The translations under genes and the position numbers were made by a program. This document shows, one piece after another, positions 1 through 64,000 of a stretch of 64,000 nucleotides of DNA; position 1 is the stretch's first letter; the number at the start of each line of letters is the position of its first letter. Source of the stretch: Candidatus Iainarchaeum sp. (GTDB lineage Archaea; Iainarchaeota; Iainarchaeia; Iainarchaeales; UBA10191); assembly GCA_030649735.1 (NCBI GenBank), contig JAUSFL010000044.1, forward strand, positions 14,038 through 78,037, in the 5' to 3' direction. The notes beneath the pieces are model-generated. The model saw only the letters and a program-made list of their open reading frames with translations. It was not told the origin of the DNA and did not search any database.

Positions 1-838
1 TTGCTTTTGGCAAATGCAACCCTATCCAATGGAAGCGTTGCAAGAGTGTACAATTTCTCTACGCGGGAAAGTTTTCCAAATTGAGAAATTCTCTCACGCC
101 AGCTTTTCATTGACTCCTTGCCAACCAAAGCTCCCGGCACCCCTTTCAAAAGCCCCATTTCATAAAATTGTCTTCCGCCAGCAAAATTTCTTATGCGCGC
201 ATTCATGTAGTCGCGAATTTTCCTTGCAGATTGATAGTAAACTTTTGCAGAATTTACAAAGACAACCCGGTTTCCTGCCTTAATTTCCAAAAAAGTGTCA
301 TCGCAAATAATATTAGCAGGCATTTTCACTGATTCTGCAAAATCCCTTTTAACGCCATAAAGCATTCCAGTGACCCAGGGAGTTCCTGAACGAAGAACTT
401 CCTTTGATAATTTGTTTATTCCACGCATGAATGCTGAATCAGCCGCTGTTAAAGGAACTATTCTCGCAGCTGCAATCAAAGCTCTTCCGGAAAGCGCGCT
501 TTTCAAGTTTTCCAAGGCCTTGCGATGGACTAGAACATCAGCATCGGCAAAAAACAATACTTTCGCACGCCCATCCATTTTCTTGACCAGGGCATTCCAT
601 GCAACTGCCTTTCCCGGGGCGCTAACAATAAGCTTCACATCTCCCCTACGCTGCTCAACACTGATCCGCTTCACAATTTCCTCAGTCTTGTCAGTGCAGC
701 CGTTGCAGCAAACCATGACTTCACGCATTCCTGGAGGCGTCTGCCTCCACAAAGTGCTTTTGAAAACACTTGAAAGCATTCTCTCAATGCTTTCCTCCTC
801 ATTATAAGCCGCAATTCCAACACTCAAAAAATCAGCCA
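1..838 (-). CDS. Glycosyltransferase family 2 (5'-partial in window; start codon at 838-836)
   Basis: Minus-strand translation from 838: MADFLSVGIAAYNEEESIERML... with a DADV (DxD) motif, typical GT2 N-terminus. The plus-strand ORFs 14-283 and 370-807 are its antisense shadows. Confidence 0.65.
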
Positions 839-934
839 TTTAAAGCACCTTAATTTATGGTTTTTCCAGAGAATGACGCAATTTCAAATTATAAGCTTTT
901 GGATTGAATTTAAAAGAAAATTTTAAAGGGAAAC

Positions 935-987
935 GCAGGGCAGATTTTTTGTGGGGGCTTTGGGGAAAATAACCTTTTCTGCCCTGC
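935..987. other. Perfect 10-bp inverted repeat (GCAGGGCAGA / TCTGCCCTGC) with a 33-nt loop in the divergent intergenic region
   Basis: Read directly at 935-944 and 978-987. Confidence 0.5.
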
Positions 988-1094
988 TGGAAAAGCACAA
1001 TTTTGGAATGACTAACAAAATCATACTCGAAAAAGAGCTTCTAGACTAAAAAAACAGCATTGGCTTTTAAAAATTCCCAAACACAGTATTTTCA

Positions 1095-1163
1095 GGCGAT
1101 GATGAAGTTAACACCTATAGACCTTGAGCGATCAAGGAGTGATGAGGATGTCAAGACTGAGCC
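1095..1163 (+). ncRNA. Candidate archaeal C/D-box sRNA
   Basis: C box ATGATGA (1099-1105), C' box GTGATGA (1139-1145) and D box CTGA (1157-1160) lie 11 nt after C'. A terminal stem GGC(1095-1097)/GCC(1161-1163) closes it. The D' box is degenerate (TTGA, 1124-1127). Confidence 0.4.
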
Positions 1164-1217
1164 TATTTTCTTTTATTAGTTTCGAACCTTATTCTAAAGG
1201 TTTTTGACGGAGTTGAT

Positions 1218-1523
1218 TTGAAAATGCCAGATTTGAAAATTAAGGACTTGAAGGCCGGAACCGGCGACGTAACAATTGAATTGGAAATTGTGAGCCTGGG
1301 GGAAGCAAGGGCTTTCAGCAGCTTTAAAGGCCAAGGAACTGTCTGCAGCGCAGCGGGAAAAGATTCTGACGGAAAAGAAATCACGGTTTCATTATGGAAC
1401 GACCAGTGCAAGCAAGTTCACGAAGGCGACAAAATAAAAATCGAAAAAGGCTACGTGAGCGAGTACAAGGGCCAAAAGCAATTAAGCACTGGAAAATTTG
1501 GCATTTTGACTGTTTTAAAATAA
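1218..1523 (+). CDS. OB-fold ssDNA-binding protein (short archaeal SSB/RPA-like)
   Basis: 101-aa single OB-fold pattern (VTIELEIVSLGEARAF...ITVSLWNDQ...GDKIKIEKGYV). Confidence 0.5.
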   Translation: MKMPDLKIKDLKAGTGDVTIELEIVSLGEARAFSSFKGQGTVCSAAGKDSDGKEITVSLWNDQCKQVHEGDKIKIEKGYVSEYKGQKQLSTGKFGILTVLK

Positions 1524-1576
1524 AGCATTCAAGAAAAAAGCCGGGTTAATAAAGTTTTTTCAGGAATAATGGTATT

Positions 1577-2845
1577 ATGCTGGACATTGATTTAATCAGG
1601 AAGAACCCACAGTTTGTCAAGGAAAACCTTGCAAAAAGGCTTTGCGAAATCAGCATTGACGAAGTCGTGAAATCCGATCTCGAATGGAAGAAAAGCAAAG
1701 AGCTTGAGGATTCTTTAAGAAAGAAAAGAAACGACTTGACTGAAGAAATCAAGAACGCAAAAATGCAGAAAAAGCCTGCAGAGCGCTTGGTTGATGAAGC
1801 AAAGCAAGTCGCAGACAAAATAATCGTCGCGGGCGAAAAAACAAAAGAAATGGCTGAAAAAAGAAACTATCTGATTGAAAGGCTTCCGAACTTGATTGAC
1901 AATTCTGTTCCTGAAGGCCCTGAAGAAAATTTCAAAATAGTAAAAGAATGGGGCAAAAAGCCAAGCTTTGATTTCAAGCCAAAACAGCACCACGAGCTTG
2001 GGCAATCTTTGGGAATTTTGGACATGCCCCGCGCGGCAAAGATTGCGGGCGCTGGATTTTACATGTTCCGCGGGCCATTGGCAAGGTTGGAATGGGCTTT
2101 AATCAATTATTTTAGGGATTCTCACTTCAAAAACGGATTTGAGGAAATTTGCCCGCCATTTTTAGTCAATTCGCAAACTGCTTTTGGCACTGGAAATTTG
2201 CCAAAATTTGAGAAAGACCTTTACAAGACCATTGACGGCTTTTACTTGATTCCTACAGCCGAAGTTCCAGTAACAAACATTTACGCCAATGAAGTCTTGG
2301 AAGAAAGCGAATTGCCAAAAAGATTTTACGCTTACACGCCATGCTATAGGACAGAGGCTGGAAGGCACGGCTCTGAAACCCCTGGGTTTTTCAGGCTGCA
2401 TCAATTTGACAAGGTTGAAATGGTTTTCTTGAGCAAGCCTGAAGACTCTTGGAAAATGCATGAGGAAATGCTTTCTTTTGGGGAAAAATTGATTGAAGGC
2501 TTGGGCTTGCATTACAGGACTAAAATGCTTGCTGCCGGAGATTGCGGAATTGCTTCTGCAAAAACTTACGATTTGGAAGTTTACGCTCCGGGAATGGACA
2601 AGTATTTGGAAACCAGCAGCATTTCAAACTGCACTGACTTTCAGGCAAGAAGAATGAACACCAAGTATAAGACAAAAGAAGGCTCAAAGTTAATTCACAC
2701 TTTGAATGGTTCTGGCCTTGCAACACCGCGCTTGATGATTGCACTAATGGAAACTTGCCAGACAAAGGAAGGAAACATCAAGGTTCCGGAAGTACTGCAA
2801 AAATACATGAACGGCTTGAAAGAAATAGCGCCGGTAAAAAAATAA
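1577..2845 (+). CDS. serS: Seryl-tRNA synthetase
   Basis: Class II motifs FRGPLARLEWAL, TPCYRTEAGRHGSETPGFFRLHQFDKVE and GSGLATPRLMIALME; N-terminal coiled-coil arm. Confidence 0.92.
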   Translation: MLDIDLIRKNPQFVKENLAKRLCEISIDEVVKSDLEWKKSKELEDSLRKKRNDLTEEIKNAKMQKKPAERLVDEAKQVADKIIVAGEKTKEMAEKRNYLIERLPNLIDNSVPEGPEENFKIVKEWGKKPSFDFKPKQHHELGQSLGILDMPRAAKIAGAGFYMFRGPLARLEWALINYFRDSHFKNGFEEICPPFLVNSQTAFGTGNLPKFEKDLYKTIDGFYLIPTAEVPVTNIYANEVLEESELPKRFYAYTPCYRTEAGRHGSETPGFFRLHQFDKVEMVFLSKPEDSWKMHEEMLSFGEKLIEGLGLHYRTKMLAAGDCGIASAKTYDLEVYAPGMDKYLETSSISNCTDFQARRMNTKYKTKEGSKLIHTLNGSGLATPRLMIALMETCQTKEGNIKVPEVLQKYMNGLKEIAPVKK

Positions 2846-2847
2846 AA

Positions 2848-3066
2848 TTATTTCTTTAATTCGGCGAGCTTTTTCTTCCAGTCTTTAAGCGTCAAGCGTT
2901 TCATTTCTTTTCCGTGCAAGACTTGGCCATTGGCCAGTTTCAAAAGCAAGTAAGGCGCAGCGCATTCCCCGCATTTCGTCAAAGAGCCAAAATGGCAATA
3001 GCCTTGCTTTTCCCACAGGCTAAGGCAAAATTCAAGTTCTGAAACCAAAGAATTCATAAAATTCAA
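2848..3066 (-). CDS. Small Cys-containing hypothetical protein
   Basis: 72-aa ORF with C..C...CxxC. Confidence 0.3.
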   Translation of the reverse strand: MNFMNSLVSELEFCLSLWEKQGYCHFGSLTKCGECAAPYLLLKLANGQVLHGKEMKRLTLKDWKKKLAELKK

Positions 3067-3075
3067 ACAAGAAAA

Positions 3076-3684
3076 TTATCTTTTGCTAATGTAGCTTTTC
3101 CTGATTTTTTGCAGTGCTTCAAAGTCTGCAATCCGGACTGTGCCTTGCTGGATTCTTTGCGCTATTTGCTGCAATTGGTCTTGGTGGACTGAACTGATTT
3201 CCAAACTTTGCGAAGCCTGCCTTAATTCCTGCAAAATCCTTAAAGAATTCATGCGCATTGCTTGCCTTGAAACTGCAGGATCCAAATGCTCCCGCACTAC
3301 TGGCTCGCGCCTTGCTGTCTGAGGCCTTTGAGCAGAAGGCCTTTTTTCCAAAGGCCCTAATTTTGAAAGCTCTCTTTTTTGGAACAATTGCTTCACGCGT
3401 TCAATGTCTGCGGCAGTCCAAGAGCCAGTGATGTTTCTTTCTTCAATGGCACGCAATTCAGCCTGGGCCTTCATTGACAAGTGAGTTGTCTGCTCTGAAA
3501 GCATTTCCCTAAATTTCCCCAAAAGCCCTGAAAGCTCAACGCTTGCAGTCCTCCGCGGCTTTGCGACAGGCCTTAACTTTTCTTTCCCGTAAGTCGGCCC
3601 GCGGGGATGCTTTTCAAAATGTTCTGAAGCCCTGCTGACTCCGGAAATCGGAGGAATGAAAGGCTTTCTCGGAGGCTTTGGCAT
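3076..3684 (-). CDS. Hypothetical basic protein
   Basis: 202-aa ORF, Pro/Arg-rich N-terminus, locally higher GC by eye; next to tnpB. Confidence 0.35.
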   Translation of the reverse strand: MPKPPRKPFIPPISGVSRASEHFEKHPRGPTYGKEKLRPVAKPRRTASVELSGLLGKFREMLSEQTTHLSMKAQAELRAIEERNITGSWTAADIERVKQLFQKRELSKLGPLEKRPSAQRPQTARREPVVREHLDPAVSRQAMRMNSLRILQELRQASQSLEISSVHQDQLQQIAQRIQQGTVRIADFEALQKIRKSYISKR

Positions 3685-3803
3685 GAAATAATTAACGCAT
3701 TGCGGGTTTTTTAATCTGTAGCATGAAAAATCCAGGAACGGCTGCCCTTTAGAGTGGAAATGAATCGCGCTTCAAATTATTCTTTCGACCGGAATTCTGG
3801 GGT

Positions 3804-4979
3804 TTGGGAGTGTTTATTAATTTTAGAATGTACTTTTTTGTAATGGCTGAGTCTAGTTTGAGGGCTTATAAATTCAGATTGTATCCAAATAAATTGCAGA
3901 TTTTGGGATTGCGTAAGCATCTATGGATATCTAAGAATCTGTGGAATAAATTGCTTGCTTTTTGTAAGGGCATTTATGCTAAAACTAAAAGGTTTCCGAA
4001 AAAGACTGAATTGCAGTTAATGGTGAAGGGTTTTGGTTTGTATTCTCAGACTCAGCAGTGTGTTTCTCATCGAGTGTTCGAGTCAATCAAGAGGATGTTT
4101 ACTCTTAAGAAAAAGGGGGTTCATTGTGGTTTTCCAAGGTTTAAGAGTTTTCACAATATGAAGTCTTTGTATTATCCTCAGAGTGGTTTTAAGCTCGGGA
4201 AGAAGTTAAAGGTGACTCCTTTTGGTGAAATTGCAATCAGAAAGCATAGGAAAATTAAGGGACGAATTAAGACTTTGAGTTTGAAACTGGAGCCTACTGG
4301 CAAGTGGTATGCTGTTTTTACTGTGGAAGTAGAATTAGAGCACAGGGTAAATTGCGGTGGTTTTGTGGGTGTTGATTTGGGTTTGAAGTCTTTTGCTTCT
4401 TTGTCTGATGGTCTGATAATTCAGAATCCGCATCATTTTAAAAAGTACGAAAGCAAACTTTCTTTTTTGCAGAGGAATTTATCACGATGCAAGAAAGATT
4501 CAAGAAACAGAAATAAAGCCAAGCATAAAGTTGCTTTATTGCATGAGAAAGTAGGTAATTCGCGCAGGGATTTTTTGCATAAGTTGAGTGCTTCTTTAGT
4601 TTCAAAATATTCTCTAATAGCATTGGAAAAGCTTAATCCAAAAGAAATGAGTGAACAACAATTAGGAAAAAGCATTCATGATGCTGGTTGGAGCATGTTC
4701 TCGAACATGTTGTGCTACAAGGCTGAAAGTGCTGGTAGCAGAATAGTGTTCGTGAATCCAAAAGACACAACTAAAGAATGCAGTGAATGCGGATCATTAT
4801 CCAAGAAAAACTTGCAGGATAGAACACACAATTGCCCAATTTGCGGTTTTTCTCTGGATAGAGATTTAAATGCTGCCAAAGTTATACTCAAAAGAGCTAC
4901 CGCCGGACTTGCGGAATGTAACGCTTGCGGAGTCGGAACAAAAAGTTCCGTCAAGGAAGCAAGAAACCCAGTCAATTAA
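3804..4979 (+). CDS. tnpB: TnpB (IS200/IS605 OrfB-family RNA-guided nuclease), solitary
   Basis: RuvC-I GVDLGLKSFASLSDG, RuvC-II E in ALEKLN, C-terminal zinc finger CSECG...CPICG. No tnpA nearby. Confidence 0.88.
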   Translation: MGVFINFRMYFFVMAESSLRAYKFRLYPNKLQILGLRKHLWISKNLWNKLLAFCKGIYAKTKRFPKKTELQLMVKGFGLYSQTQQCVSHRVFESIKRMFTLKKKGVHCGFPRFKSFHNMKSLYYPQSGFKLGKKLKVTPFGEIAIRKHRKIKGRIKTLSLKLEPTGKWYAVFTVEVELEHRVNCGGFVGVDLGLKSFASLSDGLIIQNPHHFKKYESKLSFLQRNLSRCKKDSRNRNKAKHKVALLHEKVGNSRRDFLHKLSASLVSKYSLIALEKLNPKEMSEQQLGKSIHDAGWSMFSNMLCYKAESAGSRIVFVNPKDTTKECSECGSLSKKNLQDRTHNCPICGFSLDRDLNAAKVILKRATAGLAECNACGVGTKSSVKEARNPVN

Positions 4980-5041
4980 GACTGAGGGGATGTCACCTTT
5001 TGGCTTTTTAAACAATAAAAACCATTCAATAATCAGTCATT

Positions 5042-5755
5042 ATGAATTCAGTCTTGAATTTTTCCACAATTGAAAAAAAGGAAGTCTTGAAGTTTTTGGA
5101 GAACTTTCCAAGCTCTGGCGTGCGTTCAGAGTTTGAGGAATACCGTTGCAAGATTCTGGACTGTGCTGTAGTGCTTTACAAATCGGGAAAGCTTTTGATT
5201 CAAGGAAACTCTGCGGAAAAAGTGAAGGCGACAATTTTGCAAAAGGTTTCTTTCAAGGACGAACTAGTGCTTGGAATTGATGAAGTCGGCAGGGGCGAAG
5301 GCTTTGGAGCTTTTGTTGTTGCAGGGGTTTTGGGAAAAACAAGCGCTTTGCGCGAGCTAAGGGACAGCAAGAAAACCGCAAAGGAAAAAATTCCTGAAAA
5401 GGCAAGGCTTGTGAAAAAAAATGCGGAGTGGTTTTTTGTTGAAATTTCGGCGAGTGAAATTGACTCTTTAAGAGAGTTAGGCACTACAATGAATCAAATC
5501 CAGGCAAACGCAGTGAACAAAATCATCAAGCATTTTGAAGCCGAAAAAGCAAAAGAAAAATTCCGGATTGTAGTTGACGGCTCGAAAATCAAAGGCATTG
5601 ACAAGAAAGCAGAATTTTTGACAAAAGCCGACGACCTTGTAGTGCAATGCGCTGCTGCTTCAATAATCGCAAAAGACGCAAGAAATAATAGCAAGGATTC
5701 TGGAAAAAGAAATACTTGGAAAAGCAAGGAAAATTCAGAGAAAACAAAAAATTAA
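5042..5755 (+). CDS. rnhB: Ribonuclease HII with N-terminal extension
   Basis: GIDEVGRGEGFGAFVVAGV (DE), LRDSKK (DSK), EID, IVVDGS. Contains an in-frame copy of the dispersed 16-mer (ELGTT). Confidence 0.7.
   Translation: MNSVLNFSTIEKKEVLKFLENFPSSGVRSEFEEYRCKILDCAVVLYKSGKLLIQGNSAEKVKATILQKVSFKDELVLGIDEVGRGEGFGAFVVAGVLGKTSALRELRDSKKTAKEKIPEKARLVKKNAEWFFVEISASEIDSLRELGTTMNQIQANAVNKIIKHFEAEKAKEKFRIVVDGSKIKGIDKKAEFLTKADDLVVQCAAASIIAKDARNNSKDSGKRNTWKSKENSEKTKN
5477..5488 (+). repeat. Dispersed element copy (TTAGGCACTACA; context GAGTTAGGCACTACAA), inside rnhB in frame (LGTT)
   Basis: Exact 12-mer; the surrounding 16-mer is identical to the copies at 29045 and 31186. Confidence 0.8.
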
Positions 5756-5779
5756 ATACGCAAACAAGGTGAATATATT

Positions 5780-6220
5780 ATGGAAGTAAAAATCACAAGC
5801 CCAAAATACAATGAAATACTCAAAGTAGGCCAAAAAGTCAAGATAACGTGGACTGCCGATAGCGTTACAGAAAGAGCCGCAACCACAATTGAAATAACTT
5901 GCTATGGCCCGCGTGCAAAGCTTAGCGGCGATATATCTGCAGCAGATATTCCCGCACCCGCAAAACTAAAGTTAATATTCGAAGCTTTGCCAGAGAAAAC
6001 TTTATCTTACGATTGGGTTGTTCCTACCGCAAAAGAATGTAATATTGTTGAAGAAGAAAAAAAAAGTTGGAATGCATGGCACACTTTTTTTAATATTGGG
6101 CCAGATCTTGAATATCATTGGCCAAAAGATCCAGAAACAAGATTTACAATACGAATTGCGGTTCAAAATAAAGAAGAGCCCTGCCAGTCAGACTATATCC
6201 AATTCCAAGTTAAGGAATAA
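5780..6220 (+). CDS. Hypothetical protein
   Basis: 146-aa ORF; its N-terminal ITSP..G..V.ITW pattern is reminiscent of Kre9/KNH1-like domains. Confidence 0.4.
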   Translation: MEVKITSPKYNEILKVGQKVKITWTADSVTERAATTIEITCYGPRAKLSGDISAADIPAPAKLKLIFEALPEKTLSYDWVVPTAKECNIVEEEKKSWNAWHTFFNIGPDLEYHWPKDPETRFTIRIAVQNKEEPCQSDYIQFQVKE

Positions 6221-6243
6221 TTCGACAAGATCATTAAATTTGG

Positions 6244-6807
6244 CTAGTTCCCTTGAAACACAGTGATTGGCTTTTTGAGCTTTGCAGCCTGCTGTTTTGA
6301 AAGAAGAATTCTTTTAACGCTGTTTCCGACAAGCGCTGAATTGCCGAAAGGGTCAAGCACTTCAACAGTGAATGAAAATTTGGAGTCGCGCGCAGCGTGG
6401 ATTTTTTCCAAGGCTTTGTCTGCGGCTTTGACTTCTTTGGGCTCTTTTGCAGAGCTTACCAGAATTTCAGCGACTTGCTGAATGCGGTCCAAAAGGCCTT
6501 CAATGTTGCTGAAATAGCCGTCACTTGCAGGCCCTGGTTCGATTAAAACTCCGAGCTCTGGAATTTTTATTGTTGCAGTTGAACTTTTGATTATTTTAAT
6601 GCTCAAGTGCGAAGGCTTTGAAATTTTTGCAGAATACTCGACTGGCTTTTTGAAGTCAAGGCTCATTACGTCAGAAAGCTTAAAGCCGCACTTTTCACAA
6701 TGCAGGACTGAAAAAAGCATTTTTCCAAAATTAGCAATTTCTTCAACAGTCTGCTGCAGTTGAATGTCTGCATTGCAGTTCGGGCATTTTACGTTCTGAG
6801 TGGGCAT
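6244..6807 (-). CDS. ZPR1-type zinc-finger protein
   Basis: CPNC...CEKC zinc ribbon followed by the DPFGNSAL (ZPR1 DPxGNS) motif. Confidence 0.7.
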   Translation of the reverse strand: MPTQNVKCPNCNADIQLQQTVEEIANFGKMLFSVLHCEKCGFKLSDVMSLDFKKPVEYSAKISKPSHLSIKIIKSSTATIKIPELGVLIEPGPASDGYFSNIEGLLDRIQQVAEILVSSAKEPKEVKAADKALEKIHAARDSKFSFTVEVLDPFGNSALVGNSVKRILLSKQQAAKLKKPITVFQGN

Positions 6808-6853
6808 GAAAGAAATTAGAAAGCTTGTGATTTAATGCTTTATGGTCTGGAGT

Positions 6854-7396
6854 CTAGCGCTTTGCTGTTCTTCCGCGCGGAGTCCTGGCTTTAAAAATTT
6901 GAGAGCTCAAGAATTCTTCATCCTGTTTTCTCAAGCTATCATAGCTTGTGGTTCTAGGGTTTCTTCCAATTGCAAGCTGGGCCGCAATTATTTCCTTCAA
7001 GGCCTTGATTTCATTTTCAGTGTCAGAGCGGAAATTGTCAAACTTTTCAAGCCTTTTTTCAAAAGGAAGCAGTTTTGTTTCTTCAACGCCCGCGCTTTCT
7101 GATTTTGAAGCGACTAATTCCTGCTCCAAGTCATTAAGCCTTGAATGCGCCATGTCTGTCTTTTTGCTCATTGCATTAAGCCTTGACTGGATTGCAATCA
7201 TTGTTTCTGCAGTGGAATAGTCTGCCGGAAGCCTTGATTCTGAGGCAAGTTCCTTGTTAAAGTAAACTTTCACTTCAGGATTGCTTGGCTCTTGAAAGAC
7301 GCGTTTGGGCTTTGAAAGGTCAATAAGCCACACTACCAAGAATAAAATAACTGCCGATGCAAGCAAAATCAAGGAAAGCTCAGTCATTAACCCCAC
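6854..7396 (-). CDS. Membrane-anchored coiled-coil hypothetical protein
   Basis: N-terminal TM helix (LSLILLASAVILFLVVWLI) followed by a charged helical region. Confidence 0.45.
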   Translation of the reverse strand: MGLMTELSLILLASAVILFLVVWLIDLSKPKRVFQEPSNPEVKVYFNKELASESRLPADYSTAETMIAIQSRLNAMSKKTDMAHSRLNDLEQELVASKSESAGVEETKLLPFEKRLEKFDNFRSDTENEIKALKEIIAAQLAIGRNPRTTSYDSLRKQDEEFLSSQIFKARTPRGRTAKR

Positions 7397-7468
7397 TAAA
7401 TTAATTAGTGAAAAGAAACTCTTTTAAATCAGAAAAGCCGGCTTTAAAAGAAAACAGTGTTTTTGGCA

Positions 7469-7960
7469 TTATTTGTACTTGTAGTCGTAAGTTCCGTAAG
7501 ACACCAAAAGCTCTTCGCCTTTCTTGATTTTTCGCAGAGTTCTGAAATTAGCGCCGTTGTTTTCTGCCTTGATGTTTGGCTTTTTTGAATGATTGATGTA
7601 GAATGAAGGCTCCATTCCATTAAGCCCCAAATCCCATGCCCAGAAAGAGCCGTCTTTTTGAATCACGAAGAAAGCGTCAATCAATTCCAGGACTGCCTTG
7701 TCTGCGTTCTGGAATTCTGAAATATTGAATTTCACCCATTTTTGCTTTCTCACGCTTGGGAAAGGGTTTGTTCCCTTGGGAATGTCCCTTATTGCAAGAA
7801 TTCCAACTCCTTGGACTTTTGAAGGCGCAATTCTGCAGTAAGTGCTTTTCAAATTTTGCAATAATTCTTTCCGCGAGTTCACGAGATTATAGAATCCGCT
7901 AACTCTTTTAATTCTTTCCAAAAAGCGCTTGGAAGTTTTTTTCAGCAGCCTTTTGGACAT
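7469..7960 (-). CDS. SET-domain protein (putative lysine methyltransferase)
   Basis: GVGILAIRDIPKG and INHSKKPN (NHSCxPN-like) motifs and a C-terminal Tyr. The ORF 5' end overlaps the TatD 3' end by ~50 nt; the true start may be later. Confidence 0.65.
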   Translation of the reverse strand: MSKRLLKKTSKRFLERIKRVSGFYNLVNSRKELLQNLKSTYCRIAPSKVQGVGILAIRDIPKGTNPFPSVRKQKWVKFNISEFQNADKAVLELIDAFFVIQKDGSFWAWDLGLNGMEPSFYINHSKKPNIKAENNGANFRTLRKIKKGEELLVSYGTYDYKYK

Positions 7961-8666
7961 TTTCTGCCTGAATGCCTTTCAATTCTGCAATTTTTGAGGC
8001 AATTCTTGGAATCCAAACCGACGAGCATTGTTCTCCAGAGAATTCAAGCGGGCTGTCTGTCTCTAAAAGCAGTTTTTCCAAAGGCAATTCTTGCGCGAAT
8101 TTTTGAATCCATTCACTGTTCAAAACTCCTGCACCCACAGAGACAAAAAAAGAAGTTTTTAGCAAGTCTTTCATTTGCTTTTCCTTGCAGACAAAAGAAT
8201 GCAATAAAACTTTTTGCGCGTTTTCTTCCTGCAGAATGCGCAGCACTTCAGCCCTAGAGCCGCGCGCGTGCACGATCAATGGCTTTTTGAATTCTTTTGA
8301 GAGTAAAATGAATTTTTTGAAAATTGCGACTTGCAATTCTTTCTCTTCTTTTGAAGTTTGCTCGTCAAAATCAAGTCCGACTTCTCCAAAAGCAATTGCT
8401 TCGCTCGCGTGCTGTATGATGTGGTTCATTGTTTCCTCGCGCTTGCTTGCCGAGTCTTCGAAGATGTGAGTTGGATGATAGCCTAAAGCCACTGAAATTA
8501 TTTTGGGAAATTGCATTTTCAATGCAAGGCACTTGTGCAATCCTTCAAGAGTTGTGGAATTTGCGATTATGCGCTTGACTCCTGCTTTTTCAGCCGCAAC
8601 AATGATTTCTGCAGGGTTTTCAAAATAGTCAAAATGACAATGAACGTCAGCCCACATTTTAGTCAC
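7908..8666 (-). CDS. TatD-family metal-dependent hydrolase/DNase
   Basis: HCHFDYF, EVGLDFDE, HARGS and LETDSP motifs. Confidence 0.85.
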   Translation of the reverse strand: MTKMWADVHCHFDYFENPAEIIVAAEKAGVKRIIANSTTLEGLHKCLALKMQFPKIISVALGYHPTHIFEDSASKREETMNHIIQHASEAIAFGEVGLDFDEQTSKEEKELQVAIFKKFILLSKEFKKPLIVHARGSRAEVLRILQEENAQKVLLHSFVCKEKQMKDLLKTSFFVSVGAGVLNSEWIQKFAQELPLEKLLLETDSPLEFSGEQCSSVWIPRIASKIAELKGIQAENVQKAAEKNFQALFGKN

Positions 8667-8698
8667 TTTTAGTATTCTGGGGGCATTTTTTTAAAAAG

Positions 8699-8710
8699 TG
8701 TAGTGCCTAA
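8699..8710 (-). repeat. Dispersed element copy (reverse orientation), intergenic between TatD and the downstream ORF
   Basis: TGTAGTGCCTAA, exact reverse complement. Confidence 0.8.
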
Positions 8711-8720
8711 CAATTATGTC

Positions 8721-8903
8721 ATGTCATTTGTAAGAAGCAAAAGCATCAAAGGCCACACTTACTACTACTTGGTTTCAAACAAGCGCGTTAACGGCCGCGT
8801 TGTTCAAAAGTTCGAAAAGTATTATGGAAAAAACTCTCCAAGCCCAAGCACTAAAGTGGAAACCGTTGATGCTTCAAAGCAAGAGCAAAGCCAGCAGCAA
8901 TAA
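8721..8903 (+). CDS. Small hypothetical protein
   Basis: The ORF track starts at a GTG inside the repeat copy (8703); the ATG at 8721 is more plausible. Confidence 0.3.
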   Translation: MSFVRSKSIKGHTYYYLVSNKRVNGRVVQKFEKYYGKNSPSPSTKVETVDASKQEQSQQQ

Positions 8904-8936
8904 AAAATTGCTGAAAAAAGAAAAAAAAGTTTTTTT

Positions 8937-10082
8937 ATGACAACTAATGTTTCAGTAGAATACGGAAAAGCGCAGGAAAAGTACGAGGCAGCAAAAACAG
9001 ACGCTGAAAGGCTTCAGGCGCTTTTGGAAATGAAGTCTGCAGCGCCAAACCACAAGGGCGCTGAAAACATGCGCGTGGAGCTTGGAAAAAAAATCTCAAA
9101 ACTAAAAATGGAGATTGAAAAGCAAAAAACCCAAGAGTCAAAAAAAGGCTCTGGCCAAAGCTTAGCAGTAAAAAAAGACGGAATTGGGCAAATTGTCCTA
9201 ATTGGCTTGCCAAATGCAGGAAAAAGCTGCGTGCTAAAAGCCCTAACTGGAGTTGACGTGCAAATAGCCCCTTTTGAATTCACTACAACAATTCCGGAAA
9301 AAGGAATGGTGTTTTTTGAGCAAGTGCAAATTCAAATTGTGGAACTTCCAGCAATAATTGAGGGCAGTTCTGAAGGAAAAGCAAATGGAACTCAAATAAT
9401 TTCAATAGTGAGAAATGCAGATGCGGTGTGCCTGGTGCTTAATGGAAATAATGCATTGCAAGAGTACAAGATTTTGGCTTCAGAATTGAGAAAATCAAAT
9501 ATTTTATTGAATGACAGAAAGCCAAGAATCAGGGTTGAAAGCTCAAAGTTTCCTGGAATTTCAATGTCTGGGAAGCAGTTTTTGAAATGCAGGCAGGAAG
9601 AATTTGAAGGGTTCTTGAAAACAATGGGTTTTTCCAACGCTAGCGTAATGCTTGAAGAGCCGACAGACTTGGCGCTTTTGGCAAAAGCCCTTGATGAAAA
9701 ACTGGTTTACAAAAACGCAATAGCTTTTTTCATCAGGCAAAATCCAGAACAGCTTGAAGAATTGAAAAAAGAGTTTGGCGGAAAAATAATGGTTTTTCAA
9801 GATTACAAAAGTAAGGAAAAAATTGAAGAAGCAAAAAAAGAACTTTTTCAAATTTTGGGAAAAATAAGGATTTTTACAAAAAAGCCTGGAAAAGAAGCTG
9901 ATAAAGAACCGCTTGTTTTGCCGATTGGCTGCACTATCGAAGATGTTGCAAAAGACTTGCACAAAGACTTTGCAGCAAGCCTGAAGTATGCAAAGCTTTG
10001 GGGCTCAAGCAAGTTTGAAGGCCAAAGAGTCCCGAAAGACTACCAATTGCAAGACAAGGACATTGTTGAAATCAGCGCTTGA
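8937..10082 (+). CDS. OBG/DRG-type GTPase with C-terminal TGS domain
   Basis: G1 GLPNAGKS, G-domain order and a C-terminal TGS-like segment (VPKDYQLQDKDIVEI). Confidence 0.75.
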   Translation: MTTNVSVEYGKAQEKYEAAKTDAERLQALLEMKSAAPNHKGAENMRVELGKKISKLKMEIEKQKTQESKKGSGQSLAVKKDGIGQIVLIGLPNAGKSCVLKALTGVDVQIAPFEFTTTIPEKGMVFFEQVQIQIVELPAIIEGSSEGKANGTQIISIVRNADAVCLVLNGNNALQEYKILASELRKSNILLNDRKPRIRVESSKFPGISMSGKQFLKCRQEEFEGFLKTMGFSNASVMLEEPTDLALLAKALDEKLVYKNAIAFFIRQNPEQLEELKKEFGGKIMVFQDYKSKEKIEEAKKELFQILGKIRIFTKKPGKEADKEPLVLPIGCTIEDVAKDLHKDFAASLKYAKLWGSSKFEGQRVPKDYQLQDKDIVEISA

Positions 10083-10143
10083 GCCGACTCATTCTTTAAA
10101 GCAGGGAAGTAAGAATTTATTCTTTTCCGCAAACTATGTTGTA

Positions 10144-11412
10144 ATGCCTGTTGAAGTTAATGTTGGATTAGTTGGTTTGGGAAATATTGGCTCTGGAGTC
10201 CTTGACATTTTGAAGGAAAACTCTGAAATCATTGAAAAACGAACCGGAGTTAGGATAAACCTTGTTGCCGCCTGCGACAAAAGCAAGGAACAGTTGGAGA
10301 AAGCAATTACTTTAGGAATTCCAACAACTGAAAATTTTAAAGACTTGCTCAATAACGAAAAAATCGGCGTGATTATTGAATTGATTGGAGGCTATGAGCC
10401 GGCGCATTCAATAATCATTGATGCGTTAAGGGCAAAAAAGCACGTTATTACAGCCAATAAGGCAGTTCTTGCCAAGTACGGCACTGAAATTTTTGCTGAA
10501 GCGCAAAAAAACAATGTCAATGTATTGTTTGAGGCTGCTGTCGGAGGCTGCATTCCAATAATCAGAACGATTGAAGAAAGCTATTCTTCGGACAGGATAG
10601 AAAAAATTTATGGAATTCTAAACGGAACCACAAACTTTATTCTCACAAGAATGGGTGAAGGAATGAGCTACGAAGAAGCATTGAAAAAAGCGCAAGAGCT
10701 CGGCTTTGCAGAAGCAGACCCTTCTTTTGACGTTGAAGGAAAAGACACCGCGCAAAAGCTTTCAATTCTTGCAGGACTGGCTTTTGACGCAAAAATAGGC
10801 TGCGAAATTTTCACTGAAGGAATCACTAAAATCACTAAAAGCGACATTGACTTTGCAAAAGAGCTTGGCTATGTGATAAAGCTTTTGGCAATCGCAAAAA
10901 AAGAGAACGGCCAGATTGAATTAAGGGTCCATCCGACAATGATTCCAGCCAGTCATTTTTTCGCGAACATCAGCAATGAATTCAATGCAGTTTTGCTTTC
11001 AGGCGCAAACACTGGCGAAATTTTGCTTTCAGGAAAAGGCGCTGGAAAGCTTCCCACCGCAACTGTCGTGGTTACAGACATTATTGAATTAGGGTCCAGG
11101 GTTAGAGTTACGCAAAGGAATTTTGAGAATGTAAAAATAATGCCTTTTGAAGAAGTCACGTCCAGGTTTTTGTTAAGGCTTAATGTTGCCGACAAGCCTG
11201 GAATTCTTGCTGAAATTGCCAAGAGTTTGGGAAATAATGGAATTTCAATTGCCGCGCTTTCGCAGAAAGAAACCAATATGGAAACAGTGCCAATAATTCT
11301 TATAACCCACAAGGCAAGCGAAGGCCAGTTGATTAAGGCAATCAAAGAATTTGAAAGCATTAAAGAAATCAGGGAAAAAGCAAGCGTTTTAAGGATTGAA
11401 GACTTTGATTGA
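10144..11412 (+). CDS. hom: Homoserine dehydrogenase with C-terminal ACT domain
   Basis: VGLVGLGNIGSGV Rossmann motif, catalytic core and C-terminal ACT. Start chosen at the ATG at 10144; the ORF-track upstream extension is unlikely. Confidence 0.85.
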   Translation: MPVEVNVGLVGLGNIGSGVLDILKENSEIIEKRTGVRINLVAACDKSKEQLEKAITLGIPTTENFKDLLNNEKIGVIIELIGGYEPAHSIIIDALRAKKHVITANKAVLAKYGTEIFAEAQKNNVNVLFEAAVGGCIPIIRTIEESYSSDRIEKIYGILNGTTNFILTRMGEGMSYEEALKKAQELGFAEADPSFDVEGKDTAQKLSILAGLAFDAKIGCEIFTEGITKITKSDIDFAKELGYVIKLLAIAKKENGQIELRVHPTMIPASHFFANISNEFNAVLLSGANTGEILLSGKGAGKLPTATVVVTDIIELGSRVRVTQRNFENVKIMPFEEVTSRFLLRLNVADKPGILAEIAKSLGNNGISIAALSQKETNMETVPIILITHKASEGQLIKAIKEFESIKEIREKASVLRIEDFD

Positions 11413-11418
11413 TTTTTT

Positions 11419-12765
11419 TCAGCGCTTCATGCTGTAACTGTCCTTGAATTCTTCAAAGTCTTCCTGCGGGCCTTTTGGCTTGATTATTTTTGGCAAGACT
11501 TTTTGGATAAAAATTATCAAAGCCAATACTGCCGCAATTCCAACCGCGAATTGCACGAAAATGTCAGTGTTCATTGGCTGGTCTATTGGAGCCTGTTCTT
11601 TAACTCCTGCCTTTAGAATCAACCCAATGCTTTGCTTTGCTTTTTGCGCTTCGGAAATTGCAGCGTCATAGTTTGTTTTCTGGAATGCCAGTTCTGCATT
11701 GGTCCAATAGCCTGAAAGCTTTTTGACTTCAGACTGGCTTTTCCACAAACTCACTTTGGTTTCTGACAAGACATCCAATACAGCGGTTTTGAGTATTGAA
11801 TAGTCTTTTGTTGTGGTTTTGAATGAAGCGTCTTCTGAATAAAGCTCGTTGTATGCCTTTACGCGCTTTAGCCTTGATTGCAAGGAGTCAGAGAACACAA
11901 TTGAATAGGAGATTGCTTCCTTTAATGCCTGCTGGACTGCAAGAATGCTTGCGTTAGCCGCTTGCTTTCTTGAAGAAATAGCGCTCTTGTTCAACGCGCT
12001 TGGAGGCTCTGCAAAGGCCATTAACTGCTGTTTTACTGTAGAGTCCAGGTTTGCGTCGGCAATTGCCTTGCGCAAGGCAGAAACCTTGCTGTCATAATCT
12101 ATTGCTTTTTGCTCTAAAGAACTCATGTCGTCCTTTACTGCTTCAAACGCTAATACAACATTGCTTGATTTTTCAGGCGTTGGATTGCTTGAAAAGTCTG
12201 TTTCTTCAGTCAATGCTGCAGAAATTCCTTTCCCAATTGACTTGCAGTCTTCCTGCATTGAGGCAAGCGCAATTTTCATTTCATCGGCCTTTGATTTTAT
12301 CGCCAGAATTTTGGTTTCTGAAGAGACCAGCGAAATGTCTGACTCTTGCTCTTGCTTTAAAACGCGGTTCAGGCTTTCAAAAAAGTCAATGTTTTGCGGC
12401 GTGAAAAACCACTGGCTTTGCAAGGCTTCGCTTTTAGTGTTCAAGAACCTCAGGAAGTATGCTGTTTTGAATAATTGCTCATTGGTTGTTTTGGATTCTA
12501 AAACTTCAGGCAGTGCTTTTGAGGCATTGACTGAAACAAACCCTGCAATTAAAGTGCCTGAAGTTATTGTGACAACCCAGTATTTTGAGTTTGAGGCAGT
12601 AATTTGGACAGGGGGCGAGATTTCAGCGCTTTCTCCAGTTCCCAAAAAGCCTGAAGATCCGACAAAATCGACTGCCTGGCTTGCTGAAATTCCGGCAAAA
12701 GAAAATGCGGGAATTATTGCAAAAGCCAGCAAAATCGCAAAGAATTTTGAGTTCGCAAAAAGCAT
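11419..12765 (-). CDS. Secreted/membrane-anchored coiled-coil protein (signal peptide plus C-terminal TM)
   Basis: N-terminal hydrophobic signal and a C-terminal TM helix followed by a basic tail. Confidence 0.5.
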   Translation of the reverse strand: MLFANSKFFAILLAFAIIPAFSFAGISASQAVDFVGSSGFLGTGESAEISPPVQITASNSKYWVVTITSGTLIAGFVSVNASKALPEVLESKTTNEQLFKTAYFLRFLNTKSEALQSQWFFTPQNIDFFESLNRVLKQEQESDISLVSSETKILAIKSKADEMKIALASMQEDCKSIGKGISAALTEETDFSSNPTPEKSSNVVLAFEAVKDDMSSLEQKAIDYDSKVSALRKAIADANLDSTVKQQLMAFAEPPSALNKSAISSRKQAANASILAVQQALKEAISYSIVFSDSLQSRLKRVKAYNELYSEDASFKTTTKDYSILKTAVLDVLSETKVSLWKSQSEVKKLSGYWTNAELAFQKTNYDAAISEAQKAKQSIGLILKAGVKEQAPIDQPMNTDIFVQFAVGIAAVLALIIFIQKVLPKIIKPKGPQEDFEEFKDSYSMKR

Positions 12766-12821
12766 AATTGACCAAAATTTTAAGGAAATTCTTGTTTATA
12801 ATGGTTTTCAGGGAAAAAGCC

Positions 12822-13046
12822 TCACTTTCCAAGCAATTGTTTTCTTTTTTCCTGCTGTTGCTCCATGAATTTTTGGATTAGAAAGTAGGCCGCCGCCAGT
12901 ATTGGCGGGATTATTGCAATGAAAGAATTCAGGCCCTGGGTTTTCATTGAAATAAAGTTCAATAGAATGAGCAAAGTGGCTGAAAACTCTAAAGTGATCA
13001 GGACAATCATGACTCGCTTGACATCGCTTAAGGCCCTCATTCTCAA
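12822..13046 (-). CDS. Small two-TM membrane protein
   Basis: 74 aa with two hydrophobic helices. Confidence 0.3.
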   Translation of the reverse strand: MRMRALSDVKRVMIVLITLEFSATLLILLNFISMKTQGLNSFIAIIPPILAAAYFLIQKFMEQQQEKRKQLLGK

Positions 13047-13112
13047 AAACCCCTAATCAAACAGGCAAAACAAATATAATAATGTTTTTTTGCAAAAAAA
13101 CAGGCTGGGGAT

Positions 13113-13388
13113 TTGGTTTTTAAAGTTTCACTTCTAGAGAATACTCTTATGCACAGGAAACAATCGAAAGACCATATTGAAAAGCCAGAGGACAAGATCT
13201 GGAAACAATGGTTTGAAAAGCTCACTCCCAAAGACCATGACAATTACATGTCAAAATTGGGTTTGACTGAAGAAGACAAGGAAGAATTGCCTGTAATTGA
13301 AGAGCAATTGCATTCTTTGGACAGTCCGCAAAAGAGCCAAGAGCAGGCACTTGATTCCAAGGCATTGAAAGGCAAGAAAAAACGTTGA
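13113..13388 (+). CDS. Hypothetical charged protein
   Basis: ORF only. Confidence 0.3.
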   Translation: MVFKVSLLENTLMHRKQSKDHIEKPEDKIWKQWFEKLTPKDHDNYMSKLGLTEEDKEELPVIEEQLHSLDSPQKSQEQALDSKALKGKKKR

Positions 13389-13401
13389 GGGGCGGTTTTG
13401 A

Positions 13402-13773
13402 ATGGGTGAATTGAAAATTTTAAAGTTAAAGGACGGCGATGACGTCATTGAATCATTGAAGGAGTTTGCTTCAAAAAACAACATACAGCAAGGCTACATC
13501 AAGGAAGCCGAGGGAAAAATCAGGGATTTTGAAATAAGCGCTTTTTCAGGCGGCGGAAGCATTCAAAACTACAGGGACAAAAACCAGCAGGACGTAATCG
13601 CAATCAATGGGCAAATTACTCTATCTAAAGGGAATCCGGTAATTCAATTGAAAATTTCAGTCTCCAGGGCTGGATTAAGCGCTGTTTCAGGGCTTTTGCT
13701 TTCAGCAAAGGCTGGGGAAACCCTTGACATTGCAATTGAAAAAAGAGACATGAGCAAAATGATTTACGCTTGA
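13402..13773 (+). CDS. PPC/DUF296-like domain protein
   Basis: ~120-aa beta-rich pattern resembling the PPC (DUF296) fold. Confidence 0.4.
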   Translation: MGELKILKLKDGDDVIESLKEFASKNNIQQGYIKEAEGKIRDFEISAFSGGGSIQNYRDKNQQDVIAINGQITLSKGNPVIQLKISVSRAGLSAVSGLLLSAKAGETLDIAIEKRDMSKMIYA

Positions 13774-13823
13774 AGTCTTGAAAGCCTTATTAACCACTTT
13801 CGACTTTTTTCTTTAGGTCTAAA

Positions 13824-14378
13824 ATGCTGCAAAAACTGATTGGCGAGCTTGTCGAGTTAAGGCAAAGCTTCAAGAAAGAAAAGCAATTCAAGCTTAAGGA
13901 ATTAAGCAGCGAACTAATCGAACAGGCTGCCTTGACTAATGACTACTTCAAGGCATTAATGTCCTTAATCGCCTATTCTTTGTACAAGCTTTCTTCAAAA
14001 ACACACGTTCGGAAAAACCCGAAATGGAAATTAGCGAGAACTGAAATCCTGTCGCATTTGGATGCTGCGATTGGCTTGCTTGAAAAGCACGATTTTCGGA
14101 ATGCGGAAGAAGAATTGCGCAATGCCGTAGGGCATATTTCAAGGGCAGATTCTGAAATAAGCAATTACGCGAAAGGAATTTTTGAAAAGTCAAAGACAAA
14201 AATGGCGTCAAGCGCTTATTCTTTCGGGCTTTCTTTAGGCCAGGCGGCATGGCTTACTGGCGCTGACAAGAAAGACTTGATGAATTACATTGGAATTACT
14301 AAAATGCATGAAGAGGCGGGCGTTAGCCTGGGAATCAGCGAGCGCTTGAAAAACCTGAAGGGAGCGCTTTCTGCATGA
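13824..14378 (+). CDS. Hypothetical alpha-helical protein
   Basis: ORF only. Confidence 0.4.
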   Translation: MLQKLIGELVELRQSFKKEKQFKLKELSSELIEQAALTNDYFKALMSLIAYSLYKLSSKTHVRKNPKWKLARTEILSHLDAAIGLLEKHDFRNAEEELRNAVGHISRADSEISNYAKGIFEKSKTKMASSAYSFGLSLGQAAWLTGADKKDLMNYIGITKMHEEAGVSLGISERLKNLKGALSA

Positions 14379-15040
14379 ACAGCATTGTCTTGGATTCAAG
14401 CAGCATTATTTCAATCAGCGAAAAATGCTTTATCAAAAGCTTTGCAGGCCTGTCAAAAAAGGCAGAATTGGTCATTCCAAAAAAAGTCGAGTTTGAGTCA
14501 ATAATAAAGCCAATTGGAATTAAAGAATTCGAGCTTAACGCGTTAAGGATTAGAATGGCTTTGAAAGAGCAGTGGCTGAAAAGCATTCAATTGACTCCGG
14601 AATTTTTGCAGCTTTCTGTAAAAATCAAGGACACTGCAAACAATTGCTTTCTTGTTGACCAAAAGCCTTTCGTGCTCATTCAAGACGGCGAGGCAGAGAC
14701 TCTGGCATTAATGAAGCAAATTAATGCCTCAATGCTGGTCATTGATGAAAGGAACACTCGAATGCTGATTGAAGACATTCAAGGCTTGAAGTCTTACTTG
14801 GAGCACAAGATTGGCAAAATAACAATCAATGAAAAAAGCGCTTTGGAATTGAAGCGTTTGATTTCGGGCATTAAAGTGTGCAGATCTGTGGAATTGATTG
14901 CGCTCGCTTTCGAGCAGGGATTTTTGGATGAAGAGCTTGAAAAAAGCAAGGAATCGCTTGAGGCTGCGCTTTACGCAGTCAAGTTTTCAGGCTGCGCTGT
15001 CTCAGAACAGGAAATCCAAGAGTACTTAAGAAACGTTTGA
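14375..15040 (+). CDS. Hypothetical protein
   Basis: ORF; 4-nt overlap with the upstream gene suggests an operon. Confidence 0.4.
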   Translation: MNSIVLDSSSIISISEKCFIKSFAGLSKKAELVIPKKVEFESIIKPIGIKEFELNALRIRMALKEQWLKSIQLTPEFLQLSVKIKDTANNCFLVDQKPFVLIQDGEAETLALMKQINASMLVIDERNTRMLIEDIQGLKSYLEHKIGKITINEKSALELKRLISGIKVCRSVELIALAFEQGFLDEELEKSKESLEAALYAVKFSGCAVSEQEIQEYLRNV

Positions 15041-15107
15041 AAAGTCTTTTAGGAATTGAATAAAAAAGGTTTCGGTTTTAATAAATTAGTTCACAAGGCG
15101 TTTTTTT

Positions 15108-15566
15108 ATGATTGTTAAAAAAGCAGAAAGCGAGGATGCTGCAGTAATAAGTGAAATGATTTTTTCAGAATTCCCTTACACCAAGGCAGACACTGAAAAC
15201 GTCAAAGTGCGCATGAGCAAGCCGCACATCGGGCTTTTCAAGGCAATTGATGGGGCAAAAATTGCCGGATTTTTGGAAATTGAACTGCTTGACAGTCTTT
15301 TCAATGTCTGGAGAATCAATGGCCTTGCAGTGAAGAAAGAGTTCAGGCAGAATGGAATTGGGAAAGAACTGACAGAATTTGCTGTTTCTTTCGCAAAGCG
15401 CAATAGGGCTTCACAATTGGTTCTTTTAGTAAGGCCTGACAATTACATTGCGAAAAAAATGTACAAGAAAATTGGCTTTCAGGCAAATGGATTGTGGAAA
15501 AGCCAGATTAATGGCAAGCGCGCTGAAGAATGGGTCTTGAATTTGCAGAACAATTCCATAGTTTAG
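15108..15566 (+). CDS. GNAT N-acetyltransferase
   Basis: Motif A region LAVKKEFRQNGIGKELT. Confidence 0.8.
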   Translation: MIVKKAESEDAAVISEMIFSEFPYTKADTENVKVRMSKPHIGLFKAIDGAKIAGFLEIELLDSLFNVWRINGLAVKKEFRQNGIGKELTEFAVSFAKRNRASQLVLLVRPDNYIAKKMYKKIGFQANGLWKSQINGKRAEEWVLNLQNNSIV

Positions 15567-15636
15567 CCTGGTTTTTCTTCGACCGGAACTCTCGCACCAA
15601 AAGCGATTTATAAAGCAAAAATTATCGTATAGCTTT

Positions 15637-15828
15637 ATGCTAAGGCTTTTGAAAATTCCTGAAAACGAGGCTAAGAGAGTGAAATGGTCGGCAAGGTATA
15701 GGCGCTTGCTATTTATTCACAGAAACGAGAAATTTGGGGATTTGAGGCTTTTCTTGAAGCAAACCCAGCTTGTTTTAGAAGCTACTGCCGCAGTGCAAAT
15801 TCAGTCTTCAAGAAAGCCAAGCCTTTAG
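15637..15828 (+). CDS. Small hypothetical protein, possible antitoxin partner of the downstream PIN protein
   Basis: 63-aa ORF immediately upstream of the PIN gene. Confidence 0.25.
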   Translation: MLRLLKIPENEAKRVKWSARYRRLLFIHRNEKFGDLRLFLKQTQLVLEATAAVQIQSSRKPSL

Positions 15829-15851
15829 CATTATCTTTACAGGCGGCTTTT

Positions 15852-16265
15852 GTGAGAATTTACCTGGATTCTAACGTGCTGATTTCTTTAATTAAGGAAG
15901 AAATTAACAGCCAGCTTAGGGCATTGTTCATTGAGGCTGAAAGATTTTTCAGGAATGCCAAAGCAAAAGGCCACACATTAGTTATTTCAGAATTTTTCTT
16001 AATGGAGGTTGGAAAAATCTGCAAAATAAGCAGGGCGCAGATCATCGAATATTTTGAAATGATGGAAGTAAAAACAGAAATTGCTTGCCTTAATGAAAAG
16101 ATTATTCGGGAAATGGCTCAAAGAATAAGACTGCACTATCCAGGCAATTTTCACGCTGCAATTGCACTGGCAAACAAATGTGATTGCATTGTAACATTCA
16201 ATGGCAGGGATTTTGAAGCAATTAAATGCAAGATTCAAGTCTTGGAACCTTTAGATTTGGCTTGA
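15852..16265 (+). CDS. PIN-domain (VapC-like) protein
   Basis: N-terminal IYLDSNVLI with a conserved Asp, ~135 aa, GTG start. Confidence 0.65.
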   Translation: MRIYLDSNVLISLIKEEINSQLRALFIEAERFFRNAKAKGHTLVISEFFLMEVGKICKISRAQIIEYFEMMEVKTEIACLNEKIIREMAQRIRLHYPGNFHAAIALANKCDCIVTFNGRDFEAIKCKIQVLEPLDLA

Positions 16266-16537
16266 AGTTCTTTAAGAAATTCATCAGCAATTCCTGCGCG
16301 GTCTTTTCTCATTAGTGTTCTGCCGTCATAACCGTTTTTTCTTGCAAGCGCGCGGATCTTTTCACTGGCTTCGTGGACTTTCCTGAAATCCTCGTCAAGC
16401 ATTAAAGTTTCCAGAAGGTTTTTCCTGATTGCATCCTTTAAGAATTCGCTTCGTGAGGAGTAAAGGCCTGAATTCTTGACAGCATTGTCAATTACCTTAA
16501 CTAGAGAATCATTAACTTCAACTGAAAGCATTTTCAT
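16235..16537 (-). CDS. Ribbon-helix-helix (CopG/NikR-like) DNA-binding protein
   Basis: N-terminal RHH pattern LSVEVNDSLVKVIDNAVKNSGLYSSRSEFLKDAIRKNL. Confidence 0.6.
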   Translation of the reverse strand: MKMLSVEVNDSLVKVIDNAVKNSGLYSSRSEFLKDAIRKNLLETLMLDEDFRKVHEASEKIRALARKNGYDGRTLMRKDRAGIADEFLKELQAKSKGSKT

Positions 16538-16604
16538 AAAACCACATTAAAAATGTGTTAGTAACAGGTTATTAAGGCTTTCGTGGCTGAAAACAAGAAG
16601 AAAA

Positions 16605-18071
16605 TCAATAGCTTTTGCCAAACAATATTTTTCGTTTTGAGGGCTTTCCGCAGCGAATGCATTTTCCGCTTGAAGGCTTTTGGTTGAATGGAATGCATCT
16701 TGTTCCTGCTGTTGTTTCTGCCTTGATGTTGTCTTCGCATTCTCCTGTTTCGCAAAAGTGCGCCAAAACCATTTTTTTGCCTTCAATGATTTTTTTCAAT
16801 TCTGCCATTGTTGAAGCTTCCACAATGCTCGAGTCAAGGAAAGCTTTTGCTTTTTTGAAAAGAGAGCTTTGCATTTCTTCAAGAGATTTTAAGACTTCCT
16901 TTTTAACTTCAGGAATTTTTACCGGCTTTTTTTCCCCGGTGTCCCTTCGCACAAGCATTATGCTTTCTTTTTCCAGGTCTTTTGGGCCTATCTCAATCCT
17001 TAATGGAATTCCCTTTAGTTCCCACTCGCCATACTTGAAGCCTGGGGAAAGGTTTTCCCTGTCGTCAATTATTGGGTTGAATTCTAGAAGTGCTTTTTCA
17101 AGCTCGCGGGCTTTTTTAAGGACTTTTTCCTTGGAGTCTGTAAATAAAATCGGCACAATCACTATCTTATTGAACGCGATTTTTGGAGGAATCACAAGCC
17201 CTTTATTGTCCGAATGAGTCATTATCAAACCGCCAATAAGCCTTGTTGAAAAGCCCCAGCTGTTTTGCCAGCCAAACTCGAATTCGCCTTTCTTGTTCAG
17301 GAATTTTATTCCAAAAGCTTTTGCGAAATTCTGCCCCAAAAAATGCGTTGTTCCCATTTGCAATGCCTTTCCGTCAGGCATGAATGCTTCCACAGCATAA
17401 GTGTTGACTGCGCCGGGAAATTTTTCCTTTTCAGTTTTGACTCCCAAAATTACGGGAATTGCCAAGAGCTCTTCGTCAAGCTTTTTGTACTCTTGCAGCA
17501 TTTCCAAAGCATCTTTTTCTGCCTCTTCGGGTGTTGCAAAAACATTATGGCCTTCCTGCCACAAGAACTCGCGCGTCCTAAGGAAGAGCTTTGTCATTTT
17601 GATTTCCCAACGCACTATGTTGCACCATTGATTAATGCGCAAGGGCAAGTCACGCCAGCTTCTAATCCATTTTGAATAGGCATCGTACATTATTGTTTCG
17701 CTTGTTGGACGGATTGCAAGCCTTTCCACTGTCTCTTGCCTGTCTTTTTCAACCCATGCAACTTCTGGAGTGAATCCTTCAGCGTGCTCTTGCTCTTTCT
17801 TGAAGAATGATTCTGGAATCAATAATGGAAAATAAGCGTTTTTTACTCCGCGGGCTTTAATGACTTCGTCAAAGTTTTTTTGGATTGCTTCCCAAATTGC
17901 ATAACCGTTGGGGCGAATTGTCATGAAGCCATGAACTGGCGCATAATCTGCAAGCTCTGCTTTTTCGACAATTTGATTGTACCATTCAGAGAAATCCTGC
18001 TCTTTAGTGACTGTCAAGCCGGCAGTCTGAGAGCTCTTTTCATTAATTGCCTGCTTTCTTTGCCCTTGCAT
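16605..18071 (-). CDS. proS: Prolyl-tRNA synthetase, archaeal/eukaryotic type (no bacterial editing insertion)
   Basis: Class II motifs, C-terminal zinc-binding archaeal-type domain, 488 aa. Confidence 0.92.
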   Translation of the reverse strand: MQGQRKQAINEKSSQTAGLTVTKEQDFSEWYNQIVEKAELADYAPVHGFMTIRPNGYAIWEAIQKNFDEVIKARGVKNAYFPLLIPESFFKKEQEHAEGFTPEVAWVEKDRQETVERLAIRPTSETIMYDAYSKWIRSWRDLPLRINQWCNIVRWEIKMTKLFLRTREFLWQEGHNVFATPEEAEKDALEMLQEYKKLDEELLAIPVILGVKTEKEKFPGAVNTYAVEAFMPDGKALQMGTTHFLGQNFAKAFGIKFLNKKGEFEFGWQNSWGFSTRLIGGLIMTHSDNKGLVIPPKIAFNKIVIVPILFTDSKEKVLKKARELEKALLEFNPIIDDRENLSPGFKYGEWELKGIPLRIEIGPKDLEKESIMLVRRDTGEKKPVKIPEVKKEVLKSLEEMQSSLFKKAKAFLDSSIVEASTMAELKKIIEGKKMVLAHFCETGECEDNIKAETTAGTRCIPFNQKPSSGKCIRCGKPSKRKILFGKSY

Positions 18072-18137
18072 TTTTTGAAAACCTTTAGAACAATTACTGC
18101 TGATTTTGTTTAAAAAACAACTGCTGCGCGCTGGCTT

Positions 18138-18392
18138 TTATTTGCTTAATTGCTTTTCAGAGCCGCGCGTGCAATAATACCTGTTGTGCAGCCCGGCTTT
18201 TTGCGTTACTGGACAGCCGCCGCAAATGCAGCCGTTTTCTTCTTTTATGCACTTGCTTTTGCCAATGCTTTCAAAGCAAAAGCCGCCTTTTTCCTTGCAT
18301 TCAATCCAGGAAGGGCATTGAGGGCAGGCGCATAATGGAATCAGTTCTTTCTTTTGCTTTTCCATTGCCTCAAAATCAACCATTTGAAACAC
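18138..18392 (-). CDS. Small cysteine-rich (metal-binding) protein
   Basis: 84 aa with CACPQCPS and CICGGCP clusters. Confidence 0.45.
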   Translation of the reverse strand: MFQMVDFEAMEKQKKELIPLCACPQCPSWIECKEKGGFCFESIGKSKCIKEENGCICGGCPVTQKAGLHNRYYCTRGSEKQLSK

Positions 18393-18401
18393 CGTACATT
18401 T

Positions 18402-19283
18402 TTAATTTTTTGAATTGTCAAAAACCCACTTGTTCGGGCCTTCCTTACGCAGTATTCTTGCGGAATTCATGACATTTTCAGCCAGTAATTCAACTTCTTC
18501 CACATTGCATTCTGAAAGCACTATTGGCTTGTCCTTGCTTGTGGCATTGCAGATTGAAGCCATTGCGTAAGAATTTGAGAATGGAGGAAAGCTCATTCCA
18601 TAATGGTTTAATGTCATAAAAAGGCTTGAAATTGCCATTGACGCCCCTTCCTCATGGCTTGTTGTAATAATCCCGGCTGTCTTTCCAGTGAATCTTTTCA
18701 GCATTCCAGAACCTGGAATTTTACTGTCTGCAGTCAATTCAATGAATTGCATATGCTTTTTGTTCAATTCCCTGTTTTTCGGGCTTTTTGGGTCTGCTGG
18801 AGAAAGGCTTCCGTCAAGGCTAATGCACCTGTCAATGAATGCCGCCATTAGAGTTGAAATTTTGAAATTGTTAACTGGGGTTGCAAAAATTATTGCGTCA
18901 GCCTTCAGGATTTTGTCATAAAGCTTGTTTGACATGTCGTCTCCTTGCGGAGTCCCTTTAGGATAGCAAGTGCAGTAAAAGTGGCATTGCGTGTTGACTG
19001 TCGAATAGCAGGCCTTGCAGTGCTGTATGCTGAATTTCCGCAATGGAACCAATTCTGTTTTTGCGCCTAATTTTTCGCATTTTTTCAGGCAGGCTTTCAA
19101 AAGCGCTTCTGAACTCGAGCTTTCCTGGGACATGTCGAACTCGTCCCTTGCGCTGCCCGAAATTCCCAAAACAGTGATTTTTCCCGTCTTTTTCTTTGCA
19201 AGCGCTTTTGCTTCCTTCAATGTCTTGCCTTGCACTTTCTTGAACATTTGCAAAGTTTTGGAATCAATCCCTAGCGCAGACAT
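18402..19283 (-). CDS. NADPH-dependent FMN reductase / iron-sulfur flavoprotein (Isf-like)
   Basis: Flavodoxin-like KITVLGISGSARD and compact Cys motif HCKACYSTVNTQCHFYCTC. Start uncertain; the ORF track extends to 19394. Confidence 0.65.
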   Translation of the reverse strand: MSALGIDSKTLQMFKKVQGKTLKEAKALAKKKTGKITVLGISGSARDEFDMSQESSSSEALLKACLKKCEKLGAKTELVPLRKFSIQHCKACYSTVNTQCHFYCTCYPKGTPQGDDMSNKLYDKILKADAIIFATPVNNFKISTLMAAFIDRCISLDGSLSPADPKSPKNRELNKKHMQFIELTADSKIPGSGMLKRFTGKTAGIITTSHEEGASMAISSLFMTLNHYGMSFPPFSNSYAMASICNATSKDKPIVLSECNVEEVELLAENVMNSARILRKEGPNKWVFDNSKN

Positions 19284-19417
19284 TATTTCAGAGTCAGAAT
19301 GCCTTGAGACCATGATTAGCATTAAATGCATAATTTGTTTAAAAAAACAAGCGCAAAAAGCGCGTTTTTTCGCTTCCCTTCCCGGAAAAAGCACTCAAGC
19401 TGAACTGTTTTTATAAA

Positions 19418-19433
19418 GTTAGGTTGACCTAAT
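19418..19433. promoter_or_regulatory. Probable DtxR/MntR-family operator (palindrome TTAGGTTGACCTAA) overlapping the TATA-like box of the dtxR-feoB promoter
   Basis: TTTTTATAAA at 19409-19418, then GTTAGGTTGACCTAAT immediately upstream of the dtxR ATG (19439). Half-sites TTAGGT/ACCTAA match the DtxR iron-box half-site. Confidence 0.5.
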
Positions 19434-19438
19434 ATTTT

Positions 19439-20077
19439 ATGCCATCACGGAATGAGCAAGATTATTTGAGATACATTTACGAACTTCAGTCAAAGAACAA
19501 CCGGGGCGTCAAAGTTGGCGAGATTGCTAAAGAATTGGGAATTTCAAAGCCCAGCGTTTCTGAAATGCTTTCAAAATTCAAAAAGGCCGGCCTTGTTGAA
19601 TTCAAGAATTACGGGCCAGTCTCATTGACAAAGCGGGGAATCAGGCAGGCAAGGATTGTCCTTAGAAAGCACAGAATTCTAGAGGTTTTCTTTGCAAGGC
19701 TTTTGGGATTGAAAAAGTCATTTCATGACGAAGCGCATGAGATAGAGCACGCAATTTCTGAAGTTGCAAGCGACAGGCTTGAAAAGCTTTTGAAAAACCC
19801 GAAAGAATGCCCTGACGGGAGGGAAATCCCGGCAAAGCAGGCAAAAGTAATGACATTAAATTCAGCGCCATTGAACAGGCAATTGCGCGTGCTTTTTTCA
19901 AGGATTGAAAGAAAGGAAGAGCAGAGCAGGATTAACGCGTTGGGCCTGGTCCATGGGGAAAAAATCAGTGTGACAAAAAGAATTTCCAACGGCCCTTTGA
20001 TAATCAAGGTTAAAAAAAGCGAGATTGTTCTTGGAAAGAACATTTCATCCCTGATTTTTGTCGAGGCAGACAAATGA
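19439..20077 (+). CDS. DtxR/MntR-family metal-dependent repressor fused to a C-terminal FeoA-like domain
   Basis: N-terminal wHTH (GEIAKELGISKPSVSEML) plus metal-binding helices; C-terminal SH3-like FeoA segment. Confidence 0.85.
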   Translation: MPSRNEQDYLRYIYELQSKNNRGVKVGEIAKELGISKPSVSEMLSKFKKAGLVEFKNYGPVSLTKRGIRQARIVLRKHRILEVFFARLLGLKKSFHDEAHEIEHAISEVASDRLEKLLKNPKECPDGREIPAKQAKVMTLNSAPLNRQLRVLFSRIERKEEQSRINALGLVHGEKISVTKRISNGPLIIKVKKSEIVLGKNISSLIFVEADK

Positions 20078-21852
20078 AAGACTGCTGTAAAACAGGCATT
20101 AAGCTGAAAGGCGCTGACATTGCGCTTTTGGGAAACCCTAATGTCGGAAAAAGCGCGTTGATAAACCAATTGACCGGAATTGGCGCTACAGTGTCTAACT
20201 ATCCTGGAACAACAGTGGAAATACTGGAAGGCGAATGCAATTCAGGAAAAGAAGGAATAGTGAGAATTGCAGACCTGCCGGGAATATACTCAATCCACGG
20301 GTCTTCGGAAGACGAGCTGGTTGCGTGGAATTACATCAAGTCTTCAGAGCCCAAAGCAATAATCAACGTGGTTGATGCCACAAAGCTTGAAAGAAACCTT
20401 TTTCTCACTTTACAGCTAATTGCATTGAAAAGGCCAATGGTGATAGCGCTTAACTTTAATGAAGAGGCTGAAGAAAAAGGAATGAAAGTGAATGCAGAAA
20501 GGCTTTCTGAAATCCTGGGAGTTCCAGTAGTCAAGATTAATGCAGTCCGCGGACTGCAGGTAAACAAGCTTGTGGAAGAGGCAGTAAAACAATCCAAATC
20601 CAAAAAGTTGAAGAAGAGGATAATTTCAAGAGAGCAAGGCAACAAAAAAAACCATTCCTTGGCTTCTTCAATAGCTGAAAAATCAGTGTCAAAAACCCGT
20701 GGAAAGAAAACCAGCAATATTAAGGATTACTTGGATTCTTTAACAACAGACCAGTTTAGCGGCACAATAATACTTGTCATTATAATGGCACTGCTTTTTG
20801 CCGCATTGTTCATTATTGGCAGCGGGCTTTCAGGGATAATTGGAAACGCATTTCAATCATTTGCAGCGCCATTTCTAAACTCGCTGATCAATCTAGTTCC
20901 AAACAAAGTTCTCCAGGAAACATTAAAGTACATGTTTGTTGACGGGATTAACGCAGGCCTGCAGATAGCAATTCCTTTCGTGCTTGTTTTCTACGCGATA
21001 ATAGCAGTTCTTGAAGACTGTGGATATCTTCCAAGAATGGCATTCTTGATGGATAAGACAATGCACAAGCTCGGTCTTCATGGAAAGGCAGTGATTCCAA
21101 TGATGCTTGGCTTTGGATGCAGTGTTCCGGCAATAATTTCAACAAGAGTGCTTCCAAACCCTAGGGAAAGACTGTTGACTGCAATACTGATTGTCTTGAT
21201 TCCCTGCTCTGCAAGAACTGCAGTGATACTTGGAGCCGTGGGCCTTTTTGTAGGCTGGCAGTATGCTTTGCTGATTTACGCATTCCTTCTATTGCTCATT
21301 TTTGCTTCAGGATTCATTCTTGGAAAAGCATTGCCTGGAGAACAATTAGGGATTATAATGGAAATGCCGCCTTACAGGCTTCCAAGAGCAAAGAATGTTT
21401 TAATGAAAACCTGGATTAGAGTGAAAGACTTTATAATTTCCGCATTTCCGCTAATTTTCCTGGGCTCTGGGGTTTTGGGCGGCTTGAAGGCTCTTGGGCT
21501 TCTTGAATCAATTCTCGCGCCAGCGCAGCCTTTGATTTCAGGCTGGCTCTTGCTTCCTTCAGTCGCGGGAATCACGCTGGTTTTTGGAGTGTTAAGGAAA
21601 GAGCTTGCCTTGGAAATGCTTGTGGTCCTTGGAGGAAGCGCAAGCCTGCTGGCATTTATGAGCAGGCTTCAAATATTCGTTTTTGCACTGGTTGTTGCAA
21701 TTTACATTCCTTGCATTGCCACTGTCGGAGTCTTGAACAGGGAATTTGGGTGGAAAAAAGCCGCAATTATTTCAGCATCCACAATAAGTCTTGCAATACT
21801 CATTGGAGGAATTGCCGCAAGGATTCTTCCAGCCTTTGGACTGCTTTCCTGA
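20074..21852 (+). CDS. feoB: Ferrous iron transporter FeoB
   Basis: G-domain GNPNVGKS and a large polytopic membrane domain; 4-nt overlap with dtxR. Confidence 0.9.
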   Translation: MKDCCKTGIKLKGADIALLGNPNVGKSALINQLTGIGATVSNYPGTTVEILEGECNSGKEGIVRIADLPGIYSIHGSSEDELVAWNYIKSSEPKAIINVVDATKLERNLFLTLQLIALKRPMVIALNFNEEAEEKGMKVNAERLSEILGVPVVKINAVRGLQVNKLVEEAVKQSKSKKLKKRIISREQGNKKNHSLASSIAEKSVSKTRGKKTSNIKDYLDSLTTDQFSGTIILVIIMALLFAALFIIGSGLSGIIGNAFQSFAAPFLNSLINLVPNKVLQETLKYMFVDGINAGLQIAIPFVLVFYAIIAVLEDCGYLPRMAFLMDKTMHKLGLHGKAVIPMMLGFGCSVPAIISTRVLPNPRERLLTAILIVLIPCSARTAVILGAVGLFVGWQYALLIYAFLLLLIFASGFILGKALPGEQLGIIMEMPPYRLPRAKNVLMKTWIRVKDFIISAFPLIFLGSGVLGGLKALGLLESILAPAQPLISGWLLLPSVAGITLVFGVLRKELALEMLVVLGGSASLLAFMSRLQIFVFALVVAIYIPCIATVGVLNREFGWKKAAIISASTISLAILIGGIAARILPAFGLLS

Positions 21853-21903
21853 AAAAAAGGATTAGGCGCTGTTTTTTTAAATCCAAAAACACCTAATTAT
21901 ACC

Positions 21904-23766
21904 ATGCGCTTTGAGCTTGTCGCGGAGTATTTTGAAAAGATTGAGGGCGTGAGCTCTCGCTTGGAAATGACTGCAATCTTGCAGGAGTTCTTGCATAAGG
22001 TTCCTGCAAAAGAAATGAGGCGGGTCATTTACTTGTGCCAGGGAAGGCTTGCGCCTGCTTTTGAAAACTTGGAGATTGGAATGGGCGAAAAGTTCGTGAT
22101 GGAAGCCATTGCGAAAACTTCCGGCTTTGAAAGGAAGGAAGTCGAGAAAAAATTCAAGGAACTCGGCGATTTGGGGCTTGTGGCTGAAGAGTTTGCGAAA
22201 AAGAAAAGGCAAAAGGCATTGTACAGCGAAGAGCTTTCTTTGGACAAGGTTTTTGCAAACTTGAAGAAAATCGCGACTTCTTCAGGAACTGGAAGCCAGG
22301 ACTTGAAGATTAAATTGCTTTCTGAATTATTGAACAGCTCAAATTCTTTAGAGGCAAAGTTCATCACGCGCGTTCCAATTGGGAACTTGCGCTTGGGAGT
22401 CGGAGATCCCACAATAATGGACGCTTTTGCGTTAATGCTTTCTAAGGAATTCCGCAAGGAAAACCTAAAAGTTGTTGAAGAATTGGAGAAAGAGTTAAAA
22501 GAAAAAAAAGAGGAAAAGCGAAGCGAAGAGTTGGACAGGAAAGTAAAAGTGAAAATCCGCGAGCTGATTGAGGAAAAATACAACATTCACTCTGACCTTG
22601 GAAGCATTGCTGAAATCCTGAAAGAGCACGGGTTGAAGGGGCTGGAAAAGATTGAAATCACTCCGGGAATTCCATTGCGTCCGACTTTGGCTGAAAGGCT
22701 TTCAAGCGCCGAAGAAATAATTGAAAAGCTCGGAAAGTGCGCTGTGGAAGCAAAGTATGACGGCTTTAGATTGCAAATCCACAAGAAAGGAAATGAAGTG
22801 CATATTTTCAGCAGGCATTCTGAAAACATGACTGAAATGTTTCCGGACATTGTGAAAGCAGTCAGGGAAGAAATAAAGGCAAAGGACGCTATTTTTGAAG
22901 GAGAAGCCCTGGCTTACAATGAAACTGCTGAAGAATTTTATTCATTCCAGGTTACAATCCAGCGCAAGAGAAAATACGACATTCAGGAAAAAAGCCTGGA
23001 ATTTCCCTTGCGCTTGTTCTGCTTTGACCTAATGTTCCTTAATGGAAAAGACCTGATGCCATTGCCTTTCAAGGAAAGAAGGGAAAAGCTTGAGGAAGTC
23101 ATTGGAAAGGGAAAAATTGTTGAATTGACAAAAAGCATCATTACTGACTCTGCAAAAGAGCTGGAAAAATTCTTTGAACAGAATGTTTCCGCGGGCCTTG
23201 AAGGAATCATTGCAAAAGACTTGAACGCGAAGTACATTGCGGGCGCGAGAAAGTTTGCGTGGATAAAGCTCAAGCGCTCGTACAAGGGAGAATTGCAGGA
23301 CTCCCTGGACTGCGTGATTTTAGGATATTTTAAAGGCCGCGGGCAAAGGACAGAGTTTGGCCTCGGAGCTTTATTGACTGGAGTTTATGACGAGGCAAAA
23401 GACGAGTTTGCGACAATTGCAAAAGTGGGCACTGGAATGAGCGAGGACAAAATGGTAGAGCTTGAAAAAATGCTTTCAAAAATAAAGGAAAGGAAAAAGC
23501 CCGCGAGGGTTTTCAGCAACTTGGAGCCTGATGTTTGGGTAACGCCAATTCACGTGATTGAAATTCGCGCTGACGAAATCACAAAAAGCCCAGTGCACTC
23601 TTGCTCTTGGAATGGAAGTGAAGGCCTTGCTTTAAGGTTTCCGCGGCTTATTAGCATGCGAAGCGACAAGAAAGCGGAAGAGTGCTCTAGTGTTAAAGAA
23701 GTGAAGAAAATGTTTGAAAGCCAGAAAAAGCAAAAGACTTCATTTGGGGAAGGCGAGGAAAAATGA
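21904..23766 (+). CDS. lig: ATP-dependent DNA ligase
   Basis: Motif I EAKYDGFRLQ (adenylation Lys), OB domain, 620 aa. Confidence 0.9.
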   Translation: MRFELVAEYFEKIEGVSSRLEMTAILQEFLHKVPAKEMRRVIYLCQGRLAPAFENLEIGMGEKFVMEAIAKTSGFERKEVEKKFKELGDLGLVAEEFAKKKRQKALYSEELSLDKVFANLKKIATSSGTGSQDLKIKLLSELLNSSNSLEAKFITRVPIGNLRLGVGDPTIMDAFALMLSKEFRKENLKVVEELEKELKEKKEEKRSEELDRKVKVKIRELIEEKYNIHSDLGSIAEILKEHGLKGLEKIEITPGIPLRPTLAERLSSAEEIIEKLGKCAVEAKYDGFRLQIHKKGNEVHIFSRHSENMTEMFPDIVKAVREEIKAKDAIFEGEALAYNETAEEFYSFQVTIQRKRKYDIQEKSLEFPLRLFCFDLMFLNGKDLMPLPFKERREKLEEVIGKGKIVELTKSIITDSAKELEKFFEQNVSAGLEGIIAKDLNAKYIAGARKFAWIKLKRSYKGELQDSLDCVILGYFKGRGQRTEFGLGALLTGVYDEAKDEFATIAKVGTGMSEDKMVELEKMLSKIKERKKPARVFSNLEPDVWVTPIHVIEIRADEITKSPVHSCSWNGSEGLALRFPRLISMRSDKKAEECSSVKEVKKMFESQKKQKTSFGEGEEK

Positions 23767-24020
23767 AGGGCGGAAAGGCATTGGGCTTTGGCGCCAAAGT
23801 GATTGTTTTCCTCGCTGCTTTTGCAGTGGTAATAGTGTTCAATGCTTTCATTAGCCCGGAAATTTCCTCAAATGCTAGATTCTGGTTCAGGACAGGGGAT
23901 TACTTCAGCTTAATAATTGTCTTGGCCGAGACTTTCATCCTAGGCTCAATTTTCAGGGCATTGCTGATGTGGGCTTTCAAGATGCAGTTTGAAAGGAAAG
24001 AATTGAGGCGGTCAAAGTGA
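23763..24020 (+). CDS. Small membrane protein
   Basis: Two TM helices; overlaps the lig stop. Confidence 0.35.
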   Translation: MKGGKALGFGAKVIVFLAAFAVVIVFNAFISPEISSNARFWFRTGDYFSLIIVLAETFILGSIFRALLMWAFKMQFERKELRRSK

Positions 24021-25009
24021 GCGAGGGAAGCGGGGTTTTCGGCATCTTGATTGCGGCAATTGCTTTCATAATAGTTCTTTTTTTGGCTTACACTTACTTC
24101 CTGCCATTCCTTAATCCCCCAATAGACTTGAGCAAGGAAGTTAAAAACGGCTTTGCGATTTCACAGGCAAATGAAGGAAAAGTTTCTGAGGAAAAAAAGC
24201 TTTTCTTGAAGGCAAGCCAGTCAATTAACGCGAAAAACTTTGACGATTCTTCAACAATTGCCGTGCTTGAATGCAACAATCCTGCAATTTGCTGCATTGA
24301 TGAGGAAAACTGCAGCAGTGCATTAAGCATTAACACTGCATTCAGGGGCATTTTTGTGAAAAAAGACATTCTGACAAGCGTTTTTTACCGCTGCATGTTC
24401 GATCGCAAGGCTTTTGTCTGCAAGGCATTTTTTGGAGTCAAGCCAGCGCAAGTTGAAATTAAAAGCCTGAAAGTTCCCGCAACAATTGACCTGGGCAAAA
24501 ACAACGCTTTGGATTTAGAAATTAACATTCAAAATTCGGGCGCTCTTCCAAACAATGAGACAATGACTGCAATAGTGAAAGTTTTCAATGCTTCAGATAC
24601 CAATCCTTCAAAAGAGCCATTGCTTGAGGCAAGCCAGGAAATCGGGAAATTGCAGGCTGGAGAATCCAAAACCCAAAAAATGCAATTGCTGCTTTCAAGC
24701 CCTGGAAAGCTTGAAGTAAGAGTGAGTGTTTCTGGAGAGAATTCAGGAAGCGATTTGAAAAAAGCGATTGTTCAGGCTTCCGGAATTCCTGCAACAGGCT
24801 GTGCTGCTTTAGGCAGGCAGGCTCCAGAATTTTATTCAAGCAGCGGAAGCATTGAAGAACTGAAGGGAAAATGCGTTTCAAAGGCATTGTGCGGCAGTTG
24901 CAGTACTTCTTTTGAATGCAGGCAGGCCTGGCTTTCAAGGGAAGCAGTTGTTGTTTCAGCAAACAGCGATTACGCATACGTTGTATTGCAAGACAGCCAG
25001 TGCCAATAG
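24017..25009 (+). CDS. Cys-rich secreted/membrane-anchored hypothetical protein
   Basis: N-terminal TM anchor; many Cys in the extracellular portion. Confidence 0.4.
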   Translation: MSEGSGVFGILIAAIAFIIVLFLAYTYFLPFLNPPIDLSKEVKNGFAISQANEGKVSEEKKLFLKASQSINAKNFDDSSTIAVLECNNPAICCIDEENCSSALSINTAFRGIFVKKDILTSVFYRCMFDRKAFVCKAFFGVKPAQVEIKSLKVPATIDLGKNNALDLEINIQNSGALPNNETMTAIVKVFNASDTNPSKEPLLEASQEIGKLQAGESKTQKMQLLLSSPGKLEVRVSVSGENSGSDLKKAIVQASGIPATGCAALGRQAPEFYSSSGSIEELKGKCVSKALCGSCSTSFECRQAWLSREAVVVSANSDYAYVVLQDSQCQ

Positions 25010-25070
25010 GCAAATGACGAAAGCAATTAGCTTATATAATTTACGCCTAAGTCTTAGGTAAAGTGATTTC

Positions 25071-25496
25071 ATGATTGACTGGCAGCAATTTGACAAGGGA
25101 ATTTTTCTCGTTAATGTTCTGGGAATAATCTATGACAAGAAGTCAAAGAAAATCCTGATTGGAAAGAGGGAAAACGACCCTTTCACCAAGGAATTGGCCT
25201 GGTGCTTTCCTGGCGGAAGGCCGGCTTATGGAAAAAGCACTGGGGAAAGCCTTGTTGAAGAAGTCAGGAAAAAGACCGGCATTGAAGTGAAAGTGAAAAA
25301 GATTGTTTTCGCAAGGCCGTTTCCTGAAAAAAGGGAATTCTTGCTGCTTTATTATTACTGCGAATTCCGAAAAGGAACCGCAAAAGCGGGCGATAAAATC
25401 ACAGAATTAAAATGGGTCAGGCCTTCAGAAGTCAAAAAATACTTCACTACTTCAATAGCCGATGAAGTGCTTGATTTCTTGCAGAAATTAAAGTAA
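25071..25496 (+). CDS. Nudix-fold protein with degenerate Nudix box
   Basis: GGRPAYGKSTGESLVEEVRKKTGI aligns to the Nudix box, but REx2EE is replaced by EEVRKK. Confidence 0.55.
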   Translation: MIDWQQFDKGIFLVNVLGIIYDKKSKKILIGKRENDPFTKELAWCFPGGRPAYGKSTGESLVEEVRKKTGIEVKVKKIVFARPFPEKREFLLLYYYCEFRKGTAKAGDKITELKWVRPSEVKKYFTTSIADEVLDFLQKLK

Positions 25497-25560
25497 AATC
25501 GCGCTGCAGAATGCAATGCATATAAAAAGCATTTTCACTCTAGTCTAATTACTGAAGCTT

Positions 25561-26910
25561 ATGAGACTGCAAGAGTTTTTCCAAAAATTTGCGCTTTCCG
25601 AAGGAAACCAAGTCAGTGTCTTGACTAAAAAGCAGCAAATTTTGGAAGGAACGCTCATTCCGTCAAATGATGAAGGAATTCTGGCCTTGAAATTAAAGAA
25701 CGGTTATAATGCGGGCATTAAAGTTGAGGAAGTTTCTGAAATCAAGAAAATTTCTGAAGGCAAGACTGTCGGAAAGCCTCCAGTGAAAGAAATCCAGAAA
25801 GACTCAAAAAAGCCGACAATTGCAATACTGCACACTGGGGGAACAATTGCGAGCAGGGTTGATTACGCGACTGGCGCTGTTTACGCAAGCTTTAACGAAA
25901 AAGACCTTTTGACAATGTTTCCAGAGCTTTCGCAAAAGGCAAACATTGTTTCAGAGCACTTAAGCAACATGTGGAGCGATGACATGCGCTTTGCGCATTA
26001 TGCAAAAATGGCAAAGGCAATTGAAAAGCACGCAAGTTCTGGAGTTGCAGGAATAATTATTGGCCACGGCACTGACACTTTAGGATACAGCGCAGCTGCA
26101 TTGGCTTTCATGCTTGAAGGCTTGAATATTCCAGTGCTTTTGGTTGGAGCACAAAGAAGCTCTGACAGGGGCAGTTCTGACGCTGCAATGAATTTGGAAT
26201 GCGCTGCAGAATTTATTCTGAACTCTGACTTTGCTGGAGTTGCTGTTTGCATGCATGATTCTTCAAGCGATTCAAAATGCGCGATTCTTCCGGCCTGCAA
26301 AATGCGAAAATTGCATTCAAGCAGGCGCGACGCTTTCAAGGCAGTGAATGACACTCCAATAGCGCTCGTTGATTACAATTCCAAAAAAATAGATTTCTTG
26401 AAAGAGAATTTTGAAAGGAAAAGCAGCAAGAAAAAGCTTGTTGTTAAGGAAAAAATGGAAGATAAGGTTGCAATACTAAAAGTCCATACTAACATGAGCC
26501 CTGAGCAAGTCAGGTTTTTCGAAAAACAGGAATACAAAGGATTAGTGATTGAAGGAACTGGCCTTGGGCAAATGCCTGGATTTATTCCTGATGATTCCGC
26601 AATGGGAAACAAGGGAATTATTGAAGCAGTCGAATCATTGACAAAATCCGGCTGCGTTGTAGTAATGACTACCCAATGCATTTTTGGAAGAGTGCAAATG
26701 CATGTTTACGACAAGGGCGTGAAATTGATAAAAGTGGGAGTTATTCCGGGAGAAGACATGCTTGCTGAAACCGCGTTCGTGAAGCTTGCGTGGCTTTTGG
26801 GGCAGTATCCAAAAAGTCCTGAAAAAGTCAAAGAGCTAATGGTAAAAAACTTGCGCGGGGAAATAACTGAAAGGACAAATTTTGACGAAGACTTTGCAAA
26901 AGAGCTCTAA
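25561..26910 (+). CDS. gatD: Glu-tRNA(Gln) amidotransferase subunit D
   Basis: Asparaginase-type domain (ILHTGGTIAS, GHGTDT) with an N-terminal GatD extension. Confidence 0.9.
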   Translation: MRLQEFFQKFALSEGNQVSVLTKKQQILEGTLIPSNDEGILALKLKNGYNAGIKVEEVSEIKKISEGKTVGKPPVKEIQKDSKKPTIAILHTGGTIASRVDYATGAVYASFNEKDLLTMFPELSQKANIVSEHLSNMWSDDMRFAHYAKMAKAIEKHASSGVAGIIIGHGTDTLGYSAAALAFMLEGLNIPVLLVGAQRSSDRGSSDAAMNLECAAEFILNSDFAGVAVCMHDSSSDSKCAILPACKMRKLHSSRRDAFKAVNDTPIALVDYNSKKIDFLKENFERKSSKKKLVVKEKMEDKVAILKVHTNMSPEQVRFFEKQEYKGLVIEGTGLGQMPGFIPDDSAMGNKGIIEAVESLTKSGCVVVMTTQCIFGRVQMHVYDKGVKLIKVGVIPGEDMLAETAFVKLAWLLGQYPKSPEKVKELMVKNLRGEITERTNFDEDFAKEL

Positions 26911-26921
26911 AACTTTAGAAA

Positions 26922-27356
26922 TTGAAAGTTTGCGTGGGAAAATTAATGGATAATTTTCGGGTTGCTGTAAAAGCATTGATTTTGGACGACGAAAACAATT
27001 TGCTGCTTGTCAGGCGAAGCCATGATGACAAAGTGGCCGCCGGGCTTTGGGAAATTCCTGGCGGAAGGCTGGAGCTTGGCGAAAGCCCTTTTGATGGATT
27101 AAAGAGAGAAGTGATGGAAGAAACTGGAATTCCAATAGATATTGGGGCTCCAGTAAACGTGCAGCATTTCACAAACACGGACAAGGTTGTAATAACAATG
27201 ATTATTTTCAAATGCAAGGCGCTTTCAAAGGAAGTAAAGCTTGTTGACGGAGAGCTTTCAGAATTTGGCTGGGTGAAAATTCCTGAAGCAAAAGCCAAAA
27301 TTACAAAATACTTCCATAAGGAAATAGATATTCTGGAAAAAATGGCTGGTGTTTAG
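26922..27356 (+). CDS. Nudix hydrolase
   Basis: Canonical Nudix box GGRLELGESPFDGLKREVMEETGI. Start may be the ATG at 26946. Confidence 0.8.
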   Translation: MKVCVGKLMDNFRVAVKALILDDENNLLLVRRSHDDKVAAGLWEIPGGRLELGESPFDGLKREVMEETGIPIDIGAPVNVQHFTNTDKVVITMIIFKCKALSKEVKLVDGELSEFGWVKIPEAKAKITKYFHKEIDILEKMAGV

Positions 27357-27358
27357 AA

Positions 27359-29248
27359 ATGCCGAAACTAAAATGCGGGATTGAAGTGCACCAGCAGCTT
27401 GATACTGGAAAATTGTTCTGCCGCTGCCCGAGCTTTTTGCGCGATGACAAGCCAGAATTCACTGTTGAAAGAAAGCTTCGTGCTGTTGCATCTGAAATGG
27501 GCGAATTTGACGCTGCAGCCTTGGAAGCAATGCAAAAGAATTATACGTTTGTTTATGAAGGACACCACGAAAACGCATGCCTAACGGACATTGACGAATC
27601 CCCGCCAATGCCAGTTGATAAAGAAGCCTTGAGAATAGTCCTAGAAGTTGCATTGCTTGCAAAATCAACAGTGCTTGACAAGGTTTTTGTAATGCGAAAG
27701 GCAGTTGTTGACGGAAGCAACACTTCAGGCTTCCAAAGAACAGCGCTTGTCAGTACTGGCGGAAGCCTGAAAATCAATGAAAAAAAAAGCGTGGGCATTC
27801 AGACAATTGCGTTGGAAGAGGACGCTTGCAGGCCTTCAAAGAAAGACGAGGAAAACAAGAGAATTTACTACCGTCTGGACAGGCTGGGAATTCCATTGAT
27901 TGAGCTTGCGACAGCGCCAGACATTGAAACTCCAGAAGAGGCAAAAGAGACTGCATTGGCCATTGGAAAATTATTGAGGATTACTTGCAAGGCAATGAGG
28001 GGCTTGGGGACAATAAGGCAGGACTTGAACATCAGCATTGAAGGCGGAGCAAGAATTGAAATCAAGGGCTGCCAGGATTTGGAAATGCTTGAAGAGCTTG
28101 TAAGGCGGGAAATGCAAAGGCAGGAAAAGCTTTTGGAATTGAAGAAAATTCTTTCTTCAAAAGCAAAGCCCGAAGATTTTGGAAAATTCGAGATTTTAGA
28201 GCTTTCGGAATTTTTCAAGAATTCTGAAAACAAGCTAGTGAAGGGAAAAAAGATTTTTGGGGCAAGAATTCCAAAAATGAAAGGACTGCTTGGAATTGAA
28301 TTACAGCCCGGAAGACGGTTTGGAAGCGAATTGTCAGACCAAGTGAAGGCAAAGGCAGGCTTGAAGGGATTATTGCACAGCGACGAGCTGCCGAATTATG
28401 GAATTACTGAAGCAGAGAAGAGTCGCATTGCAGGCAAGCTTGATATTCCTCTTGACGATATACTGCTCCCTTATGGCGACGCTTTCATTCTAGTGATTGC
28501 AGAAAAAGAAGCAGCGGAGAAAGCATTCAAAGCAATCAGCGCAAGGATTTTGCAGGCTTTCAAAGGAGTTCCTGAAGAAACCCGCAATGCTTTAGAGAAC
28601 GGAAACACTGAATATTCGCGCCCTTTGCCCGGAGCTGCTAGAATGTATCCTGAAACCGACATTGCTTCTTTTGAAACTTCAGAAAAAGAACTCAGCGAGT
28701 TGGAGAAAGAGCTGCCTTTATGGCCGCAAGAACGCGTGAGGCTTTACACTGAAAAATTCGGGGTTTCAAGACAGCTTGCAGAAAAGATGTCATTGGACAA
28801 TTACGCAATCTTTTTTGAAAGCCTTGCGAAAAAAGGCTTTGATGCAACGCAAGCCGCTGTTTTGCTTTTGGAGGGATTGACTCAGCTTTCAAGGGAAGGA
28901 ATCAATGTTGAAAAATTTACGGAGCAACAGATTGAAGAATCATTGCAGCTTTTGAAAGATAAAAAACTGACCAAAGAGACAGTTCTTGAATTCTTGAAAT
29001 TACGGAGCAAAAATCAGTTCAAACTTGCAGCGGAATTGCTAAAAGAGTTAGGCACTACAAGTGTTTCAGAAAAAGAAGTGCAAAAAACAATTGCCGCAAT
29101 TGTTGCAAAAAGCTCTGCGCTCATTAAGGAAAAAGGCGACCGGGCAATTTCAGCATTGATGGGTGAGGCAATGAAAGAACTGAAAGGAAAAACTGACGGG
29201 GCAACAATCTCGCGAATTCTAAAAGAAGAAATTGCAAAGCTCAAATAA
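27359..29248 (+). CDS. gatE: Glu-tRNA(Gln) amidotransferase subunit E
   Basis: N-terminal KCGIEVHQQLDTGKLFCRC, AspRS-like insertion, C-terminal GatB/YqeY tail. Contains an in-frame copy of the dispersed 16-mer at 29045-29060. Confidence 0.9.
   Translation: MPKLKCGIEVHQQLDTGKLFCRCPSFLRDDKPEFTVERKLRAVASEMGEFDAAALEAMQKNYTFVYEGHHENACLTDIDESPPMPVDKEALRIVLEVALLAKSTVLDKVFVMRKAVVDGSNTSGFQRTALVSTGGSLKINEKKSVGIQTIALEEDACRPSKKDEENKRIYYRLDRLGIPLIELATAPDIETPEEAKETALAIGKLLRITCKAMRGLGTIRQDLNISIEGGARIEIKGCQDLEMLEELVRREMQRQEKLLELKKILSSKAKPEDFGKFEILELSEFFKNSENKLVKGKKIFGARIPKMKGLLGIELQPGRRFGSELSDQVKAKAGLKGLLHSDELPNYGITEAEKSRIAGKLDIPLDDILLPYGDAFILVIAEKEAAEKAFKAISARILQAFKGVPEETRNALENGNTEYSRPLPGAARMYPETDIASFETSEKELSELEKELPLWPQERVRLYTEKFGVSRQLAEKMSLDNYAIFFESLAKKGFDATQAAVLLLEGLTQLSREGINVEKFTEQQIEESLQLLKDKKLTKETVLEFLKLRSKNQFKLAAELLKELGTTSVSEKEVQKTIAAIVAKSSALIKEKGDRAISALMGEAMKELKGKTDGATISRILKEEIAKLK
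29048..29059 (+). repeat. Dispersed element copy inside gatE, in frame (LGTT)
   Basis: Exact 12-mer within the 16-mer GAGTTAGGCACTACAA. Confidence 0.8.
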
Positions 29249-29255
29249 AAAAGAA

Positions 29256-29266
29256 TTAGGCACTAC
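29256..29266 (+). repeat. Dispersed element copy (11/12) just after the gatE stop
   Basis: GAATTAGGCACTACTG. Confidence 0.7.
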
Positions 29267-29280
29267 TGAGTTGAAAAACA

Positions 29281-29943
29281 ATGAAGCATTTTCCAATAGC
29301 TAAAGAATTGCATACTGATGTTCTGGCTCAAAAGTACGGGCAAATTTCAGCAAAAGTATTAAGGCATGATGAAAAAGCAAGGGAAGCGCACTTGATTGAT
29401 TCTAATGGAATTTCAAGAACTTTTGCAATAACGCTCTTTCCCAAAAGCATTCCCAAGCAAATCAAAAAGATTAATGAACAAATAAAGAATGGCAGTCCAA
29501 TTGGCGAAACTTTCAGGCAGAACGGCTTTGAAGTCAGAAAGAATGTTTTAAGCGTTAACATACTTCAAATTCCAAAATGGCTAAAGAATGATTTTAGAAC
29601 TGGAAAAGCAAGTGCAAAATACAGGATTTCTGAATTTTACGCAAAAAGCCAAAAATCAAAGCCAGTAATTTATGGGACAGTCATTGAAATTTACTCCCCG
29701 GACTTTAGGGAAGCCAAAATAAACCAAATTGACTTGATTCAATTAAGTGCTCCAACAGAAGCATTGAAAAAAGCAGGGTTTTCAATGCAGGAAATCTGGG
29801 AAAAAATCGGCGATGCTTCATTAAAATCCCAGCAAGCACTGAGAGAAAAAGCCAACCCAAAAGCCGGAAAACTAGTCAGAGAAATGGAAAATGAAATAAT
29901 GGATATTTTATCACTGCCTCACCAAAGCATTAGAAAGAGTTAG
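29281..29943 (+). CDS. Hypothetical protein (cassette-like ORF bounded by two direct copies of the dispersed element)
   Basis: 220-aa ORF; copies at 29256 and 29940, the latter providing its stop codon. Confidence 0.5.
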   Translation: MKHFPIAKELHTDVLAQKYGQISAKVLRHDEKAREAHLIDSNGISRTFAITLFPKSIPKQIKKINEQIKNGSPIGETFRQNGFEVRKNVLSVNILQIPKWLKNDFRTGKASAKYRISEFYAKSQKSKPVIYGTVIEIYSPDFREAKINQIDLIQLSAPTEALKKAGFSMQEIWEKIGDASLKSQQALREKANPKAGKLVREMENEIMDILSLPHQSIRKS

Positions 29944-29949
29944 GCACTA
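29940..29949 (+). repeat. Dispersed element copy (10/12) supplying the TAG stop of ORF 29281-29943
   Basis: AAAGAGTTAGGCACTAT; the stop codon TAG is at 29941-29943. Confidence 0.7.
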
Positions 29950-29969
29950 TTTTTTTAGAAATCAAGAGC

Positions 29970-30407
29970 TTACACAAATGCGGAAATCAAAACAATCAAA
30001 TACCACAAAGCCAAGTTTGTAATGCTTAGCATGCCTAATTGCTTTTTTGCTTTAAAGAATTCTTCAGAAGGCTTTTCGCCGGGCTTTGCAAGCTTTTGCA
30101 TTTTTTTAACCCTTAAAAAAATCAAGGCTCCAATTGCAACTATCAAAACCACCAAAGCATGCTTTATTAGTAGTAAATTCGTGTCAAGCGGCCATTTTAC
30201 AAGGCTTGTTACTGCAATTCCGGAAATTATGAGCAAAACCAAGCCAGCCCAGATTAGTTTTGACAGCGCGGGAATTATTTTCATCAAGCTTGCGGCAACT
30301 TCCGGATTTTTCTCCGCCTTCATTGAAATAATTGCGGCTGCTGTTGCTCCGCCAACTCCCCAGGCCAATCCAATAAAGTGCAGAAAATTGAAAATTTCTA
30401 AAAGCAT
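29970..30407 (-). CDS. Four-TM membrane protein
   Basis: Hydrophobic helices throughout. Confidence 0.45.
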   Translation of the reverse strand: MLLEIFNFLHFIGLAWGVGGATAAAIISMKAEKNPEVAASLMKIIPALSKLIWAGLVLLIISGIAVTSLVKWPLDTNLLLIKHALVVLIVAIGALIFLRVKKMQKLAKPGEKPSEEFFKAKKQLGMLSITNLALWYLIVLISAFV

Positions 30408-30525
30408 GCTTTGATTAAAAGCGCTTTAGTTTTTAATTTTTCCTGCCAAAAAGCCCGAAAAAGCGGGATAAAAAGAAAATAAAATGAAAAGCCGCAAAAA
30501 ACGGCTTTTCAAAAACTGGTTCAAA

Positions 30526-31002
30526 TCATTTTTTCTTGAACACGTTCAAGGCAAGGAATGCTCCAATAACTCCCAAGATTGCGCCAATTATTATTGCCAC
30601 AATTATGCCGATTATTAGGCCGACTATTCCAATTGCAGCTCCAAGGCCTGCAGCTGCTGGGTTTGAGCCAATGCCTGCCGAAATCAATGGCGCAACAAGC
30701 AATAACTGCAAAATTCCGCCAATAATTCCGGAAATTACTGCAACAACTGCTCCTGCAACAGCTCCTGAAACATATGCTTCAGCGGCTGGCGCTTTCTTTG
30801 CGGCTTCAAGGCCTGCCCAAATTACAACTACCCAAATCAGCAATCCAATAAGTCCTGCCAATCCAATCGAGCCAACTGCGGCAAGCGGGTTTCCTCCAGC
30901 GCCAGCCCAGGCAGCGTAAGTAATTGCAATCACGACTAATTCCAAAACAATGGCCAGTATTATTTGAGTTTTAACCGCCATTGCTGTTTTCATTATATCC
31001 AT
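30526..31002 (-). CDS. Gly/Ala-rich polytopic membrane protein
   Basis: AxxxG/GxxxG-rich TM segments. Confidence 0.45.
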   Translation of the reverse strand: MDIMKTAMAVKTQIILAIVLELVVIAITYAAWAGAGGNPLAAVGSIGLAGLIGLLIWVVVIWAGLEAAKKAPAAEAYVSGAVAGAVVAVISGIIGGILQLLLVAPLISAGIGSNPAAAGLGAAIGIVGLIIGIIVAIIIGAILGVIGAFLALNVFKKK

Positions 31003-31132
31003 TAAAATAATCCCTCCATTAATGTAATAGAAATAAACAACGAGCCCGGCTTAATAAAACTTTGCGGGTTAAAAAACAAGGGTTTTTTTCAATATTTTAA
31101 ACCATTCTGCCGGCCATTCTCAGTTATCAAAT

Positions 31133-31215
31133 ATTCAAAATTACGGAGCAAAAACTCTTTCAAACTTGCAGCGGAAATTCTAAAAGAGTTAGGCACTACA
31201 ATTGTTTCAGAAAAA
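31133..31215 (+). repeat. Decayed duplicate (~85% identity by eye) of gatE internal segment 28996-29078, centred on the dispersed element
   Basis: Window: ATTACGGAGCAAAAACTCTTTCAAACTTGCAGCGGAAATTCTAAAAGAGTTAGGCACTACAATTGTTTCAGAAAAAAAG. gatE: ATTACGGAGCAAAAATCAGTTCAAACTTGCAGCGGAATTGCTAAAAGAGTTAGGCACTACAAGTGTTTCAGAAAAAGAAG. Confidence 0.75.
31189..31200 (+). repeat. Dispersed element copy within a decayed duplicate of the gatE internal segment
   Basis: Exact 12-mer; flanks match gatE 28996-29078. Confidence 0.8.
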
Positions 31216-31223
31216 AAGCCAAA

Positions 31224-31565
31224 TTATAAGAATTTTACAAACTTGTTGTTTTCATTGACTAAAATCTTTTTTGCTTTCACTGGCTTGCTTGAAAGCTCAA
31301 AGCCCATTATTATCACGCGTTCTCCGGCTTTTATCAAGTGCGCTGCAGCTCCATTAATGCAAACAATTCCCGAACCTTCATTTCCGGGCATTATGTAAGT
31401 TTCAAGCCTTACCCCAGAACTCTTGCTAACAACCAGTGCTTTCTCCCCACTCAAGAAACCGGCTTTTTTCATAAGGGCAGAGTCAATGGTAATGCTTCCC
31501 TCATACTCTACATTAGCTTCTGTTACAGTCGCATCATGAATTTTAGACCTTAGCACCCAGCGCAT
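31224..31565 (-). CDS. panD: Aspartate 1-decarboxylase, pyruvoyl-dependent (bacterial type)
   Basis: Self-processing site EYEGSITID (Gly-Ser), KIHDATVT, INGAAAH; 113 aa. Confidence 0.82.
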   Translation of the reverse strand: MRWVLRSKIHDATVTEANVEYEGSITIDSALMKKAGFLSGEKALVVSKSSGVRLETYIMPGNEGSGIVCINGAAAHLIKAGERVIIMGFELSSKPVKAKKILVNENNKFVKFL

Positions 31566-31631
31566 TCCAAAACACCAATTATTTTCTTAAAGTATTTTGT
31601 TGCAATTAGTATTTAAGAATTTAAGTAAAAG

Positions 31632-31643
31632 TTAGGCACTACA
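31632..31643 (+). repeat. Dispersed element copy supplying the (minus-strand) TAG stop of ORF 31639-32826
   Basis: AAAGTTAGGCACTACAAA; the minus-strand stop is the reverse complement of CTA at 31639-31641. Confidence 0.8.
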
Positions 31644-32826
31644 AATTTGAAATTTTAACTACTCCCCATTCAAGAATTTCTCGCGAATCATAATATAGTG
31701 GTTTCCTACCATAATAAATCCAACCAGTTATTTTGTAAATGTGGTTTTTTGGAAGCCGCAGTTTTTCAAGTATTCTATCTGCGCTCAATCCAGTACTTCG
31801 TAATTGAATAGTTTTTTCATAAGTTTCCCATTCTTTCTTTAATCCACTGGAGTTTTTTAGAAATGTTTCAACTGCCTTAACAAATTTGGCTTGCTTTTTC
31901 TCCGCATATTTGAAAGGAATTTCCTGAAATAATTTGACAATATTTGGGCTTCGTCCATCAATATAGAATGAGATTTTCTGTGAAAGAGTTCCATCCTTTC
32001 TTAATGTCCTATTTTTCTCTCCAGCAATTGGTGAAGAAGTAACTCCAAACTCAGCCAACAAGGATTTTACTTGTTCATGAAATTTTATTAGCTCATTTAC
32101 CTTTGACTCAACTTTATGCAATCCAAAAGTTGCAGAAGTAAATGCATTCTTTGCTCTAATAAAAGGGCATTGCAACTCGTTGCCAAAAAGAACACTCAGA
32201 AAAGCGCGTTTTATCTCCTTATCAGAATTCATTACCCAATCAGGAACTTTTGTTGAAGAAGAAACTTTATCCCCAACAGGAGCGCCCGCCAAGAATAATA
32301 ATCTTGCAAGCGGAGAACTATTAACATTTAAACGATAATCACCCCCTTTTGGATAAGTTCGATATAGTACCCTATTTTTTATTTTTCTTATTTCTGACTC
32401 CGAAGAATTAATTGCCAAATGCGGTTCGATTTTGTATTGCTTGAACAATAATGATGCAATCAACTCCAAGTCTTCTTTCTCGCCAAAAAGGGAAAAGGCG
32501 CCCAAATGTTTCATTAAATGGCCATCACCAAATAGAAATGCAGATAGCTCTGTAAAAAGAAGAAAACTTTGAGTATCTTCTACTTTTAATGGAATCAATC
32601 TAATTGACTTAAGATAATTCAAGGCTCTAATTGGAAAAGGCACTCTTTTGTCAGATAACCAACTGTATATTGTCCTTTCAGGATGCTTTATCAAGCGCGA
32701 TATTTCAGAAATAGTCTTTATTGAATTTTGCAATTCTTTAGCTTGAATATACTTTTCTGCCAGGTTTAATTGCCGGTCTCCAAAAGAAGCAAGAAATTTA
32801 TTCTCATCAACAATTATTTCTTCCAT
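31639..32826 (-). CDS. Free-standing LAGLIDADG-like (double-motif) homing-endonuclease-like protein with N-terminal HTH
   Basis: LSAFLFGDGHL and a second degenerate KRAFLSVLFGNEL motif ~130 aa later; N-terminal HTH-like segment. The stop codon lies inside a dispersed element copy. Confidence 0.4.
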   Translation of the reverse strand: MEEIIVDENKFLASFGDRQLNLAEKYIQAKELQNSIKTISEISRLIKHPERTIYSWLSDKRVPFPIRALNYLKSIRLIPLKVEDTQSFLLFTELSAFLFGDGHLMKHLGAFSLFGEKEDLELIASLLFKQYKIEPHLAINSSESEIRKIKNRVLYRTYPKGGDYRLNVNSSPLARLLFLAGAPVGDKVSSSTKVPDWVMNSDKEIKRAFLSVLFGNELQCPFIRAKNAFTSATFGLHKVESKVNELIKFHEQVKSLLAEFGVTSSPIAGEKNRTLRKDGTLSQKISFYIDGRSPNIVKLFQEIPFKYAEKKQAKFVKAVETFLKNSSGLKKEWETYEKTIQLRSTGLSADRILEKLRLPKNHIYKITGWIYYGRKPLYYDSREILEWGVVKISNL

Positions 32827-32885
32827 TAATAACTTCTAATTTAATTATTTAAGAACACTGGGGAGCCAAAGCGCCAGTCGTAAAA

Positions 32886-33101
32886 TCAAACCATTTTGCC
32901 TGCAAGCCTTTTTGCAACACGCCTGCATTTCGTGTGAAAGTATTGTCCCATCCACTTAACGTCTGTCGGGCCTTTTCCGCAAATCGCGCAGGTTTCGCTG
33001 AATTTTCCCGAGTTTTGGCTTTCTGAAGCCCCAGAATTTTTTTGCAATGGAGCCGCAGAATTTTCTTCTGGCTTTTTTCTGAAACCGTCCAATAATCCCA
33101 T
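32886..33101 (-). CDS. Small zinc-ribbon protein
   Basis: CAICG...HTKC. Confidence 0.35.
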   Translation of the reverse strand: MGLLDGFRKKPEENSAAPLQKNSGASESQNSGKFSETCAICGKGPTDVKWMGQYFHTKCRRVAKRLAGKMV

Positions 33102-33155
33102 TAATGCACCTTTTACAAAAAGATTAAACCTGCAAAGTTATTAAATATTGCTTGA

Positions 33156-34085
33156 ATGCTTGATACTTGCATGATTCCCGAAAGGCTCAAGGCTGGCGAC
33201 TGCATTGGAATAATATCTCCATCCGGCGCTATGGAGAAAGAAAGAATGGGCCAGTTTGAGCATGGCAGGGCTTTTTTTGAAAAGCATGAATTCAAAGTAA
33301 TTTTGGCAAAAAACGCGCTAAGCAATTCTCTGGGCTATTCTGCAAGCCCTGCTGAAAAGGCAGAAGACTTGAACAGCATGTTCAAAGACAATTCAATAAA
33401 GGCCATTATTTGCTCGCAGGGCGGCCAGAATTCCAATTCTATTCTTCCATTGCTTGATTTTAAATCAATTGCAAAAAACCCAAAGATTTTCCTTGGAATA
33501 AGTGACATTACAGTATTATTGAACGCAATTTACTCAAGGACCGGGCTTGTCACATTTCACGGTAATGACTTGGTGTGGGGTTTTGGAAGAAACCCGACTG
33601 CTTATGACATCCTGGAATTTGATGATAGGCTGGTTGGAGGAAAAACAGGCCTAATTACCAAGAATTCAGAATGGATTTGCGTCAGGGAAGGAAATGCAAA
33701 AGGAGTATTGATTGGCGGGAGCATAAATTGCATGAACAAGCTTGTGGGTACAAAATTCGCGCCTGATTTTAAGGGCAAAATCTTGTTTTTGGAGTCTTAT
33801 GGGGAAGGAAGAACTGCAGATGAGCTTGACGGCCAGATACAAAGACTAAAGCAGTCGGGGGCTTTCGAGAAAATCAAGGGATTATGGCTTGGCTATTATA
33901 AATCAAAAGACAATTTTGCAATTGAAACAGTAGTGCAAAACTCCCTTAAAGAATTTGATTTTCCAATATTAAAGTGCAATGACTTTGGACATAATACTCC
34001 AAACACTACAATTCCAATTGGGGTAAAAGCAGAACTTGATGCTGATAAAAGAACTTTGGAAATCTTGGAAAAGTGCGTGAAATAA
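33156..34085 (+). CDS. LD-carboxypeptidase (peptidase S66, LdcA/MccF-like)
   Basis: GISDITVLLNA (catalytic-Ser GxSDxT motif) and two-domain S66 architecture. Confidence 0.78.
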   Translation: MLDTCMIPERLKAGDCIGIISPSGAMEKERMGQFEHGRAFFEKHEFKVILAKNALSNSLGYSASPAEKAEDLNSMFKDNSIKAIICSQGGQNSNSILPLLDFKSIAKNPKIFLGISDITVLLNAIYSRTGLVTFHGNDLVWGFGRNPTAYDILEFDDRLVGGKTGLITKNSEWICVREGNAKGVLIGGSINCMNKLVGTKFAPDFKGKILFLESYGEGRTADELDGQIQRLKQSGAFEKIKGLWLGYYKSKDNFAIETVVQNSLKEFDFPILKCNDFGHNTPNTTIPIGVKAELDADKRTLEILEKCVK

Positions 34086-34106
34086 TTCACCATTTTTGCT
34101 TTTTTG

Positions 34107-35192
34107 TCATGAATTCCTGACATACTCCAACGACAAAATGCCGTTAAGTTTTGGGGTTTCTGGATTCCTAATATTTTCCCCTTTAGGCGTATCAGTGCTA
34201 CCCTTCAGCACATCTCTGTCTGTGCTGAATCGAGATATGCCTTGGCGATACAAACTTGCAATATTGAATCCTGCGTTTGCATCGGCATTCTCAACCACCC
34301 CACATTTCGTGCAGTGGAATTCTTTTAGTTTTCTGTTCCTTGCTTCTATATGACCGCACTTACTACACCTTTGCGAAGTATATTGCGGTTCAACATAGGC
34401 AACAGGCACTCCGAACTTTTTGGATTTGTATTCTATCATTTTTTGCAACTGATAAAAACTCCAAGAGTTTATGGAATACCTCTGCTTTCTTCTCATTTTT
34501 GTAGTCTTTCGAATATCTTTCAATTCTTCAAGTACTATAATTGCTTTGCTATTTTGTGCTTCATCAATCAATTTCTTGCTTATCTGGTGATTAATATTCC
34601 TAATGATTCTGCTCTCTCTATCTTTGATTTTCTTAACAAGAGAATGCTTGCCATTCTTTTGAAGTGACCGTCTTATGTTTTTATATTTTGTGTGAATATG
34701 ATTGCACTTCTTACCTAGCTTAAGCACTTTTCCAGTATCAATATTTGAAGCTACAAGGACATGCTTAATTGTATTTCTATCCACACCAATCACTTGCTTT
34801 GGTTTGTATTGACAAGGTTCTTCGTATGAATATGACACATAAGCAAAAGTCTCCCCAATTTCAACTTGGTTTATCTTCTTAAATGAAATATTAAAGCGAA
34901 TTGGAAGTGTTAATTTCAGACAAGGTATTATTATCTCTTTTTTTGTGAATCTAATTCCTTGAGAAGGAACAGTCAGTTTTACTGAATTTACAGTTTTGAT
35001 TGTTTTATTTTTGGCATACTTTCGGAGGATTTGGTTGGCAATCACTGATTTCAAGCCAATATGTTTTACATCTTTGCTTGATAATGTTCTCTCTCTTATT
35101 GCATACTCAGCTATTTTCTTTGCCAAGCTAAGTTCTCTGCTAAAGTTCTGATAATGCTTTATTTTGAGAGTCAATATCAAAAAAGACCACAA
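34107..35192 (-). CDS. tnpB: TnpB (IS200/IS605 OrfB-family), solitary
   Basis: RuvC-I IGVDRN, E in IVLEELK, zinc finger CSKCGH...CTKCG. Only 21 nt separate its stop from the convergent ldcA stop. Confidence 0.85.
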   Translation of the reverse strand: MWSFLILTLKIKHYQNFSRELSLAKKIAEYAIRERTLSSKDVKHIGLKSVIANQILRKYAKNKTIKTVNSVKLTVPSQGIRFTKKEIIIPCLKLTLPIRFNISFKKINQVEIGETFAYVSYSYEEPCQYKPKQVIGVDRNTIKHVLVASNIDTGKVLKLGKKCNHIHTKYKNIRRSLQKNGKHSLVKKIKDRESRIIRNINHQISKKLIDEAQNSKAIIVLEELKDIRKTTKMRRKQRYSINSWSFYQLQKMIEYKSKKFGVPVAYVEPQYTSQRCSKCGHIEARNRKLKEFHCTKCGVVENADANAGFNIASLYRQGISRFSTDRDVLKGSTDTPKGENIRNPETPKLNGILSLEYVRNS

Positions 35193-35301
35193 AATAACTT
35201 GGCCTTTGATGTTTATAAGTGGTTGGAGACGCTAGATTTCCACTCGTTGCAATCCCCTCCGCGCTAGAACGAAACAAAGATTGTTGGGGCTAGCTCTAAA
35301 A

Positions 35302-36099
35302 CTACCAGTTTACTCTTTTACTCATAAATTCATAAAACAAGTAAATTTGGGCAAAGCCTTTATACTCGTGCCATAATTCTTCTGCTTTTTGCAAGTACTG
35401 GTCGTTTTTTGCTTCTTTTCCTTGAAAGTAAACTTTGCTCATTGCGCGCTTCATCCAAACATCCAATGGAAATCCATTAGTGTCGCCAAAGCCATAAAGC
35501 AGAATGCATTCTGCAATTTTTTCTCCAATGCCTGGGCAGGAAAGCAGGAATTCTTTCAGTTCTGCAGAGTTCTTGAATTTCAAATCTCCCCTTTGCAAGA
35601 CCTTCAGTGTAGTGCCTAACAAGTACTGGTCGCGAAAACCGCACTTTACTTTTCGAAAATCCTGCACTGTGCATTTTGCAAAGTCTTCAGGCATTGGAAA
35701 TTCATGCAGGCCTTCCACTTTTGCCCCGTAAGCATTCATTAATTCCTGCACGTTCATTCTGATTATTGGAATGCTCCTGTTCGAGCTTAGCAGGAAGCAG
35801 ACTATTGTTTCCCACAAGTCGCTTTGCGTCAAGCGCAGGCCTTTGTAATCCTTGACTGCCTGCTTCATGAAAGAGTCTGTTGAAATTTTCGCAAAAACCA
35901 TTTTGTAATTGTCATTGCTCCGTAAAGTGAACTCTGCAAACTTTGCATTATTGGTTTTCAGTTTTCCTTGCTCTTGCATTAACTCGACAATTTTTCCATT
36001 CCGGGCCCTTTTGAAAACTCCGCGGTCTTCCTGCCAGACAAACTGTGGAGTTTGCCCTGAAAGCATTGTCAAACCAAGATTCAATGACTTTGGCAGCAT
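35302..36099 (-). CDS. HhH-GPD DNA glycosylase (Ogg/AlkA-like)
   Basis: LLSCPGIGEKIAECILLYGFGDTNGFPLDVW HhH-GPD motif. Start uncertain (36099 or 36066); the ORF track extends to 36201, overlapping the divergent DJ-1 gene. Confidence 0.7.
   Translation of the reverse strand: MLPKSLNLGLTMLSGQTPQFVWQEDRGVFKRARNGKIVELMQEQGKLKTNNAKFAEFTLRSNDNYKMVFAKISTDSFMKQAVKDYKGLRLTQSDLWETIVCFLLSSNRSIPIIRMNVQELMNAYGAKVEGLHEFPMPEDFAKCTVQDFRKVKCGFRDQYLLGTTLKVLQRGDLKFKNSAELKEFLLSCPGIGEKIAECILLYGFGDTNGFPLDVWMKRAMSKVYFQGKEAKNDQYLQKAEELWHEYKGFAQIYLFYEFMSKRVNW
35608..35619 (-). repeat. Dispersed element copy (reverse) inside the ogg-family gene, in frame on the minus strand (LGTT)
   Basis: TGTAGTGCCTAA exact. Confidence 0.8.
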
Positions 36100-36133
36100 A
36101 TTATTTTTAAGGCTTGCAAAGCAAATTAATGTT

Positions 36134-36646
36134 ATGGGTGGAAAGAAGGCATTGCTTGTTATTGCTTCACGCAATTTTCGCGATGAGGAATTGTTTGACA
36201 CTCAAGCCGAGCTTGAGAAATCTGGAGTTCAATGCGTTATTGCCTCGACTTCGCTTTCAGAGGCTGTCGGAATGCTTGGCGGAAAAGCAAGGCCGGCTTT
36301 GACAATTGACAAAATAAATGCTGAAGATTTTGACGCTTTGGTTTTTGTCGGGGGCTCTGGCTCTGAAACTTTTTTCAAGAACCGCTTTGCCTTGGGATTG
36401 TGCCAAAAATTCGCAAATGCCGGAAAAGTCACTGCGGCAATTTGCATTGCTCCGATGGTTTTGCTTAATGCAGGAGTTCTTAAAGGAAAGAAAGCGACTA
36501 TTTCCAAGGGAATTTCTGAAGAATTCAAGGAAAAAGGGGCAAATTACTCGGGCAATCCAGTGGAAGTTGACGGCTTGATTGTCACAGCGCAAGGCCCTAA
36601 GGACGCGAAAGAGTTTGGAAAAAGAATCGCGGCTTTTTTGAAGTAA
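36134..36646 (+). CDS. DJ-1/PfpI-family protein
   Basis: MGGKKALLVIAS..., nucleophile elbow AAICIAPMVL, 170 aa. Confidence 0.8.
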   Translation: MGGKKALLVIASRNFRDEELFDTQAELEKSGVQCVIASTSLSEAVGMLGGKARPALTIDKINAEDFDALVFVGGSGSETFFKNRFALGLCQKFANAGKVTAAICIAPMVLLNAGVLKGKKATISKGISEEFKEKGANYSGNPVEVDGLIVTAQGPKDAKEFGKRIAAFLK

Positions 36647-36660
36647 AAACCAGCGATTTT

Positions 36661-37063
36661 ATGAGATTCAGATTCTACAAAAGCCCGGATTTTAAGGAAT
36701 TAATTGCCTTATTGAAAATCAATGGCTCTTTTGACAAGGCGACTGACAGCAAAAGGATTTTCAGTAAATTAATCAGGCAAAACCCAAAGTCAATAATCCT
36801 TGCTGTTGAAGGAAAGCAAAATTGCAGGGTATGTTTTTGCAATTTTCACCCCGTTTGAGTCTTACATTCATCATTTGGGAGTTGCTCCGACATTCCAGAG
36901 CAAGGGACTTGGAACAATGCTTTTGAAGTTTGCTGAAAAAACCTTGAAACAGGAAGGCGCCAAAAGAATCAACTTGTTCTGCAGCAAGGACAAGATTGAA
37001 TATTATAAGGACCGTGGCTGGGTTTTTTTGGAAAACGCGGCTTGCTTTGAAAAATACCCTTGA
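36661..37063 (+). pseudogene. GNAT acetyltransferase interrupted by a 1-nt frameshift near 36815-36825
   Basis: ORFs 36661-36858 and 36800-37063 together form one GNAT (…ILAVEGK / KIAGYVFAIF…HHLGVAPTFQSKGLGTMLL). Removing the c in AAGCAAAATT restores VEGKKIAGYV. Confidence 0.55.
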
Positions 37064-37116
37064 AAAAACTTGTTTTTTAACAGTTTCCTTCCACTATTTT
37101 TTTGAAAAGAACCGCT

Positions 37117-37189
37117 AGCCCCGTAGTATAGTGGCCAAGTATGCCGGGCTTTGAACCCGTTGACGGGAGTCCGAATCTCCCCGGGGCTA
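37117..37189 (+). tRNA. tRNA-Gln (anticodon UUG)
   Basis: Acceptor AGCCCCG/CGGGGCT, anticodon loop CTTTGAA, T arm GGGAG-TCCGAAT-CTCCC, discriminator A, no encoded CCA. Confidence 0.8.
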
Positions 37190-37253
37190 TTAGCCAAAAG
37201 TTAGTAGCCTCTTTCCTCGTTTCTTTTAAAGTCCGAGGAAGGAGGTTATTAAC

Positions 37254-38525
37254 ATGGAAGAAAACGTTTTCGACCCGCATGGTTTGACCAAGCGAATGGA
37301 AGCAGAATTACGAAAGATTTCCTTGCTTCCAGAACCCAATAAATCTCTAATTCTGGATTTTTTGCACAATTACAGGTACAAAAAGAAGTCTTTGAGCTTG
37401 GCCAGGCGTTGTCGTTTGGCAAGCCAGTTTCACTTTTTTGCCAAGCTTTCAGGAAAGCCTTTGAATCCTTTTAGAGAACAGGATGCTCGAAGCTTGGTTG
37501 GCTTGATTGAAAGGTATGAGAATTCTCGAAAGCCTTATTCTTTGCATACTTGGAAAGAAATCGTAAAGAATGTTAAGATTTGGGTTAAATGGGTTAATCC
37601 TGAAGACTACCCTAACGTTTTGTTGAAGTGTAAAGATGTTTTAACAGTCCAAAACCCTTACTCAGACCCTAAAAGAAAAGCCAGTCTTGAGGATTTCTTG
37701 ATTACTGACGAAACCTTCCTGAAGCTTTTGAATGTAGCCAAAGACCAACAAAAAGCCATTCTAGCCATTGGATTTGGCTGCGGTTCAAGAACTGGAGAGC
37801 TCTTGGGTTTGCGTAGAAAAGACTTGAAATTCAATCCTGACGGAACAATATCGCTTTCTTTTCTTGAAAGCAAAACTTTTCCCCGAGAAAATATTTTATT
37901 AAGTCCAGACTTATCCTGTTACGTGCGAGAATGATTTGAAAAAAGCCCGTTGAAAAGCCAGAATGACTTCTTTTTCTGCACTGTCAACGGCCCGCCAAAA
38001 CCACTATCTCAAAACGCTCTTGGAATAATCCTAAAACGCCTGGCTGTCAAAGCCGGCTTAGGAAAATGGAAGAAAGTCAAGTCAAGCAATGGCATTTGGT
38101 ATTCTCACTATCAAGGCCAAAGAATCTATTTCACTAAATTCCGGCGTTCTGCAGCAACTTGGGCTTTAAAAAACTTGAAAAGCCACGCCTTAGCTGGCAA
38201 AAGAATCTGGGGTAACGAAGCTTCAAGCATGATTAAAATTTACTCTGGATTAGTTTCTGAAGACGCTAACGAAGCTTACAGGGAAGCTTTAGGTTTAGCA
38301 CAACCAACTCAAGTCGAAAACATTCTGAAGCCTAAAACCTGCTTCAAATGCCATACAATGCTTTCTCCAACTCAAAGCCTTTGCCCAAACTGTAAAATAG
38401 AAACAGACACTTCAAAATTAATAGATACTCAATTACTGAAAGAAGCAGAAATGACAGCCTTAAGGGAAGAAATGAAAATGCTCCAAACAGCACTAGCGCA
38501 AATAACCCTAAAAATGCAAAGTTAG
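37254..38525 (+). pseudogene. int: Tyrosine recombinase/integrase interrupted by one in-frame TGA (37932-37934); N- and C-parts in the same frame
   Basis: Core-binding N-domain; catalytic box GCGSRTGELLGLRRKDL (Arg) upstream of the stop; KFRRSAATW and KIYSG (Tyr) downstream. Junction reads YVRE*FEKSPLKSQ; the stop is a single transition from TGG (Trp). Strong SD AGGAGGT 8 nt upstream. Confidence 0.75.
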
Positions 38526-38532
38526 GCACTAC
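38522..38532 (+). repeat. Dispersed element copy (11/12) supplying the TAG stop of the integrase
   Basis: CAAAGTTAGGCACTACG; the stop codon is at 38523-38525. Confidence 0.7.
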
Positions 38533-38785
38533 GCCGGAACTAAAAAAGCAATAAAAAAGCTTCAAAAGCTAAGAAAAACAGTAAAAATAATGATTGCGCC
38601 AATCAAAGCAAAATAATGTTACAAAAAAAGGAATACGAGCTGAAAGAAACAACCTATTGGTTGAAAGGAGGGAAAATCCAGCTAAAAATTTCCCCCGAAT
38701 AAAAGATTATTCTTAGAGTGTGGATCCAAATCAATAAGCTCGCTCATTAAATCTTCAATTTTTTTGACAATCATTTTCAAGATTA

Positions 38786-39691
38786 TTATTGATTCCATTT
38801 CCTTTGCGTTTCTATTTTAGCGTGTAGTTTAAACTTTTTTCTGAATTGATTAATTTTTTCTTGAAAATCTTTTGGGTAGGTCTTAGATTTCTCGTTGAAT
38901 AAAAATTTTAAATATCCTACTTTTTGTGGATTTACTCCTATTAATTGGGCCAGTGTAAAGTCACACATGAATGGGTTATCGGATGCTAGCGCCCAATTGC
39001 AATTTATTTTGGTTCCAAACAGCGGTCCATTCCCCTCCATGCCTAGATAGCCATCAATTATTGAATAATTTGGATACGCTTTCTTGATTAAACTGGCCAA
39101 ATTATAATGAATTAATTTAATACTTTGCAAGTATTCTTTTCCTTTTAAGGTGTGTTTTCTCAAGCCATGAATTTTCACTCGATCTTCTGGTTTGATTAAT
39201 GGCATTACAAAGTTTTTGGTTGAACTTGTCATAATAGCGTAATCATGTGACTTTGGAACTGTCATTGATATCAAAATATCATAATCTAGAAAAGTCCGAT
39301 TAATTCTAACTTTATCCCACCCATAAATGGTTTTAACTGGGTGGGAGAAATATTCTGAGTCCAAATTTAGATCAACAAAAGATGCTCCGTGTTTTTGAAT
39401 GATGTCCCAAACGCCAAATTTTTTGAGTGTTGATTTGGTAGTAAGCCCTTGTTGCCAGGACTCGCCGCTTCCTTCAGCCACTGTAATTTTAGATGGGTGG
39501 TGTTCTGTTAAGATTTGTAAAACAGTGTCTAGCGATTCTGCAGAGGTATCTGCTAGTTGGGTATTGCAAGAAGTAAAATTTGGTTTTATAAAAATAGATT
39601 TATCCCGTATTTTGTCGTCTGAGAATAGTTTTGGAACTATTGAACGTATGTTTTCAACTCTGTTTTTGCCGCCAGTCAACAAAATTTTCAT
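38786..39691 (-). CDS. DUF362-family protein
   Basis: IFIKPNF... and overall DUF362-like pattern; first gene of a minus-strand pair with the kinase. Confidence 0.45.
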   Translation of the reverse strand: MKILLTGGKNRVENIRSIVPKLFSDDKIRDKSIFIKPNFTSCNTQLADTSAESLDTVLQILTEHHPSKITVAEGSGESWQQGLTTKSTLKKFGVWDIIQKHGASFVDLNLDSEYFSHPVKTIYGWDKVRINRTFLDYDILISMTVPKSHDYAIMTSSTKNFVMPLIKPEDRVKIHGLRKHTLKGKEYLQSIKLIHYNLASLIKKAYPNYSIIDGYLGMEGNGPLFGTKINCNWALASDNPFMCDFTLAQLIGVNPQKVGYLKFLFNEKSKTYPKDFQEKINQFRKKFKLHAKIETQRKWNQ

Positions 39692-40371
39692 GCATTCACT
39701 TTAATTAATTTTGGGTGGTTATAATTTGCATTGTTTATAACTAAATTGGCTGCTTTTTTTGGGTGGTTTTTTCTAAGGTACCATTGTTGGGCTGGTTTGT
39801 GCCAATGGTTCCACCGAAATATTACTTCTTTTCTGGAAATTTTTCTCACAATTGGCTCTCTTTTAAGTTGCCGTTCAAACGAGCATGAAAATGGAATGTC
39901 TAAAAAAATTCTGAACGCCGGTATCTTGCTAAATTCCTTTTTTGATAGAAAAACGCCCTCAACGATTAAAATTGATTCTTTTTTGACTTGTATTTTTTCC
40001 TTTTTTTTCTTGGTTTTATTGTTAAATATTAAGGATTCTTTTTCTAGTTTGCCTTTCTGAATGAATGTTGTTAGAATTTTTTTTATGGTTATAAAATCAA
40101 ACCATTGGCTATAATATGCTTTCCAGGAAGATTTTCCGTTTCTGATTCTCTTGGTTTCGGTTTTCAAAAAGTCATCCACCCGTAATTGGGTGGATTTTAT
40201 CGCCTTGCTGTAAAGGCTTTTTTTTAGATTGCGGGCAAAGTATGTTTTTCCGGATGCGTCTATTCCGTCCACAAAAATAATGGTTTTCCCACTCTTCAAA
40301 AATGAGTTTACTACCATTGTCATTATTGAATCTGTTTTCCTATTTGGCCAATTCTGTTGGGGCATAGACAT
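39688..40371 (-). CDS. P-loop nucleoside/nucleotide kinase-like protein
   Basis: Walker A VDGIDASGKTYFARNL, ~200 aa. True start probably a few codons downstream of 40371. Confidence 0.5.
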   Translation of the reverse strand: MSMPQQNWPNRKTDSIMTMVVNSFLKSGKTIIFVDGIDASGKTYFARNLKKSLYSKAIKSTQLRVDDFLKTETKRIRNGKSSWKAYYSQWFDFITIKKILTTFIQKGKLEKESLIFNNKTKKKKEKIQVKKESILIVEGVFLSKKEFSKIPAFRIFLDIPFSCSFERQLKREPIVRKISRKEVIFRWNHWHKPAQQWYLRKNHPKKAANLVINNANYNHPKLIKVNA

Positions 40372-40405
40372 TTAAAGAATATAATCATTAATAAAAGCTT
40401 CCGAA

Positions 40406-41749
40406 TTGAATGATTCTATGCAAAAAAGATTGACGGAGAAAATCATACAAGTTGTTCTGAAAGATTTGATTCATCAGCCCACCAATAGTAAAAGCCGCGC
40501 TGAATTGATTTTAGACTGCTTGTTTGAAGGAAGAAAGGGGATTAGCTGGGATTTTCGTTGCGATTTGTATTTCTTTTTTCTGAAAACGATTGTTACTAAA
40601 ATGATGAAAGAGAACCGGGAGCTCATTGATACTGTGAAAAAAGGTTACTGCGATTATTCTATTTTTAAAAAAGCGCTTAACAAGGCCCTCAAACTTTATC
40701 TTACCAGTATTGTGGAATATGGAATCACAACTCCCCAAAAATTTAGCTTTCCATTCCTTGTGGAATTTGAACTCACTAATAAGTGCAATTTGGCGTGTAA
40801 ACATTGTTATGCAAATGCTGGTAAAGAGCTGGCTGATGAAATTAATACTCAAGAAGCAAAAGAAATCCTTAACCAGCTAAACAATATAGGTGTTCCAATA
40901 GTCTGTTTCACTGGCGGAGAGCCCTTTCTAAGGGCAGACTTCTTTGAATTACTTGAACACTCTAATAAAATAGGCCTCTTGACTGTTATAACTAGTAATG
41001 GAACCTTGATTACAAAGGAAAGTGCAGCCAGACTCAAAGAATTGCAAGTGGAATATATTAGAATCAGCTTGGACAGTGCAACCCCTAAAACGCACGATTG
41101 GCTAAGGGGAATGCCAGGAGCCTACGAGCAAACCATTCAAGGAATAAAAAATTCTATCCAAGCTGGAATCAAAACCGGAGTCACTACAGTTTTGATTCAA
41201 GAAAACTCGTCAGAAATGGAACAAATGATAGAACTTTTGAGCCAATTAGGGTGTTCAGATTTTACTGTGTGCAGGTTGTTTCCATTAGGTAAAGGAAGTT
41301 CGTTGCAAAATAGTTTGCTTAACAAAGAAGAATTGAGTAAAGTGGAATCTCGCATTTCGGCAAAAGCAAAAGAGCACCCTAATCTTTTGATGAATCCTTT
41401 GACGCTGGAAGGCAGAATCCATTCAAAAAAAGACATGCTACGGAAAATAACAGACATGATTGGAGGCTGCCCTGCCGGATTAAACGTATGCGCCATTACT
41501 CCTAAAGGGGAAATAAAGCCTTGCGCGCTAATGTCTATAACCGCGGGGGATTTTAAAAAACAAAAGTTTGAAGAAGTCTGGAAAAACAGTCGGTTATTTA
41601 ATGAACTTCGGGATCGCTCGCTGCTTAAAGGAAAATGTTCCGCTTGCGAATTCAAATTTTCGTGCGGTGGTTGTCGTGCAACCGCATATGGTTATACTGG
41701 AGATTACCTTGAGACAGACCCCATCACATGCATGTTACGTATAAAATGA
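40406..41749 (+). CDS. Radical SAM enzyme with C-terminal SPASM domain and ~115-aa N-terminal extension
   Basis: CNLACKHC (CxxxCxxC) and a SPASM Cys cluster (CPAG...C...CSACEFKFSCGGCRA). Confidence 0.8.
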   Translation: MNDSMQKRLTEKIIQVVLKDLIHQPTNSKSRAELILDCLFEGRKGISWDFRCDLYFFFLKTIVTKMMKENRELIDTVKKGYCDYSIFKKALNKALKLYLTSIVEYGITTPQKFSFPFLVEFELTNKCNLACKHCYANAGKELADEINTQEAKEILNQLNNIGVPIVCFTGGEPFLRADFFELLEHSNKIGLLTVITSNGTLITKESAARLKELQVEYIRISLDSATPKTHDWLRGMPGAYEQTIQGIKNSIQAGIKTGVTTVLIQENSSEMEQMIELLSQLGCSDFTVCRLFPLGKGSSLQNSLLNKEELSKVESRISAKAKEHPNLLMNPLTLEGRIHSKKDMLRKITDMIGGCPAGLNVCAITPKGEIKPCALMSITAGDFKKQKFEEVWKNSRLFNELRDRSLLKGKCSACEFKFSCGGCRATAYGYTGDYLETDPITCMLRIK

Positions 41750-41770
41750 CTCCGCTAATGGGATGATAAT

Positions 41771-43123
41771 GTGAAAAGAATACAGAACCTGATTGGAAGC
41801 GCTATAATCAAATCCGCGTTATTTGATTTGTCCAAACCAATAGGGGTTTTAAAGAAAAGCCGTGCTGAACTCATTTTAGACAGACTCTTTGAAGAAAAAA
41901 AAGAGATTGATTGGGACATTAAATGCCGAATTTATTTTTTTCTCTTGAATCAAATAATGGCTAAAATGATTAAAGAAAATAAGATCACGATGCAAACTGC
42001 AAAGAAGTTTTTTCAGGATTACCCTATTTTTAGAAGAATACTCAATAAAACGCTTAAACTATTTCTTCAGAGCATAACTGAATACGGGATTACTATGCCG
42101 CAAAAACTTAGTGCGCCATTATTGGTAGAATTTGAGTTGACTAATAAATGTAATCTTGCATGCAAACACTGTTATGCAAATTCTGGAAGCAAATTTGCAA
42201 AAGAACTGGATTTAAGAGAAGTAAAAGAAATCCTGAACCAAATCAACCAAGCCGGCGTTCCTTTAGTGTGCTTTACTGGCGGCGAACCACTTCTAAGGCC
42301 GGACTTCTTTGACATTTTGAGCCATGCTAAGCGCATTGGTCTTGTTACTATTGTTACAACCAATGGGACTCTAATCACAAAAGAAAAGGCCAGAAAGTTC
42401 AAAGAGCTTGGAACAGATTATATCCGCATTAGTTTGGATGGGGCAAGTATAAAAACACATGATTGGCTGCGTGGAATTCCTGGCGCGTATAAAAGAACCG
42501 TTCAAGGAATCAGAAATTCCATTGAAGCAGGAAACAAAACCGGAATAGGCACAGTTCTAATTCAAGAAAACGTGCATGAACTTGAAAACTTGATTGATCT
42601 GGCAGCTCAATTAGGTTGCACTGACATAAACGCAATTCCGCTCATTGAAAGCGGTCGGGCAAAAAGCACTTTGAATAAAGAGATTCATGAAATGAGCAAT
42701 GAACAAAAAAAGAAAAACGAAGAGTTGATAGTTGCAAAAGCCAAAGAATATGAGGGAAAAATGCTGCTTAATTTTTTGGATTTAGATCATATTCGCAGGG
42801 TAAAAGGTTCATCAAAGCATTTTGTTGGTTGGGCTCAAGGTGGTTGCGCTGCAGGGCGAACAGTTTGTGTCATAAACCCCAATGGAGAAATTCGGCCATG
42901 TATCACTCTTAGATTGAATGTCGGAAGCCTGCAAAAACAAAAGTTTGTAAAGATTTGGAAAAATTCCAAAATAATGGAAGAACTTAAAAACCGTTCTCTT
43001 GTAAAAGGAAGTTGCGGCAAATGTGAATCCAAGTATACTTGTGGGGGATGCCGCGCTGCAGCTTATGATAAATTTGGGGATTATCTTGAATCAGACCCTG
43101 GTTGCTATGTGCGATACTTTTGA
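41771..43123 (+). CDS. Radical SAM/SPASM enzyme, paralog of 40406-41749
   Basis: Same architecture (CNLACKHC; C-terminal CGKCESKYTCGGCRA); recognisably similar along its length. Confidence 0.8.
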   Translation: MKRIQNLIGSAIIKSALFDLSKPIGVLKKSRAELILDRLFEEKKEIDWDIKCRIYFFLLNQIMAKMIKENKITMQTAKKFFQDYPIFRRILNKTLKLFLQSITEYGITMPQKLSAPLLVEFELTNKCNLACKHCYANSGSKFAKELDLREVKEILNQINQAGVPLVCFTGGEPLLRPDFFDILSHAKRIGLVTIVTTNGTLITKEKARKFKELGTDYIRISLDGASIKTHDWLRGIPGAYKRTVQGIRNSIEAGNKTGIGTVLIQENVHELENLIDLAAQLGCTDINAIPLIESGRAKSTLNKEIHEMSNEQKKKNEELIVAKAKEYEGKMLLNFLDLDHIRRVKGSSKHFVGWAQGGCAAGRTVCVINPNGEIRPCITLRLNVGSLQKQKFVKIWKNSKIMEELKNRSLVKGSCGKCESKYTCGGCRAAAYDKFGDYLESDPGCYVRYF

Positions 43124-43145
43124 GATTGGGAAAAAGCGTGATTGA

Positions 43146-44360
43146 ATGGAATTATATATTGAAAGAGCAAAAGGAGTTTGGCTATACGGCCAGAATAATG
43201 AAAAGTATTTGGACGCGTGTGCTGGGACGTTTAACATAATTCTTGGGCATGGGGAAGAACGAGTAATGGACGCCGTCCAAGAACAATTGGGTAAAATGGT
43301 TCAATATTCTTCTTCTTGGAAAAGCCATTTAGTTGAAGATTTCTCAGCAAACCTTTTGTCAATATCTCCAAAAAATTTGGACTCCTGTTTTTGTAAAGTT
43401 ACTGGGGGAAGTACTGCAAACGAAGTGGCCATTAGAATGTTGGCAAAAAATTTAAATAGAAAAAAAGTGATCTTGATGGAAGGCAGCCATCATGGGAATA
43501 CAATTTTTCTTTCAAACAATCAATCTGTTTTGAATGAAAATAATAAAATCTTTGTGAAAATGCCTAAACTTTCCTTTCCATCCATGTCTAGCATGAATGA
43601 TTCGGCATGGGCAAAATCCGCTGCTGATTTGGACTTTTTATTTAAAAAACACTCAAAAGAAGCGGCTTGTTTCATAATTGAACCAATTCAAGGCCGAGGT
43701 GGAAATCTTGTACCCCCAAAGTCATTTTTTAAAACGGTTTCAGAATCAGCTTCAAGGTATAGTATACCCATAATTGCCGATGAAGTGCAAGTGGGTGTTG
43801 GCCGAACTGGAAAGTTTTTTGGAAGTGAAGCTGTTGGCTTGTTACAACCAGATGTAATTGTCTTGGCCAAAGGAATCACTGGGTGTGGTTTTCCTTTAGG
43901 CGTAATTTTATATGACTCAACGTATGGAAAATTGGAATCAGCAAAAGACGGTTTTACTTTTGGATCCAATCTAGTTTCAGTTGCGGCAGCCAAAAAAACA
44001 GTGGAAATAGTGAGCGATCCAAAGTTTTTGCAGGAAATCCAATTTAAAGGAGAATATTTGCGAGCCAAGCTTGAAAAGCTGCAACTTGAGCACAATTCTT
44101 TGGAAGATATTCGCGGCATTGGGTTGTTTTTTGGCATAAAACTGAAGTCTGGAAAAGAATTTCCAAGCACTGAACGCATGATTGCAGTTCTTGCTAAAAA
44201 TGGGGTAATCTGCCGGTCAAGCGAAAACGTTCTTAAAATTAGACCGCCCCTTGTAATAACTTTGGAACAAATTGATTTTTTATGTAAATCATTGGAGGTG
44301 GCTCTGAATGAAACAGAAAGAAAAACTAAATTGGCAAATGGAATTCTTGCGCATGGGTAA
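43146..44360 (+). CDS. Class-III (omega) PLP-dependent aminotransferase
   Basis: IADEVQVGVGRTGKFFG, PLP-Lys region VLAKGITGCGFPLG, ~400 aa. Confidence 0.8.
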   Translation: MELYIERAKGVWLYGQNNEKYLDACAGTFNIILGHGEERVMDAVQEQLGKMVQYSSSWKSHLVEDFSANLLSISPKNLDSCFCKVTGGSTANEVAIRMLAKNLNRKKVILMEGSHHGNTIFLSNNQSVLNENNKIFVKMPKLSFPSMSSMNDSAWAKSAADLDFLFKKHSKEAACFIIEPIQGRGGNLVPPKSFFKTVSESASRYSIPIIADEVQVGVGRTGKFFGSEAVGLLQPDVIVLAKGITGCGFPLGVILYDSTYGKLESAKDGFTFGSNLVSVAAAKKTVEIVSDPKFLQEIQFKGEYLRAKLEKLQLEHNSLEDIRGIGLFFGIKLKSGKEFPSTERMIAVLAKNGVICRSSENVLKIRPPLVITLEQIDFLCKSLEVALNETERKTKLANGILAHG

Positions 44361-45297
44361 ACTCCTTCGAAAAGAAATCACTTCATTGAAACAGTTTAAC
44401 GAACGGCAAAAAATTTCTGGAATTAGCAAATCAGGAGATCCCCAATTTAAAGTGGATAATATTGCTGAAAACTTTCTTTTAAAACAAATAAAAAAGATTT
44501 CCAAAAAAACAAGCATTGCTTATTTTTCAGAAGATAAAGGCCTTGTTCGTTTTGCAAAAAACCCAGAGTATTTGCTGATTTGCGACCCAATTGATGGATC
44601 AAGACCGTTCTCAGCTGGTTTTGAGTCAAATAACTTTTCGATTGCACTTGCAGAAACAAATGGTAAAGACCCCACGGATTTAACATTTGCTCAAATAGTC
44701 TCGGGTTTTTTATTGGAACTGAAAACCGGAGAATATCTTTTTGCGGAAAAAGGAAAAGGAGTTATTCAAAACGGAGCTAAATTTCAACCTAAACCCACTC
44801 GTTTTAATAGCAATAACTTGAACCAATTGTTTTGGAGTTTTGAATTCAATGGAACCCCCTCAAGAATTGTTCATGAAATACTGGGTGATTTGATTGATAC
44901 TTCAGCAAATAAGGGGGGCATTTTTGTTTTCAATTCTGGAAGTTATTCAATTTCAAGAGTGATTACTGGCCAACTTCACGCATATATTGACATTGGAAAT
45001 TTGGTTTTGAAGAAATTTCCCGAACTTGAAAAAGAATTCAAATCTGTAGGTTCGGGATCAATTCTGCACTTGTTCCCGTATGACATTGCAGCCTCCTACA
45101 TTATTGCAAAAGAAGCGCACATAAGCATTGCAGATGCTGCAGGAAATTCATTGGAATCTCTTTCCCTAACAGATTTATCTGCACAAAATCAAACTTCTTG
45201 CGTATGCGCGCTGAATGAAAAGCTATCCAAGAAACTAATTAACGAGATTTCTGTAAACCTAGAAAAAAAACGAAAACAAATCGCTGAAGAACAGTGA
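44308..45297 (+). CDS. Inositol-monophosphatase-family (IMPase/FBPase-like) phosphatase
   Basis: LICDPIDGSRPF (DPIDGT-type motif). Start probably 44338 or 44353. The 3' end overlaps the convergent gene by 59 bp. Confidence 0.7.
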   Translation: MKQKEKLNWQMEFLRMGKLLRKEITSLKQFNERQKISGISKSGDPQFKVDNIAENFLLKQIKKISKKTSIAYFSEDKGLVRFAKNPEYLLICDPIDGSRPFSAGFESNNFSIALAETNGKDPTDLTFAQIVSGFLLELKTGEYLFAEKGKGVIQNGAKFQPKPTRFNSNNLNQLFWSFEFNGTPSRIVHEILGDLIDTSANKGGIFVFNSGSYSISRVITGQLHAYIDIGNLVLKKFPELEKEFKSVGSGSILHLFPYDIAASYIIAKEAHISIADAAGNSLESLSLTDLSAQNQTSCVCALNEKLSKKLINEISVNLEKKRKQIAEEQ

Positions 45298-45874
45298 ATA
45301 AAGCAGCTATTGCGAGTAGAAGCAACACAACGCCAGCCATTTGGCTATCGAATAACAGCAAGATAAAAATTAGAACGAATAACATGCATCTTTCTCCTCT
45401 TTGAATTAACCCATGCATATTGTCAAGTTGTTTTCGCCAGTTAGGGTTGCTGTATGATGCATGCGACTTGGCAAAACTGGTTAAAAAAACACCCAAAATG
45501 CAAGTAAAAATTATATAATTCCAAGAGATAAAAAAACCAAAAAGGTTGACAGAATTCAAATTTAAACTCCACAATCCAACTAACAAAAGAAAGTCAACCA
45601 GGATATCAGATAACCCATCAAAATAATCGCCAAAAGGAGTTTGTTTTTTCAAATATTTGGCTATACTCCCATCAAAAATGTCAAACAGAAAAGAAAGCGA
45701 AAAAAGAATACCTCCTAAAAGAATTTGCTTCTCAACTAAGCTTAGAAAACCGCTAAACCCAAGCACAACTGCCAGTAAAGTCCATTGATTAGGGGATAAA
45801 GGCACGATCGAAAGCATTCTCCCAACAGATTGTTCTAACTCAACCAATTGCTTATCAAATAACCCTTTAATCAT
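45239..45874 (-). CDS. CDP-alcohol phosphatidyltransferase
   Basis: DGSIAKYLKKQTPFGDYFDGLSD matches D-G-x2-A-R/K-x8-G-x3-D-x3-D; multiple TM helices. Confidence 0.8.
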   Translation of the reverse strand: MIKGLFDKQLVELEQSVGRMLSIVPLSPNQWTLLAVVLGFSGFLSLVEKQILLGGILFSLSFLFDIFDGSIAKYLKKQTPFGDYFDGLSDILVDFLLLVGLWSLNLNSVNLFGFFISWNYIIFTCILGVFLTSFAKSHASYSNPNWRKQLDNMHGLIQRGERCMLFVLIFILLLFDSQMAGVVLLLLAIAALFTVLQRFVFVFFLGLQKSR

Positions 45875-46622
45875 TTGTAATGCCGCCCAAAAACAAAATA
45901 AATTCTGGAATTTTAGTAATCTTTGGAAATAGTTGCCCTGTCTTTTGTTGGTATATTACATATTCTTTCCCAAATCTTTGAATCAAATCTTTCTCCTCAA
46001 TTGAAATCCACATCAAAGCAGTTAAGCACACTGCTAAAAACGATAATAAACCAAATAAGCTCGGACTAATAATGAAAAGTCCAAAACAAACCACGACTGC
46101 TATTCCCAAAAAGGGATGGCGAATAAACCGAAAAACCGAGTTCTGCTTCAATTTAAAACTAGAAGGAAAAAATGAGCCCATAACATATATTTCTTCAACA
46201 GAAAAGACTTTTACTGCCTTCTTCCAAATTAACAATGCAATCAAGAATAAGATAAAACCCGCAACGAAATTCACTGGGTGAATTTGTTTTATATTTCCAG
46301 CAAAAAAAGGAATTAGTAAAGCAGAATACCACAAACACATTCCAAAAAAGAAAAAAGGCAGTGCATGACGATAATTTAGTCTTTGATCGCCCGTCTTTTT
46401 TGAAAAACCATGCGCTTTCTTCCAGAGCAAAAAACTAAGCGCGCAATAAACTAACGATTGTAAAAACGGTATAAAATCAAATTTTATAATCGCGTTTGGT
46501 ACAAATGCAAATAGAAAAGCAAAAATAAAAAGCGCAAACAACAAAAAGTAATATCTTGGAGGAGAAATCTCCGGAACTAAATCAAATAAACGCAATTTTT
46601 CCTCACGAATATTCACGGGCAA
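45867..46622 (-). CDS. ICMT/PEMT-family membrane methyltransferase (isoprenylcysteine carboxyl / phospholipid methyltransferase-like)
   Basis: RFIRHPFLGIA...IEEKDLIQRFGKEYVIYQQKTGQLFP signature; polytopic. Confidence 0.65.
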   Translation of the reverse strand: MPVNIREEKLRLFDLVPEISPPRYYFLLFALFIFAFLFAFVPNAIIKFDFIPFLQSLVYCALSFLLWKKAHGFSKKTGDQRLNYRHALPFFFFGMCLWYSALLIPFFAGNIKQIHPVNFVAGFILFLIALLIWKKAVKVFSVEEIYVMGSFFPSSFKLKQNSVFRFIRHPFLGIAVVVCFGLFIISPSLFGLLSFLAVCLTALMWISIEEKDLIQRFGKEYVIYQQKTGQLFPKITKIPEFILFLGGITND

Positions 46623-47614
46623 ATAACCACCTTTACCGCAGTTGATTCTCGTGCAAACCTTCTTGATGCAAAATCATATCCAAGAACTTCAAAAGCTTCC
46701 CGATAATCTTTCAAACCAAACTTGTGAGTAATAATGTCTTTGCCCCTAATTCTTGGCAGTAACTTGATCGCTTGTTTAAATGTACCAGAGTCCATATTGA
46801 CTCCAAGAATATCCACGTTCTTTTGAGCAATCAAAAAAGGTTCAATCTTCTCAACATGCCCTGGACTCATTCCAAATAACACTAACTTGCCAGCAGGCTT
46901 GACCAAGCGAACCCCCAGCTCAAACGCTTGCCCAGAAGAATCAATCACAAAATTAAAACCATTCGATTCATCCCCCTGGCAAATTGTTATCCCAAACTTT
47001 TGAGCAAAAGCACACCTAAACTCGGACTTTTCAACGCCAAAAACTTTTATTCCCCTCAATCTAAAGAGTTCAGCCCAAATCAACCCAGTAGGACCAAGAC
47101 CAATAATACACGCTGTTTGATTCTTTTTGATGTTAAGCCGATTAAAACCATTCAATATACACGCCAATGGCTCAACCAAAGTAGCTTCTTCAAAGCTAAT
47201 ATTATCAGACAACTTATACACATTACTTTCTCTGATTTTCACAAAAGCAGCAAATGCCCCGTTGATATTAACACCCAACTCACCATTTCCGCCAGTACCT
47301 AAATTTTTACACAAATTCTGCTTTCCATCAAGACAAAACTCACAATTCCCGCAAGTTAGTGTTGGATCAGCAACTACCATATCCCCAATTTTAAATCGCC
47401 TTGCTTTATTCCCTGTTGAAGTAATTACGCCGGAAAATTCATGACCCAGAACAATATTATCTAAACAACCCATAATCCCTGAAACAATCTTTAAATCAGA
47501 CCCGCAAATTCCGCAACAATTAACCCTAATCAGAACCTCATCTGGTAAAACGGCTGGCATGGGAAATTGGCTCACTTCCAGACTACTCTTTTTAGACAAA
47601 CACAATGCATCCAT
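46613..47614 (-). CDS. Zinc-dependent medium-chain alcohol/polyol dehydrogenase
   Basis: GHEFSGVI, Cys-rich structural-zinc loop (CGNCEFC), Rossmann IGLGPTGL. Start taken at MDALCL; the ORF track extends to 47668. Confidence 0.82.
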   Translation of the reverse strand: MDALCLSKKSSLEVSQFPMPAVLPDEVLIRVNCCGICGSDLKIVSGIMGCLDNIVLGHEFSGVITSTGNKARRFKIGDMVVADPTLTCGNCEFCLDGKQNLCKNLGTGGNGELGVNINGAFAAFVKIRESNVYKLSDNISFEEATLVEPLACILNGFNRLNIKKNQTACIIGLGPTGLIWAELFRLRGIKVFGVEKSEFRCAFAQKFGITICQGDESNGFNFVIDSSGQAFELGVRLVKPAGKLVLFGMSPGHVEKIEPFLIAQKNVDILGVNMDSGTFKQAIKLLPRIRGKDIITHKFGLKDYREAFEVLGYDFASRRFARESTAVKVVICP

Positions 47615-48033
47615 AAACATGGAAATAAGGTTGTTACTGAATAAAAAAATAGCACATTCTAATGCCAAAATTAGTGTATAATGATTTGATAATTATTATA
47701 GTGGGTCTTTTAGATATCTTCTTTCAAAATAATCAATTAATTGTAAATTACAAGTTTAGAACTATGATTACATTTGTTTATGATAAAAAATTGTTAAAAC
47801 ATCAACTGAAAATCCAAAATATGATTAATTAAGTCTGGATTGAACTTCGAATTTCTTGTATATTCTATGGGTTTTTAAGTGTAGGAATTGCCTTGCTTTT
47901 AGCTGATTTCTAGTAATCCTTGTTGTTTTTTCTATTAATTAGACTAGATTAGCTTTATTCTTGGCAAAAAGAAATAATTAAGCTTATTTGCTGGTTTTAG
48001 TTTTTGCAGTTTCTTTTTTTCTGGGTTATTTTT

Positions 48034-48044
48034 TGTAGTGCCTA
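48034..48044 (-). repeat. Dispersed element copy (11/12, reverse) in the repeat-dense non-coding block
   Basis: TTTTGTAGTGCCTAT. Confidence 0.65.
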
Positions 48045-48198
48045 TGTCTCTATTTTTGCTTTTGTTTTCGGGACATTTACAAGACATTTTTTGGGTTTGC
48101 GGGACAATTAATTGGCAATTTTATAGTTGATTTTTTTGATTCGTATTTTTTTTGCCGACATTTTCCCGACATTTTTTCACTTTTCCCGACACCCATTT

Positions 48199-48210
48199 TG
48201 TAGTGCCTAA
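48199..48210 (-). repeat. Dispersed element copy (exact, reverse) in the repeat-dense non-coding block
   Basis: TTTTGTAGTGCCTAA. Confidence 0.8.
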
Positions 48211-48296
48211 TGCTGCTTTCAATTTTCCTATTTTCTGCTTAGTGCCATTTTTGTGCCATTTTTTTACTTTGCGTGTCATTCAAAGCTTGCATCTTC

Positions 48297-48307
48297 TGTA
48301 GTGCCTA
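48297..48307 (-). repeat. Dispersed element copy (11/12, reverse) in the repeat-dense non-coding block
   Basis: CTGTAGTGCCTAT. Confidence 0.65.
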
Positions 48308-48482
48308 TGCTCCGCTTTATTCACTTGCTTGCCAGTAACTGAGTTAACTCATGCTTAAATAATTCAATGTAGAAGGTATGTCTAGAGAGTTTTCAAAACT
48401 GCTTTATAAAAGCAGAAGTAAGGACTTCTCATGAGAAACCCGACAACGACAATAAGAAGGCCGGAACAGAAATTAATGCAAG

Positions 48483-48671
48483 GTGAAGAAATTGGAACTA
48501 CAGCAAACTCTTACAGTTAGGAAGAATGAGCAAATGACGGCAAAGCAAGTGGCCTTGTTGCTGGCGAGAAAGACAGATTTTGAGTTAAAGCGAGAGTTTC
48601 CGGTTTTTTGGGAATTGCTTGCAATAAAAAGCAAAAGTTGGAAAAGTGTTGATGATGAGTTTGAATATTGA
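48483..48671 (+). CDS. Small hypothetical protein
   Basis: 62-aa ORF at the edge of the repeat block. Confidence 0.3.
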   Translation: MKKLELQQTLTVRKNEQMTAKQVALLLARKTDFELKREFPVFWELLAIKSKSWKSVDDEFEY

Positions 48672-48882
48672 GTTGAGAATACCAAAGCAAGTAGTGCCTA
48701 ACTGTTTTCTCTGCCTCTCAAACAAAAGAAAACGCAAAAAAATGGTGTTCCGTACAACCCAAAGAAGATGGGTTTGCAAAGAATGCCTTGACGCGCTTGG
48801 AGAAAACCAAATACAACAAATGCTTGAAAAAATTCCTTTGGCTGAAGATATAATATTCAGAAAGCCAAGCATCAATTTTTAG
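48646..48882 (+). CDS. Small zinc-ribbon protein
   Basis: CFLC...CKEC. Confidence 0.35.
   Translation: MLMMSLNIELRIPKQVVPNCFLCLSNKRKRKKMVFRTTQRRWVCKECLDALGENQIQQMLEKIPLAEDIIFRKPSINF
48691..48701 (-). repeat. Dispersed element copy (11/12, reverse) between small ORFs of the element
   Basis: AAGTAGTGCCTAACTG. Confidence 0.65.
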
Positions 48883-48890
48883 TGATTGCT

Positions 48891-49241
48891 TCAGACGCAG
48901 ATTATTTTTACTGTTTTTAAGTCTATTAGCGGGGTTCTTTTTTCTGTTTCGTTGATGATTTCGAACATTTTTTCAACGTTTTCTGGAACGTTTGCTTCAT
49001 TGATGTCTTTTTTTGAAGTGTTTTTTCTTGTTAGGTATTCTTGTGCGAAAGAGCGGGATATTGACTTGACTTTTTTGAAGTCTATGGTTATTTGTTTCTC
49101 TTTCATTTTCTCTAAATCATCAAAGAAGTTGCTGACTAGGTCTCTTAAAGCAAGGTTTTCGGAAATTATTTTTGCAATTTCTATCTTACTTGATAAAGTC
49201 ATAAATGTCCACTTCTTTTGCCGGATAGGGTATTCTGACAC
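48891..49241 (-). CDS. STAS-like (DUF4325-like) small protein, partner of the upstream GHKL ATPase
   Basis: ITIDFKKVKSISRSFAQEY pattern, 116 aa; overlaps the ATPase 3' end. Confidence 0.4.
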   Translation of the reverse strand: MSEYPIRQKKWTFMTLSSKIEIAKIISENLALRDLVSNFFDDLEKMKEKQITIDFKKVKSISRSFAQEYLTRKNTSKKDINEANVPENVEKMFEIINETEKRTPLIDLKTVKIICV

Positions 49242-49995
49242 TTATTAGGGTGCCTTGTAACCTATAATTGTCTCGGAGTTTATATAATTTTGTTGGTTCA
49301 TTGCCTTTAAAGTAGGCTGCCCCATTTCCTGACACAATAAGCAGCTCTCCCGAAAGGCCTTTTGTGAAAAGCTTTAAGTTTGAGCCTAAGCCAAAACCAC
49401 GCTCTTTCCCTTTGGTTGAAAGGCCATTAATTGCCTGGATTATGCTTTCAGCGTCCTCAAAAACCATTCCTTTTTTTGCAAAACTACCGGGAATTGTTAT
49501 TCCGTCATCAAAAAAGCATATTTCAACAAATCCTTTCTTTTCATACTTTTGGGCCATTACAAAAGCATTCTTGAATTCTGAATGCTGATAAATGTTATCA
49601 ACAAGCTCGTTTATCAAATATTTGAAAGCATTTTCCCCACCATACTCTTTGCCATTATTGTGCAGTTTGAAAATCTGTTCTAGAAACTTTTCTGAATCCT
49701 TTTCTGCAACTTTTGGCGGCAGGCCTATTATTGGAATGTAAGTTTTTAATCCATTCTCAACCTTAAACTCACCAATAACCAAAGAAATATAGTTTGCGGC
49801 ATTCTGATTTGCTGGGGGAACATACTTGATTTTCTTGCTGTTTTCCTTAATGAACACGCCTAAAGGAAGCAAGGTTGTGGGATAAAGCCAGCTAACAGTT
49901 TGCAAATTAAGAACTTTTGTTTCAATGCTGGAATTCTTAAAATTACAGAAAATAAGGTAATTGTTCAATTGATTAGGAAACTCCAACTCAGCCAT
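49186..49995 (-). CDS. GHKL-superfamily ATPase (histidine-kinase-like ATP-binding domain) with N-terminal unknown region
   Basis: N box ELVDNIYQHS, G1 DDGITIP, G2 GFGLGSNL. Confidence 0.6.
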   Translation of the reverse strand: MAELEFPNQLNNYLIFCNFKNSSIETKVLNLQTVSWLYPTTLLPLGVFIKENSKKIKYVPPANQNAANYISLVIGEFKVENGLKTYIPIIGLPPKVAEKDSEKFLEQIFKLHNNGKEYGGENAFKYLINELVDNIYQHSEFKNAFVMAQKYEKKGFVEICFFDDGITIPGSFAKKGMVFEDAESIIQAINGLSTKGKERGFGLGSNLKLFTKGLSGELLIVSGNGAAYFKGNEPTKLYKLRDNYRLQGTLISVRIPYPAKEVDIYDFIK

Positions 49996-50232
49996 AAAGC
50001 AATTATCGCTAAAAAGAGAATAAAAACCTAAGCAGGCGAGAATTCCACTGGAAAAAAGCGCCAGAAACGTTTTACGCAGAAAAAATTATTAACAACTTAC
50101 TACTTCTATGTCAACTACTAAAGGATAAATAAAAGAAGCGAGTTTTAAGCATTGAGGGAATTCTTACTTTTGACCTTTATTCTCCCCGGGGCTATTAAGA
50201 CCTGGGGCTTTTTTGAACAGCAGTTCAAAATT

Positions 50233-50246
50233 GCCCCTGGGGCTAT
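50233..50246 (+). repeat. Degenerate second att-like copy (CCCCTGGGGCTATT) 40 bp beyond attR
   Basis: Resembles CCCCGGGGCTATT with one T inserted; CCTGGGGCT also at 50200. Confidence 0.4.
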
Positions 50247-50387
50247 TTTTTCTTTTTTGCCTAGTTTTCCAACTATTGCACTATTTTTTGTTAGCCTTTT
50301 CCCTAACATTAACGTTTTCTTTTAAAACTGCTGCGACTGCTTTTACTAATGCATGTGTTTTGATTTCGTGCTTAAATTTTTCAAGAG

Positions 50388-51263
50388 GTGAAAAGCATGG
50401 TTAAGGAAAACAAGTTTTGGATAATTCCTGCGGCTGTGATTCTTGCGGCATTGATTGTTGCAATTGGATTGAATTTCAGCTCGCTGACAGGCAAAAATGC
50501 GGAAGTTGCTCCGCAGATTCAAGTGCCGAACTATTTGACAAAGGCGCAAAACAATTATAATGCGCAAGATTTTATTCCGGCAAGCGATGGAGCAATCAGT
50601 TTTGCGGCTGACAATTCAGGCAATCAGGCAAGATTGCTTTCGGTTTCTGGAACAGTCTTGAAAACCACGGCTCCAGACAAGGCAACAGTGGTTTTTAGCG
50701 TTGAAACAACGGATAAGCATGCTTCAAAAAGCCAAAGCGACAATGCAGAACTTGCCGCCAAAGTAATGGCTGCCTTGAAAAATGCGGGAATTGCGGACAA
50801 GGACATCAAGACAGTCTCTTACAACTTGAATGAAGAATTCCAATGGAATGAGACTTTGAGAAAGTCTGAAAGCATTGGATACAGGACAACAAACAGCGTT
50901 CAAGTTTCATTGACTGACCTGTCAAAGACTGGAAGCGTCATTGATGCCGCAGTGCAGGCTGGAGCAAACAATGTAAGCTCTGTAAGCTTTGGGCTTTCTT
51001 CGGACAAGGAAAGCGCGTTGAAAATTCAGGCATTAAAAGAAGCTGCTGAAGCAGCCAAAGTCAAGGCAGAAAGCATTGCTTCAGGGCTTGGAATCACTGT
51101 GGGACAGGTTTACAGCGCGCAGGAAAGCTCGAACTATTACATTCCAAACTACAAGAATTACGCAATGGAATCGGCAGCGCCTTCAGCGGGAGTTTCTACT
51201 CCAATAACTCCAGGCGACATTGAGTTTTCTGCAACAGTCAGCGTTCAATTTGAAATCCAGTAA
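50388..51263 (+). CDS. SIMPL/DUF541-family secreted protein
   Basis: N-terminal TM/signal, two-repeat SIMPL pattern (VSYNLNEEF...; GITVGQVYS...). Confidence 0.7.
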   Translation: MKSMVKENKFWIIPAAVILAALIVAIGLNFSSLTGKNAEVAPQIQVPNYLTKAQNNYNAQDFIPASDGAISFAADNSGNQARLLSVSGTVLKTTAPDKATVVFSVETTDKHASKSQSDNAELAAKVMAALKNAGIADKDIKTVSYNLNEEFQWNETLRKSESIGYRTTNSVQVSLTDLSKTGSVIDAAVQAGANNVSSVSFGLSSDKESALKIQALKEAAEAAKVKAESIASGLGITVGQVYSAQESSNYYIPNYKNYAMESAAPSAGVSTPITPGDIEFSATVSVQFEIQ

Positions 51264-51446
51264 AAAAAACTGGGTTTCCTTCTTTTCTTTTTTATTCTGG
51301 AAAAAAAAGCCTTAAATCCAGAGTGTTTTTTAATACTTTTTCCAGAAAATTCATTATATGCAGGCCAGAAGGGATTGTCGGATTCTCAGTCTTTAAGACT
51401 TCTTCTTTAAATAATTTATTGGCTAATAGATTTATGAGTGATGTTT

Positions 51447-51520
51447 GGGAGGGTAGCATAGTCTGGTGGTGCTCTCGACTGATAATCGAGTGGTCCTGGG
51501 TTCAAATCCCAGCCTTCCCA
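51447..51520 (+). tRNA. tRNA-Ile (anticodon GAU)
   Basis: Acceptor GGGAGGG/CCTTCCC, D stem GCAT/GTGC, anticodon stem CTCGA/TCGAG with loop CTGATAA, T arm CTGGG-TTCAAAT-CCCAG. Confidence 0.8.
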
Positions 51521-51550
51521 ATTCCCTCAAAACTCTAAAAGGTTTTTTGA

Positions 51551-52180
51551 ATGCCGATTCCTAAAAAACAAAGGACAGCAATAAACAATGCAAGGCAAAG
51601 GCTCGGAAAGCCTGAAGGAATTTTTTACAGCAGGCTCAAAAGGCTGCTAAAAGGCAAAGAGCTAATGCGCATGTATGCCAGGCAAAGCGCTTTGCTTGAC
51701 ACGCGGGCAACTCAAGGCGTTGAATTAATAAAAAAGCTTGCGGAAGACTTAGACGCTGGAAAAATACCTGTTGAAGAGTATTCTAAAAAGCGCGGGCAAT
51801 TAACAATTAAGTACATTCAAGGCAGGACTCAAATGAAGGCAATGGGCCGCTTGATTTTAAATAACATTATGAGAGTTTCAAAAATTGAAAACCCGCAAGA
51901 AATTAGAATGTTAAATGAAATGATTTTTAAGGCAAAGTTTCCCTTGCCTGCTGATTTTGTAAAGGCAGTGGGGAATGGAATTGTTTCGGCAGAAAGCATT
52001 AAAAAAGCCAGGCTGGATTTGGAACTAATTGCACAGCAAAACAGCAAAATGCTTAGGAAAATCAGGATTTACAAAAAGCAGGATTTCATGGTCCATCATC
52101 ACTTCACGCACATTGGGCTTGTTATTCAAGGGTATTCTCAAATTATGGCGCATTATTTGAAAGACTTTCAGTCAGCATGA
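51551..52180 (+). CDS. Hypothetical protein
   Basis: ORF only. Confidence 0.4.
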   Translation: MPIPKKQRTAINNARQRLGKPEGIFYSRLKRLLKGKELMRMYARQSALLDTRATQGVELIKKLAEDLDAGKIPVEEYSKKRGQLTIKYIQGRTQMKAMGRLILNNIMRVSKIENPQEIRMLNEMIFKAKFPLPADFVKAVGNGIVSAESIKKARLDLELIAQQNSKMLRKIRIYKKQDFMVHHHFTHIGLVIQGYSQIMAHYLKDFQSA

Positions 52181-52186
52181 GTTAAT

Positions 52187-53125
52187 TCAGCGCTTGGCTT
52201 GCATTGGAGCAATGATGCTTTTTGGGTTTTGAGGCTTTTGGGGCTTGCTTGGCCCTTTCACTAAAGGCATTGCGCCTGCAGGGTGCAATTGCTCTTCGAT
52301 TTCTTTTTCATCAACCAGTTCGCAAATGTCATCCAAAGGAATGTCGTAGGCTTTCGCGAATTCTTCAGTGCAGCGAATGTACTGCTTTAACGGCGCCATT
52401 CTTGTCGCGAATTCCGCCTTGTATGGAAAGTCGCCGTTCAGCAAGTCGTAAACTTTCAGGCCGCGCGCAATTCCCAAATTAATGTTTTGCAGTATTGCGT
52501 AAAATCCAAGCGCCCTCTTGTTCAATGCCGCGTTTTCTTTCCTCAAGAAAGCAAGGTCGTAAATTGTCGAGTTGACCCACATGCTCACGTTAACTCCGAC
52601 AAGCTCTTCGCCAAGGTAAAAGCTTAAAGTGTGGGTGTTTTTGGAATGGAACAGTTCCCAGCGCATTTTCCAGTCTTCTTCAGGCTCTGGATCTTCGCCT
52701 TCTTTCATGTTCAATTCGTCAATTTTTTTCACAAACCATTTCCAGGCTTTCTTCAAGTCTTCAAAATTGTCTTCAACAATCCTTATGTCGGAATTTTTTC
52801 TTAAAATGTACTTGAATTTTTTCCTTCGTTTCTTTTGAACGCCGGCCAAGTATTCATTAAAGTTTTCCGGCAAGTCCACAATGTATTCTTTAAGGTTGGA
52901 ATTGTCGATTTTTCCAATCTTTGACTTCCTGTCAATTCCAGTAATCCAGACATTGGTTGGGGCGTTTTTCAAATCGCTTTTCTTTAGCCTTACGGTTGGG
53001 ATTACCCAGCACAAAGGATACTCGAAAAAAACAGGCCCTTTCACGCTTGGGTCTATGGGAGAGCTTGTCCTTGGCTTCCAATCAAGACTTTTTTTATCAT
53101 CAAACCAAAAATCAACTACCGGCAT
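52187..53125 (-). CDS. Hypothetical protein, possibly FemAB/CelD-like (BioF2-like) acyltransferase fold
   Basis: Weak pattern similarity (LNGDFPYKAEFA near the C-terminus); uncertain. Confidence 0.35.
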   Translation of the reverse strand: MPVVDFWFDDKKSLDWKPRTSSPIDPSVKGPVFFEYPLCWVIPTVRLKKSDLKNAPTNVWITGIDRKSKIGKIDNSNLKEYIVDLPENFNEYLAGVQKKRRKKFKYILRKNSDIRIVEDNFEDLKKAWKWFVKKIDELNMKEGEDPEPEEDWKMRWELFHSKNTHTLSFYLGEELVGVNVSMWVNSTIYDLAFLRKENAALNKRALGFYAILQNINLGIARGLKVYDLLNGDFPYKAEFATRMAPLKQYIRCTEEFAKAYDIPLDDICELVDEKEIEEQLHPAGAMPLVKGPSKPQKPQNPKSIIAPMQAKR

Positions 53126-53378
53126 AATTTTTATTAAACCCCCAAAAGGATTTTCACACGCTTCAAAAAATATTTTCCAAAATAATTCTCGGATTTTTTT
53201 CCAAGAACTTTTTCCAAATATTTTTTGCTAACTAAAATAAATCAAAAGAAGTATTTAAACATTAGCTTTAGAATTTTTTTCGTTGAAAGGAAAAAAGATT
53301 GGTTCAATAGTTAAAAAATGCTTGAAAAAAATACTTTTCACGGAAAAATCTTGAATTCTGCGGGAAATTAGGCAAGAT

Positions 53379-55310
53379 TTATTTTTTTGAAATTGTTTTT
53401 TCAAATATTTTCTGCAGTTCTTTCGCGTCTGCCTTGCCTTTTGCAGCGCGCATTGCCTGCCCGACAAGGAAATTTAGGGCTTTTTCGCTGCCGTTCGCAA
53501 AGTCTTGCGCGGCCTTCTGGTTTTCTGAAGCAATTTTTTTACAGATTTCTTCAAGTTCTTTTCCGCCAAGCTTTGAAAGCAGGCCTTGCGAGCTCAAATA
53601 CTGCAAGGGGTCTATCTTTTCGCTTACAATCCGAATCATTGTTTCTTTGGCGATTTTTTCATTGATTTTTCCAGCCTGCAGAAATTCAAGCAGGGAAATT
53701 ATTTTTTTTGCGGGAATTTCGGCCTCGGCAAGGGACAAATTGCCGTGGTTGAGTATTGCCAAGAGCTCGCGCGTGAGGAATTTTGCCGAAAGCTTTGCGT
53801 CAATTTTTTTGGAAACTTCATCAAAGAGCTTTCCGAGCTCGAAGTCCGAGACTATCACGCGCGCTTCATATTCTGTAAGGCCTTTTTCTTTCACTATGCG
53901 TTTTATTTTTTGCTCTGGCAGTTCTGGCAGTTCTGCCTTGATTTTCTTGATTTTTTCTTCAGAAACTTCAACAACCGGCAGGTCTGGCTCGAAAATATAT
54001 CCGTAATCCTCTTCGGTTTCTTTTGTTCGAAGGCTTCTTGTCTTTCCGGTTGTTTCATCAAAAGACCTTGTTTCGCGAATTGGCTTTCCGCCAGCCGCTA
54101 TTAATTTCGTTTGCCTTTCAACTTCAAACTTCAAAGCGTCTTCAACTGCCTTAAAGCCAGTCACGTTTTTCACTTCGACTCTTTCAAAGCCCTGCATTGA
54201 AACATTTGTGTCTGCCTTCATTACGTTTTTTCCCAAGACAAAAACATTCAAGTAATTCAATAAATTCAGGAGCAAGTCCAGGAATTCGCGCGCTTCTTCA
54301 GGGGTTTCCATGTCCGGGTCAGTGACTATTTCAAGCAATGGGATTCCCGAGCGGTTGTAGTCAATGAGCGAGTAATTGCTTGACGAGATTCCTGCCTCGT
54401 GCACTAATGCTGCCGGGTCTTCTTCCAAGTGAACTCTTGTAATGTTGATTGTTTTTCCATTTTTTAAATTCAGGCTGCCTTTTTCCCCTAATGGAATTTC
54501 AAACTGCGTGATTTGGAAGTCTTTCGCCAGGTCTGGATAAAAGTATGTTTTCCTGCTGAAAAAGAATTCCTTGTTGATTTTGCAGTTCAATGCCAGCGCT
54601 ACCTTTAATCCCATTTCAACTGCCTTTTCGTTCAATGAAGGCTTGCTGCCTGGCATTCCGAGGCAGATTTCGCAGACTCTGGAGTTTGGCTTGTCTTCAA
54701 CTTCTGCGCCAGAGCCTGAAATCGCTTTTTCAATGCCTTCTTTTTCGGCAATGACTTCATCGCTTGAAATTTCCGCAATTTTGTAATTGTCAATTGCCTT
54801 GAGGAATTCTTTTTTTGAAATTATTATTCCTGAATAATGGTTTCCGGCATTGAATGAAATCAATTCATTTTCCAAAAGCCTTTTGTCAATTATTTTTTTC
54901 ACGCCTTCAATTGTTGGTGGAACTGCCCCTACAGAGCAGCCGGTGAATTTCAGCACTTCTTCAGGAGTTGCTGGCCTTATTTTTTCTCTATTCAATGCTT
55001 CTGAAGATTTTTCCAAATCCAGTTTTCTGTCTCCCGGAAGAATGAAAATGACCGGGTTTCCTGAACTGACGCAAACCATTGCTTTTGCTATCTGGCTTGC
55101 CTTGAGGTTTCTTTCCCTTGCGGAGTCAGCGCAGCGCATTGCGAGGCCATGCTGCACGTACTTGAAGTCAATTCCTTTATTTTCCAAATAATTCTTGACC
55201 CAAGGCGCTTTCATTGCCTGTGTCGGGCATTTGCAGAAAAGCTTTGTTTGAGTGTTCAATTGAATATGGATTTCAAGGCCCATCATTGGCGTAAGGCTTT
55301 TCTGGCTCAT
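53379..55310 (-). CDS. gatB: Asp/Glu-tRNA amidotransferase subunit B with an inserted YbaK/ProX-type deacylase domain
   Basis: GLEIHIQLNT..KLFCKCPTQ, then ~170-aa insert (aa ~32-205; nt ~54696-55217), then PNSRVCEICLGMPGSKP..ALALNC and the rest of GatB including the C-terminal YqeY tail. The insert aligns to YbaK. Confidence 0.85.
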   Translation of the reverse strand: MSQKSLTPMMGLEIHIQLNTQTKLFCKCPTQAMKAPWVKNYLENKGIDFKYVQHGLAMRCADSARERNLKASQIAKAMVCVSSGNPVIFILPGDRKLDLEKSSEALNREKIRPATPEEVLKFTGCSVGAVPPTIEGVKKIIDKRLLENELISFNAGNHYSGIIISKKEFLKAIDNYKIAEISSDEVIAEKEGIEKAISGSGAEVEDKPNSRVCEICLGMPGSKPSLNEKAVEMGLKVALALNCKINKEFFFSRKTYFYPDLAKDFQITQFEIPLGEKGSLNLKNGKTINITRVHLEEDPAALVHEAGISSSNYSLIDYNRSGIPLLEIVTDPDMETPEEAREFLDLLLNLLNYLNVFVLGKNVMKADTNVSMQGFERVEVKNVTGFKAVEDALKFEVERQTKLIAAGGKPIRETRSFDETTGKTRSLRTKETEEDYGYIFEPDLPVVEVSEEKIKKIKAELPELPEQKIKRIVKEKGLTEYEARVIVSDFELGKLFDEVSKKIDAKLSAKFLTRELLAILNHGNLSLAEAEIPAKKIISLLEFLQAGKINEKIAKETMIRIVSEKIDPLQYLSSQGLLSKLGGKELEEICKKIASENQKAAQDFANGSEKALNFLVGQAMRAAKGKADAKELQKIFEKTISKK

Positions 55311-56752
55311 TGAACCGCCTTTTCAATCATTCTTGAAGCCTGCAATAATTGCAGTTCTTGCAGGTAATTTCCAGTAAGCATTAATCCAACCGGCATTTTT
55401 CCTTCAAAGCCTGCATTAATGCTTGCGTGAGGCAGGCCTGCAAGATTTGCCGGAACAGTGCAAAGGTCCATTGCGTAATTTTGCAATGGAGAGAGCTTTT
55501 CAATTTTTGAAAATTCTGGCGCGATTATTGGCATTGTCGGGCTTGCGAGAATTTCTGCTTTTTTGAAGGCTTGCTGGAATTCTTGAATCAATAAAGTCCT
55601 TACTTTCATTGCCTTCAGATAATACGCGTCCCTAAAGCCGCTCATTCTTGCGAAAGTTCCCAGAATTATCCTGCGTTTTGCCTCTTCTCCAAAGAATTCA
55701 GTCCTTACTTTAGTGAAGTACTCGTCAAAGCTTCCTTCAAGATTTAATGCGTTTCCATAGCGCAGCCCGCAGTATTTTGCCAGGTTTGTCGAGGATTCAG
55801 TCATTGCAACCAGGTAGTATGCTGGAATTCCGTATTTTGCGTTTAATGGAAGCGAAATTTCTTCAAGCTTTGCGCCTTCGCTTTCAAGCCTTTTCAATGC
55901 TTTCCAGACTGTTTCTGACACTTTCTTGTCAATTCCTTCGCTAAAGAATTCTTTTATAATTCCAATCTTCAATTCTTTAGGTTGTTTTTCCAAAAGCTTT
56001 GAGTATTCTTCAACTGGATTTGGCAGTGAAGTGCTGTCTTTTTCATCAATTCCTGCGATTGATTCAAGCATTAACGCCGCATCTTGGGTGTTTTTTGCCA
56101 TTGATCCTATTTTGTCAAGTGAACTCGCATAATCCATGAGTCCATAGCGTGAAACCCTGCCGTAAGTTGGAGTAAAGCCAAAGACTCCGCAAAATGAGGC
56201 AGGACATGCTATAGAGCCGCCAGTGCTTTCTGCAATTCCTGCATGGGTGTTTTCAGTCAATGCGGCAAATCCAGCGCTTCCGCCAGAGCTTCCGCCACAG
56301 CTTCTTTTCTTGTCGTATGGATTCAAAGGAATTTGGAATCCTTTTCCTACATTAGTGCTGAAAGTTCCAAACCCAAACTCGTCCTGGCTTGTTTTTCCAA
56401 TTATTATTGCGCCCTCGCGCTCAGCTCGTTCAACTGCAGTCGCGTTGAATAATGGCTTGTAAGTTTTCAAAATCGCGCTTCCCGCAGTGCTTTCGACTCC
56501 TTTCACGCAAAGGCAGTCTTTTACTGAAACTGGAATTCCGAACAATTTTCCGCTGGCTTTTCTTGCCTTGAGTTGCTTGTCAAGCTCTTTTGACTTTTGC
56601 AGTGCTTTTTCCCAGGATATTTCATTAAAGTGATGGAATTCTTTATTGGAGTTTTTTGCCTCGCTGATTATTTTTTGCGTGTTTTCTTCCACTGAAAGCT
56701 CTCCGCTAGTGAACTTTTCCTGCAATTCTAAAATTGAAAGCGCTTTTTTCAT
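55307..56752 (-). CDS. gatA: Amidotransferase subunit A (amidase signature)
   Basis: Amidase-signature Gly/Ser-rich GGSSGGSAG; ATGA start/stop overlaps with gatC and gatB. Confidence 0.9.
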   Translation of the reverse strand: MKKALSILELQEKFTSGELSVEENTQKIISEAKNSNKEFHHFNEISWEKALQKSKELDKQLKARKASGKLFGIPVSVKDCLCVKGVESTAGSAILKTYKPLFNATAVERAEREGAIIIGKTSQDEFGFGTFSTNVGKGFQIPLNPYDKKRSCGGSSGGSAGFAALTENTHAGIAESTGGSIACPASFCGVFGFTPTYGRVSRYGLMDYASSLDKIGSMAKNTQDAALMLESIAGIDEKDSTSLPNPVEEYSKLLEKQPKELKIGIIKEFFSEGIDKKVSETVWKALKRLESEGAKLEEISLPLNAKYGIPAYYLVAMTESSTNLAKYCGLRYGNALNLEGSFDEYFTKVRTEFFGEEAKRRIILGTFARMSGFRDAYYLKAMKVRTLLIQEFQQAFKKAEILASPTMPIIAPEFSKIEKLSPLQNYAMDLCTVPANLAGLPHASINAGFEGKMPVGLMLTGNYLQELQLLQASRMIEKAVQ

Positions 56753-57048
56753 TCTAAAACCACTTTTGGGCCTTTGAAGTAGCCATTTTTTGAATGCTTT
56801 GCCAATGAAAGCGCTTCCTCTTGTGAAATGCATTCTCCCGCATTGTCTTTCCTGAAAACATTCTTTACAGGCAATGGCTGGAAGGAAGGCTTTGCTTTTG
56901 AAACATCGACTTCATCAAGCCTGTCAAAGACTTCAAGAATTTCTTTCATTTGCGAAAGGAACTTTTTCACCTCGCTTTCCGAAAGCTTCAGGCGCGAGTT
57001 TTTCGCGACTTTCAGGATTAATTCTTCATCAAGCTTTAATTTAGGCAT
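56749..57048 (-). CDS. gatC: Amidotransferase subunit C
   Basis: 99-aa GatC-like protein; stop overlaps the gatA start (ATGA). Confidence 0.75.
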   Translation of the reverse strand: MPKLKLDEELILKVAKNSRLKLSESEVKKFLSQMKEILEVFDRLDEVDVSKAKPSFQPLPVKNVFRKDNAGECISQEEALSLAKHSKNGYFKGPKVVLE

Positions 57049-57107
57049 AAATAACTACAATAAAGCAAAAAAGGGTTAAAAAAGCCTTTTCACGCTAGCT
57101 TTCCTTA

Positions 57108-57548
57108 ATGAAGCACAAATTGAAAGAATGGCTATTGCGCTACGGCCCTGCTGAAGCAATTAGCATTGGAATATCCATAATTGCAGGATTGCTTGTTTTT
57201 GCGGTTTCCCGAAACAACATTGCTGTTTCTTTCATAAGCCCGTGGATTCAAAACATCGGCTTTTACTGCATAATGGCATTTAATGAATATTCCAGAATGC
57301 GAAAAAAGCACGGAAAGAATTTCAAGAACATTCATTACTGGAAAATCTTAAGGAATTTGATTATAGAATTTGGGCCTGCGGAATTCTTTGACAGTTTAAT
57401 CATCAGGCCTTTCTGGATTTTTGTTTTCACAAGCGCGCTTAATAATATCGCTTTAGGCGTGCTTGCAGGCAGCTTGCTCGCAAATGTTTCATTTTACGCG
57501 CCGACAATAGTTTCTTACGAGTTGAGGAAAAAGCACTTGAAAGATTAA
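57108..57548 (+). CDS. Four-TM membrane protein
   Basis: Hydrophobic helices. Confidence 0.4.
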   Translation: MKHKLKEWLLRYGPAEAISIGISIIAGLLVFAVSRNNIAVSFISPWIQNIGFYCIMAFNEYSRMRKKHGKNFKNIHYWKILRNLIIEFGPAEFFDSLIIRPFWIFVFTSALNNIALGVLAGSLLANVSFYAPTIVSYELRKKHLKD

Positions 57549-57561
57549 TCAAAGACTTTTT

Positions 57562-59013
57562 TTACTGCGAGTAATTCGGGGCTTCTTCAGTTATCATGAC
57601 ATCGTGCGGGTGGCTTTCTTTCAAGCCGGCGCCAGTAATCCTGACAAATTTTGCGTTCTTGCGCAGTTCTTCAATTGTTTTGCAGCCTGCATAGCCCATT
57701 CCGCTCCTCAAGCCGCCCAGCAACTGGAAAACCATTTCTGAAATGCTTCCTTTGAATGGAACAACGCCTTCAATTCCTTCAGGAACCAATTTTTTCGTGT
57801 CTTTCACGTCGCCTTGGCCGTAACGGTCTTTAGAGCCGCTTGGCATTGCGCCAATGGATCCCATTCCCCTGTATTGCTTGAATTTCCTGTTGTTCAAGAA
57901 AACAATTTTTCCAGGAGTTTCCTCGCATCCTGCAAACAGGCTTCCAATCATTACGCTTGAAGCTCCGGCAGCAATTGATTTTGTAATGTCTCCGGAATAT
58001 TTCACTCCGCCGTCTGCAATTACTGGAATTTTTTCTTTCTCGGCAATTTTTGCTACATTCATTATTGCAGTGACTTGCGGAATTCCAATTCCTGAAATTA
58101 TCCTGGTGGTACAAATGCTTCCGGGGCCGACCCCGACTTTAACCGCGTCAGCGCCTGCAGAAATCAAGTCTTCGGCCGCTTTTGACGTTGCAATGTTTCC
58201 CGCAATTATTTCGCAATTGAAAGCTTTCTTGAATCGTTTTACCGCGTCAATCACTGAAACACTGTGTCCGTGCGCAGTGTCCAATACTATGACGTCAGCC
58301 CCTTTTTCCAGTAATTGCTCAACGCGCTTGTCGTCTTTTGGGCCGACTGCAGCTCCAACAAGCAAGCGGCCTTTGGAATCCTTGTTTGAGTTGGGAAATT
58401 TTTTTTCATTGTTGACGTCAGTGCTAGTAATCAATCCTTTAAGGTTTCCTTCAGAATCAACTATCGGCAGCTTTTCAACCTTGTTTTTTCTCAAAATTTC
58501 CCTGGCTTCATCCAGCCCTACCATTCTGTTTACTGTAATCAAGTCCTTGCTCATCAGCTCTTTCGCTTTTTTGCTTTCATCATCCTCGAAGACAATGTCT
58601 CTTTTGGTGATTATTCCAACAAGCCTTTGGCCTTCGACGACTGGAAAGGCGCTAAAGCCGTGAACCAGCCTTAATGCCTTTATTTCTGCAAGGGTCATTT
58701 CTGGATTTACTGTTATTGGATGGGTGATTATTCCAGACTCAAAGCGCTTTACTCTTTCAACCTGCAGTGCCTGCTCTGAGATTGAAAGGTTTTTGTGGAT
58801 TATTCCAATTCCGCCTTCTTTTGCTATTGCAATTGCGGTTTGGAATTCTGTCACAGTGTCCATTGCGGCGCTGAGCAATGGAACATTCAATGAAATTTTT
58901 GCGGTAAGTTTGGTTTTTAATGAAGCTTCAGAAGGAAGAATTCCAGAAATAGAAGGCTCTATCAGCACGTCGTCAAAGGTTAGTGCTTCAATAATGTGGG
59001 AATCCGCGACCAT
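57562..59013 (-). CDS. guaB: IMP dehydrogenase with CBS pair
   Basis: Catalytic loop GIGPGSICTTR, two CBS domains, 483 aa. Confidence 0.92.
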   Translation of the reverse strand: MVADSHIIEALTFDDVLIEPSISGILPSEASLKTKLTAKISLNVPLLSAAMDTVTEFQTAIAIAKEGGIGIIHKNLSISEQALQVERVKRFESGIITHPITVNPEMTLAEIKALRLVHGFSAFPVVEGQRLVGIITKRDIVFEDDESKKAKELMSKDLITVNRMVGLDEAREILRKNKVEKLPIVDSEGNLKGLITSTDVNNEKKFPNSNKDSKGRLLVGAAVGPKDDKRVEQLLEKGADVIVLDTAHGHSVSVIDAVKRFKKAFNCEIIAGNIATSKAAEDLISAGADAVKVGVGPGSICTTRIISGIGIPQVTAIMNVAKIAEKEKIPVIADGGVKYSGDITKSIAAGASSVMIGSLFAGCEETPGKIVFLNNRKFKQYRGMGSIGAMPSGSKDRYGQGDVKDTKKLVPEGIEGVVPFKGSISEMVFQLLGGLRSGMGYAGCKTIEELRKNAKFVRITGAGLKESHPHDVMITEEAPNYSQ

Positions 59014-59069
59014 ACTGGTTTAGGAAAGAAATTGCTTTTAAAACTAACTTTAAGGCAATTGCAGGAAAA

Positions 59070-60833
59070 TTATTTTTCTTCCTGGATTTTAATGCGCAGT
59101 TCTTTCAGTTGCTTTTCTGAAACGCCTGCGGGGGCGTTTTCCATTAGTGCAATGCCTGACTTGTTTTTTGGGAATGCAATCACGTCGCGGATGCTTTCAG
59201 AATTTGTCAAGAGCATTAGCAAGCGGTCTATTCCAATCGCAAAGCCTCCGTGAGGCGGAGCTCCATGGCCGAATGCCGAAAGCATGAAACCGAATTTTTC
59301 CTTTGCTTCTTCCTCATTTATTCCCGCAATATTGAAAACGCGCATTTGCAATTCTGGAATGTGGATTCTGATGCTGCCTGAAGCCATTTCATAACCGTTA
59401 TAGACTAGGTCGTAAGCGCTTGATTTTGCATCCAATGGCCTTTTTTCCAGGTCTTCCAAAGGCTCTATTTTAGGCCAGGTAAACATATGATGCGTGGCAT
59501 TGTATTTTCCGTCCTCTTCGCTCCATTCAAACATTGGGAATTCCAGAACCCAAAGGAAAGCATGCTGGCTTTCGTCAATTATTTTCAGTTTTTTCCCCAA
59601 ATGATTCCTCACTTGCCCTAAAGAATTGCTTGCCACTGCATAATTGTCTGCCACTATAACTATCAAGTCGCCTTTTTCCGCATTCATTTTCTTTTTCAAT
59701 TCTTCAATTGTTTTTTCGTCAAGGAATTTTGAAATTGAGCTTTCAATTCCTTTTTCAGTGAATTTTACTGTAACCAGCCCTTTTGCCTTGTAAATTTTTG
59801 CGACTTCTTCCATTTCCTTGATGTCTTTTTGCGAAAAGATTGCACAGTTTTTCGCGTTCAAGGCGCGAATGCTTTTTTTTGCAGCAGCGGCTTTCTTGAA
59901 AATTTCAAACCCGGAGTTTTTGAAAATGTCAGTGACTGTCTCAAGTTCCAGGCCAAAGCGAACGTCTGGCTTGTCCACTCCGAATCTTTCAAGCGCTTCA
60001 ACGTAAGGCATTCTTGGAAATGGAGTTTGCAATTTTATTCCCAAAGCCTGCTCGAAAGCAAATGCCATTGCGCCTTCGGCGACTTCAAAAATGTCTTCTT
60101 CTTTCACAAAACTCATTTCAACATCCAATTGCGTGAATTCCGGCTGCCTGTCTCCGCGCAAGTCTTCATCGCGCAGGCATTTTGCAATTTGGAAATAGCG
60201 GTCGAAGCCTGCAACCATTAGCATTTGCTTGTATAATTGCGGGCTTTGCGGGAGCGCAAAAAATGTTCCTGGATTTGTCCTGCTTGGGACTAAATAATCG
60301 CGCGCTCCTTCAGGAGTTGACTTTGCCAATAATGGGGTTTCAACTTCCACAAAAGCCTGCAAGTCCATGAAGTCCCTGATTGCTTTTATGAATTTGTGGC
60401 GCAAAAAGATTTTTTGCTGGCTTTTTGGATTGCGCAAGTCCAAATACCTGTATTTTAACCGCACGTCTTCGCCGACTGGAACTCTTCCATCAATTTCGAA
60501 AGGGACTGAAGTGCAGGCATTCAATATTTCAATGCTGTCTGCAACTACTTCAATCTTTCCAGTGTTTATTTTTTCGTTTTCAGTGCCTTTAGGCCTTGCA
60601 GAGACTGTTCCGGAAATTTGTATTACAAACTCTTTTCCGACAGTTTTTGCCTGCTCGTGGACTTTCTTGTTTTGCTCTGCATTGAATACGGCTTGCGTTG
60701 TTCCGTAACGGTCACGCATTTCAAAAAAAGTCAATTCTCCATGGTCTCTGCGTTTTGCAACCCAGCCTTGCAGGATTATTTTTTTTCCAACCTGCTTTTC
60801 AGACAATTCGCCGCAAGTGTGAGTTCTTTTCAA
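59070..60833 (-). CDS. aspS: Aspartyl-tRNA synthetase, bacterial type (with GAD insertion), probably non-discriminating
   Basis: 587 aa, N-terminal OB, class II motifs ([10 protein letters not shown]; [13 protein letters not shown]), GAD-like insertion. Confidence 0.9.
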
Positions 60834-60930
60834 ACAAAAAACCTTTTTGAACTTTTGAATTTTGATGTAATATTGCCGAAAAGTGTTTTTTAACCTTCGG
60901 GTTAGAAATAGAGTTTAAAGCAAGTTGATT

Positions 60931-61575
60931 TTACGGCTGTCTTGGAGGATTTCTTCGCCTGTTTCTTGCTGCTTCTGCGGCCCTTCTTGCTGCTTCTGCC
61001 GCTGCTCTTCCTGAAGCAGTGACAAGTTTTTCCCTTGCTTTTGGGGACATTGCCTTCCAGGCTGCAGCGCTAATGCCTAATGCAATCCCAGTCAATGGCG
61101 AGGCTGCTCCGCCAATTGCCCCAAGCGCTGTTGCTCCAGCAACAATTTTTCCGTGATATTTTCCCTGCCTTTTTTGCCCGCTTGCAATCCGGCTTAAGGC
61201 CCAGCCCGCGGCTAAAGCCCCAGCTGCTGTCCTGATTGGCCTGTTTGCTGCATTATCGCCTACTTTACCGCCAAGCTTTGCGGCGCCAATGACAATTGAC
61301 TTGCCAGTCCTTGTAACTGGATTGTGCGCTATTGCATGGCCTGCTACCTTAATCTCTCGGCCTGCGGCATTAACAGTGCGAACATAAGGCGCTGCAACTT
61401 TCCTGACAATTGCAGGCGAATGCTGGCTTGTTCCTGCATGGTATGCCCCTACTCCGCCGCCTACAAGAGTTCCTGCAACAGCGGCTGTAATTGCAAATTT
61501 CTTTAATCTGCCCATTTTCCTTGGTTTTGGAGGCATGTAATTATTGTAATTTAAGATATATTTAATACTTGACAA
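60931..61575 (-). CDS. Gly/Ala-rich hypothetical protein
   Basis: Low-complexity GA-rich ORF. Confidence 0.35.
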   Translation of the reverse strand: MSSIKYILNYNNYMPPKPRKMGRLKKFAITAAVAGTLVGGGVGAYHAGTSQHSPAIVRKVAAPYVRTVNAAGREIKVAGHAIAHNPVTRTGKSIVIGAAKLGGKVGDNAANRPIRTAAGALAAGWALSRIASGQKRQGKYHGKIVAGATALGAIGGAASPLTGIALGISAAAWKAMSPKAREKLVTASGRAAAEAARRAAEAARNRRRNPPRQP

Positions 61576-61617
61576 TTTGACAAACCAGTTTTTGAAGGCT
61601 GAAAAAAGCCATTATTT

Positions 61618-63006
61618 CTAAGCGCATCTTGAAGGCGCATTGTTGATTTTTTGCCAAATTACATTCAGGCTTGGCTTTTGCGAGGCAGTTGCGTCATTCC
61701 TATAAAATCCCGCATTCACAACCCATGACGATTTGTCCCAAAAAGTCCAAAAATTCAGGTAGGAAACGCTGCGGTTTGCAAAGGCGAATTCTGCAATGCT
61801 TCCATAATAATTTGCCTGGCATCCTTCCTGATAGCCCCAGTCAGGCCTGCTTGCACAGCCTGAAAAAGAATCGCTTCCAGCGTCAAGCTCTGTTATTGCA
61901 ATCTTTTTTCCAGTATTTGCAGCCCACCAACTCAAGTGCCCGCCTTCGTACGATGCAGTAAAGCTATTCTTGAAATGATATTGGAATCCAATCTGATCTA
62001 CTATTGCACCATAATTTGCGGTCAAATCATTAATCCAATTGTTTAAGCTCACAATCTTTTCATTGTATGGGTCTTCAACCCCGTACTCATTGACAATGAG
62101 AATTATGCCGGGGTCTGATGCTTTTATCAGCTTGGAAATTTCCGCAGCAAAACCTAAAAAGCCGCTGTAGCCGCACTTGTCTTGATAGACAAAGTCATGG
62201 CCTATTGGCTCGTTGACCAAGTCCCAATACTGGATTTTTCCCTTGTACCTGTTCAAAACAGTCGTGACATAAGTCCTGTACGCGTCTTTCAGTTGCTCGC
62301 AGTTCAATCCATTGACCCATAAGGGGTTTTGCGAATACCATATTGGAGCGTGGACTTTCACTTCAATATTGTTATCATAAGCGAAATTCATTATTGCATC
62401 AGCTGCAGTAAAATCAAAAGAATCCTTGTTGTAAGGTTGTACTGAACCCCACTTTAGCTCGTTTTCTGGAGTTATTATTGTCGCAAAATTATTCATTCTT
62501 TTCCTGTAAATTCTTGCAGACTCGCTGTCTGCATAACTGCCTGGCACCATCAAATGATACTGCATTATTGCGCCTACTTTAATGCATTTTTCCCTCGCAA
62601 TGTCTGAAATGCTTTTCTGGCAGGCTGCAACTCCAGAATAGTCAACTATGCAGCTTTGCTTGTAATTGCATATTGCGCCATTAGGCCCACAGTTTTCTGG
62701 GCTGTCAAGAATGCACTTGCCTGAAGCATTGTCCAAAACAAATCCTTGCGCGCATGCAATGCAGCTTGTCCCGATTTTGTCTGCAACTGCCCGCAAATCC
62801 ATGATGTTAATTGCGCCGTCATCGGTAATGTCAAAAGCAAGGTCATTTTCATTGATTGCTTTCACAATCCTTACAAGATCCAAAACACTAATGACTCCAT
62901 CATTCTTTGCATCAGGGCATTCTGTAGAGAACGCCAAGGCAGCAGGCAAGGCAGCAATGAAAAAAAGCAGGACAAGGAATTCCTTAATCATAATAAAATA
63001 ATTCAT
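61618..63006 (-). CDS. Secreted GH10-family glycoside hydrolase with N-terminal dockerin-like repeats
   Basis: Signal peptide; two DxNxDGxIxxxDL repeats (NDGVISVLDLVRIVKAI; DDGAINIMDLRAVADKI); GH10 motifs WDLVNEP and ITELD. Confidence 0.65.
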   Translation of the reverse strand: MNYFIMIKEFLVLLFFIAALPAALAFSTECPDAKNDGVISVLDLVRIVKAINENDLAFDITDDGAINIMDLRAVADKIGTSCIACAQGFVLDNASGKCILDSPENCGPNGAICNYKQSCIVDYSGVAACQKSISDIAREKCIKVGAIMQYHLMVPGSYADSESARIYRKRMNNFATIITPENELKWGSVQPYNKDSFDFTAADAIMNFAYDNNIEVKVHAPIWYSQNPLWVNGLNCEQLKDAYRTYVTTVLNRYKGKIQYWDLVNEPIGHDFVYQDKCGYSGFLGFAAEISKLIKASDPGIILIVNEYGVEDPYNEKIVSLNNWINDLTANYGAIVDQIGFQYHFKNSFTASYEGGHLSWWAANTGKKIAITELDAGSDSFSGCASRPDWGYQEGCQANYYGSIAEFAFANRSVSYLNFWTFWDKSSWVVNAGFYRNDATASQKPSLNVIWQKINNAPSRCA

Positions 63007-63045
63007 TGATTATATAAATATCTCATGCCTAAAAATGCTTCCAAA

Positions 63046-64000
63046 CTAAGCAGGCCTGCACGCGGGAGTTGTCCCAAGCATGCTTGAAATTGCCTTCATT
63101 CGCAAGTCATTAGAGCCAGTAATGTTAGAACTGTCCCAGACTTCAACTCCTTTCATCTCGTGGTCTAGAACAAATTGTATTTCCGATCTTGCCCTGGCTT
63201 CATCTTTAATGTAAGCGCCCTCATCAAAGTAAAAACCCAGGCCATTAATTATTTTGGAAGCCGGAACTCCTGCAGCAGTCAACTCGCTGAAATATGGCTG
63301 GACAACAGTTTCATAATCCATTGTGTTTACTGAATCAACGTAAGGACTTATTTGGACTATTGAATCTACAGTCACGTCACAGCAGATATCAATCAGCAGT
63401 AAAGGCCTTGGAGTGATTTTGTTGAATTCTGTGCGCAAGTCTTTCATGGTTTGCACTAAATTTGGGTTGTTCACTTCGTCTTCCCAGTCCATTGTTATTC
63501 CGTCATAGCCGTAATCTCTTACAGCAGTTGTTATTTGCTGGACGAATTTTGCCCTATTTGAATTTTTCGTTGCCCCATTGAATTCCGGCCCATAACCCCA
63601 GCCGCCAACAACCAGAATTGCCAAGTCATTTTTGCTATGCGCTGTTTGGGCAAAATTGCGCGCTGTTTGCGCATCCATGCCGCCTAAATTTGTGGAGCCG
63701 TTTGCTTGCGGCTCTAAGTTGAAGTGGAAAAAAATATTGAAATTATCATAATGGTATTGCTGGAGGTCCGGAGTCCAAGTAGGATGCGATAATATGCGCC
63801 ATTTTCCGCAATTTCCAGAACTGTCAATAATGCAATTTGTTCCGCTTTCATCAAGCACTAATCCTTGCGCGCATGCAGTGCAGCTTGCTCCAATTTTGTC
63901 CGCGACAGCCTGCAAGTCTTGAACGTCTATTTTATTGTCTCCAGTCAAATCATAAGCAATGTCATTTTGGTTCATTGCTTTCACTAGTCTTACAATGTCT
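63046..64000 (-). CDS. GH18-family (chitinase-like) protein with dockerin-like repeat (5'-partial; continues beyond the window)
   Basis: DGITMDWED (DGxDxDWE) GH18 motif; N-terminal YDLTGDNKIDVQDLQAVADKIG dockerin-like repeat and a Cys-rich linker shared with the GH10 protein. Confidence 0.6.
   Translation of the reverse strand, partial: DIVRLVKAMNQNDIAYDLTGDNKIDVQDLQAVADKIGASCTACAQGLVLDESGTNCIIDSSGNCGKWRILSHPTWTPDLQQYHYDNFNIFFHFNLEPQANGSTNLGGMDAQTARNFAQTAHSKNDLAILVVGGWGYGPEFNGATKNSNRAKFVQQITTAVRDYGYDGITMDWEDEVNNPNLVQTMKDLRTEFNKITPRPLLLIDICCDVTVDSIVQISPYVDSVNTMDYETVVQPYFSELTAAGVPASKIINGLGFYFDEGAYIKDEARARSEIQFVLDHEMKGVEVWDSSNITGSNDLRMKAISSMLGTTPACRPA

Follow-up and report, generated by a model that had tools for sequence, protein, structure and literature searches.

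A short, selectively maintained DNA word in DPANN archaea and a tailed virus points to a putative sequence-specific recognition system

The window, by which we mean the whole 64-kb stretch of Candidatus Iainarchaeum DNA analysed here, includes an RNase HII/HIII-like rnhB, a minus-strand TatD gene (7908-8666; Pfam TatD_DNase), gatE, a LAGLIDADG-like gene, an ogg-family glycosylase gene, a split tyrosine integrase and a 13-kb element integrated at tRNA-Gln. Exact and near copies of a 12-mer, TTAGGCACTACA, are dispersed among these features:

5477..5488 (+): exact copy inside rnhB (5042-5755), in frame as Leu-Gly-Thr-Thr, with an ATG directly after it
8699..8710 (-): exact copy between divergent genes, 33 nt ahead of where TatD starts, with a TATA-like run, CTTTTTAAAAAAA, after it
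29048..29059 (+): exact copy inside gatE (27359-29248), in frame as Leu-Gly-Thr-Thr, about 200 nt before the stop
29256..29267 (+): one-mismatch copy, TTAGGCACTACT, between gatE, whose stop lies 8 nt back, and ORF 29281-29943, which starts 13 nt further on
29940..29951 (+): two-mismatch copy, TTAGGCACTATT, which ends ORF 29281-29943 with its TAG and has a T8 run after it
31121..31215 (+): 95-nt duplicate, 85% identical, of the gatE 3' fragment 28980-29074, holding an exact copy at 31189-31200
31632..31643 (+): exact copy lying antisense over the stop codon of the minus-strand LAGLIDADG-like gene (31639-32826)
35608..35619 (-): exact copy within the minus-strand ogg-family glycosylase gene (35302-36201), in frame as Leu-Gly-Thr-Thr
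38522..38533 (+): one-mismatch copy (ending ACG) that supplies, with its TAG, the stop codon of the split tyrosine integrase's C-terminal half (37950-38525)
48034..48045 (-): one-mismatch copy, ATAGGCACTACA, within the integrated element's non-coding block
48199..48210 (-): exact copy in the same block, amid short iterated AAAATGNNNNN units
48297..48308 (-): one-mismatch copy, also in this block, with a second word, GCGGAGCA, directly before it
48690..48701 (-): one-mismatch copy (ending ACT) within the minus-strand small ORF 48585-48875, read in the Leu-Gly-Thr-Thr frame

An earlier note on this DNA had counted 13 copies, eight exact and five near; the total stands, but the split is seven exact (5477+, 8699-, 29048+, 31189+, 31632+, 35608-, 48199-) and six near, five of them with one mismatch (29256, 38522, 48034, 48297, 48690) and one with two (29940). 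Exact matches were absent from 100 dinucleotide-preserving shuffles of the window, and at up to two mismatches there were 14 matches against 3.2 expected, the fourteenth of which, at 5167, looks like chance. The 10-mer TAGGCACTAC, with 12 copies, was the top over-represented word of the window, low-complexity words aside. A word of 16-17 nt, AAAG-TTAGGCACTAC-AA, has the 12-mer as its core, and the 16-mer GAGTTAGGCACTACAA is, as reported previously, common to rnhB, gatE and the copy at 31189. Flank logos limited the conserved flanks to AAAG and AA and excluded a longer repeat, or an IS or MITE end, around the word. It is asymmetric and not palindromic; no hairpin or other secondary structure was found around the copies, in keeping with its earlier description as not a hairpin, and no Rfam family matched it.

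The observation in the earlier note was partly confirmed. The motif does supply the stop codons of ORF 29281-29943 and the integrase C-terminal ORF, and through its minus-strand TAG that of the LAGLIDADG-like ORF; three copies do lie within the non-coding block, at 48.0-48.3 kb; and to the in-frame Leu-Gly-Thr-Thr cases in rnhB, gatE and ogg a fourth can be added in the small ORF, where the frame was read from the coordinates ((48875-48701) mod 3 = 0). The copy placed after TatD lies instead upstream of it, in the divergent intergenic region, and the flank said to have been copied with the motif (31121-31215) is a gatE fragment that extends on both sides of it and has no end at the motif. The rnhB and ogg copies are in-gene sites within DNA-maintenance genes.

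Comparison with relatives revealed that all 12 bases are kept at orthologous sites in gatE and ogg where protein identity is 61-79%. The gatE copy at 29048 occurs as the same 12 nt in the related loci L139, L141 and L143 (gatE 72-79% identical in amino acids), while gatE proteins in relatives of 59% identity or lower lack Leu-Gly-Thr-Thr, and the ogg copy at 35608 has identical orthologous sites in the same three loci. In enolase of Micrarchaeia, the motif is kept at the same site, codon 33, while the surrounding synonymous codons have diverged. In gatE, ogg and enolase alike, TTA GGC ACT ACA was the same in four of four lineages compared, whereas at comparable Leu, Gly and Thr columns with identical amino acids the same codon was shared in 20-26% of cases, which indicates selection on nucleotides that is not driven by protein sequence and bears out the view that this is not a protein-driven coding motif. 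Intergenic arrangements also recur: the TatD-upstream copy has the same place in L144 (12702-), the copy after gatE supplies the gatE stop codon with its TAG in L141, an arrangement of which a remnant survives in L139 and L164, and the overlap with the LAGLIDADG-like stop is repeated in L143 (5887+) and L164. At the rnhB site the window has ELGTTMN (GAGTTAGGCACTACAATGAAT) where relatives at 70% identity have ELGQNLN (GAGCTCGGGCAAAACCTGAAT); the copy in rnhB was thus gained recently in the window lineage, via several substitutions including amino-acid changes.

The earlier note treated the word as a feature of this locus, but it is common to Diapherotrites/Iainarchaeum (including the window), Micrarchaeia, Altiarchaeales and a tailed virus, with taxa taken from the NCBI names of identical or 90%-clustered proteins. 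These occurrences point to maintenance across three phyla of DPANN 'cluster 1' archaea and at least one virus; no prior description of the word was found in the literature searched. A metagenome scan with the word returned at least 120 contigs (702 kb, GC 26-62%), and the counts that follow are for the contigs listed, all copy counts in this study covering the window, the related loci, the virus and the contigs. The contigs listed, some of them from Micrarchaeia and Altiarchaeales, held 233 exact cores, a density of 1 per 3 kb that is inflated because the contigs were selected with the motif. Against these about 226-233 exact 11-nt cores, only 12 internal one-mismatch variants were present in the same 702 kb, which suggests sharp recognition.

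Placement of the copies was biased. In the metagenome contigs listed, 64% of the 233 copies were intergenic, where intergenic DNA makes up 19% of the sequence; convergent spacers held 40 copies against 16 expected (2.5-fold enriched) and divergent spacers 11 against 20 (chi-square p=4e-10 for spacer type). The claimed association with gene ends is upheld by this intergenic excess, convergent enrichment and divergent depletion, and about a quarter of intergenic copies overlap a stop codon or lie within 10 nt of one. Orientation followed no robust rule: stop-proximal copies were 25 sense and 18 antisense, copy pairs more than 1 kb apart were 16 direct and 17 inverted, the downstream gene was uncorrelated (63 vs 80), and no correlation with gene-strand bias or GC skew was found. 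A moderate bias appeared in contigs below 45% GC, where the upstream gene was co-oriented in 42 cases vs 14. Coding copies use all three stop-free frames, and their sense:antisense ratio of 25:13 matches the 2:1 expected from stop-free frame numbers. Copies cluster at 3-6 per few kb, also in loci not fetched by the motif: L267 has five in 4.9 kb and none in its other 16 kb, and L139 three in 2.6 kb of 22 kb. Within the window, 11 of the 13 copies fall at 29-49 kb, and stretches of 20 kb and 15 kb have none. There were 23 tight direct pairs or triples with variable spacers of 5-42 nt, T5 runs were about 2-fold enriched 10-40 nt downstream of copies, and a second word, [AG]CGGAGCA, co-occurs in mosaics. 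Enterobacterial REP/BIME sequences are likewise short and dispersed, lie behind genes and seldom in divergent promoter regions, and often occur in mosaics with other words, but REPs are 35-40-nt imperfect palindromes that differ between genera, whereas the DPANN word is hairpin-free and identical across phyla.

The word also occurs in mobile DNA, at high density. The integrated element in the window has five copies, three of them beside an AT-rich stretch and iteron-like repeats. The tailed virus (45.5 kb) has 19, all on one strand, which is the coding strand; they mark junctions between ORFs or modules, one of them immediately behind a tRNA, a conserved hairpin (GCGACTTGCTCTnGGAGAGCAAGTC) follows three of them, an ATG lies within 5 nt of eight, and all 13 in-ORF copies are in the Leu-Gly-Thr-Thr frame. 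A 1374-aa viral ORF combines PAPS reductase, DNA ligase and other modules joined by seven in-frame copies, including two tandem doublets. The virus encodes an integrase and two ParB-like proteins; the latter belong to a type that many phages have and may have no connection with the word.

The best explanation, to which we give a probability of about 0.35, is that the word is a selectively maintained putative site which a conserved factor recognises on DNA, with chromosome or episome marking as the best-fit mechanism. A conserved, highly sequence-specific factor, presumably a protein in an organiser or partition role, would bind the word as DNA rather than RNA, at a marking site resembling parS, Noc-binding or matS sites. 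Function would need the presence of the word, usually in local clusters of 3-6, and not an exact position relative to a gene, so that gene-boundary positions and donated stop codons would be side effects of least-harm placement. The word would persist in short spacers behind genes, mainly between convergent genes, would be tolerated within genes in one of three stop-free frames, mostly Leu-Gly-Thr-Thr, and would be kept out of promoter-bearing divergent spacers, while integrated elements and the virus may copy sites to hitch onto host machinery. ParB-parS, MatP-matS, Noc-NBS and SlmA-SBS systems similarly use near-perfect 13-16-bp sites, conserved whatever the GC content, that occur inside and between genes in regional clusters and are copied by plasmids and phages. 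Those sites are palindromic and number tens per genome, whereas the DPANN word is asymmetric, and its lack of a palindrome argues against this reading, the known parS, matS and Noc sites being bound by dimers. The co-orientation below 45% GC, together with the single strand and Leu-Gly-Thr-Thr frame of the virus copies, also argues against it, hinting at an RNA-level or transcription-linked role of which a DNA site has no need.

An unlikely alternative is an uptake or 'self' DNA tag, like the DUS/USS of Neisseria and Haemophilus or Chi, preferred or spared by an import or processing machine and spread and preserved genome-wide by biased uptake with recombination, or by selection, with viruses profiting from mimicry of it. 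Least-harm placement behind genes and tolerated reading frames have been described for USS/DUS. The word shares these, and resembles Neisseria DUS and Pasteurellaceae USS in its short, exact core with AT-rich (here A-rich) flanks, its strong over-representation, its conservation across related taxa and its retention against synonymous drift in housekeeping genes; the scarcity of degenerate copies, the de novo copy in rnhB, the in-gene copies in DNA-maintenance genes and the lack of an orientation rule beyond 1 kb are also consistent with a tag. A tag should not be so unevenly spread, with empty stretches of 20 and 15 kb in the window and 16 kb in L267, nor should core DNA have fewer copies per kb than the variable region, the integrated element and the virus, which is the opposite of DUS. 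Tight direct tandems are common, whereas DUS typically form inverted terminator pairs, the word unlike DUS/USS spans three archaeal phyla and GC 26-62%, and our searches found no known competence system or uptake bias for these archaea.

Transcript punctuation, the termination idea of the earlier note, is also rather doubtful. A sequence-specific factor bound shortly behind genes, on nascent RNA or as a roadblock on DNA, would end, cut or stabilise transcripts, and ribosomes would mask in-gene copies. This would suit the spacer statistics, the stop-proximal quarter of intergenic copies, the co-orientation below 45% GC, the T5 enrichment, the tandem copies as possible fail-safes, and the virus, with 19 of 19 copies on the coding strand at junctions, one after a tRNA and three before the hairpin. 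It fits poorly with selection holding mid-gene copies in essential genes (enolase codon 33, mid-ogg, gatE 200 nt before the stop), with the new copy inside rnhB, and with the conserved TatD copy in a divergent promoter region, which has no co-oriented gene upstream. Stop-proximal orientation shows no preference, the in-gene ratio is that expected from stop-free frames, and neither an oligo-T run nor a hairpin is consistent.

Site-specific recombination at cassette junctions in integron fashion, with harmless Leu-Gly-Thr-Thr translation, was the first-named idea of the earlier note, whose interpretation is partly supported overall; we consider this part of it improbable. L143, L164, L205 and L240 have two copies at a distance of 32 nt, behind the gene that adjoins gatE; the window counterparts of these copies, 29256 and 31632, lie 2.4 kb apart and enclose three segments, each ending in a copy; the gatE-ogg interval is variable among relatives, copies join the modules of the 1374-aa viral ORF, and both the virus and the window's element carry integrases. 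The element itself, though, has as its att site a tRNA-Gln 17-mer and not the word, and an indel between 98.7%-identical genomes (L164/L139), beginning 5 nt after a copy, lacks a second copy at its other end. The gatE-fragment duplicate runs across the word, copies within genes have stayed at orthologous sites through long divergence, and the 150 ORFs adjoining copies are ordinary housekeeping genes, among which integrases, transposases and endonucleases are not enriched. GTTAGGC fits the 7-nt R' core of integron attC (GTTRRRY) and the window segments are bounded by direct copies, but the word has no R''/L'' inverted partner, folded attC-like structure or nearby integron integrase, and its 11-nt conservation far exceeds the 7-nt core.

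A promoter for a phage single-subunit RNA polymerase is very improbable: TTAGGCACTACAAT matches 13-14 nt of the T7-like promoter of E. coli phage ECBP5, TTAGGCACTACAATAGG (given as TAGGCACTACAATA in a review table, PMC11617373, and present at intergenic sites of the ECBP5 genome), and the virus copies are one-directional at gene junctions, eight of 19 with a nearby ATG, but the 45.5-kb virus yielded no RNA polymerase gene (Ig-like domains occur in its largest unknown ORF), the initiation region past CACTAC is not conserved, and the word is not preferentially upstream of genes, is uncorrelated with downstream gene orientation, is conserved inside cellular housekeeping genes and is enriched in convergent spacers, where transcription from a promoter would run into the end of a gene.

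The word points to an undescribed sequence-specific recognition system in these archaea, for which the candidate functions are a centromere- or nucleoid-organiser-like role, as in the DNA-site reading that we favour, an uptake or self tag, or transcript punctuation.

The 12-mer TTAGGCACTACA, hereafter the word, was found in exact form at seven places in the window and in none of 100 dinucleotide-preserving shuffles of it, which excludes chance. When up to two mismatches were allowed there were 14 matches against 3.2 expected in the 64 kb; 13 of these have the core TAGGCACTA in common, and the match at 5167 is probably fortuitous. The 10-mer TAGGCACTAC, with 12 copies, was the top over-represented non-trivial word of the window. 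The total of 13 copies given in the earlier note was correct, but they divide into seven exact and six near copies rather than eight and five, and 11 of the 13 lie within 29-49 kb. The exact copies and the features discussed with them are:

5477 (+), exact copy
8699 (-), exact copy in a divergent spacer, upstream of the minus-strand TatD gene (Pfam TatD_DNase)
29048 (+), exact copy
29281-29943, ORF with a copy over its stop codon
31189 (+), exact copy in a duplicated gatE fragment of 95 nt (85% identity)
31632 (+), exact copy
31639-32826, LAGLIDADG-like ORF on the other strand, with a copy over its stop codon
34107-35192 (-), TnpB gene (Cas12f1-like TNB domain), between LD-carboxypeptidase and ogg genes
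35608 (-), exact copy
37176-50197, 13-kb integrated element
37176-37192 and 50181-50197, exact 17-nt tRNA-Gln 3'-end repeat bounding the element
37254-37934 and 37950-38525, two ORFs of the element's split tyrosine integrase (PHROG integrase families), the second with a copy over its stop codon
47670-48330, non-coding block of the element
48199 (-), exact copy
48585-48875, small ORF with an in-frame Leu-Gly-Thr-Thr copy

The three stop-codon overlaps, as well as the copies read in frame as Leu-Gly-Thr-Thr within rnhB, gatE and ogg, had been reported from the sequence and are borne out here, with the small ORF at 48585 adding a fourth in-frame case. The copy at 8699 had been described as following TatD, which is wrong, since it lies upstream of that gene. 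A longer IS or MITE repeat, which the earlier note had set against its own reading, was not seen: flank logos were flat beyond AAAG on one side and AA on the other, and flanks are common only to the 29048/31189 pair, where they belong to the gatE fragment. IS and MITE ends are conserved past their core and come as paired inverted ends with target duplications, whereas close inverted pairs of the word are rare. An adapter, linker or assembly artefact was also rejected, because independently assembled data (NCBI, JGI, ENA, Logan) show the word in frame within intact conserved genes, at orthologous sites.

The window comes from a MAG of Candidatus Diapherotrites (Iainarchaeota, DPANN). Its GatE protein is identical to NCBI MDO8647995.1, and relatives were retrieved through GatE proteins of 72-79% identity (loci L139/L140, L141/L142 and L143). 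Among these relatives the exact 12-mer was found at window-equivalent places inside gatE and inside ogg, at the stop codon, or just past it, of gatE or its next gene, and overlapping the LAGLIDADG-like stop codon; in L141 the TAG of the word is the gatE stop codon, and the copy upstream of TatD is kept at locus L144. More distant Iainarchaeota (GatE identity of 59% or less) had neither Leu-Gly-Thr-Thr at the gatE site nor the word in about 150 kb, and a gatE search of genome contigs reached only relatives of 37-58% identity, none of which carried it. Of the alignment columns with Leu, Gly or Thr conserved in all four lineages, only 20% (gatE), 23% (ogg) and 26% (enolase) keep one codon throughout, against which the codons TTA GGC ACT ACA were identical in 4/4 lineages in each of the three genes, indicating selection at the nucleotide level. 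Together with the shuffles, this synonymous-codon comparison excludes chance and a protein-driven motif, as the earlier note had supposed. In rnhB, where the window has ELGTTMN (GAGTTAGGCACTACAATGAAT), the nearest relatives, at 70% identity, have ELGQNLN (GAGCTCGGGCAAAACCTGAAT); the word thus arose there recently, through several substitutions that include amino-acid changes.

A remnant of a gatE 3' end (…AAISKILKEEIGKLKQKS, then a stop formed by the TAG of the word) was also observed at 12740-12795 of L139 and at the same site in the relative L164. The present gatE stop lies about 0.9 kb upstream of it, with a 280-aa ORF in between, an arrangement suggesting that an old insertion supplied a new end for gatE.

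JGI metagenome contigs scanned with AAAGTTAGGCACTACAA yielded at least 120 loci, 702 kb in total, a sample chosen by the motif itself. Those listed range from 26 to 62% GC and contain 233 exact 11-mers, with two to six copies at 61 loci; scans of collections with 14-mers were swamped by chance matches (at least 120). The listed contigs are archaeal, one carrying aTrm56, TFE and enolase, and NCBI names for their proteins were Candidatus Micrarchaeia, Candidatus Altiarchaeales and, once, an "Archaeoglobales" MAG, all of these being depositors' MAG labels. Micrarchaeia have an in-frame copy at codon 33 of enolase (KLGTTK...PSGASTG); this copy is present in homologues 65-93% identical to the query from locus L178 and absent from two at 65% and 68%. 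Copies conform to the consensus AAAG-TTAGGCACTAC-AA, outside which the flanks are unconserved apart from being rich in A, and internal one-mismatch variants numbered only 12 against about 226-233 exact cores in the 702 kb. The papers searched in full text gave no account of the word in archaea, nor of any dispersed, selectively maintained sequence word of such a kind for archaea, and no known RNA families matching it were found.

Placement was assessed from crude ORF calls on the 702 kb, which are cruder above 45% GC. Intergenic sequence holds 64% of the 233 copies but only 19% of the sequence, so the association with gene ends proposed in the earlier note stands. Convergent spacers hold 40 copies against 16 expected from length, compared with 66 against 81 for tandem and 11 against 20 for divergent spacers (chi-square p=4e-10), and about a quarter of the intergenic copies provide a stop codon or are within 10 nt of one. 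Within genes all three stop-free frames are used (Leu-Gly-Thr-Thr, RHY and antisense VVP, 43/23/32), and on low-GC contigs the in-gene sense:antisense ratio of 25:13 matches the 2:1 that the count of open frames predicts. Orientation follows no firm rule: a strict sense-strand or Leu-Gly-Thr-Thr rule holds in the window and in the virus described below but fails in the other 702 kb. Chi and KOPS sites are oriented by replication, whereas orientation of the word showed no correlation with gene-strand bias or GC skew at 60 loci, a weak test because origins were not located.

The placement of copies behind genes, their occurrence in a virus and a partial sense bias would fit a role as transcript punctuation. 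The upstream gene is co-oriented with the word at 42 versus 14 copies on low-GC contigs, a moderate bias. Archaeal intrinsic terminators have an oligo-T run on the sense strand where a transcription unit ends; T5 runs are only about two-fold enriched downstream of the word. However, stop-proximal copies are orientation-neutral (25 sense, 18 antisense), conserved copies sit in the middle of essential genes, and one lies in the TatD promoter region. This role seems unlikely. REP and BIME elements are imperfect palindromes that form hairpins, whereas the word lacks symmetry, and 215 copies folded with their flanks had energies no lower than those of 240 controls.

Clustering was also seen at loci that had not been chosen by the motif: in L267 (a 1.2-Mb Micrarchaeia contig) five copies fall within 4.9 kb, with the remaining 16 kb free of them, and L139 has three within 2.6 kb. 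Direct neighbours exceed inverted ones 87:26 overall, owing to tight clusters that include 23 pairs or triples with 5-42-nt spacers, whereas pairs more than 1 kb apart are evenly direct and inverted (16 and 17). In Micrarchaeia the orientation switch of copies falls inside enolase.

Two further patterns were noted in the window. Genes and GC skew from 1 to 29000 are on the plus strand and positive, and from 52000 to 64000 on the minus strand and negative, converging on 30-50 kb, which could mark a replication terminus or simply reflect gene orientation; replication polarity, a terminus trap or dif was rejected as an explanation of the word, its left-plus, right-minus pattern not being seen elsewhere. 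A second word, [AG]CGGAGCA(A), has 10 copies in the window, where 1.9 would be expected (e.g., 28044, 28919, 29002, 31143, 35923- and 48315-, the last directly adjoining a copy of the first word), is 10-18-fold enriched within 90 nt of the first word in the metagenome set, and lies inside a conserved 32-nt spacer separating two copies in L143, L164, L205 and L240.

The word is dense in a 45.5-kb viral contig of 46% GC (IMGVR_UViG_3300009320_000030, from IMG/VR, reassembled from four loci), which has 19 exact copies, all on the coding strand. The virus is tailed, encoding a major head protein, portal, terminase and protease, and also an integrase, two ParB-like proteins, a LAGLIDADG gene and tRNA-Met; no close genes common to the virus and the window were found. 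All 13 in-ORF copies are in the Leu-Gly-Thr-Thr frame, and three intergenic copies are followed by a conserved hairpin. Seven copies, including two tandem doublets (KLGTTELGTT), are in a 1374-aa ORF (oriented coordinates 11796-15920) that fuses PAPS reductase, ATP-dependent DNA ligase and two paralogous modules beginning FVLQHHWRG and FVLSRRWWKG; each junction is the word in its Leu-Gly-Thr-Thr frame, with no stops between modules, and the ORF could be a polyprotein, have internal starts or be an assembly quirk. Beside the viral tRNA-Met, at 10858-11013 (-) of L103, is a second tRNA-like gene, with the word directly 3' of it; its halves GGAGCCG... and ...GGTTCGAACCCTGCCGGTTCCA are separated by an insertion of about 100 nt, and, though not called by ARAGORN or Rfam, its sequence suggests an intron-containing tRNA.

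A tag for DNA uptake or self-recognition, comparable to DUS, USS or Chi, would match the conservation and de novo gain of the word, and DUS and USS likewise have an exact 9-12-nt core that is strongly over-represented. These are spread roughly evenly through the core genome and depleted in acquired or mobile DNA, whereas the word is clustered and dense in the virus and the integrated element. With this misfit such a tag seems unlikely. A literature search found nothing on uptake by competence machinery in these archaea.

Function as a recombination or cassette site, the other part of the earlier proposal, was not supported, although some observations are suggestive. Three segments of the window are bounded by the word between copies that are 32 nt apart in L143, L164, L205 and L240, and a 1,282-bp indel between the 98.7%-identical genomes of L164 (3997-5277, motif orientation) and L139 (12811-12821) begins 5 nt past a shared copy. 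That indel is one-sided, copies are stable, and integrases, transposases and endonucleases were not enriched among 150 neighbouring ORFs, which are ordinary housekeeping genes, so that recombination is improbable. Integron attC sites have an inverted R''-L''...L'-R' structure, an associated integron integrase and a cassette array, unlike the word, which is unstructured with few inverted partners, and the main text of a paper on archaeal integrons does not name the phyla carrying the word among integron carriers. Nor is the word the att site of the integrated element, since identical direct repeats bounding an integrase-coding element are here supplied by tRNA-Gln, and an SSV-type integrase split at the word was rejected because the frame break, at 37934/37950, is away from it.

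The 1,282-bp segment comprises the 32-nt spacer, a single copy of the word and a LAGLIDADG-like gene, and represents the recent gain or loss of a free-standing endonuclease-like gene. A LAGLIDADG-like gene adjoins a copy in the window, L143 and L164, and its protein is unrelated to the viral one; the word is not its homing target, as L139 and L141 lack the gene yet keep the word. TnpB is absent at the corresponding place in L143 and no TnpA was found nearby in the window; a TnpB guide or target was rejected, there being no copy near the tnpB 3' end (34107). The element carries two radical-SAM/SPASM genes, an aminotransferase, an inositol-monophosphatase-family gene, a CDP-alcohol phosphatidyltransferase, a PEMT-like methyltransferase and an alcohol dehydrogenase, and from these predicted genes looks like a lipid or solute-synthesis island. 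Its non-coding block is very AT-rich at 47.67-48.0 kb, followed by the short units CCGACATTTT, GTGCCATTTTT and GGGACATTT; the three copies reported there were found, interleaved with the iterated units, and the block resembles a plasmid or virus replication or partition region.

A phage-type promoter is very improbable despite a striking identity over 13-14 bases to the promoter of Escherichia phage ECBP5, which reads TTAGGCACTACAATAGG (PMC11617373), because single-subunit RNA polymerase promoters have a conserved initiation region and a polymerase, whereas the word has a variable initiation region and no downstream-gene bias, and no RNA polymerase gene was found in the 45.5-kb virus. In ECBP5 itself (KJ749827), a T7-like coliphage, such promoters are at 6156, 14613, 24011 and 38286.

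The analysis shows a genuine, deeply conserved word that selection holds at the nucleotide level wherever it is placed and that can be created anew; it is parked mostly where it is least harmful, it is clustered, and both a virus and an integrated element copy it at high density. These properties point to a location-independent site read by a conserved, very specific putative factor, in which case position at gene boundaries and donated stop codons would reflect constraint rather than function. We favour, at a probability of roughly 35%, a candidate DNA-level binding site that would mark the chromosome or an episome in the manner of parS, NBS or matS. This would account for clustering, GC-independent conservation, in-gene copies, promoter avoidance, tandem groups and enrichment in mobile DNA, and parS-type and nucleoid-organiser sites are likewise clustered, near-perfect, independent of GC and present in genes. 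However, parS sites are palindromes with a dedicated dimeric protein, whereas the word is asymmetric and ParB-like genes were found in the virus only.

More broadly, we tentatively propose, at a little less than even odds, that a hitherto undescribed recognition system, ancestral to DPANN cluster 1 (Altiarchaeota, Micrarchaeota and Iainarchaeota), has the word as its cis-element, for which a centromere of archaeal type, a nucleoid-organising site and a "self" tag are candidates. Its putative reader would be monomeric or nucleic-acid-guided, with near-absolute specificity for 11-16 bases, and viruses and integrated elements would copy the word to exploit or evade the system. A word that does not vary among three phyla of archaea, mostly uncultivated and with reduced genomes of 26-62% GC, and that one of their viruses mimics, implies a putative reader, whether protein or RNA, that is conserved and very highly specific. 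It also implies a chromosome-level process in DPANN, for which segregation, nucleoid organisation, DNA uptake or self-recognition and transcript punctuation are candidates. The word could serve as a lineage marker in binning, as a means of linking viruses and mobile elements to DPANN hosts, and as bait for the reader in the few cultivated carriers, such as Micrarchaeum co-cultures. It is also a case of a DNA-level signal shaping proteins, by inserting Leu-Gly-Thr-Thr, and gene ends, by donating stop codons.

Follow-up and report, generated by a model that had tools for sequence, protein, structure and literature searches.

Integron arrays carry short direct sites between small, mostly unrelated genes, and their content varies between conserved flanks. 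Their attC site is an imperfect palindrome of 60–150 nt that folds as a single-stranded hairpin and contains the core pattern GTTRRRY, and integrons have also been reported from archaeal metagenome-assembled genomes. Tandem accretion at the 3′ ends of tRNA and tmRNA genes involves gene-specific att sites and leaves partial copies of a gene downstream of the intact one, with an integrase-bearing element nearby. The DUS of Neisseria, the USS of Pasteurellaceae and Chi are sharp words of 10–12 nt that occur far above chance, also in permissive coding frames, are common by gene 3′ ends and are carried by resident phages too, while REP/BIME repeats with their RAYT genes are dispersed, lying by the 3′ ends of genes and in convergent intergenic spaces. 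Among tailed viruses, the start-associated sequences of Cluster K mycobacteriophages and the boundary or linker sequences of lambdoid phages are precedents for a short asymmetric repeat on the coding strand at gene borders. To our knowledge, no uptake-type or Chi-like signal has been described in Archaea. Gene acquisition by the very small genomes of DPANN archaea is poorly understood, and the locus described here offers a concrete, testable case: two copies of a 12-nt word enclose a set of accessory genes, among them a panD of the pyruvoyl (bacterial) type.

We analyzed a window of 64,000 nt from Candidatus Iainarchaeum sp. (GCA_030649735.1, JAUSFL010000044.1:14038-78037), for which the initial annotation had proposed an integron-like cassette array downstream of gatE, bounded by four direct copies of a dispersed motif and containing, among other genes, a fragment of gatE and a bacterial-type panD. 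The fragment and panD are both present, and so are the four copies, all on the + strand, at 29255-29266, 29939-29950, 31188-31199 and 31631-31642, although their starts had been placed one base too far right. The copies at 31188-31199 and 31631-31642 are exact GTTAGGCACTAC, and a fifth direct copy lies inside gatE (29047-29058), just beyond the annotated interval. The locus comprises the following features:

27359-29248, + strand: gatE, 629 aa (Pfam GatB_N/GAD/GatB_Yqey), conserved left flank of a variable slot
28980-29074, + strand: gatE-internal segment with motif B (CGGAGCA, 29003) and motif A (29047-29058, read LGTT)
29255-29266, + strand: word copy A1, ATTAGGCACTAC, 6 nt past the gatE stop codon
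29267-31630, no strand: insert of 2364 nt, standing where sister genomes have an A1-A2 spacer of 31-33 nt
29281-29943, + strand: ORF220, conserved hypothetical protein of 220 aa (segment 1), TAG stop inside the 29939 copy
29939-29950, + strand: word copy A″, GTTAGGCACTAT, a pattern match at ≤2 mismatches
29970-30407, − strand: DUF2269 integral membrane protein (segment 2; PF10027, E 1.9e-8)
30526-31002, − strand: TM158, hydrophobic protein of 158 aa (segment 2; translated ORF)
31121-31215, + strand: gatE pseudo-fragment of 95 nt with motif B (31144) and motif A (31188-31199), from repeat comparison
31224-31565, − strand: PanD, pyruvoyl-dependent aspartate decarboxylase (segment 3; PF02261, E 2e-36)
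31631-31642, + strand: word copy A2, holding the ORF395 stop codon
31639-32826, − strand: ORF395, free-standing LAGLIDADG homing-endonuclease-like protein of 395 aa, conserved right flank of the slot
32886-33101, − strand: zinc-ribbon-like protein (o71), 71 aa, directly after gatE in the relative L004

The insert thus consists of three segments (ORF220; DUF2269, TM158 and the gatE fragment; panD), and the word recurs at every segment border inside it. Every copy in the interval either contains a stop codon or has one within 25 nt. The pseudo-fragment is 85% identical to the gatE-internal segment 28980-29074, its source or counterpart, and 71% identical to gatE of the sister genome L267, whose GatE shares 72% amino acid identity with that of the window. 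The 220-aa ORF had been called an orphan, which does not hold, since 128 homologues occur in DPANN archaea and CPR bacteria. Several of them adjoin gatD, gatB, LeuRS or PheRS genes, and because homologues often stand by tRNA-charging genes without the word, the position after gatE may be functional rather than cassette-like. Family searches returned no match for TM158. Residues 65-357 of ORF395 align with the endonuclease part of an rpS12 intein (30% identity, E 2e-28) and match both LAGLIDADG motifs; by these two motifs and its homology to known endonuclease domains it is a predicted homing endonuclease, while Pfam gave no LAGLIDADG match, only a sub-threshold Pirin_C, and PDB sequences gave no match at E ≤ 0.7. 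There are about 25 orthologues in Diapherotrites, and because they are also found in relatives without the motif, ORF395 is probably not tied to the word and was rejected as its enzyme. Over window positions 19904-35538, a Logan assembly made independently (SRR13727527) has the identical sequence, so the arrangement is no one-off misassembly.

Gain or loss at the word copies is supported by comparison of the locus across relatives. The distance between A1 and A2 is 33 nt in L267 and 31 nt in L362 versus 2364 nt in the window; A1 is orthologous to L267 1610-1599 and L362 3642-3631, and A2 to L267 1565-1554 and L362 3599-3588. By blastn, window 29174-29266 corresponds to L267 1689-1599 and window 31630-33147 to L267 1566-42, so that the last matched base is the end of A1 and homology resumes one base before A2. 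Had distant relatives shared the block as a whole, this would have spoken for fixed ancestral sequence, but no such conservation was seen. The slot holds ORF245 and a displaced 3′ fragment of gatE (gatE″, 1689-1599) in L267, a NUDIX gene in L362, and genes for PGI, glycerate kinase, ROK, RpiA, AIRS or NosD in L363-L365 and L367. In L004, o71 comes immediately after gatE, and more distant relatives, which lack the motif, have different genes in the space from gatE to the conserved LAGLIDADG gene. On these alignments, the interval from gatE to ORF395 is best described as a hypervariable accessory-gene slot in Diapherotrites, which in the subclade that includes the window genome is framed, as far as the sequences indicate, by two conserved direct copies of the word, A1 and A2. 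Displaced gatE fragments (66–95 nt, 65–85% identity) stand beside a copy of the word in both the window genome and L267, and are the kind of remnant expected from successive integrations into a gene 3′ end. Within the gatE-internal segment, only motifs B and A with short flanks stay identical among the window, L267 and L362.

The word occurs in eight exact copies in the window, and at ≤2 mismatches there are 15 matches versus 1.31 expected, a number that none of 100 shuffles reached. Its core comprises 11–12 nt, (G)TTAGGCACTAC, usually with A-rich sequence before and an A after it; downstream of the 12-mer, conservation is confined to position +1 (A or G). A 17-mer containing the word reads AAAGTTAGGCACTACAA. 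Of the six reading frames of the word, two are open (LGTT and VRHY) and four contain stop codons, so that it can occupy gene linkers or terminate genes. Tyrosine and serine recombinases have core sites with dyad symmetry, which a single copy of the word lacks. The remaining copies and the elements that carry them are:

5476-5487, + strand: word copy in an RNase HII-like gene, read LGTT and then ATG
8700-8711, − strand: intergenic word copy, 33 nt upstream of the GTG start of a tatD-like ORF
35609-35620, − strand: word copy in an OGG glycosylase gene, read LGTT, at the same place in L362 and L366
37176-50197, no strand: element integrated at tRNA-Gln, with the 17-bp direct repeat TCTCCCCGGGGCTATTA at 37176 and 50181
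37254-38525, + strand: tyrosine integrase with an in-frame TGA at 37932-37934 and a match to phrog_1 integrase
38521-38532, + strand: word copy giving the integrase its stop codon
48035-48702, − strand: cluster of four direct word copies in a 1.2-kb non-coding region of the integrated element

The 12-mer is not specific to the window genome and is present in many other archaeal genomes. Putative bacterial occurrences carry the label Rubrobacter. In 772 kb made up of the window, a virus genome and metagenome loci that were chosen for carrying the word, so that the statistics are conditional on that choice, 220 exact copies were counted versus 0.09 expected, and only 12 variants with one mismatch outside position 1; a genome-wide excess is accordingly judged from the 64 kb of the window genome and motif-selected loci. 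Carriers range in GC from 0.28 to 0.60, and the word is absent from closer Diapherotrites relatives, which fits horizontal spread better than a signal of the host lineage. Neighboring copies ≤300 nt apart are mostly direct (48, versus 7 inverted), and local direct arrays have periods of 13–17 nt and about 44 nt. Inside ORFs, sense and antisense copies stand at 63:24, close to the 2:1 predicted by stop codons alone, which points to constraint at the level of DNA, not RNA. Intergenic copies lie within 30 nt of 48 of about 129 neighbors on the gene 3′ side versus 14 of 83 on the gene 5′ side, and are found in 26 convergent versus 11 divergent gene pairs. We found no consistent rule for copy orientation relative to the adjacent gene and no T-run after the motif; an ATG follows within 12 nt in about 16% of the 220 copies, and tandem copies immediately before start codons occur.

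Copies inside housekeeping genes keep their positions across four Diapherotrites genomes and five related archaeal contigs with a GC content of about 0.53. Those read in frame in gatE, OGG, RNase HII and enolase lie in variable loops, and substitution gave rise to some of the copies in gatE, OGG and enolase, where they are conserved; the motif region of gatE has no indel relative to GatE homologues. The positions fall at about codon 30 in enolase, in the middle of OGG and 190 nt (63 codons) before the stop codon of gatE.

The word is also found on mobile elements. A tailed-virus genome of 45.5 kb, whose contig ends overlap by 119 nt, carries 19 exact co-oriented copies at module borders, at a higher density and on a single strand; several stand directly before an ATG, and one abuts a tRNA 3′ fragment. 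The virus also encodes two ParB-like proteins. Seven in-frame copies join the modules of a viral ORF of 1374 aa, which, judged from a reading of motifs and not from comparison with family libraries, are PAPS-reductase-like, ATP-ligase-like and LigD-phosphoesterase-like. The window integrase shares 25% identity over 388 aa with that of the virus (E 1e-20), and integrases of the viral type also occur in L321, L328 and L341. As previously annotated, the tyrosine recombinase 5.6 kb from the array ends in a copy of the word, which includes its TAG; it gave no match to Pfam PF00589 at E ≤ 0.01, and lies directly beside tRNA-Gln, inside the element with the 17-bp att repeats. Genes at the right end of this element match PHROGs, and its comparison with L355 gave no word-bounded breakpoints. 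A gene for a 113-aa protein (fam2) was found on five contigs with differing neighboring genes. In three of them (L270, L245 and L324) it has inverted word pairs on both sides, and the gene immediately following it encodes a second type of tyrosine integrase. The fam2 protein had no Pfam or NCBIfam match and no HUH/Y1 motifs; its N-terminus may resemble IS1634 transposase or the arm-binding domain of lambda Int, and the motif may resemble lambda arm-type sites.

Measured against integrons, the layout agrees, with short direct sites between small genes, and the relatives have variable cassette content on a conserved platform; GTTAGGC also fits the attC core pattern. The proposed likeness goes no further. 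The earlier remark that no attC-like hairpins are visible is borne out by 100-nt DNA folds at the four copies on both strands (z +0.43 to +1.44): DNA at the copies is less structured than shuffles and hence offers no attC-like sites. Neither IntI nor attI nor Pc was found, the only integrase being the one of the separate tRNA-Gln element, which has an in-frame stop, and cassette genes occur in both orientations. At just 12 nt the site is short, and it is identical everywhere and also present within core housekeeping genes and throughout the virus genome. The locus is not an integron, and we give an attC × attI platform, true or integron-like, next to no credence. It resembles tandem accretion in that partial gatE copies (gatE′, and gatE″ in L267) lie downstream of intact gatE, in that direct repeats of the target gene bracket the insert (28980-29074 and 31121-31215; the L267 fragment), and in that a true tRNA-Gln element with att repeats is nearby in the window. 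It differs in that the block is without an integrase, its fragments are short and diverged, and it has a universal 12-mer rather than a gene-specific att; no mobility gene lies between the gatE repeats, where the ORFs are ORF220, DUF2269 and TM158 only. With REP/RAYT systems the word shares its placement, a reverse complement starting with GTAG, and the fam2 gene between inverted copies, which recalls RAYT between REPs; yet single words in the archaeal genomes are not palindromic, the window copies have no hairpins and fam2 lacks HUH/Y1. The word resembles the Cluster K and lambdoid motifs in form and in its viral setting, whereas an ATG is near in only the minority of copies noted above, and it also occurs in host chromosomes across lineages.

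The word appears to mark places of gene swapping. The interpretation that we tentatively put first is that DNA segments recombine at the word, which would serve as a recognition sequence associated with mobile elements and whose biochemical role is putative. A function carried along by mobile elements, either DNA binding or recombination, would recognize the word, and segments bearing it may be joined, swapped or lost through recombination at or next to the words, either by site-specific recombination through some enzyme or by recombination assisted by short homology. Serial events of this kind could give rise to the direct arrays and the displaced gatE fragments, and the fit of the word to linkers and terminators would allow it to be retained where genes and domains meet. 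The 2364-nt insertion bounded by word copies, with breakpoints at the motif edges, argues for this interpretation, as does the link to mobile elements through the virus, the integrase loci and the copies in the tRNA-Gln element. The non-random enrichment, the variable content of the slot, the gatE fragments beside word copies, the excess of direct over inverted pairs and the in-frame copies joining viral modules count in its favor too. Several points weigh against it, among them the lack of dyad symmetry, the ORF220 homologues by tRNA-charging genes and the selection of the metagenome loci for the word. The A1-A2 spacer was replaced, although it would have survived if a circle had simply inserted at a single site; the breakpoints could mark merely the last conserved elements by an ordinary recombination hot spot between conserved genes; the conserved, substitution-born copies in gatE, OGG and enolase look more like sites that the host maintains for a function than like scars of recombination; and a recombination enzyme acting on the word remains putative. 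A bolder version, which we consider doubtful, would make the word the universal joint of an integron-independent, hitherto undescribed gene- and domain-shuffling system common to DPANN and other archaea, their tailed viruses and their integrative elements, which would move genes and modules between virus and chromosome, with integration and excision cycles writing perfect copies into host genes, where the word would be read through as Leu-Gly-Thr-Thr or serve as a stop codon. If the word promotes recombination, viruses and hosts, and likewise different lineages, would have a new route of exchange.

Alternatively, the word may be a genome-wide ‘self’ signal of the DUS/USS or Chi type, with a role in uptake, repair or nuclease attenuation, present about once per 7 kb, kept by selection or molecular drive and copied by resident viruses and plasmids; the block would then stem from ordinary homologous or illegitimate recombination, and words would border it since they are common at gene 3′ ends. 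The word is indeed over-represented, exact and present in coding regions in permissive frames, as such signals are, with almost no degenerate copies. The in-frame, substitution-born copies that occupy variable loops in four genes (gatE, OGG, RNase HII and enolase), their conserved positions, a sense:antisense ratio close to the stop-codon expectation, the preference of intergenic copies for gene 3′ ends and convergent pairs, and the dense, one-stranded copies of the virus, reminiscent of Chi in some phages, all agree with a self signal. We nevertheless rate it as somewhat unlikely: this archaeal word (DPANN and others) is the same at very different GC and missing in near relatives, its direct arrays with short periods are atypical for DUS, USS and Chi and differ from inverted terminator pairs, integrase genes recur among the motif-selected loci, and neither competence genes nor a RecBCD/AddAB-like partner was identified. 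Under either interpretation, the word can serve as an easily computed marker that connects uncultivated archaeal viruses and plasmids with their hosts.

Gene-end punctuation, in which a bound protein blocks or insulates transcription in the manner of mTERF or of TTF-I at Sal boxes and the array consists of short genes each with its own terminator box, would account for the closeness of all interval copies to stop codons, for the excess at gene 3′ sides, and for the direct arrays downstream of genes, which are similar to Sal-box arrays. It is improbable given the conserved copies in the middle or near the start of essential genes, the lack of an orientation rule or a T-run, and the tandem copies directly before start codons. 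A role as promoter for a phage-type single-subunit RNA polymerase was suggested by coliphage ECBP5, whose promoter is listed as TAGGCACTACAATA (PMC11617373) and whose genome has tTAGGCACTACAATAGG in four exact and six near copies, always on the coding strand, together with the 19 co-oriented viral copies, several directly before an ATG. There is no T7-like polymerase in the virus, the window or 120 metagenome loci: tblastn with the ECBP5 enzyme gave nothing better than E 0.79 in all three, neither Pfam nor PHROG profiles detected a single-subunit polymerase among the viral ORFs tested, and every viral ORF of the right size already has another assignment. The AATA at −4 to −1 of ECBP5 is not conserved at the word copies, and host copies lie on both strands relative to genes and inside housekeeping genes. 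The promoter reading is largely refuted and thus very improbable; the 11-nt identity with ECBP5 is real, probably by coincidence.

Other candidates were examined and set aside. A start-associated or translation signal, suggested by the ATGs after viral copies, would fit only the roughly 16% of copies mentioned above; an RNA-level element had no match in Rfam and is at odds with the in-ORF orientation ratio, and we know of no complementarity of the word to rRNA or tRNA. The motif is not the att site of the window integrase, which is the tRNA-Gln 3′ end. An adapter or assembly artefact is ruled out by copies at orthologous positions in independent assemblies. Searching the literature for the word sequence returned only primers and the ECBP5 table. 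A link to TnpB/IS605 was dropped, as the motif has no consistent position relative to the two tnpB genes of the window. Separately, one of these two genes (34107-35192) is an insertion relative to L362.

The initial annotation placed four direct copies of a 12-nt motif (the word) between gatE (27359–29248, plus strand) and a LAGLIDADG-like gene, ORF395, and all four were found, at 29255, 29939, 31188 and 31631, together with the genes and the gene fragment listed between them; a fifth direct copy lies at 29047, within gatE. In the window, GTTAGGCACTAC has 8 exact copies, and at up to two mismatches 15 copies were observed vs 1.3 expected. The window comes from the chromosome of a MAG of Candidatus Diapherotrites (Iainarchaeota, DPANN) and encodes gatD/gatE and an ATP-dependent ligase (proteins named Q7R70_06320 and Q7R70_06340 at source). 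Its GatE has its top matches in Iainarchaeum MAGs (58% identity), and an independent Logan assembly is identical to the window over 15.6 kb. The gatE–ORF395 interval (the slot) and its right border hold:

29281–29943, ORF220
29970–30407, minus strand, DUF2269 protein
30526–31002, minus strand, TM158, a hydrophobic ORF of 158 aa
31121–31215, gatE', a displaced gatE fragment of 95 nt, 85% identical to 28980–29074
31224–31565, minus strand, pyruvoyl-type panD
31639–32826, minus strand, ORF395 (395 aa)

No word copy of the array is more than 25 nt from a stop codon, unless it provides the stop itself; the word gives TAG to ORF220, and likewise to the integrase, and a reverse-strand TAG to ORF395. 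ORF220 had been taken for an orphan, which it is not: it has 128 homologues (40–58% identity) among DPANN archaea and in some CPR bacteria, and several of these adjoin gatD, gatB, LeuRS or PheRS genes. The LAGLIDADG-like character of ORF395 was borne out, as residues 65–357 align with the endonuclease part of an rpS12 intein (30% identity, E 2e-28) and the alignment takes in both motifs; ORF395 had no LAGLIDADG match in Pfam, and PDB sequence searches gave no significant match.

The gene order ligase, o330, gatD, gatE, slot, ORF395, o71 (a 71-aa zinc-ribbon-like protein), S66 peptidase and OGG is common to the window and L362, and partly to L267, two sister genomes (L267 vs window: GatE 72%, ORF395 61% identity). 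In both, one word copy (A1) lies on the gatE side and another (A2) overlaps the ORF395 stop, 33 nt apart in L267 and 31 nt in L362 vs 2364 nt in the window (29255, 31631), and the short spacer includes a second motif, GCGGAGCAAGG or ACGGGGCAAGG. Blastn homology between the window and L267 stops at 29266, the last base of A1, and restarts at 31630, one base before A2, so the block of ORF220, DUF2269 with TM158 and gatE', and panD is an insertion or a spacer replacement exactly between the conserved copies. The internal segment borders of the block carry further word copies. Between gatE and ORF395, relatives hold:

L267: ORF245 and a displaced gatE 3' fragment
L362: a NUDIX gene
L363–L365 and L367: PGI, glycerate kinase, ROK kinase, RpiA, AIRS or NosD
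L004: nothing, gatE abutting o71

The slot is hypervariable, and the window insert is located between conserved word copies. Comparison across relatives for gain or loss at motif sites, as initially proposed, showed content that differs between conserved flanks, with A1 and A2 bounding the insert, and supports the idea that genes turn over at motif sites. The outcome set beforehand as refuting it, a block conserved as a whole, was looked for in these relatives and not seen. In the closest ORF395 relative, L366 (ENA scaffold_3543, 63% identity), the contig ends inside ORF395, beside the expected start of the slot, a break that fits strain heterogeneity or repeats there.

The suggested integron-like array holds for the layout, to which the likeness is limited, and not for the defining features. 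On either strand, DNA around word copies showed less structure than its shuffles, with no attC-like fold, and IntI, attI and Pc were absent from the locus; a true integron was rejected on these tests, with genes on both strands and the site also inside core genes.

Copies inside genes are maintained. The gatE copy lies in a variable linker without an indel relative to homologues, and in this segment the window, L267 and L362 agree fully only in CGGAGCA, which precedes the word by 44 nt, and in AGTTAGGCACTACAA..TTTTCAGAAA, the intervening 35 nt having diverged. The copy within OGG is common to the window, L362 and L366, and one encoding KLGTT in an enolase loop to five related archaeal contigs (GC ~0.53).

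The tyrosine integrase at 37254–38525 does end in a motif copy, as initially noted, yet is part of a distinct element integrated at tRNA-Gln:

37116–50197, tRNA-Gln element, with the 17-bp direct repeat TCTCCCCGGGGCTATTA at 37176 and 50181

Next to the tRNA is the integrase gene, which has an in-frame TGA (37932–37934). The cargo comprises two paralogous radical-SAM/SPASM genes, an aminotransferase, inositol monophosphatase, CDP-alcohol phosphatidyltransferase, PEMT and ADH, and a non-coding region contains a cluster of 4 word copies. A related element in L355 (75–77% nucleotide identity over 1.1 kb) also has an array of the word and motif B, the second short motif. Right after tRNA-Gln/attL, gccAAAAGTTAGtAgCCtC (37190–37215) is possibly a decayed word copy, paralleled by a viral copy that abuts a tRNA 3' fragment (ggttcgaaccctgccggttccaaaGTTAGGCACTAC).

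That tailed virus, IMGVR_UViG_3300009320_000030 (loci L057, L018, L128, L030, L216 and L234), has 45,496 nt with contig ends overlapping by 119 nt, has genes for TerL, portal and a capsid protein of HK97 type, and bears 19 exact word copies, all on the coding strand, the one beside the tRNA fragment being perfect. Its tyrosine integrase is colinear with that of the window, C-terminal zinc ribbon included (25% identity, E 1e-20), and the type recurs in L321, L328 and L341. A viral ORF of 1374 aa (11796–15920, reverse-complement coordinates) joins putative PAPS-reductase-like, ATP-dependent DNA ligase-like and two LigD phosphoesterase-like modules, identified by eye from sequence motifs; seven in-frame word copies, each (K/E)LGTT and two of them tandem pairs, separate or join these modules, some of which have a Met start immediately 3' of the word.

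A further family, fam2 (113 aa; MAYVRKK.VKG..YYQLVES.RV.GKPRQRV...), has an inverted word pair, A(-)-N13-A(+), on each side in five contigs with differing neighbour genes (L245, L324, L271, L344 and L270, e.g. L270 5515–7113), and in at least three (L270, L245, L324) it is followed directly by a tyrosine integrase of a second type. It is a candidate for a protein that binds the motif or for an excisionase-like factor. Nearly all of its 118 homologues are on contigs <5 kb, which fits the behaviour of repeated elements; one is labelled Rubrobacter, and the family may span domains.

The more surprising result is that a 12-nt word is common to a tailed virus and to a diversity of archaeal genomes and the integrative elements they carry. 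Scanning metagenomes with ANAGTTAGGCACTACAA gave at least 120 loci (GC 0.28–0.60), 51 of those listed with two or more copies and several with archaeal markers (Nre, class I LysRS, TFE-alpha, MCM-winged-helix primase). Over 772 kb we counted 220 exact 12-mers and 37 one-mismatch variants, 25 of them altered at position 1, with two-mismatch variants at chance level; the core proper is the 11-mer TTAGGCACTAC, whose sharpness is unusual. More distant Diapherotrites lack the word: L002–L009 (~112 kb), L363–L365, L367 and L368, and five loci with ORF220 homologues. Its distribution is therefore patchy, yet genomes that differ greatly carry it with the same sequence. The word is widespread, sharply conserved at the DNA level and linked to mobile elements, and its copies within host genes are maintained as well. 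A literature search found no description of it.

Of all copies, 46% are intergenic, most of them near gene 3' ends (26 between convergent vs 11 between divergent genes). Neighbouring copies up to 300 nt apart are direct in 48 cases and inverted in 7, with tandem periods of 13–17 nt and ~44 nt (A-N6-GCGGAGCAA-N18). Motif B, GCGGAGCA(A), is 16-fold enriched near the word and forms paired units of ~44 nt (A-N6-B-N18), as at L334 774–1090, L355 4546–4623, L267 1554–1610, L362 3588–3642 and window positions 29003 and 31144. A tandem word pair of 13-nt period lies between an Orc1/Cdc6-like AAA gene and an archaeal Nre gene (L241 13057–13082), and is conserved in three related contigs (L241, L340, L342; GC 0.53–0.54).

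Our preferred reading, held tentatively and a little short of what we would call probable, is that the word acts as the recognition site for a function that mobile elements carry, and that recombination at or beside it would join, exchange or lose DNA segments. With two open frames and stops in the other four, the word could sit at gene and domain borders; inside ORFs the LGTT frame dominates (66 vs 24), and the sense to antisense ratio of 63:24 is about that predicted from stop codons alone. The main rival, which we consider rather unlikely, takes it for a 'self' word of the DUS/USS or Chi kind and has ordinary recombination account for the variation of the slot. A role as roadblock or terminator at gene ends is improbable, as the copies inside genes contradict it. 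A phage-RNAP promoter, considered for an 11-nt identity with the promoters tTAGGCACTACAATAGG of Escherichia phage ECBP5 (L235, KJ749827; 4 exact and 6 near copies), was rejected, as no RNAP was found in the window, the virus or the metagenome loci; the shared 11 nt, though striking, are probably coincidental.

The window also carries two TnpB genes (IS605 OrfB/Cas12f-like):

3804–4979, plus strand, TnpB
34107–35192, minus strand, TnpB

Compared with L362, in which the genes for S66 peptidase and OGG adjoin, the latter is an insertion, and its stop lies only 21 nt from that of the converging S66 ORF; an omega-RNA or right end, if present, would therefore run into the S66 gene. Near the right end of the window, 62738–62876 and 63857–63995 are direct repeats of 139 nt with 74% identity, separated by 1.1 kb.

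Follow-up and report, generated by a model that had tools for sequence, protein, structure and literature searches.

How did a piece of a housekeeping gene, with a short dispersed motif inside it, come to lie in a spacer between two other genes, and did the motif bring it there? This question is raised by the DNA downstream of gatE in the window, as we call the whole stretch of 64,000 nucleotides analysed here, from whose first letter all positions are counted. The protein encoded by gatE has a 100% identical NCBI counterpart in a Candidatus Diapherotrites MAG. The piece lies in a 221-nt spacer between the start of the gene of a 158-aa membrane protein and the stop codon of panD. The gene, the segment concerned and its copy are as follows.

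27359-29248, + strand: gatE, Glu-tRNA(Gln) amidotransferase subunit E, 629 aa (Pfam GatB_N/GAD/GatB_Yqey).
28980-29074, + strand: parent segment in gatE, encoding TVLEFLKLRSKNQFKLAAELLKELGTTSVSEK, residues 541-572, at the start of the C-terminal GatB_Yqey tail.
29047-29060, + strand: motif copy M1 in gatE, GTTAGGCACTACAA, read as LGTT.
31121-31215 (strong core 31138-31215), + strand: decayed, non-coding copy of gatE codons 541-572, from homology, polarised differences and the absence of an ORF.
31188-31201, + strand: motif copy within the duplicate, unchanged in sequence.
31211-31217, - strand: run of A7 where gatE has A5, closing the copy on the right.

A repeat search of the 64-kb window returned 28980-29074 and 31121-31215 as a direct repeat of 95 nt with 85% identity and a spacing of 2141 bp, and at this offset 81 of 95 positions were identical without gaps. 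When the window was compared with itself by blastn, the core 31138-31215 matched 28997-29074 over 78 nt at 91.0% (E 4.5e-24); the only other hits were neighbouring or tandem gene pairs (40490-41206/41855-42571 and 62738-62876/63857-63995) and a 28-nt palindrome at 19575-19602. The first-pass annotation had described an 83-bp match to gatE 28996-29078 at roughly 85% identity. The homology stood, and its intergenic coordinates were 4 nt out of register, since 28996-29078 pairs with 31137-31219 (72/83 identical without gaps) and not with 31133-31215. The motif had also been placed in the middle of the duplicate, and it is found in the right third (31188-31201), with homology extending 67 nt to the left of the 14-mer GTTAGGCACTACAA and about 14 nt to the right. 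Pairwise alignment found similarity well beyond the motif, with 67 of 81 positions identical outside the 14-mer. The flanks left of 31121 and right of 31219 scored no better against gatE than shuffled sequences, so the homology ends sharply on both sides, and searches to the left of 31121, to the right of 31219 and from panD to the next motif copy, M3, brought up no longer hidden homology. On the right, 8 nt separate the 95-nt repeat from the panD stop codon, or 4 nt if the gapped alignment is taken.

The first alternative to be weighed is that the similarity arose by chance, by low-complexity convergence or by an assembly artefact. Nothing but the A-rich composition speaks for it. The local alignment of the copy with gatE scored 124, whereas shuffled sequences averaged 20 and did not exceed 30, the E-value is given above, and an independent Logan assembly of SRR13727527 was identical over 15.6 kb spanning both copies; moreover, the collapse of repeats does not yield copies that are 85-91% identical. 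This reading, which we hold to be almost certainly wrong, is refuted by the E-value, the shuffle test and the second assembly, and the sequence comparison confirms 31121-31215 as a genuine partial copy of gatE.

The direction of copying was obtained by aligning both stretches with the orthologous gatE segments of three related lineages. Among the 16 differences, 12 were derived in the copy, 3 were derived in gatE and 1 was ambiguous. The copy was identical to the resident gatE at 81 of 97 aligned positions and to the gatE of the three related lineages at 58-67 of 97, and TTCAAACTTGCAGCGGAA, a lineage-specific stretch of the resident gatE, was also present in the copy. This closeness, the shared stretch and the polarised differences together indicate that the copying ran from gatE to the spacer, that the source was the lineage's own gene and that the spacer copy is the one that decays, as the earlier reading of a decayed duplicate of an internal gatE segment had it. 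No start codon lies ahead of the copy in the frame equivalent to that of gatE, and no listed + strand ORF runs across it. Homology to a limited segment, lack of an intact reading frame and evolution free of the constraint on the parent, by which partial gene duplicates are recognised, were all found. On sequence evidence the segment is an ordinary gene-fragment relic, a known kind of object, and no function of its own could be demonstrated for the copy.

"Filler" DNA copied from a nearby template at junctions of illegitimate recombination or insertion is known from templated break repair. The copy resembles gene-fragment relics and filler DNA in its length (about 95 nt), its sharp ends, a template 2 kb off, its place between acquired blocks and its non-coding state, and, like such relics, it decays faster than its parent. 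It is unlike them in that a conserved dispersed motif is intact within it and in that the junction mechanism here is one that we infer. A template/variable pair of a diversity-generating retroelement was considered and rejected, as only 6 of the 16 differences fall at an A of the copy and no reverse transcriptase lies among the neighbouring genes.

The surroundings of the copy show what kind of place received it. Between gatE and ORF395 lies a variable slot with the following contents and right border.

29281-31002: lineage-specific block 1, consisting of ORF220 (+ strand), a DUF2269 protein at 29970-30407 (- strand) and a 158-aa protein at 30526-31002 (- strand) (Pfam, tblastn).
31224-31565, - strand: panD, aspartate 1-decarboxylase (Pfam Asp_decarbox), lineage-specific block 2.
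31639-32826, - strand: ORF395, convergent with gatE, right border of the variable slot (NCBIfam, synteny).

ORF220 belongs to no known family, the 158-aa protein is a membrane protein with no Pfam or NCBIfam match, and the 145-aa membrane protein at 29970-30407 matched only DUF2269 in Pfam, together with weak, sub-threshold NCBIfam hits to membrane-protein models. No panD homologue exceeded 73% identity, the nearest being at 70-73%, and the few named hits came from Woesearchaeota, Patescibacteria, Nanoarchaeota, Aenigmarchaeota and Bilamarchaeaceae, not from Diapherotrites; the low identity and the named hits in other phyla indicate horizontal acquisition of panD. By tblastn, no counterpart of ORF220, the DUF2269 protein, the 158-aa protein or panD was present at the gatE loci of three related lineages, L122, L123 and L125 (metagenome contigs, this locus only), and a backbone of ligase, gatD, gatE, orf71 and OGG is conserved among the relatives' loci. 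In L122, gatE is followed by a Nudix gene and then by motifs at 5843 and 5886, 43 nt apart from start to start, the second of which overlaps the stop codon of the ORF395 orthologue. In distant Diapherotrites an ORF395 homologue is likewise convergent with gatE, with MFS, PGI-ROK-RpiA-AIRS or PGI-NosD between them, so each Diapherotrites lineage examined holds different genes in this slot. Comparison of gene content places the copy at the joint of two acquired blocks, the membrane-protein pair and panD, within an old insertion-prone slot. Closer strains were absent from the collections: all neighbouring proteins checked were singleton clusters, and the nearest GatE was 79% identical.

Gene content also varies elsewhere around gatE. 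Nudix genes at 25071-25496 and 26922-27356 flank gatD in the window, and the single Nudix gene of L122 (5443-5847) lies after gatE, its protein having 43% identity over 63 aa to the second Nudix of the window; L125 has a mechanosensitive-channel gene between gatD and gatE. The borders of these Nudix and mechanosensitive-channel gene changes are without motif copies. Between a peptidase S66 gene and OGG, the window carries a TnpB-like gene (Cas12f1-like_TNB domain, 34107-35192, - strand) that is missing from the corresponding spot in L122, which suggests a lineage-specific IS insertion.

A second piece of gatE was found in another lineage. In L123 at 12716-12808 (also in L124, L193 and L194), a gatE-tail relic of about 80 nt lies with a terminal motif behind an inserted gene, ORF280. 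It reads ..RKELEGKADGAAISKILKEEIGKLKQKS*, the TAG of the motif at 12795 being its stop codon, and it was identical at 66 of 80 positions to the gatE end of the window and at 48 of 66 to the current gatE end of L123 itself. The two pieces differ, being internal in the lineage of the window and terminal in L123, and together they show that insertions 3' of gatE leave gatE pieces in at least two lineages. A further candidate relic, ahead of the terminal motif of L122, was rejected because only 10 nt were shared, which is not significant.

This architecture recalls integration into the 3' ends of genes, as is known for some prophages and islands. In Escherichia coli, e14 and phage 21 integrate into the 3' end of icd and duplicate that end, and 3' fragments of tRNA genes flank genomic islands. 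Here too, lineage-specific DNA is bracketed by direct repeats that come from the 3' part of a housekeeping gene, the proximal one remains within the functional gene, and the L123 lineage has the full pattern at gatE. The two copies could accordingly be the attL and attR direct repeats of an element that integrated in the 3' part of gatE and brought a replacement gatE end. Direct repeats 2141 bp apart that flank DNA absent from the relatives' loci would fit this, as would the order in L123 of current gatE end, ORF280 and a gatE-tail relic closer to other lineages (66/80 vs 48/66). However, integration of this kind should have left the displaced last ~170 nt of gatE, and no homology was found beyond 31219 or on the far side of panD; the distal copy in the window is internal and lacks a displaced gene end. 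No integrase or other recombinase was detected in the enclosed genes, and the gatE tail is not more foreign than the rest, with ~76% identity to L122 over the last 62 residues (hand count) against 79% overall. An extra deletion, or replacement by panD, would also be needed, and we consider att repeats a quite improbable origin of the pair.

The role of the motif is the harder part of the question. Besides the copies in gatE and in the duplicate, three lie in the slot, and the window as a whole holds several more.

29255-29268, + strand: terminal motif M2' (ATTAGGCACTACTG), 6 nt past the gatE stop codon and 12 nt ahead of the ORF220 ATG.
29939-29952, + strand: motif variant GTTAGGCACTATTT, whose TAG is the ORF220 stop codon, with a T-run after it.
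31631-31644, + strand: motif copy M3, overlapping the ORF395 stop codon in antisense and conserved in L122 (5886-5899).
5476-5489, 29047, 29255, 29939, 31188, 31631 and 38521, + strand: motif copies in the window.
8698-8711, 35607-35620, 48033, 48198, 48296 and 48689, - strand: motif copies in the window.

The motif GTTAGGCACTACAA is represented in the window by 9 exact 11-mers, TAGGCACTACA, against 0.00 expected, and 13 copies are counted when the flanks of the core TAGGCACTAC are relaxed. In four ORFs of the window it is read in the same frame as LGTT, and it also provides stop codons: those of ORF220 and the ORF at 37950-38525 and, in antisense, that of ORF395. The exact 14-mer of M1 stands at the orthologous gatE site in L122, L123 and L125, with diverged flanks, and M2' is orthologous to the motif that overlaps or trails the gatE end in L125, L123 and L122. 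Among GatE proteins, LGTT at the M1 position was confined to the clade P0001-P0012; the closest homologues of the window's GatE are 79% (P0002) and 71-74% (P0003-P0012) identical, and the others at most 59%. The gatE and OGG copies are orthologous in all four lineages, the 14-mer being identical in gatE and one base off in OGG, in a region that is otherwise ~70% identical, and the conserved bases include four synonymous third positions. A motif kept through synonymous sites while its surroundings diverge points to constraint at the DNA or RNA level. The first-pass annotation had dated the duplication to after gatE acquired its internal motif, and this agrees with our comparison: the motif is orthologous in four lineages, and the copy and the surrounding genes occur only in the lineage of the window.

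That annotation had gone further and seen in the duplicate the footprint expected if recombination at motif copies moves flanking DNA, taking it as support for a recombinogenic motif. The footprint does not agree with the alignment. A crossover at the motif predicts sharing on one side and the homology spans both sides, so the trace is not that of a motif crossover; of the 13 copies in the window, a single one has flanks in common with another; and motifs are missing from the borders of the nearby variable slots (gatD/gatE, orf71/OGG and the TnpB insertion). The broader notion of a recombinogenic motif was supported in part: inclusion of the motif is unlikely to be chance, and movement of flanks by recombination at motif copies did not emerge from the data. 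A random 95-nt piece would contain the full motif with a chance of ~1.7% if drawn from the whole window and 4.6% if drawn from gatE only, which makes a chance presence in the copy unlikely, at about 2-5%. The five copies between 29047 and 31644 (2.6 kb) are all on the + strand and separate ORF220, the membrane-protein pair and panD whatever the orientation of the genes. The five same-strand copies, the intact motif block and the low chance of inclusion suggest that the presence of the motif in the copy is not accidental. Selection that keeps the motif fits these facts equally well as recombination at the motif.

A stronger form of the idea is that the event was driven by the motif, its dispersed copies either seeding recombination or being cut by an enzyme, so that ectopic gene conversion ran from the copy inside gatE onto another motif copy in the slot and took along 67 nt on the left of the seed and 14 nt on its right; the same process would let gene cassettes enter between motif copies. 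A tract on both sides of a seed fits gene conversion, and the low probability of motif inclusion and the same-strand copies that border ORF220, the membrane-gene block and panD regardless of orientation would both be expected. Furthermore, the DNA specific to the window relative to L122 starts right after M2' and stops right before M3, and the L123 relic ends at a motif. Yet in L122 the two motifs of the slot are separated by just 29 nt, which would make an insertion anywhere between them look motif-bounded; in the window a single copy shares its flanks, and the other variable slots nearby lack the motif. The inserted DNA holds no recombinase, and the contexts of the motif elsewhere indicate a promoter-proximal site. 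We therefore regard a motif-driven event as doubtful, although it is a reading to be reckoned with.

ORF395, which abuts the motif, was considered as its partner enzyme. Its central region matches the endonuclease region of intein-containing RtcB, RFC and GyrA models in NCBIfam, and it is a free-standing protein resembling an intein-type LAGLIDADG endonuclease domain. Its close family was found only in Diapherotrites or unnamed archaeal MAGs and is always convergent with gatE; from this pattern ORF395 looks domesticated rather than mobile. The candidate was rejected on two grounds: the motif extends far beyond Diapherotrites, to which this family is restricted, and the family keeps its synteny instead of moving about.

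Integron attC sites offer another comparison. Like them, the motif copies stand in one orientation at the 3' ends of ORFs, sometimes over the stop codon, and the motif start GTTAGGC fits the GTTRRRY core; unlike them, most copies lie outside arrays. No GCCTAAC partner or hairpin was found beside the motif copies whose flanks were inspected, and the motif is not palindromic. An attC identity was rejected, as there is no inverse core, no palindrome and no integrase, and the neighbours are gatE and a LAGLIDADG-like protein.

What the motif does elsewhere was approached through its distribution. In a scan for exact matches in one genome per species, repeated hits were obtained in MAGs of Altiarchaeota, Micrarchaeota and Iainarchaeota of 29-60% GC, and the bacterial hits were single and presumably due to chance, in both cases among the matches listed; the consensus in these archaeal MAGs was AAAAGTTAGGCACTACAA(T). 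Three more distant Diapherotrites loci of 21 kb each had no motif copy, which makes the distribution patchy. About half of the copies in hosts are intergenic, and many lie 0-35 nt past a stop codon on the same strand or supply that stop. On IMGVR_UViG_3300009320_000030 (45.5 kb; L134, L152 and L155), a tailed-virus-like contig with portal, TerL and ParB-like proteins, 17 copies occur in the 28 kb examined, all on the gene strand. On this contig, 8-9 of the 17 lie 0-8 nt ahead of an ATG that lacks a Shine-Dalgarno sequence, which other genes there do have. The TerL is 44% identical to that of Altiarchaeum virus BK059162, in which no motif copy was found.

At least 120 contigs came out of a metagenome search for motifs paired at short distance. 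At the 72 low-GC loci among them, all thus selected for motif pairs, TATA-like 8-mers were 7-8 fold over-represented both at -20..-11 and at +10..+19 relative to the motif. A conserved layout of GlyRS promoters, consisting of the motif, 9 nt, TATTTAAAT, 7 nt, the motif again (reverse relative to the gene), 6 nt and the ATG, was found on the metagenome contigs L203 (680-2385), L290, L291, L224, L197 and L216, whose GlyRS has an unusual N-terminal extension, MAFIVKKKIHGKEYYYLNENKRVDGKVKTKTLAYLGK. The best reading of these contexts is that the motif is a putative promoter-proximal cis-element, operator-like and usable in either orientation. DNA uptake sequences (DUS/USS) share with it a 10-14-mer present about once per 5 kb in coding and non-coding DNA, DNA-level constraint through synonymous sites and occurrence in related lineages; the motif differs from them in its precise placement relative to TATA boxes and start codons, its position ahead of virus genes and its patchy occurrence within one phylum. 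No description of the motif was found in the literature, where a 10-mer of it appeared in no archaeal context. A promoter of Escherichia phage ECBP5, for a T7-type single-subunit RNA polymerase, is listed as TAGGCACTACAATA (PMC11617373). This equals the archaeal motif core with the common 3' flank; no single-subunit RNA polymerase was seen in the DNA examined, and the resemblance is probably a coincidence.

Such a site could be worth keeping. The copy may thus have been retained for a function, either as a motif site combined with a panD terminator or as a reverse-strand RNA antisense to gatE; its flanks would then have been carried along or would themselves belong to what functions. No change has occurred in the motif and the 8 bases next to it, in contrast to the decaying remainder (p 0.065 for the 14-mer, and 0.011 for a 22-nt block chosen post hoc). 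A TATA-like ATTATAAG lies ~23 nt downstream of the copy's motif, and motif copies elsewhere adjoin TATA boxes and start codons. The change from A5 to A7 makes a T7 run on the - strand, 7-13 nt past the panD stop codon. Oligo-T is a known archaeal termination signal, and by analogy the run is a possible terminator for panD. An RNA read from the reverse strand would match 78 nt of gatE mRNA at 91% complementarity. Against this, the motif is ~186 nt from the ATG of the 158-aa gene and points away from both flanking genes; the copy and its spacer matched no Rfam family, and neither strand of the copy folded better than shuffles (z +0.6 and +1.5), so a structured RNA is not indicated; and the statistics are weak and partly post hoc. 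Retention for a function as the full explanation seems unlikely to us, and some function of the copy is possible, given the intact motif block and a right end that is now an A7/T7 run past the panD stop.

The explanation that we prefer, and hold to be somewhat more probable than not, is a one-off ectopic copy of the resident gatE, made while the slot was filling and now decaying, with the motif as the probable cause of copying or retention. The short spacer between gatE and ORF395 would have been filling with acquired genes at the time of copying. A single event of templated break repair or non-allelic recombination would then have used gatE, 2.1 kb away, as template. The motif may have offered a seed of 14-22 nt of identity for templated repair or gene conversion, so that this particular piece was copied; alternatively, it may have been a useful site for which the piece was kept, its flanks being carried along. 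In either case the 14-mer in the copy would be gatE's internal copy of the promoter-proximal cis-element, and the motif is probably the reason why this piece was copied or kept. The relic behind ORF280 in L123 is a precedent, since it shows that insertions at the gatE locus do leave gatE relics. The sequences show the homology, its direction, the decay of the copy, its lineage specificity and its position at a joint of blocks; the mechanism of copying and any part of the motif in it are what we infer.

A combined role of the 14-mer, as a promoter-proximal site of DPANN, Altiarchaeota and their viruses and also as a seed of ectopic gene conversion and cassette capture, is rather doubtful in our view. 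It would seed such events as the longest stretch of dispersed identity that these small genomes contain, and the 3' slot of gatE, with motif copies on one strand, acquired genes and gatE relics in two lineages, would then be an archaeal analogue of the shuffling of regulatory cassettes in T4-type phages. PeSL (promoter-early stem-loop) cassettes in T4-type phages and the linker sequences of module exchange in lambdoid phages are border regulatory repeats that can act as recombination substrates. The likeness lies in a short regulatory repeat at gene borders, in one orientation, around variable genes; the motif differs in lacking a stem-loop and known circular intermediates, in its archaeal host and in that recombination is only proposed.

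The fragment is a dated marker, which identifies the 3' side of gatE in this Diapherotrites clade as a long-standing landing place of foreign genes, and the different gatE pieces carried by two lineages mean that insertions there leave gatE behind. The motif is the more remarkable object of the two. A single data point, with a chance of ~2-5%, ties a widespread and apparently undescribed promoter-associated motif to an event of DNA copying or retention, and one case is insufficient to establish the motif as a driver. If many motif-centred copies were to be found in whole genomes, the motif would become a candidate for what drives changes in gene order in archaea with very small genomes.

Several minor observations were made in the window. 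The neighbouring genes 40406-41749 and 41771-43123 show 68% nucleotide similarity over 724 nt, and 62738-62876 and 63857-63995 show 74% over 139 nt. A 900-nt intergenic region at 47669-48584 contains an AT-rich stretch, repeated ATGTCGGGAAAA/CCGACA-like words and three same-strand motif copies; it adjoins a DUF4325/HATPase gene pair, where GC content is low (35-36%) from 44 to 50 kb. For a reading of the motifs at 48.0-48.3 kb as a replication origin or ORB, the neighbouring ORFs tested included no Orc1/Cdc6. An integrated element might have its regulatory or replication region here. Right after the internal motif of gatE (29061-29130, GatE ~570-590), the window reads SVSEKEVQKTIAAIVAKSS, and the three closest lineages have xFSETELRKTIxQIVQKNS there. 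The EVQK form recurs in distant Diapherotrites, and GatE 570-590 may be a small recombination patch that starts where the homology of the duplicate stops.
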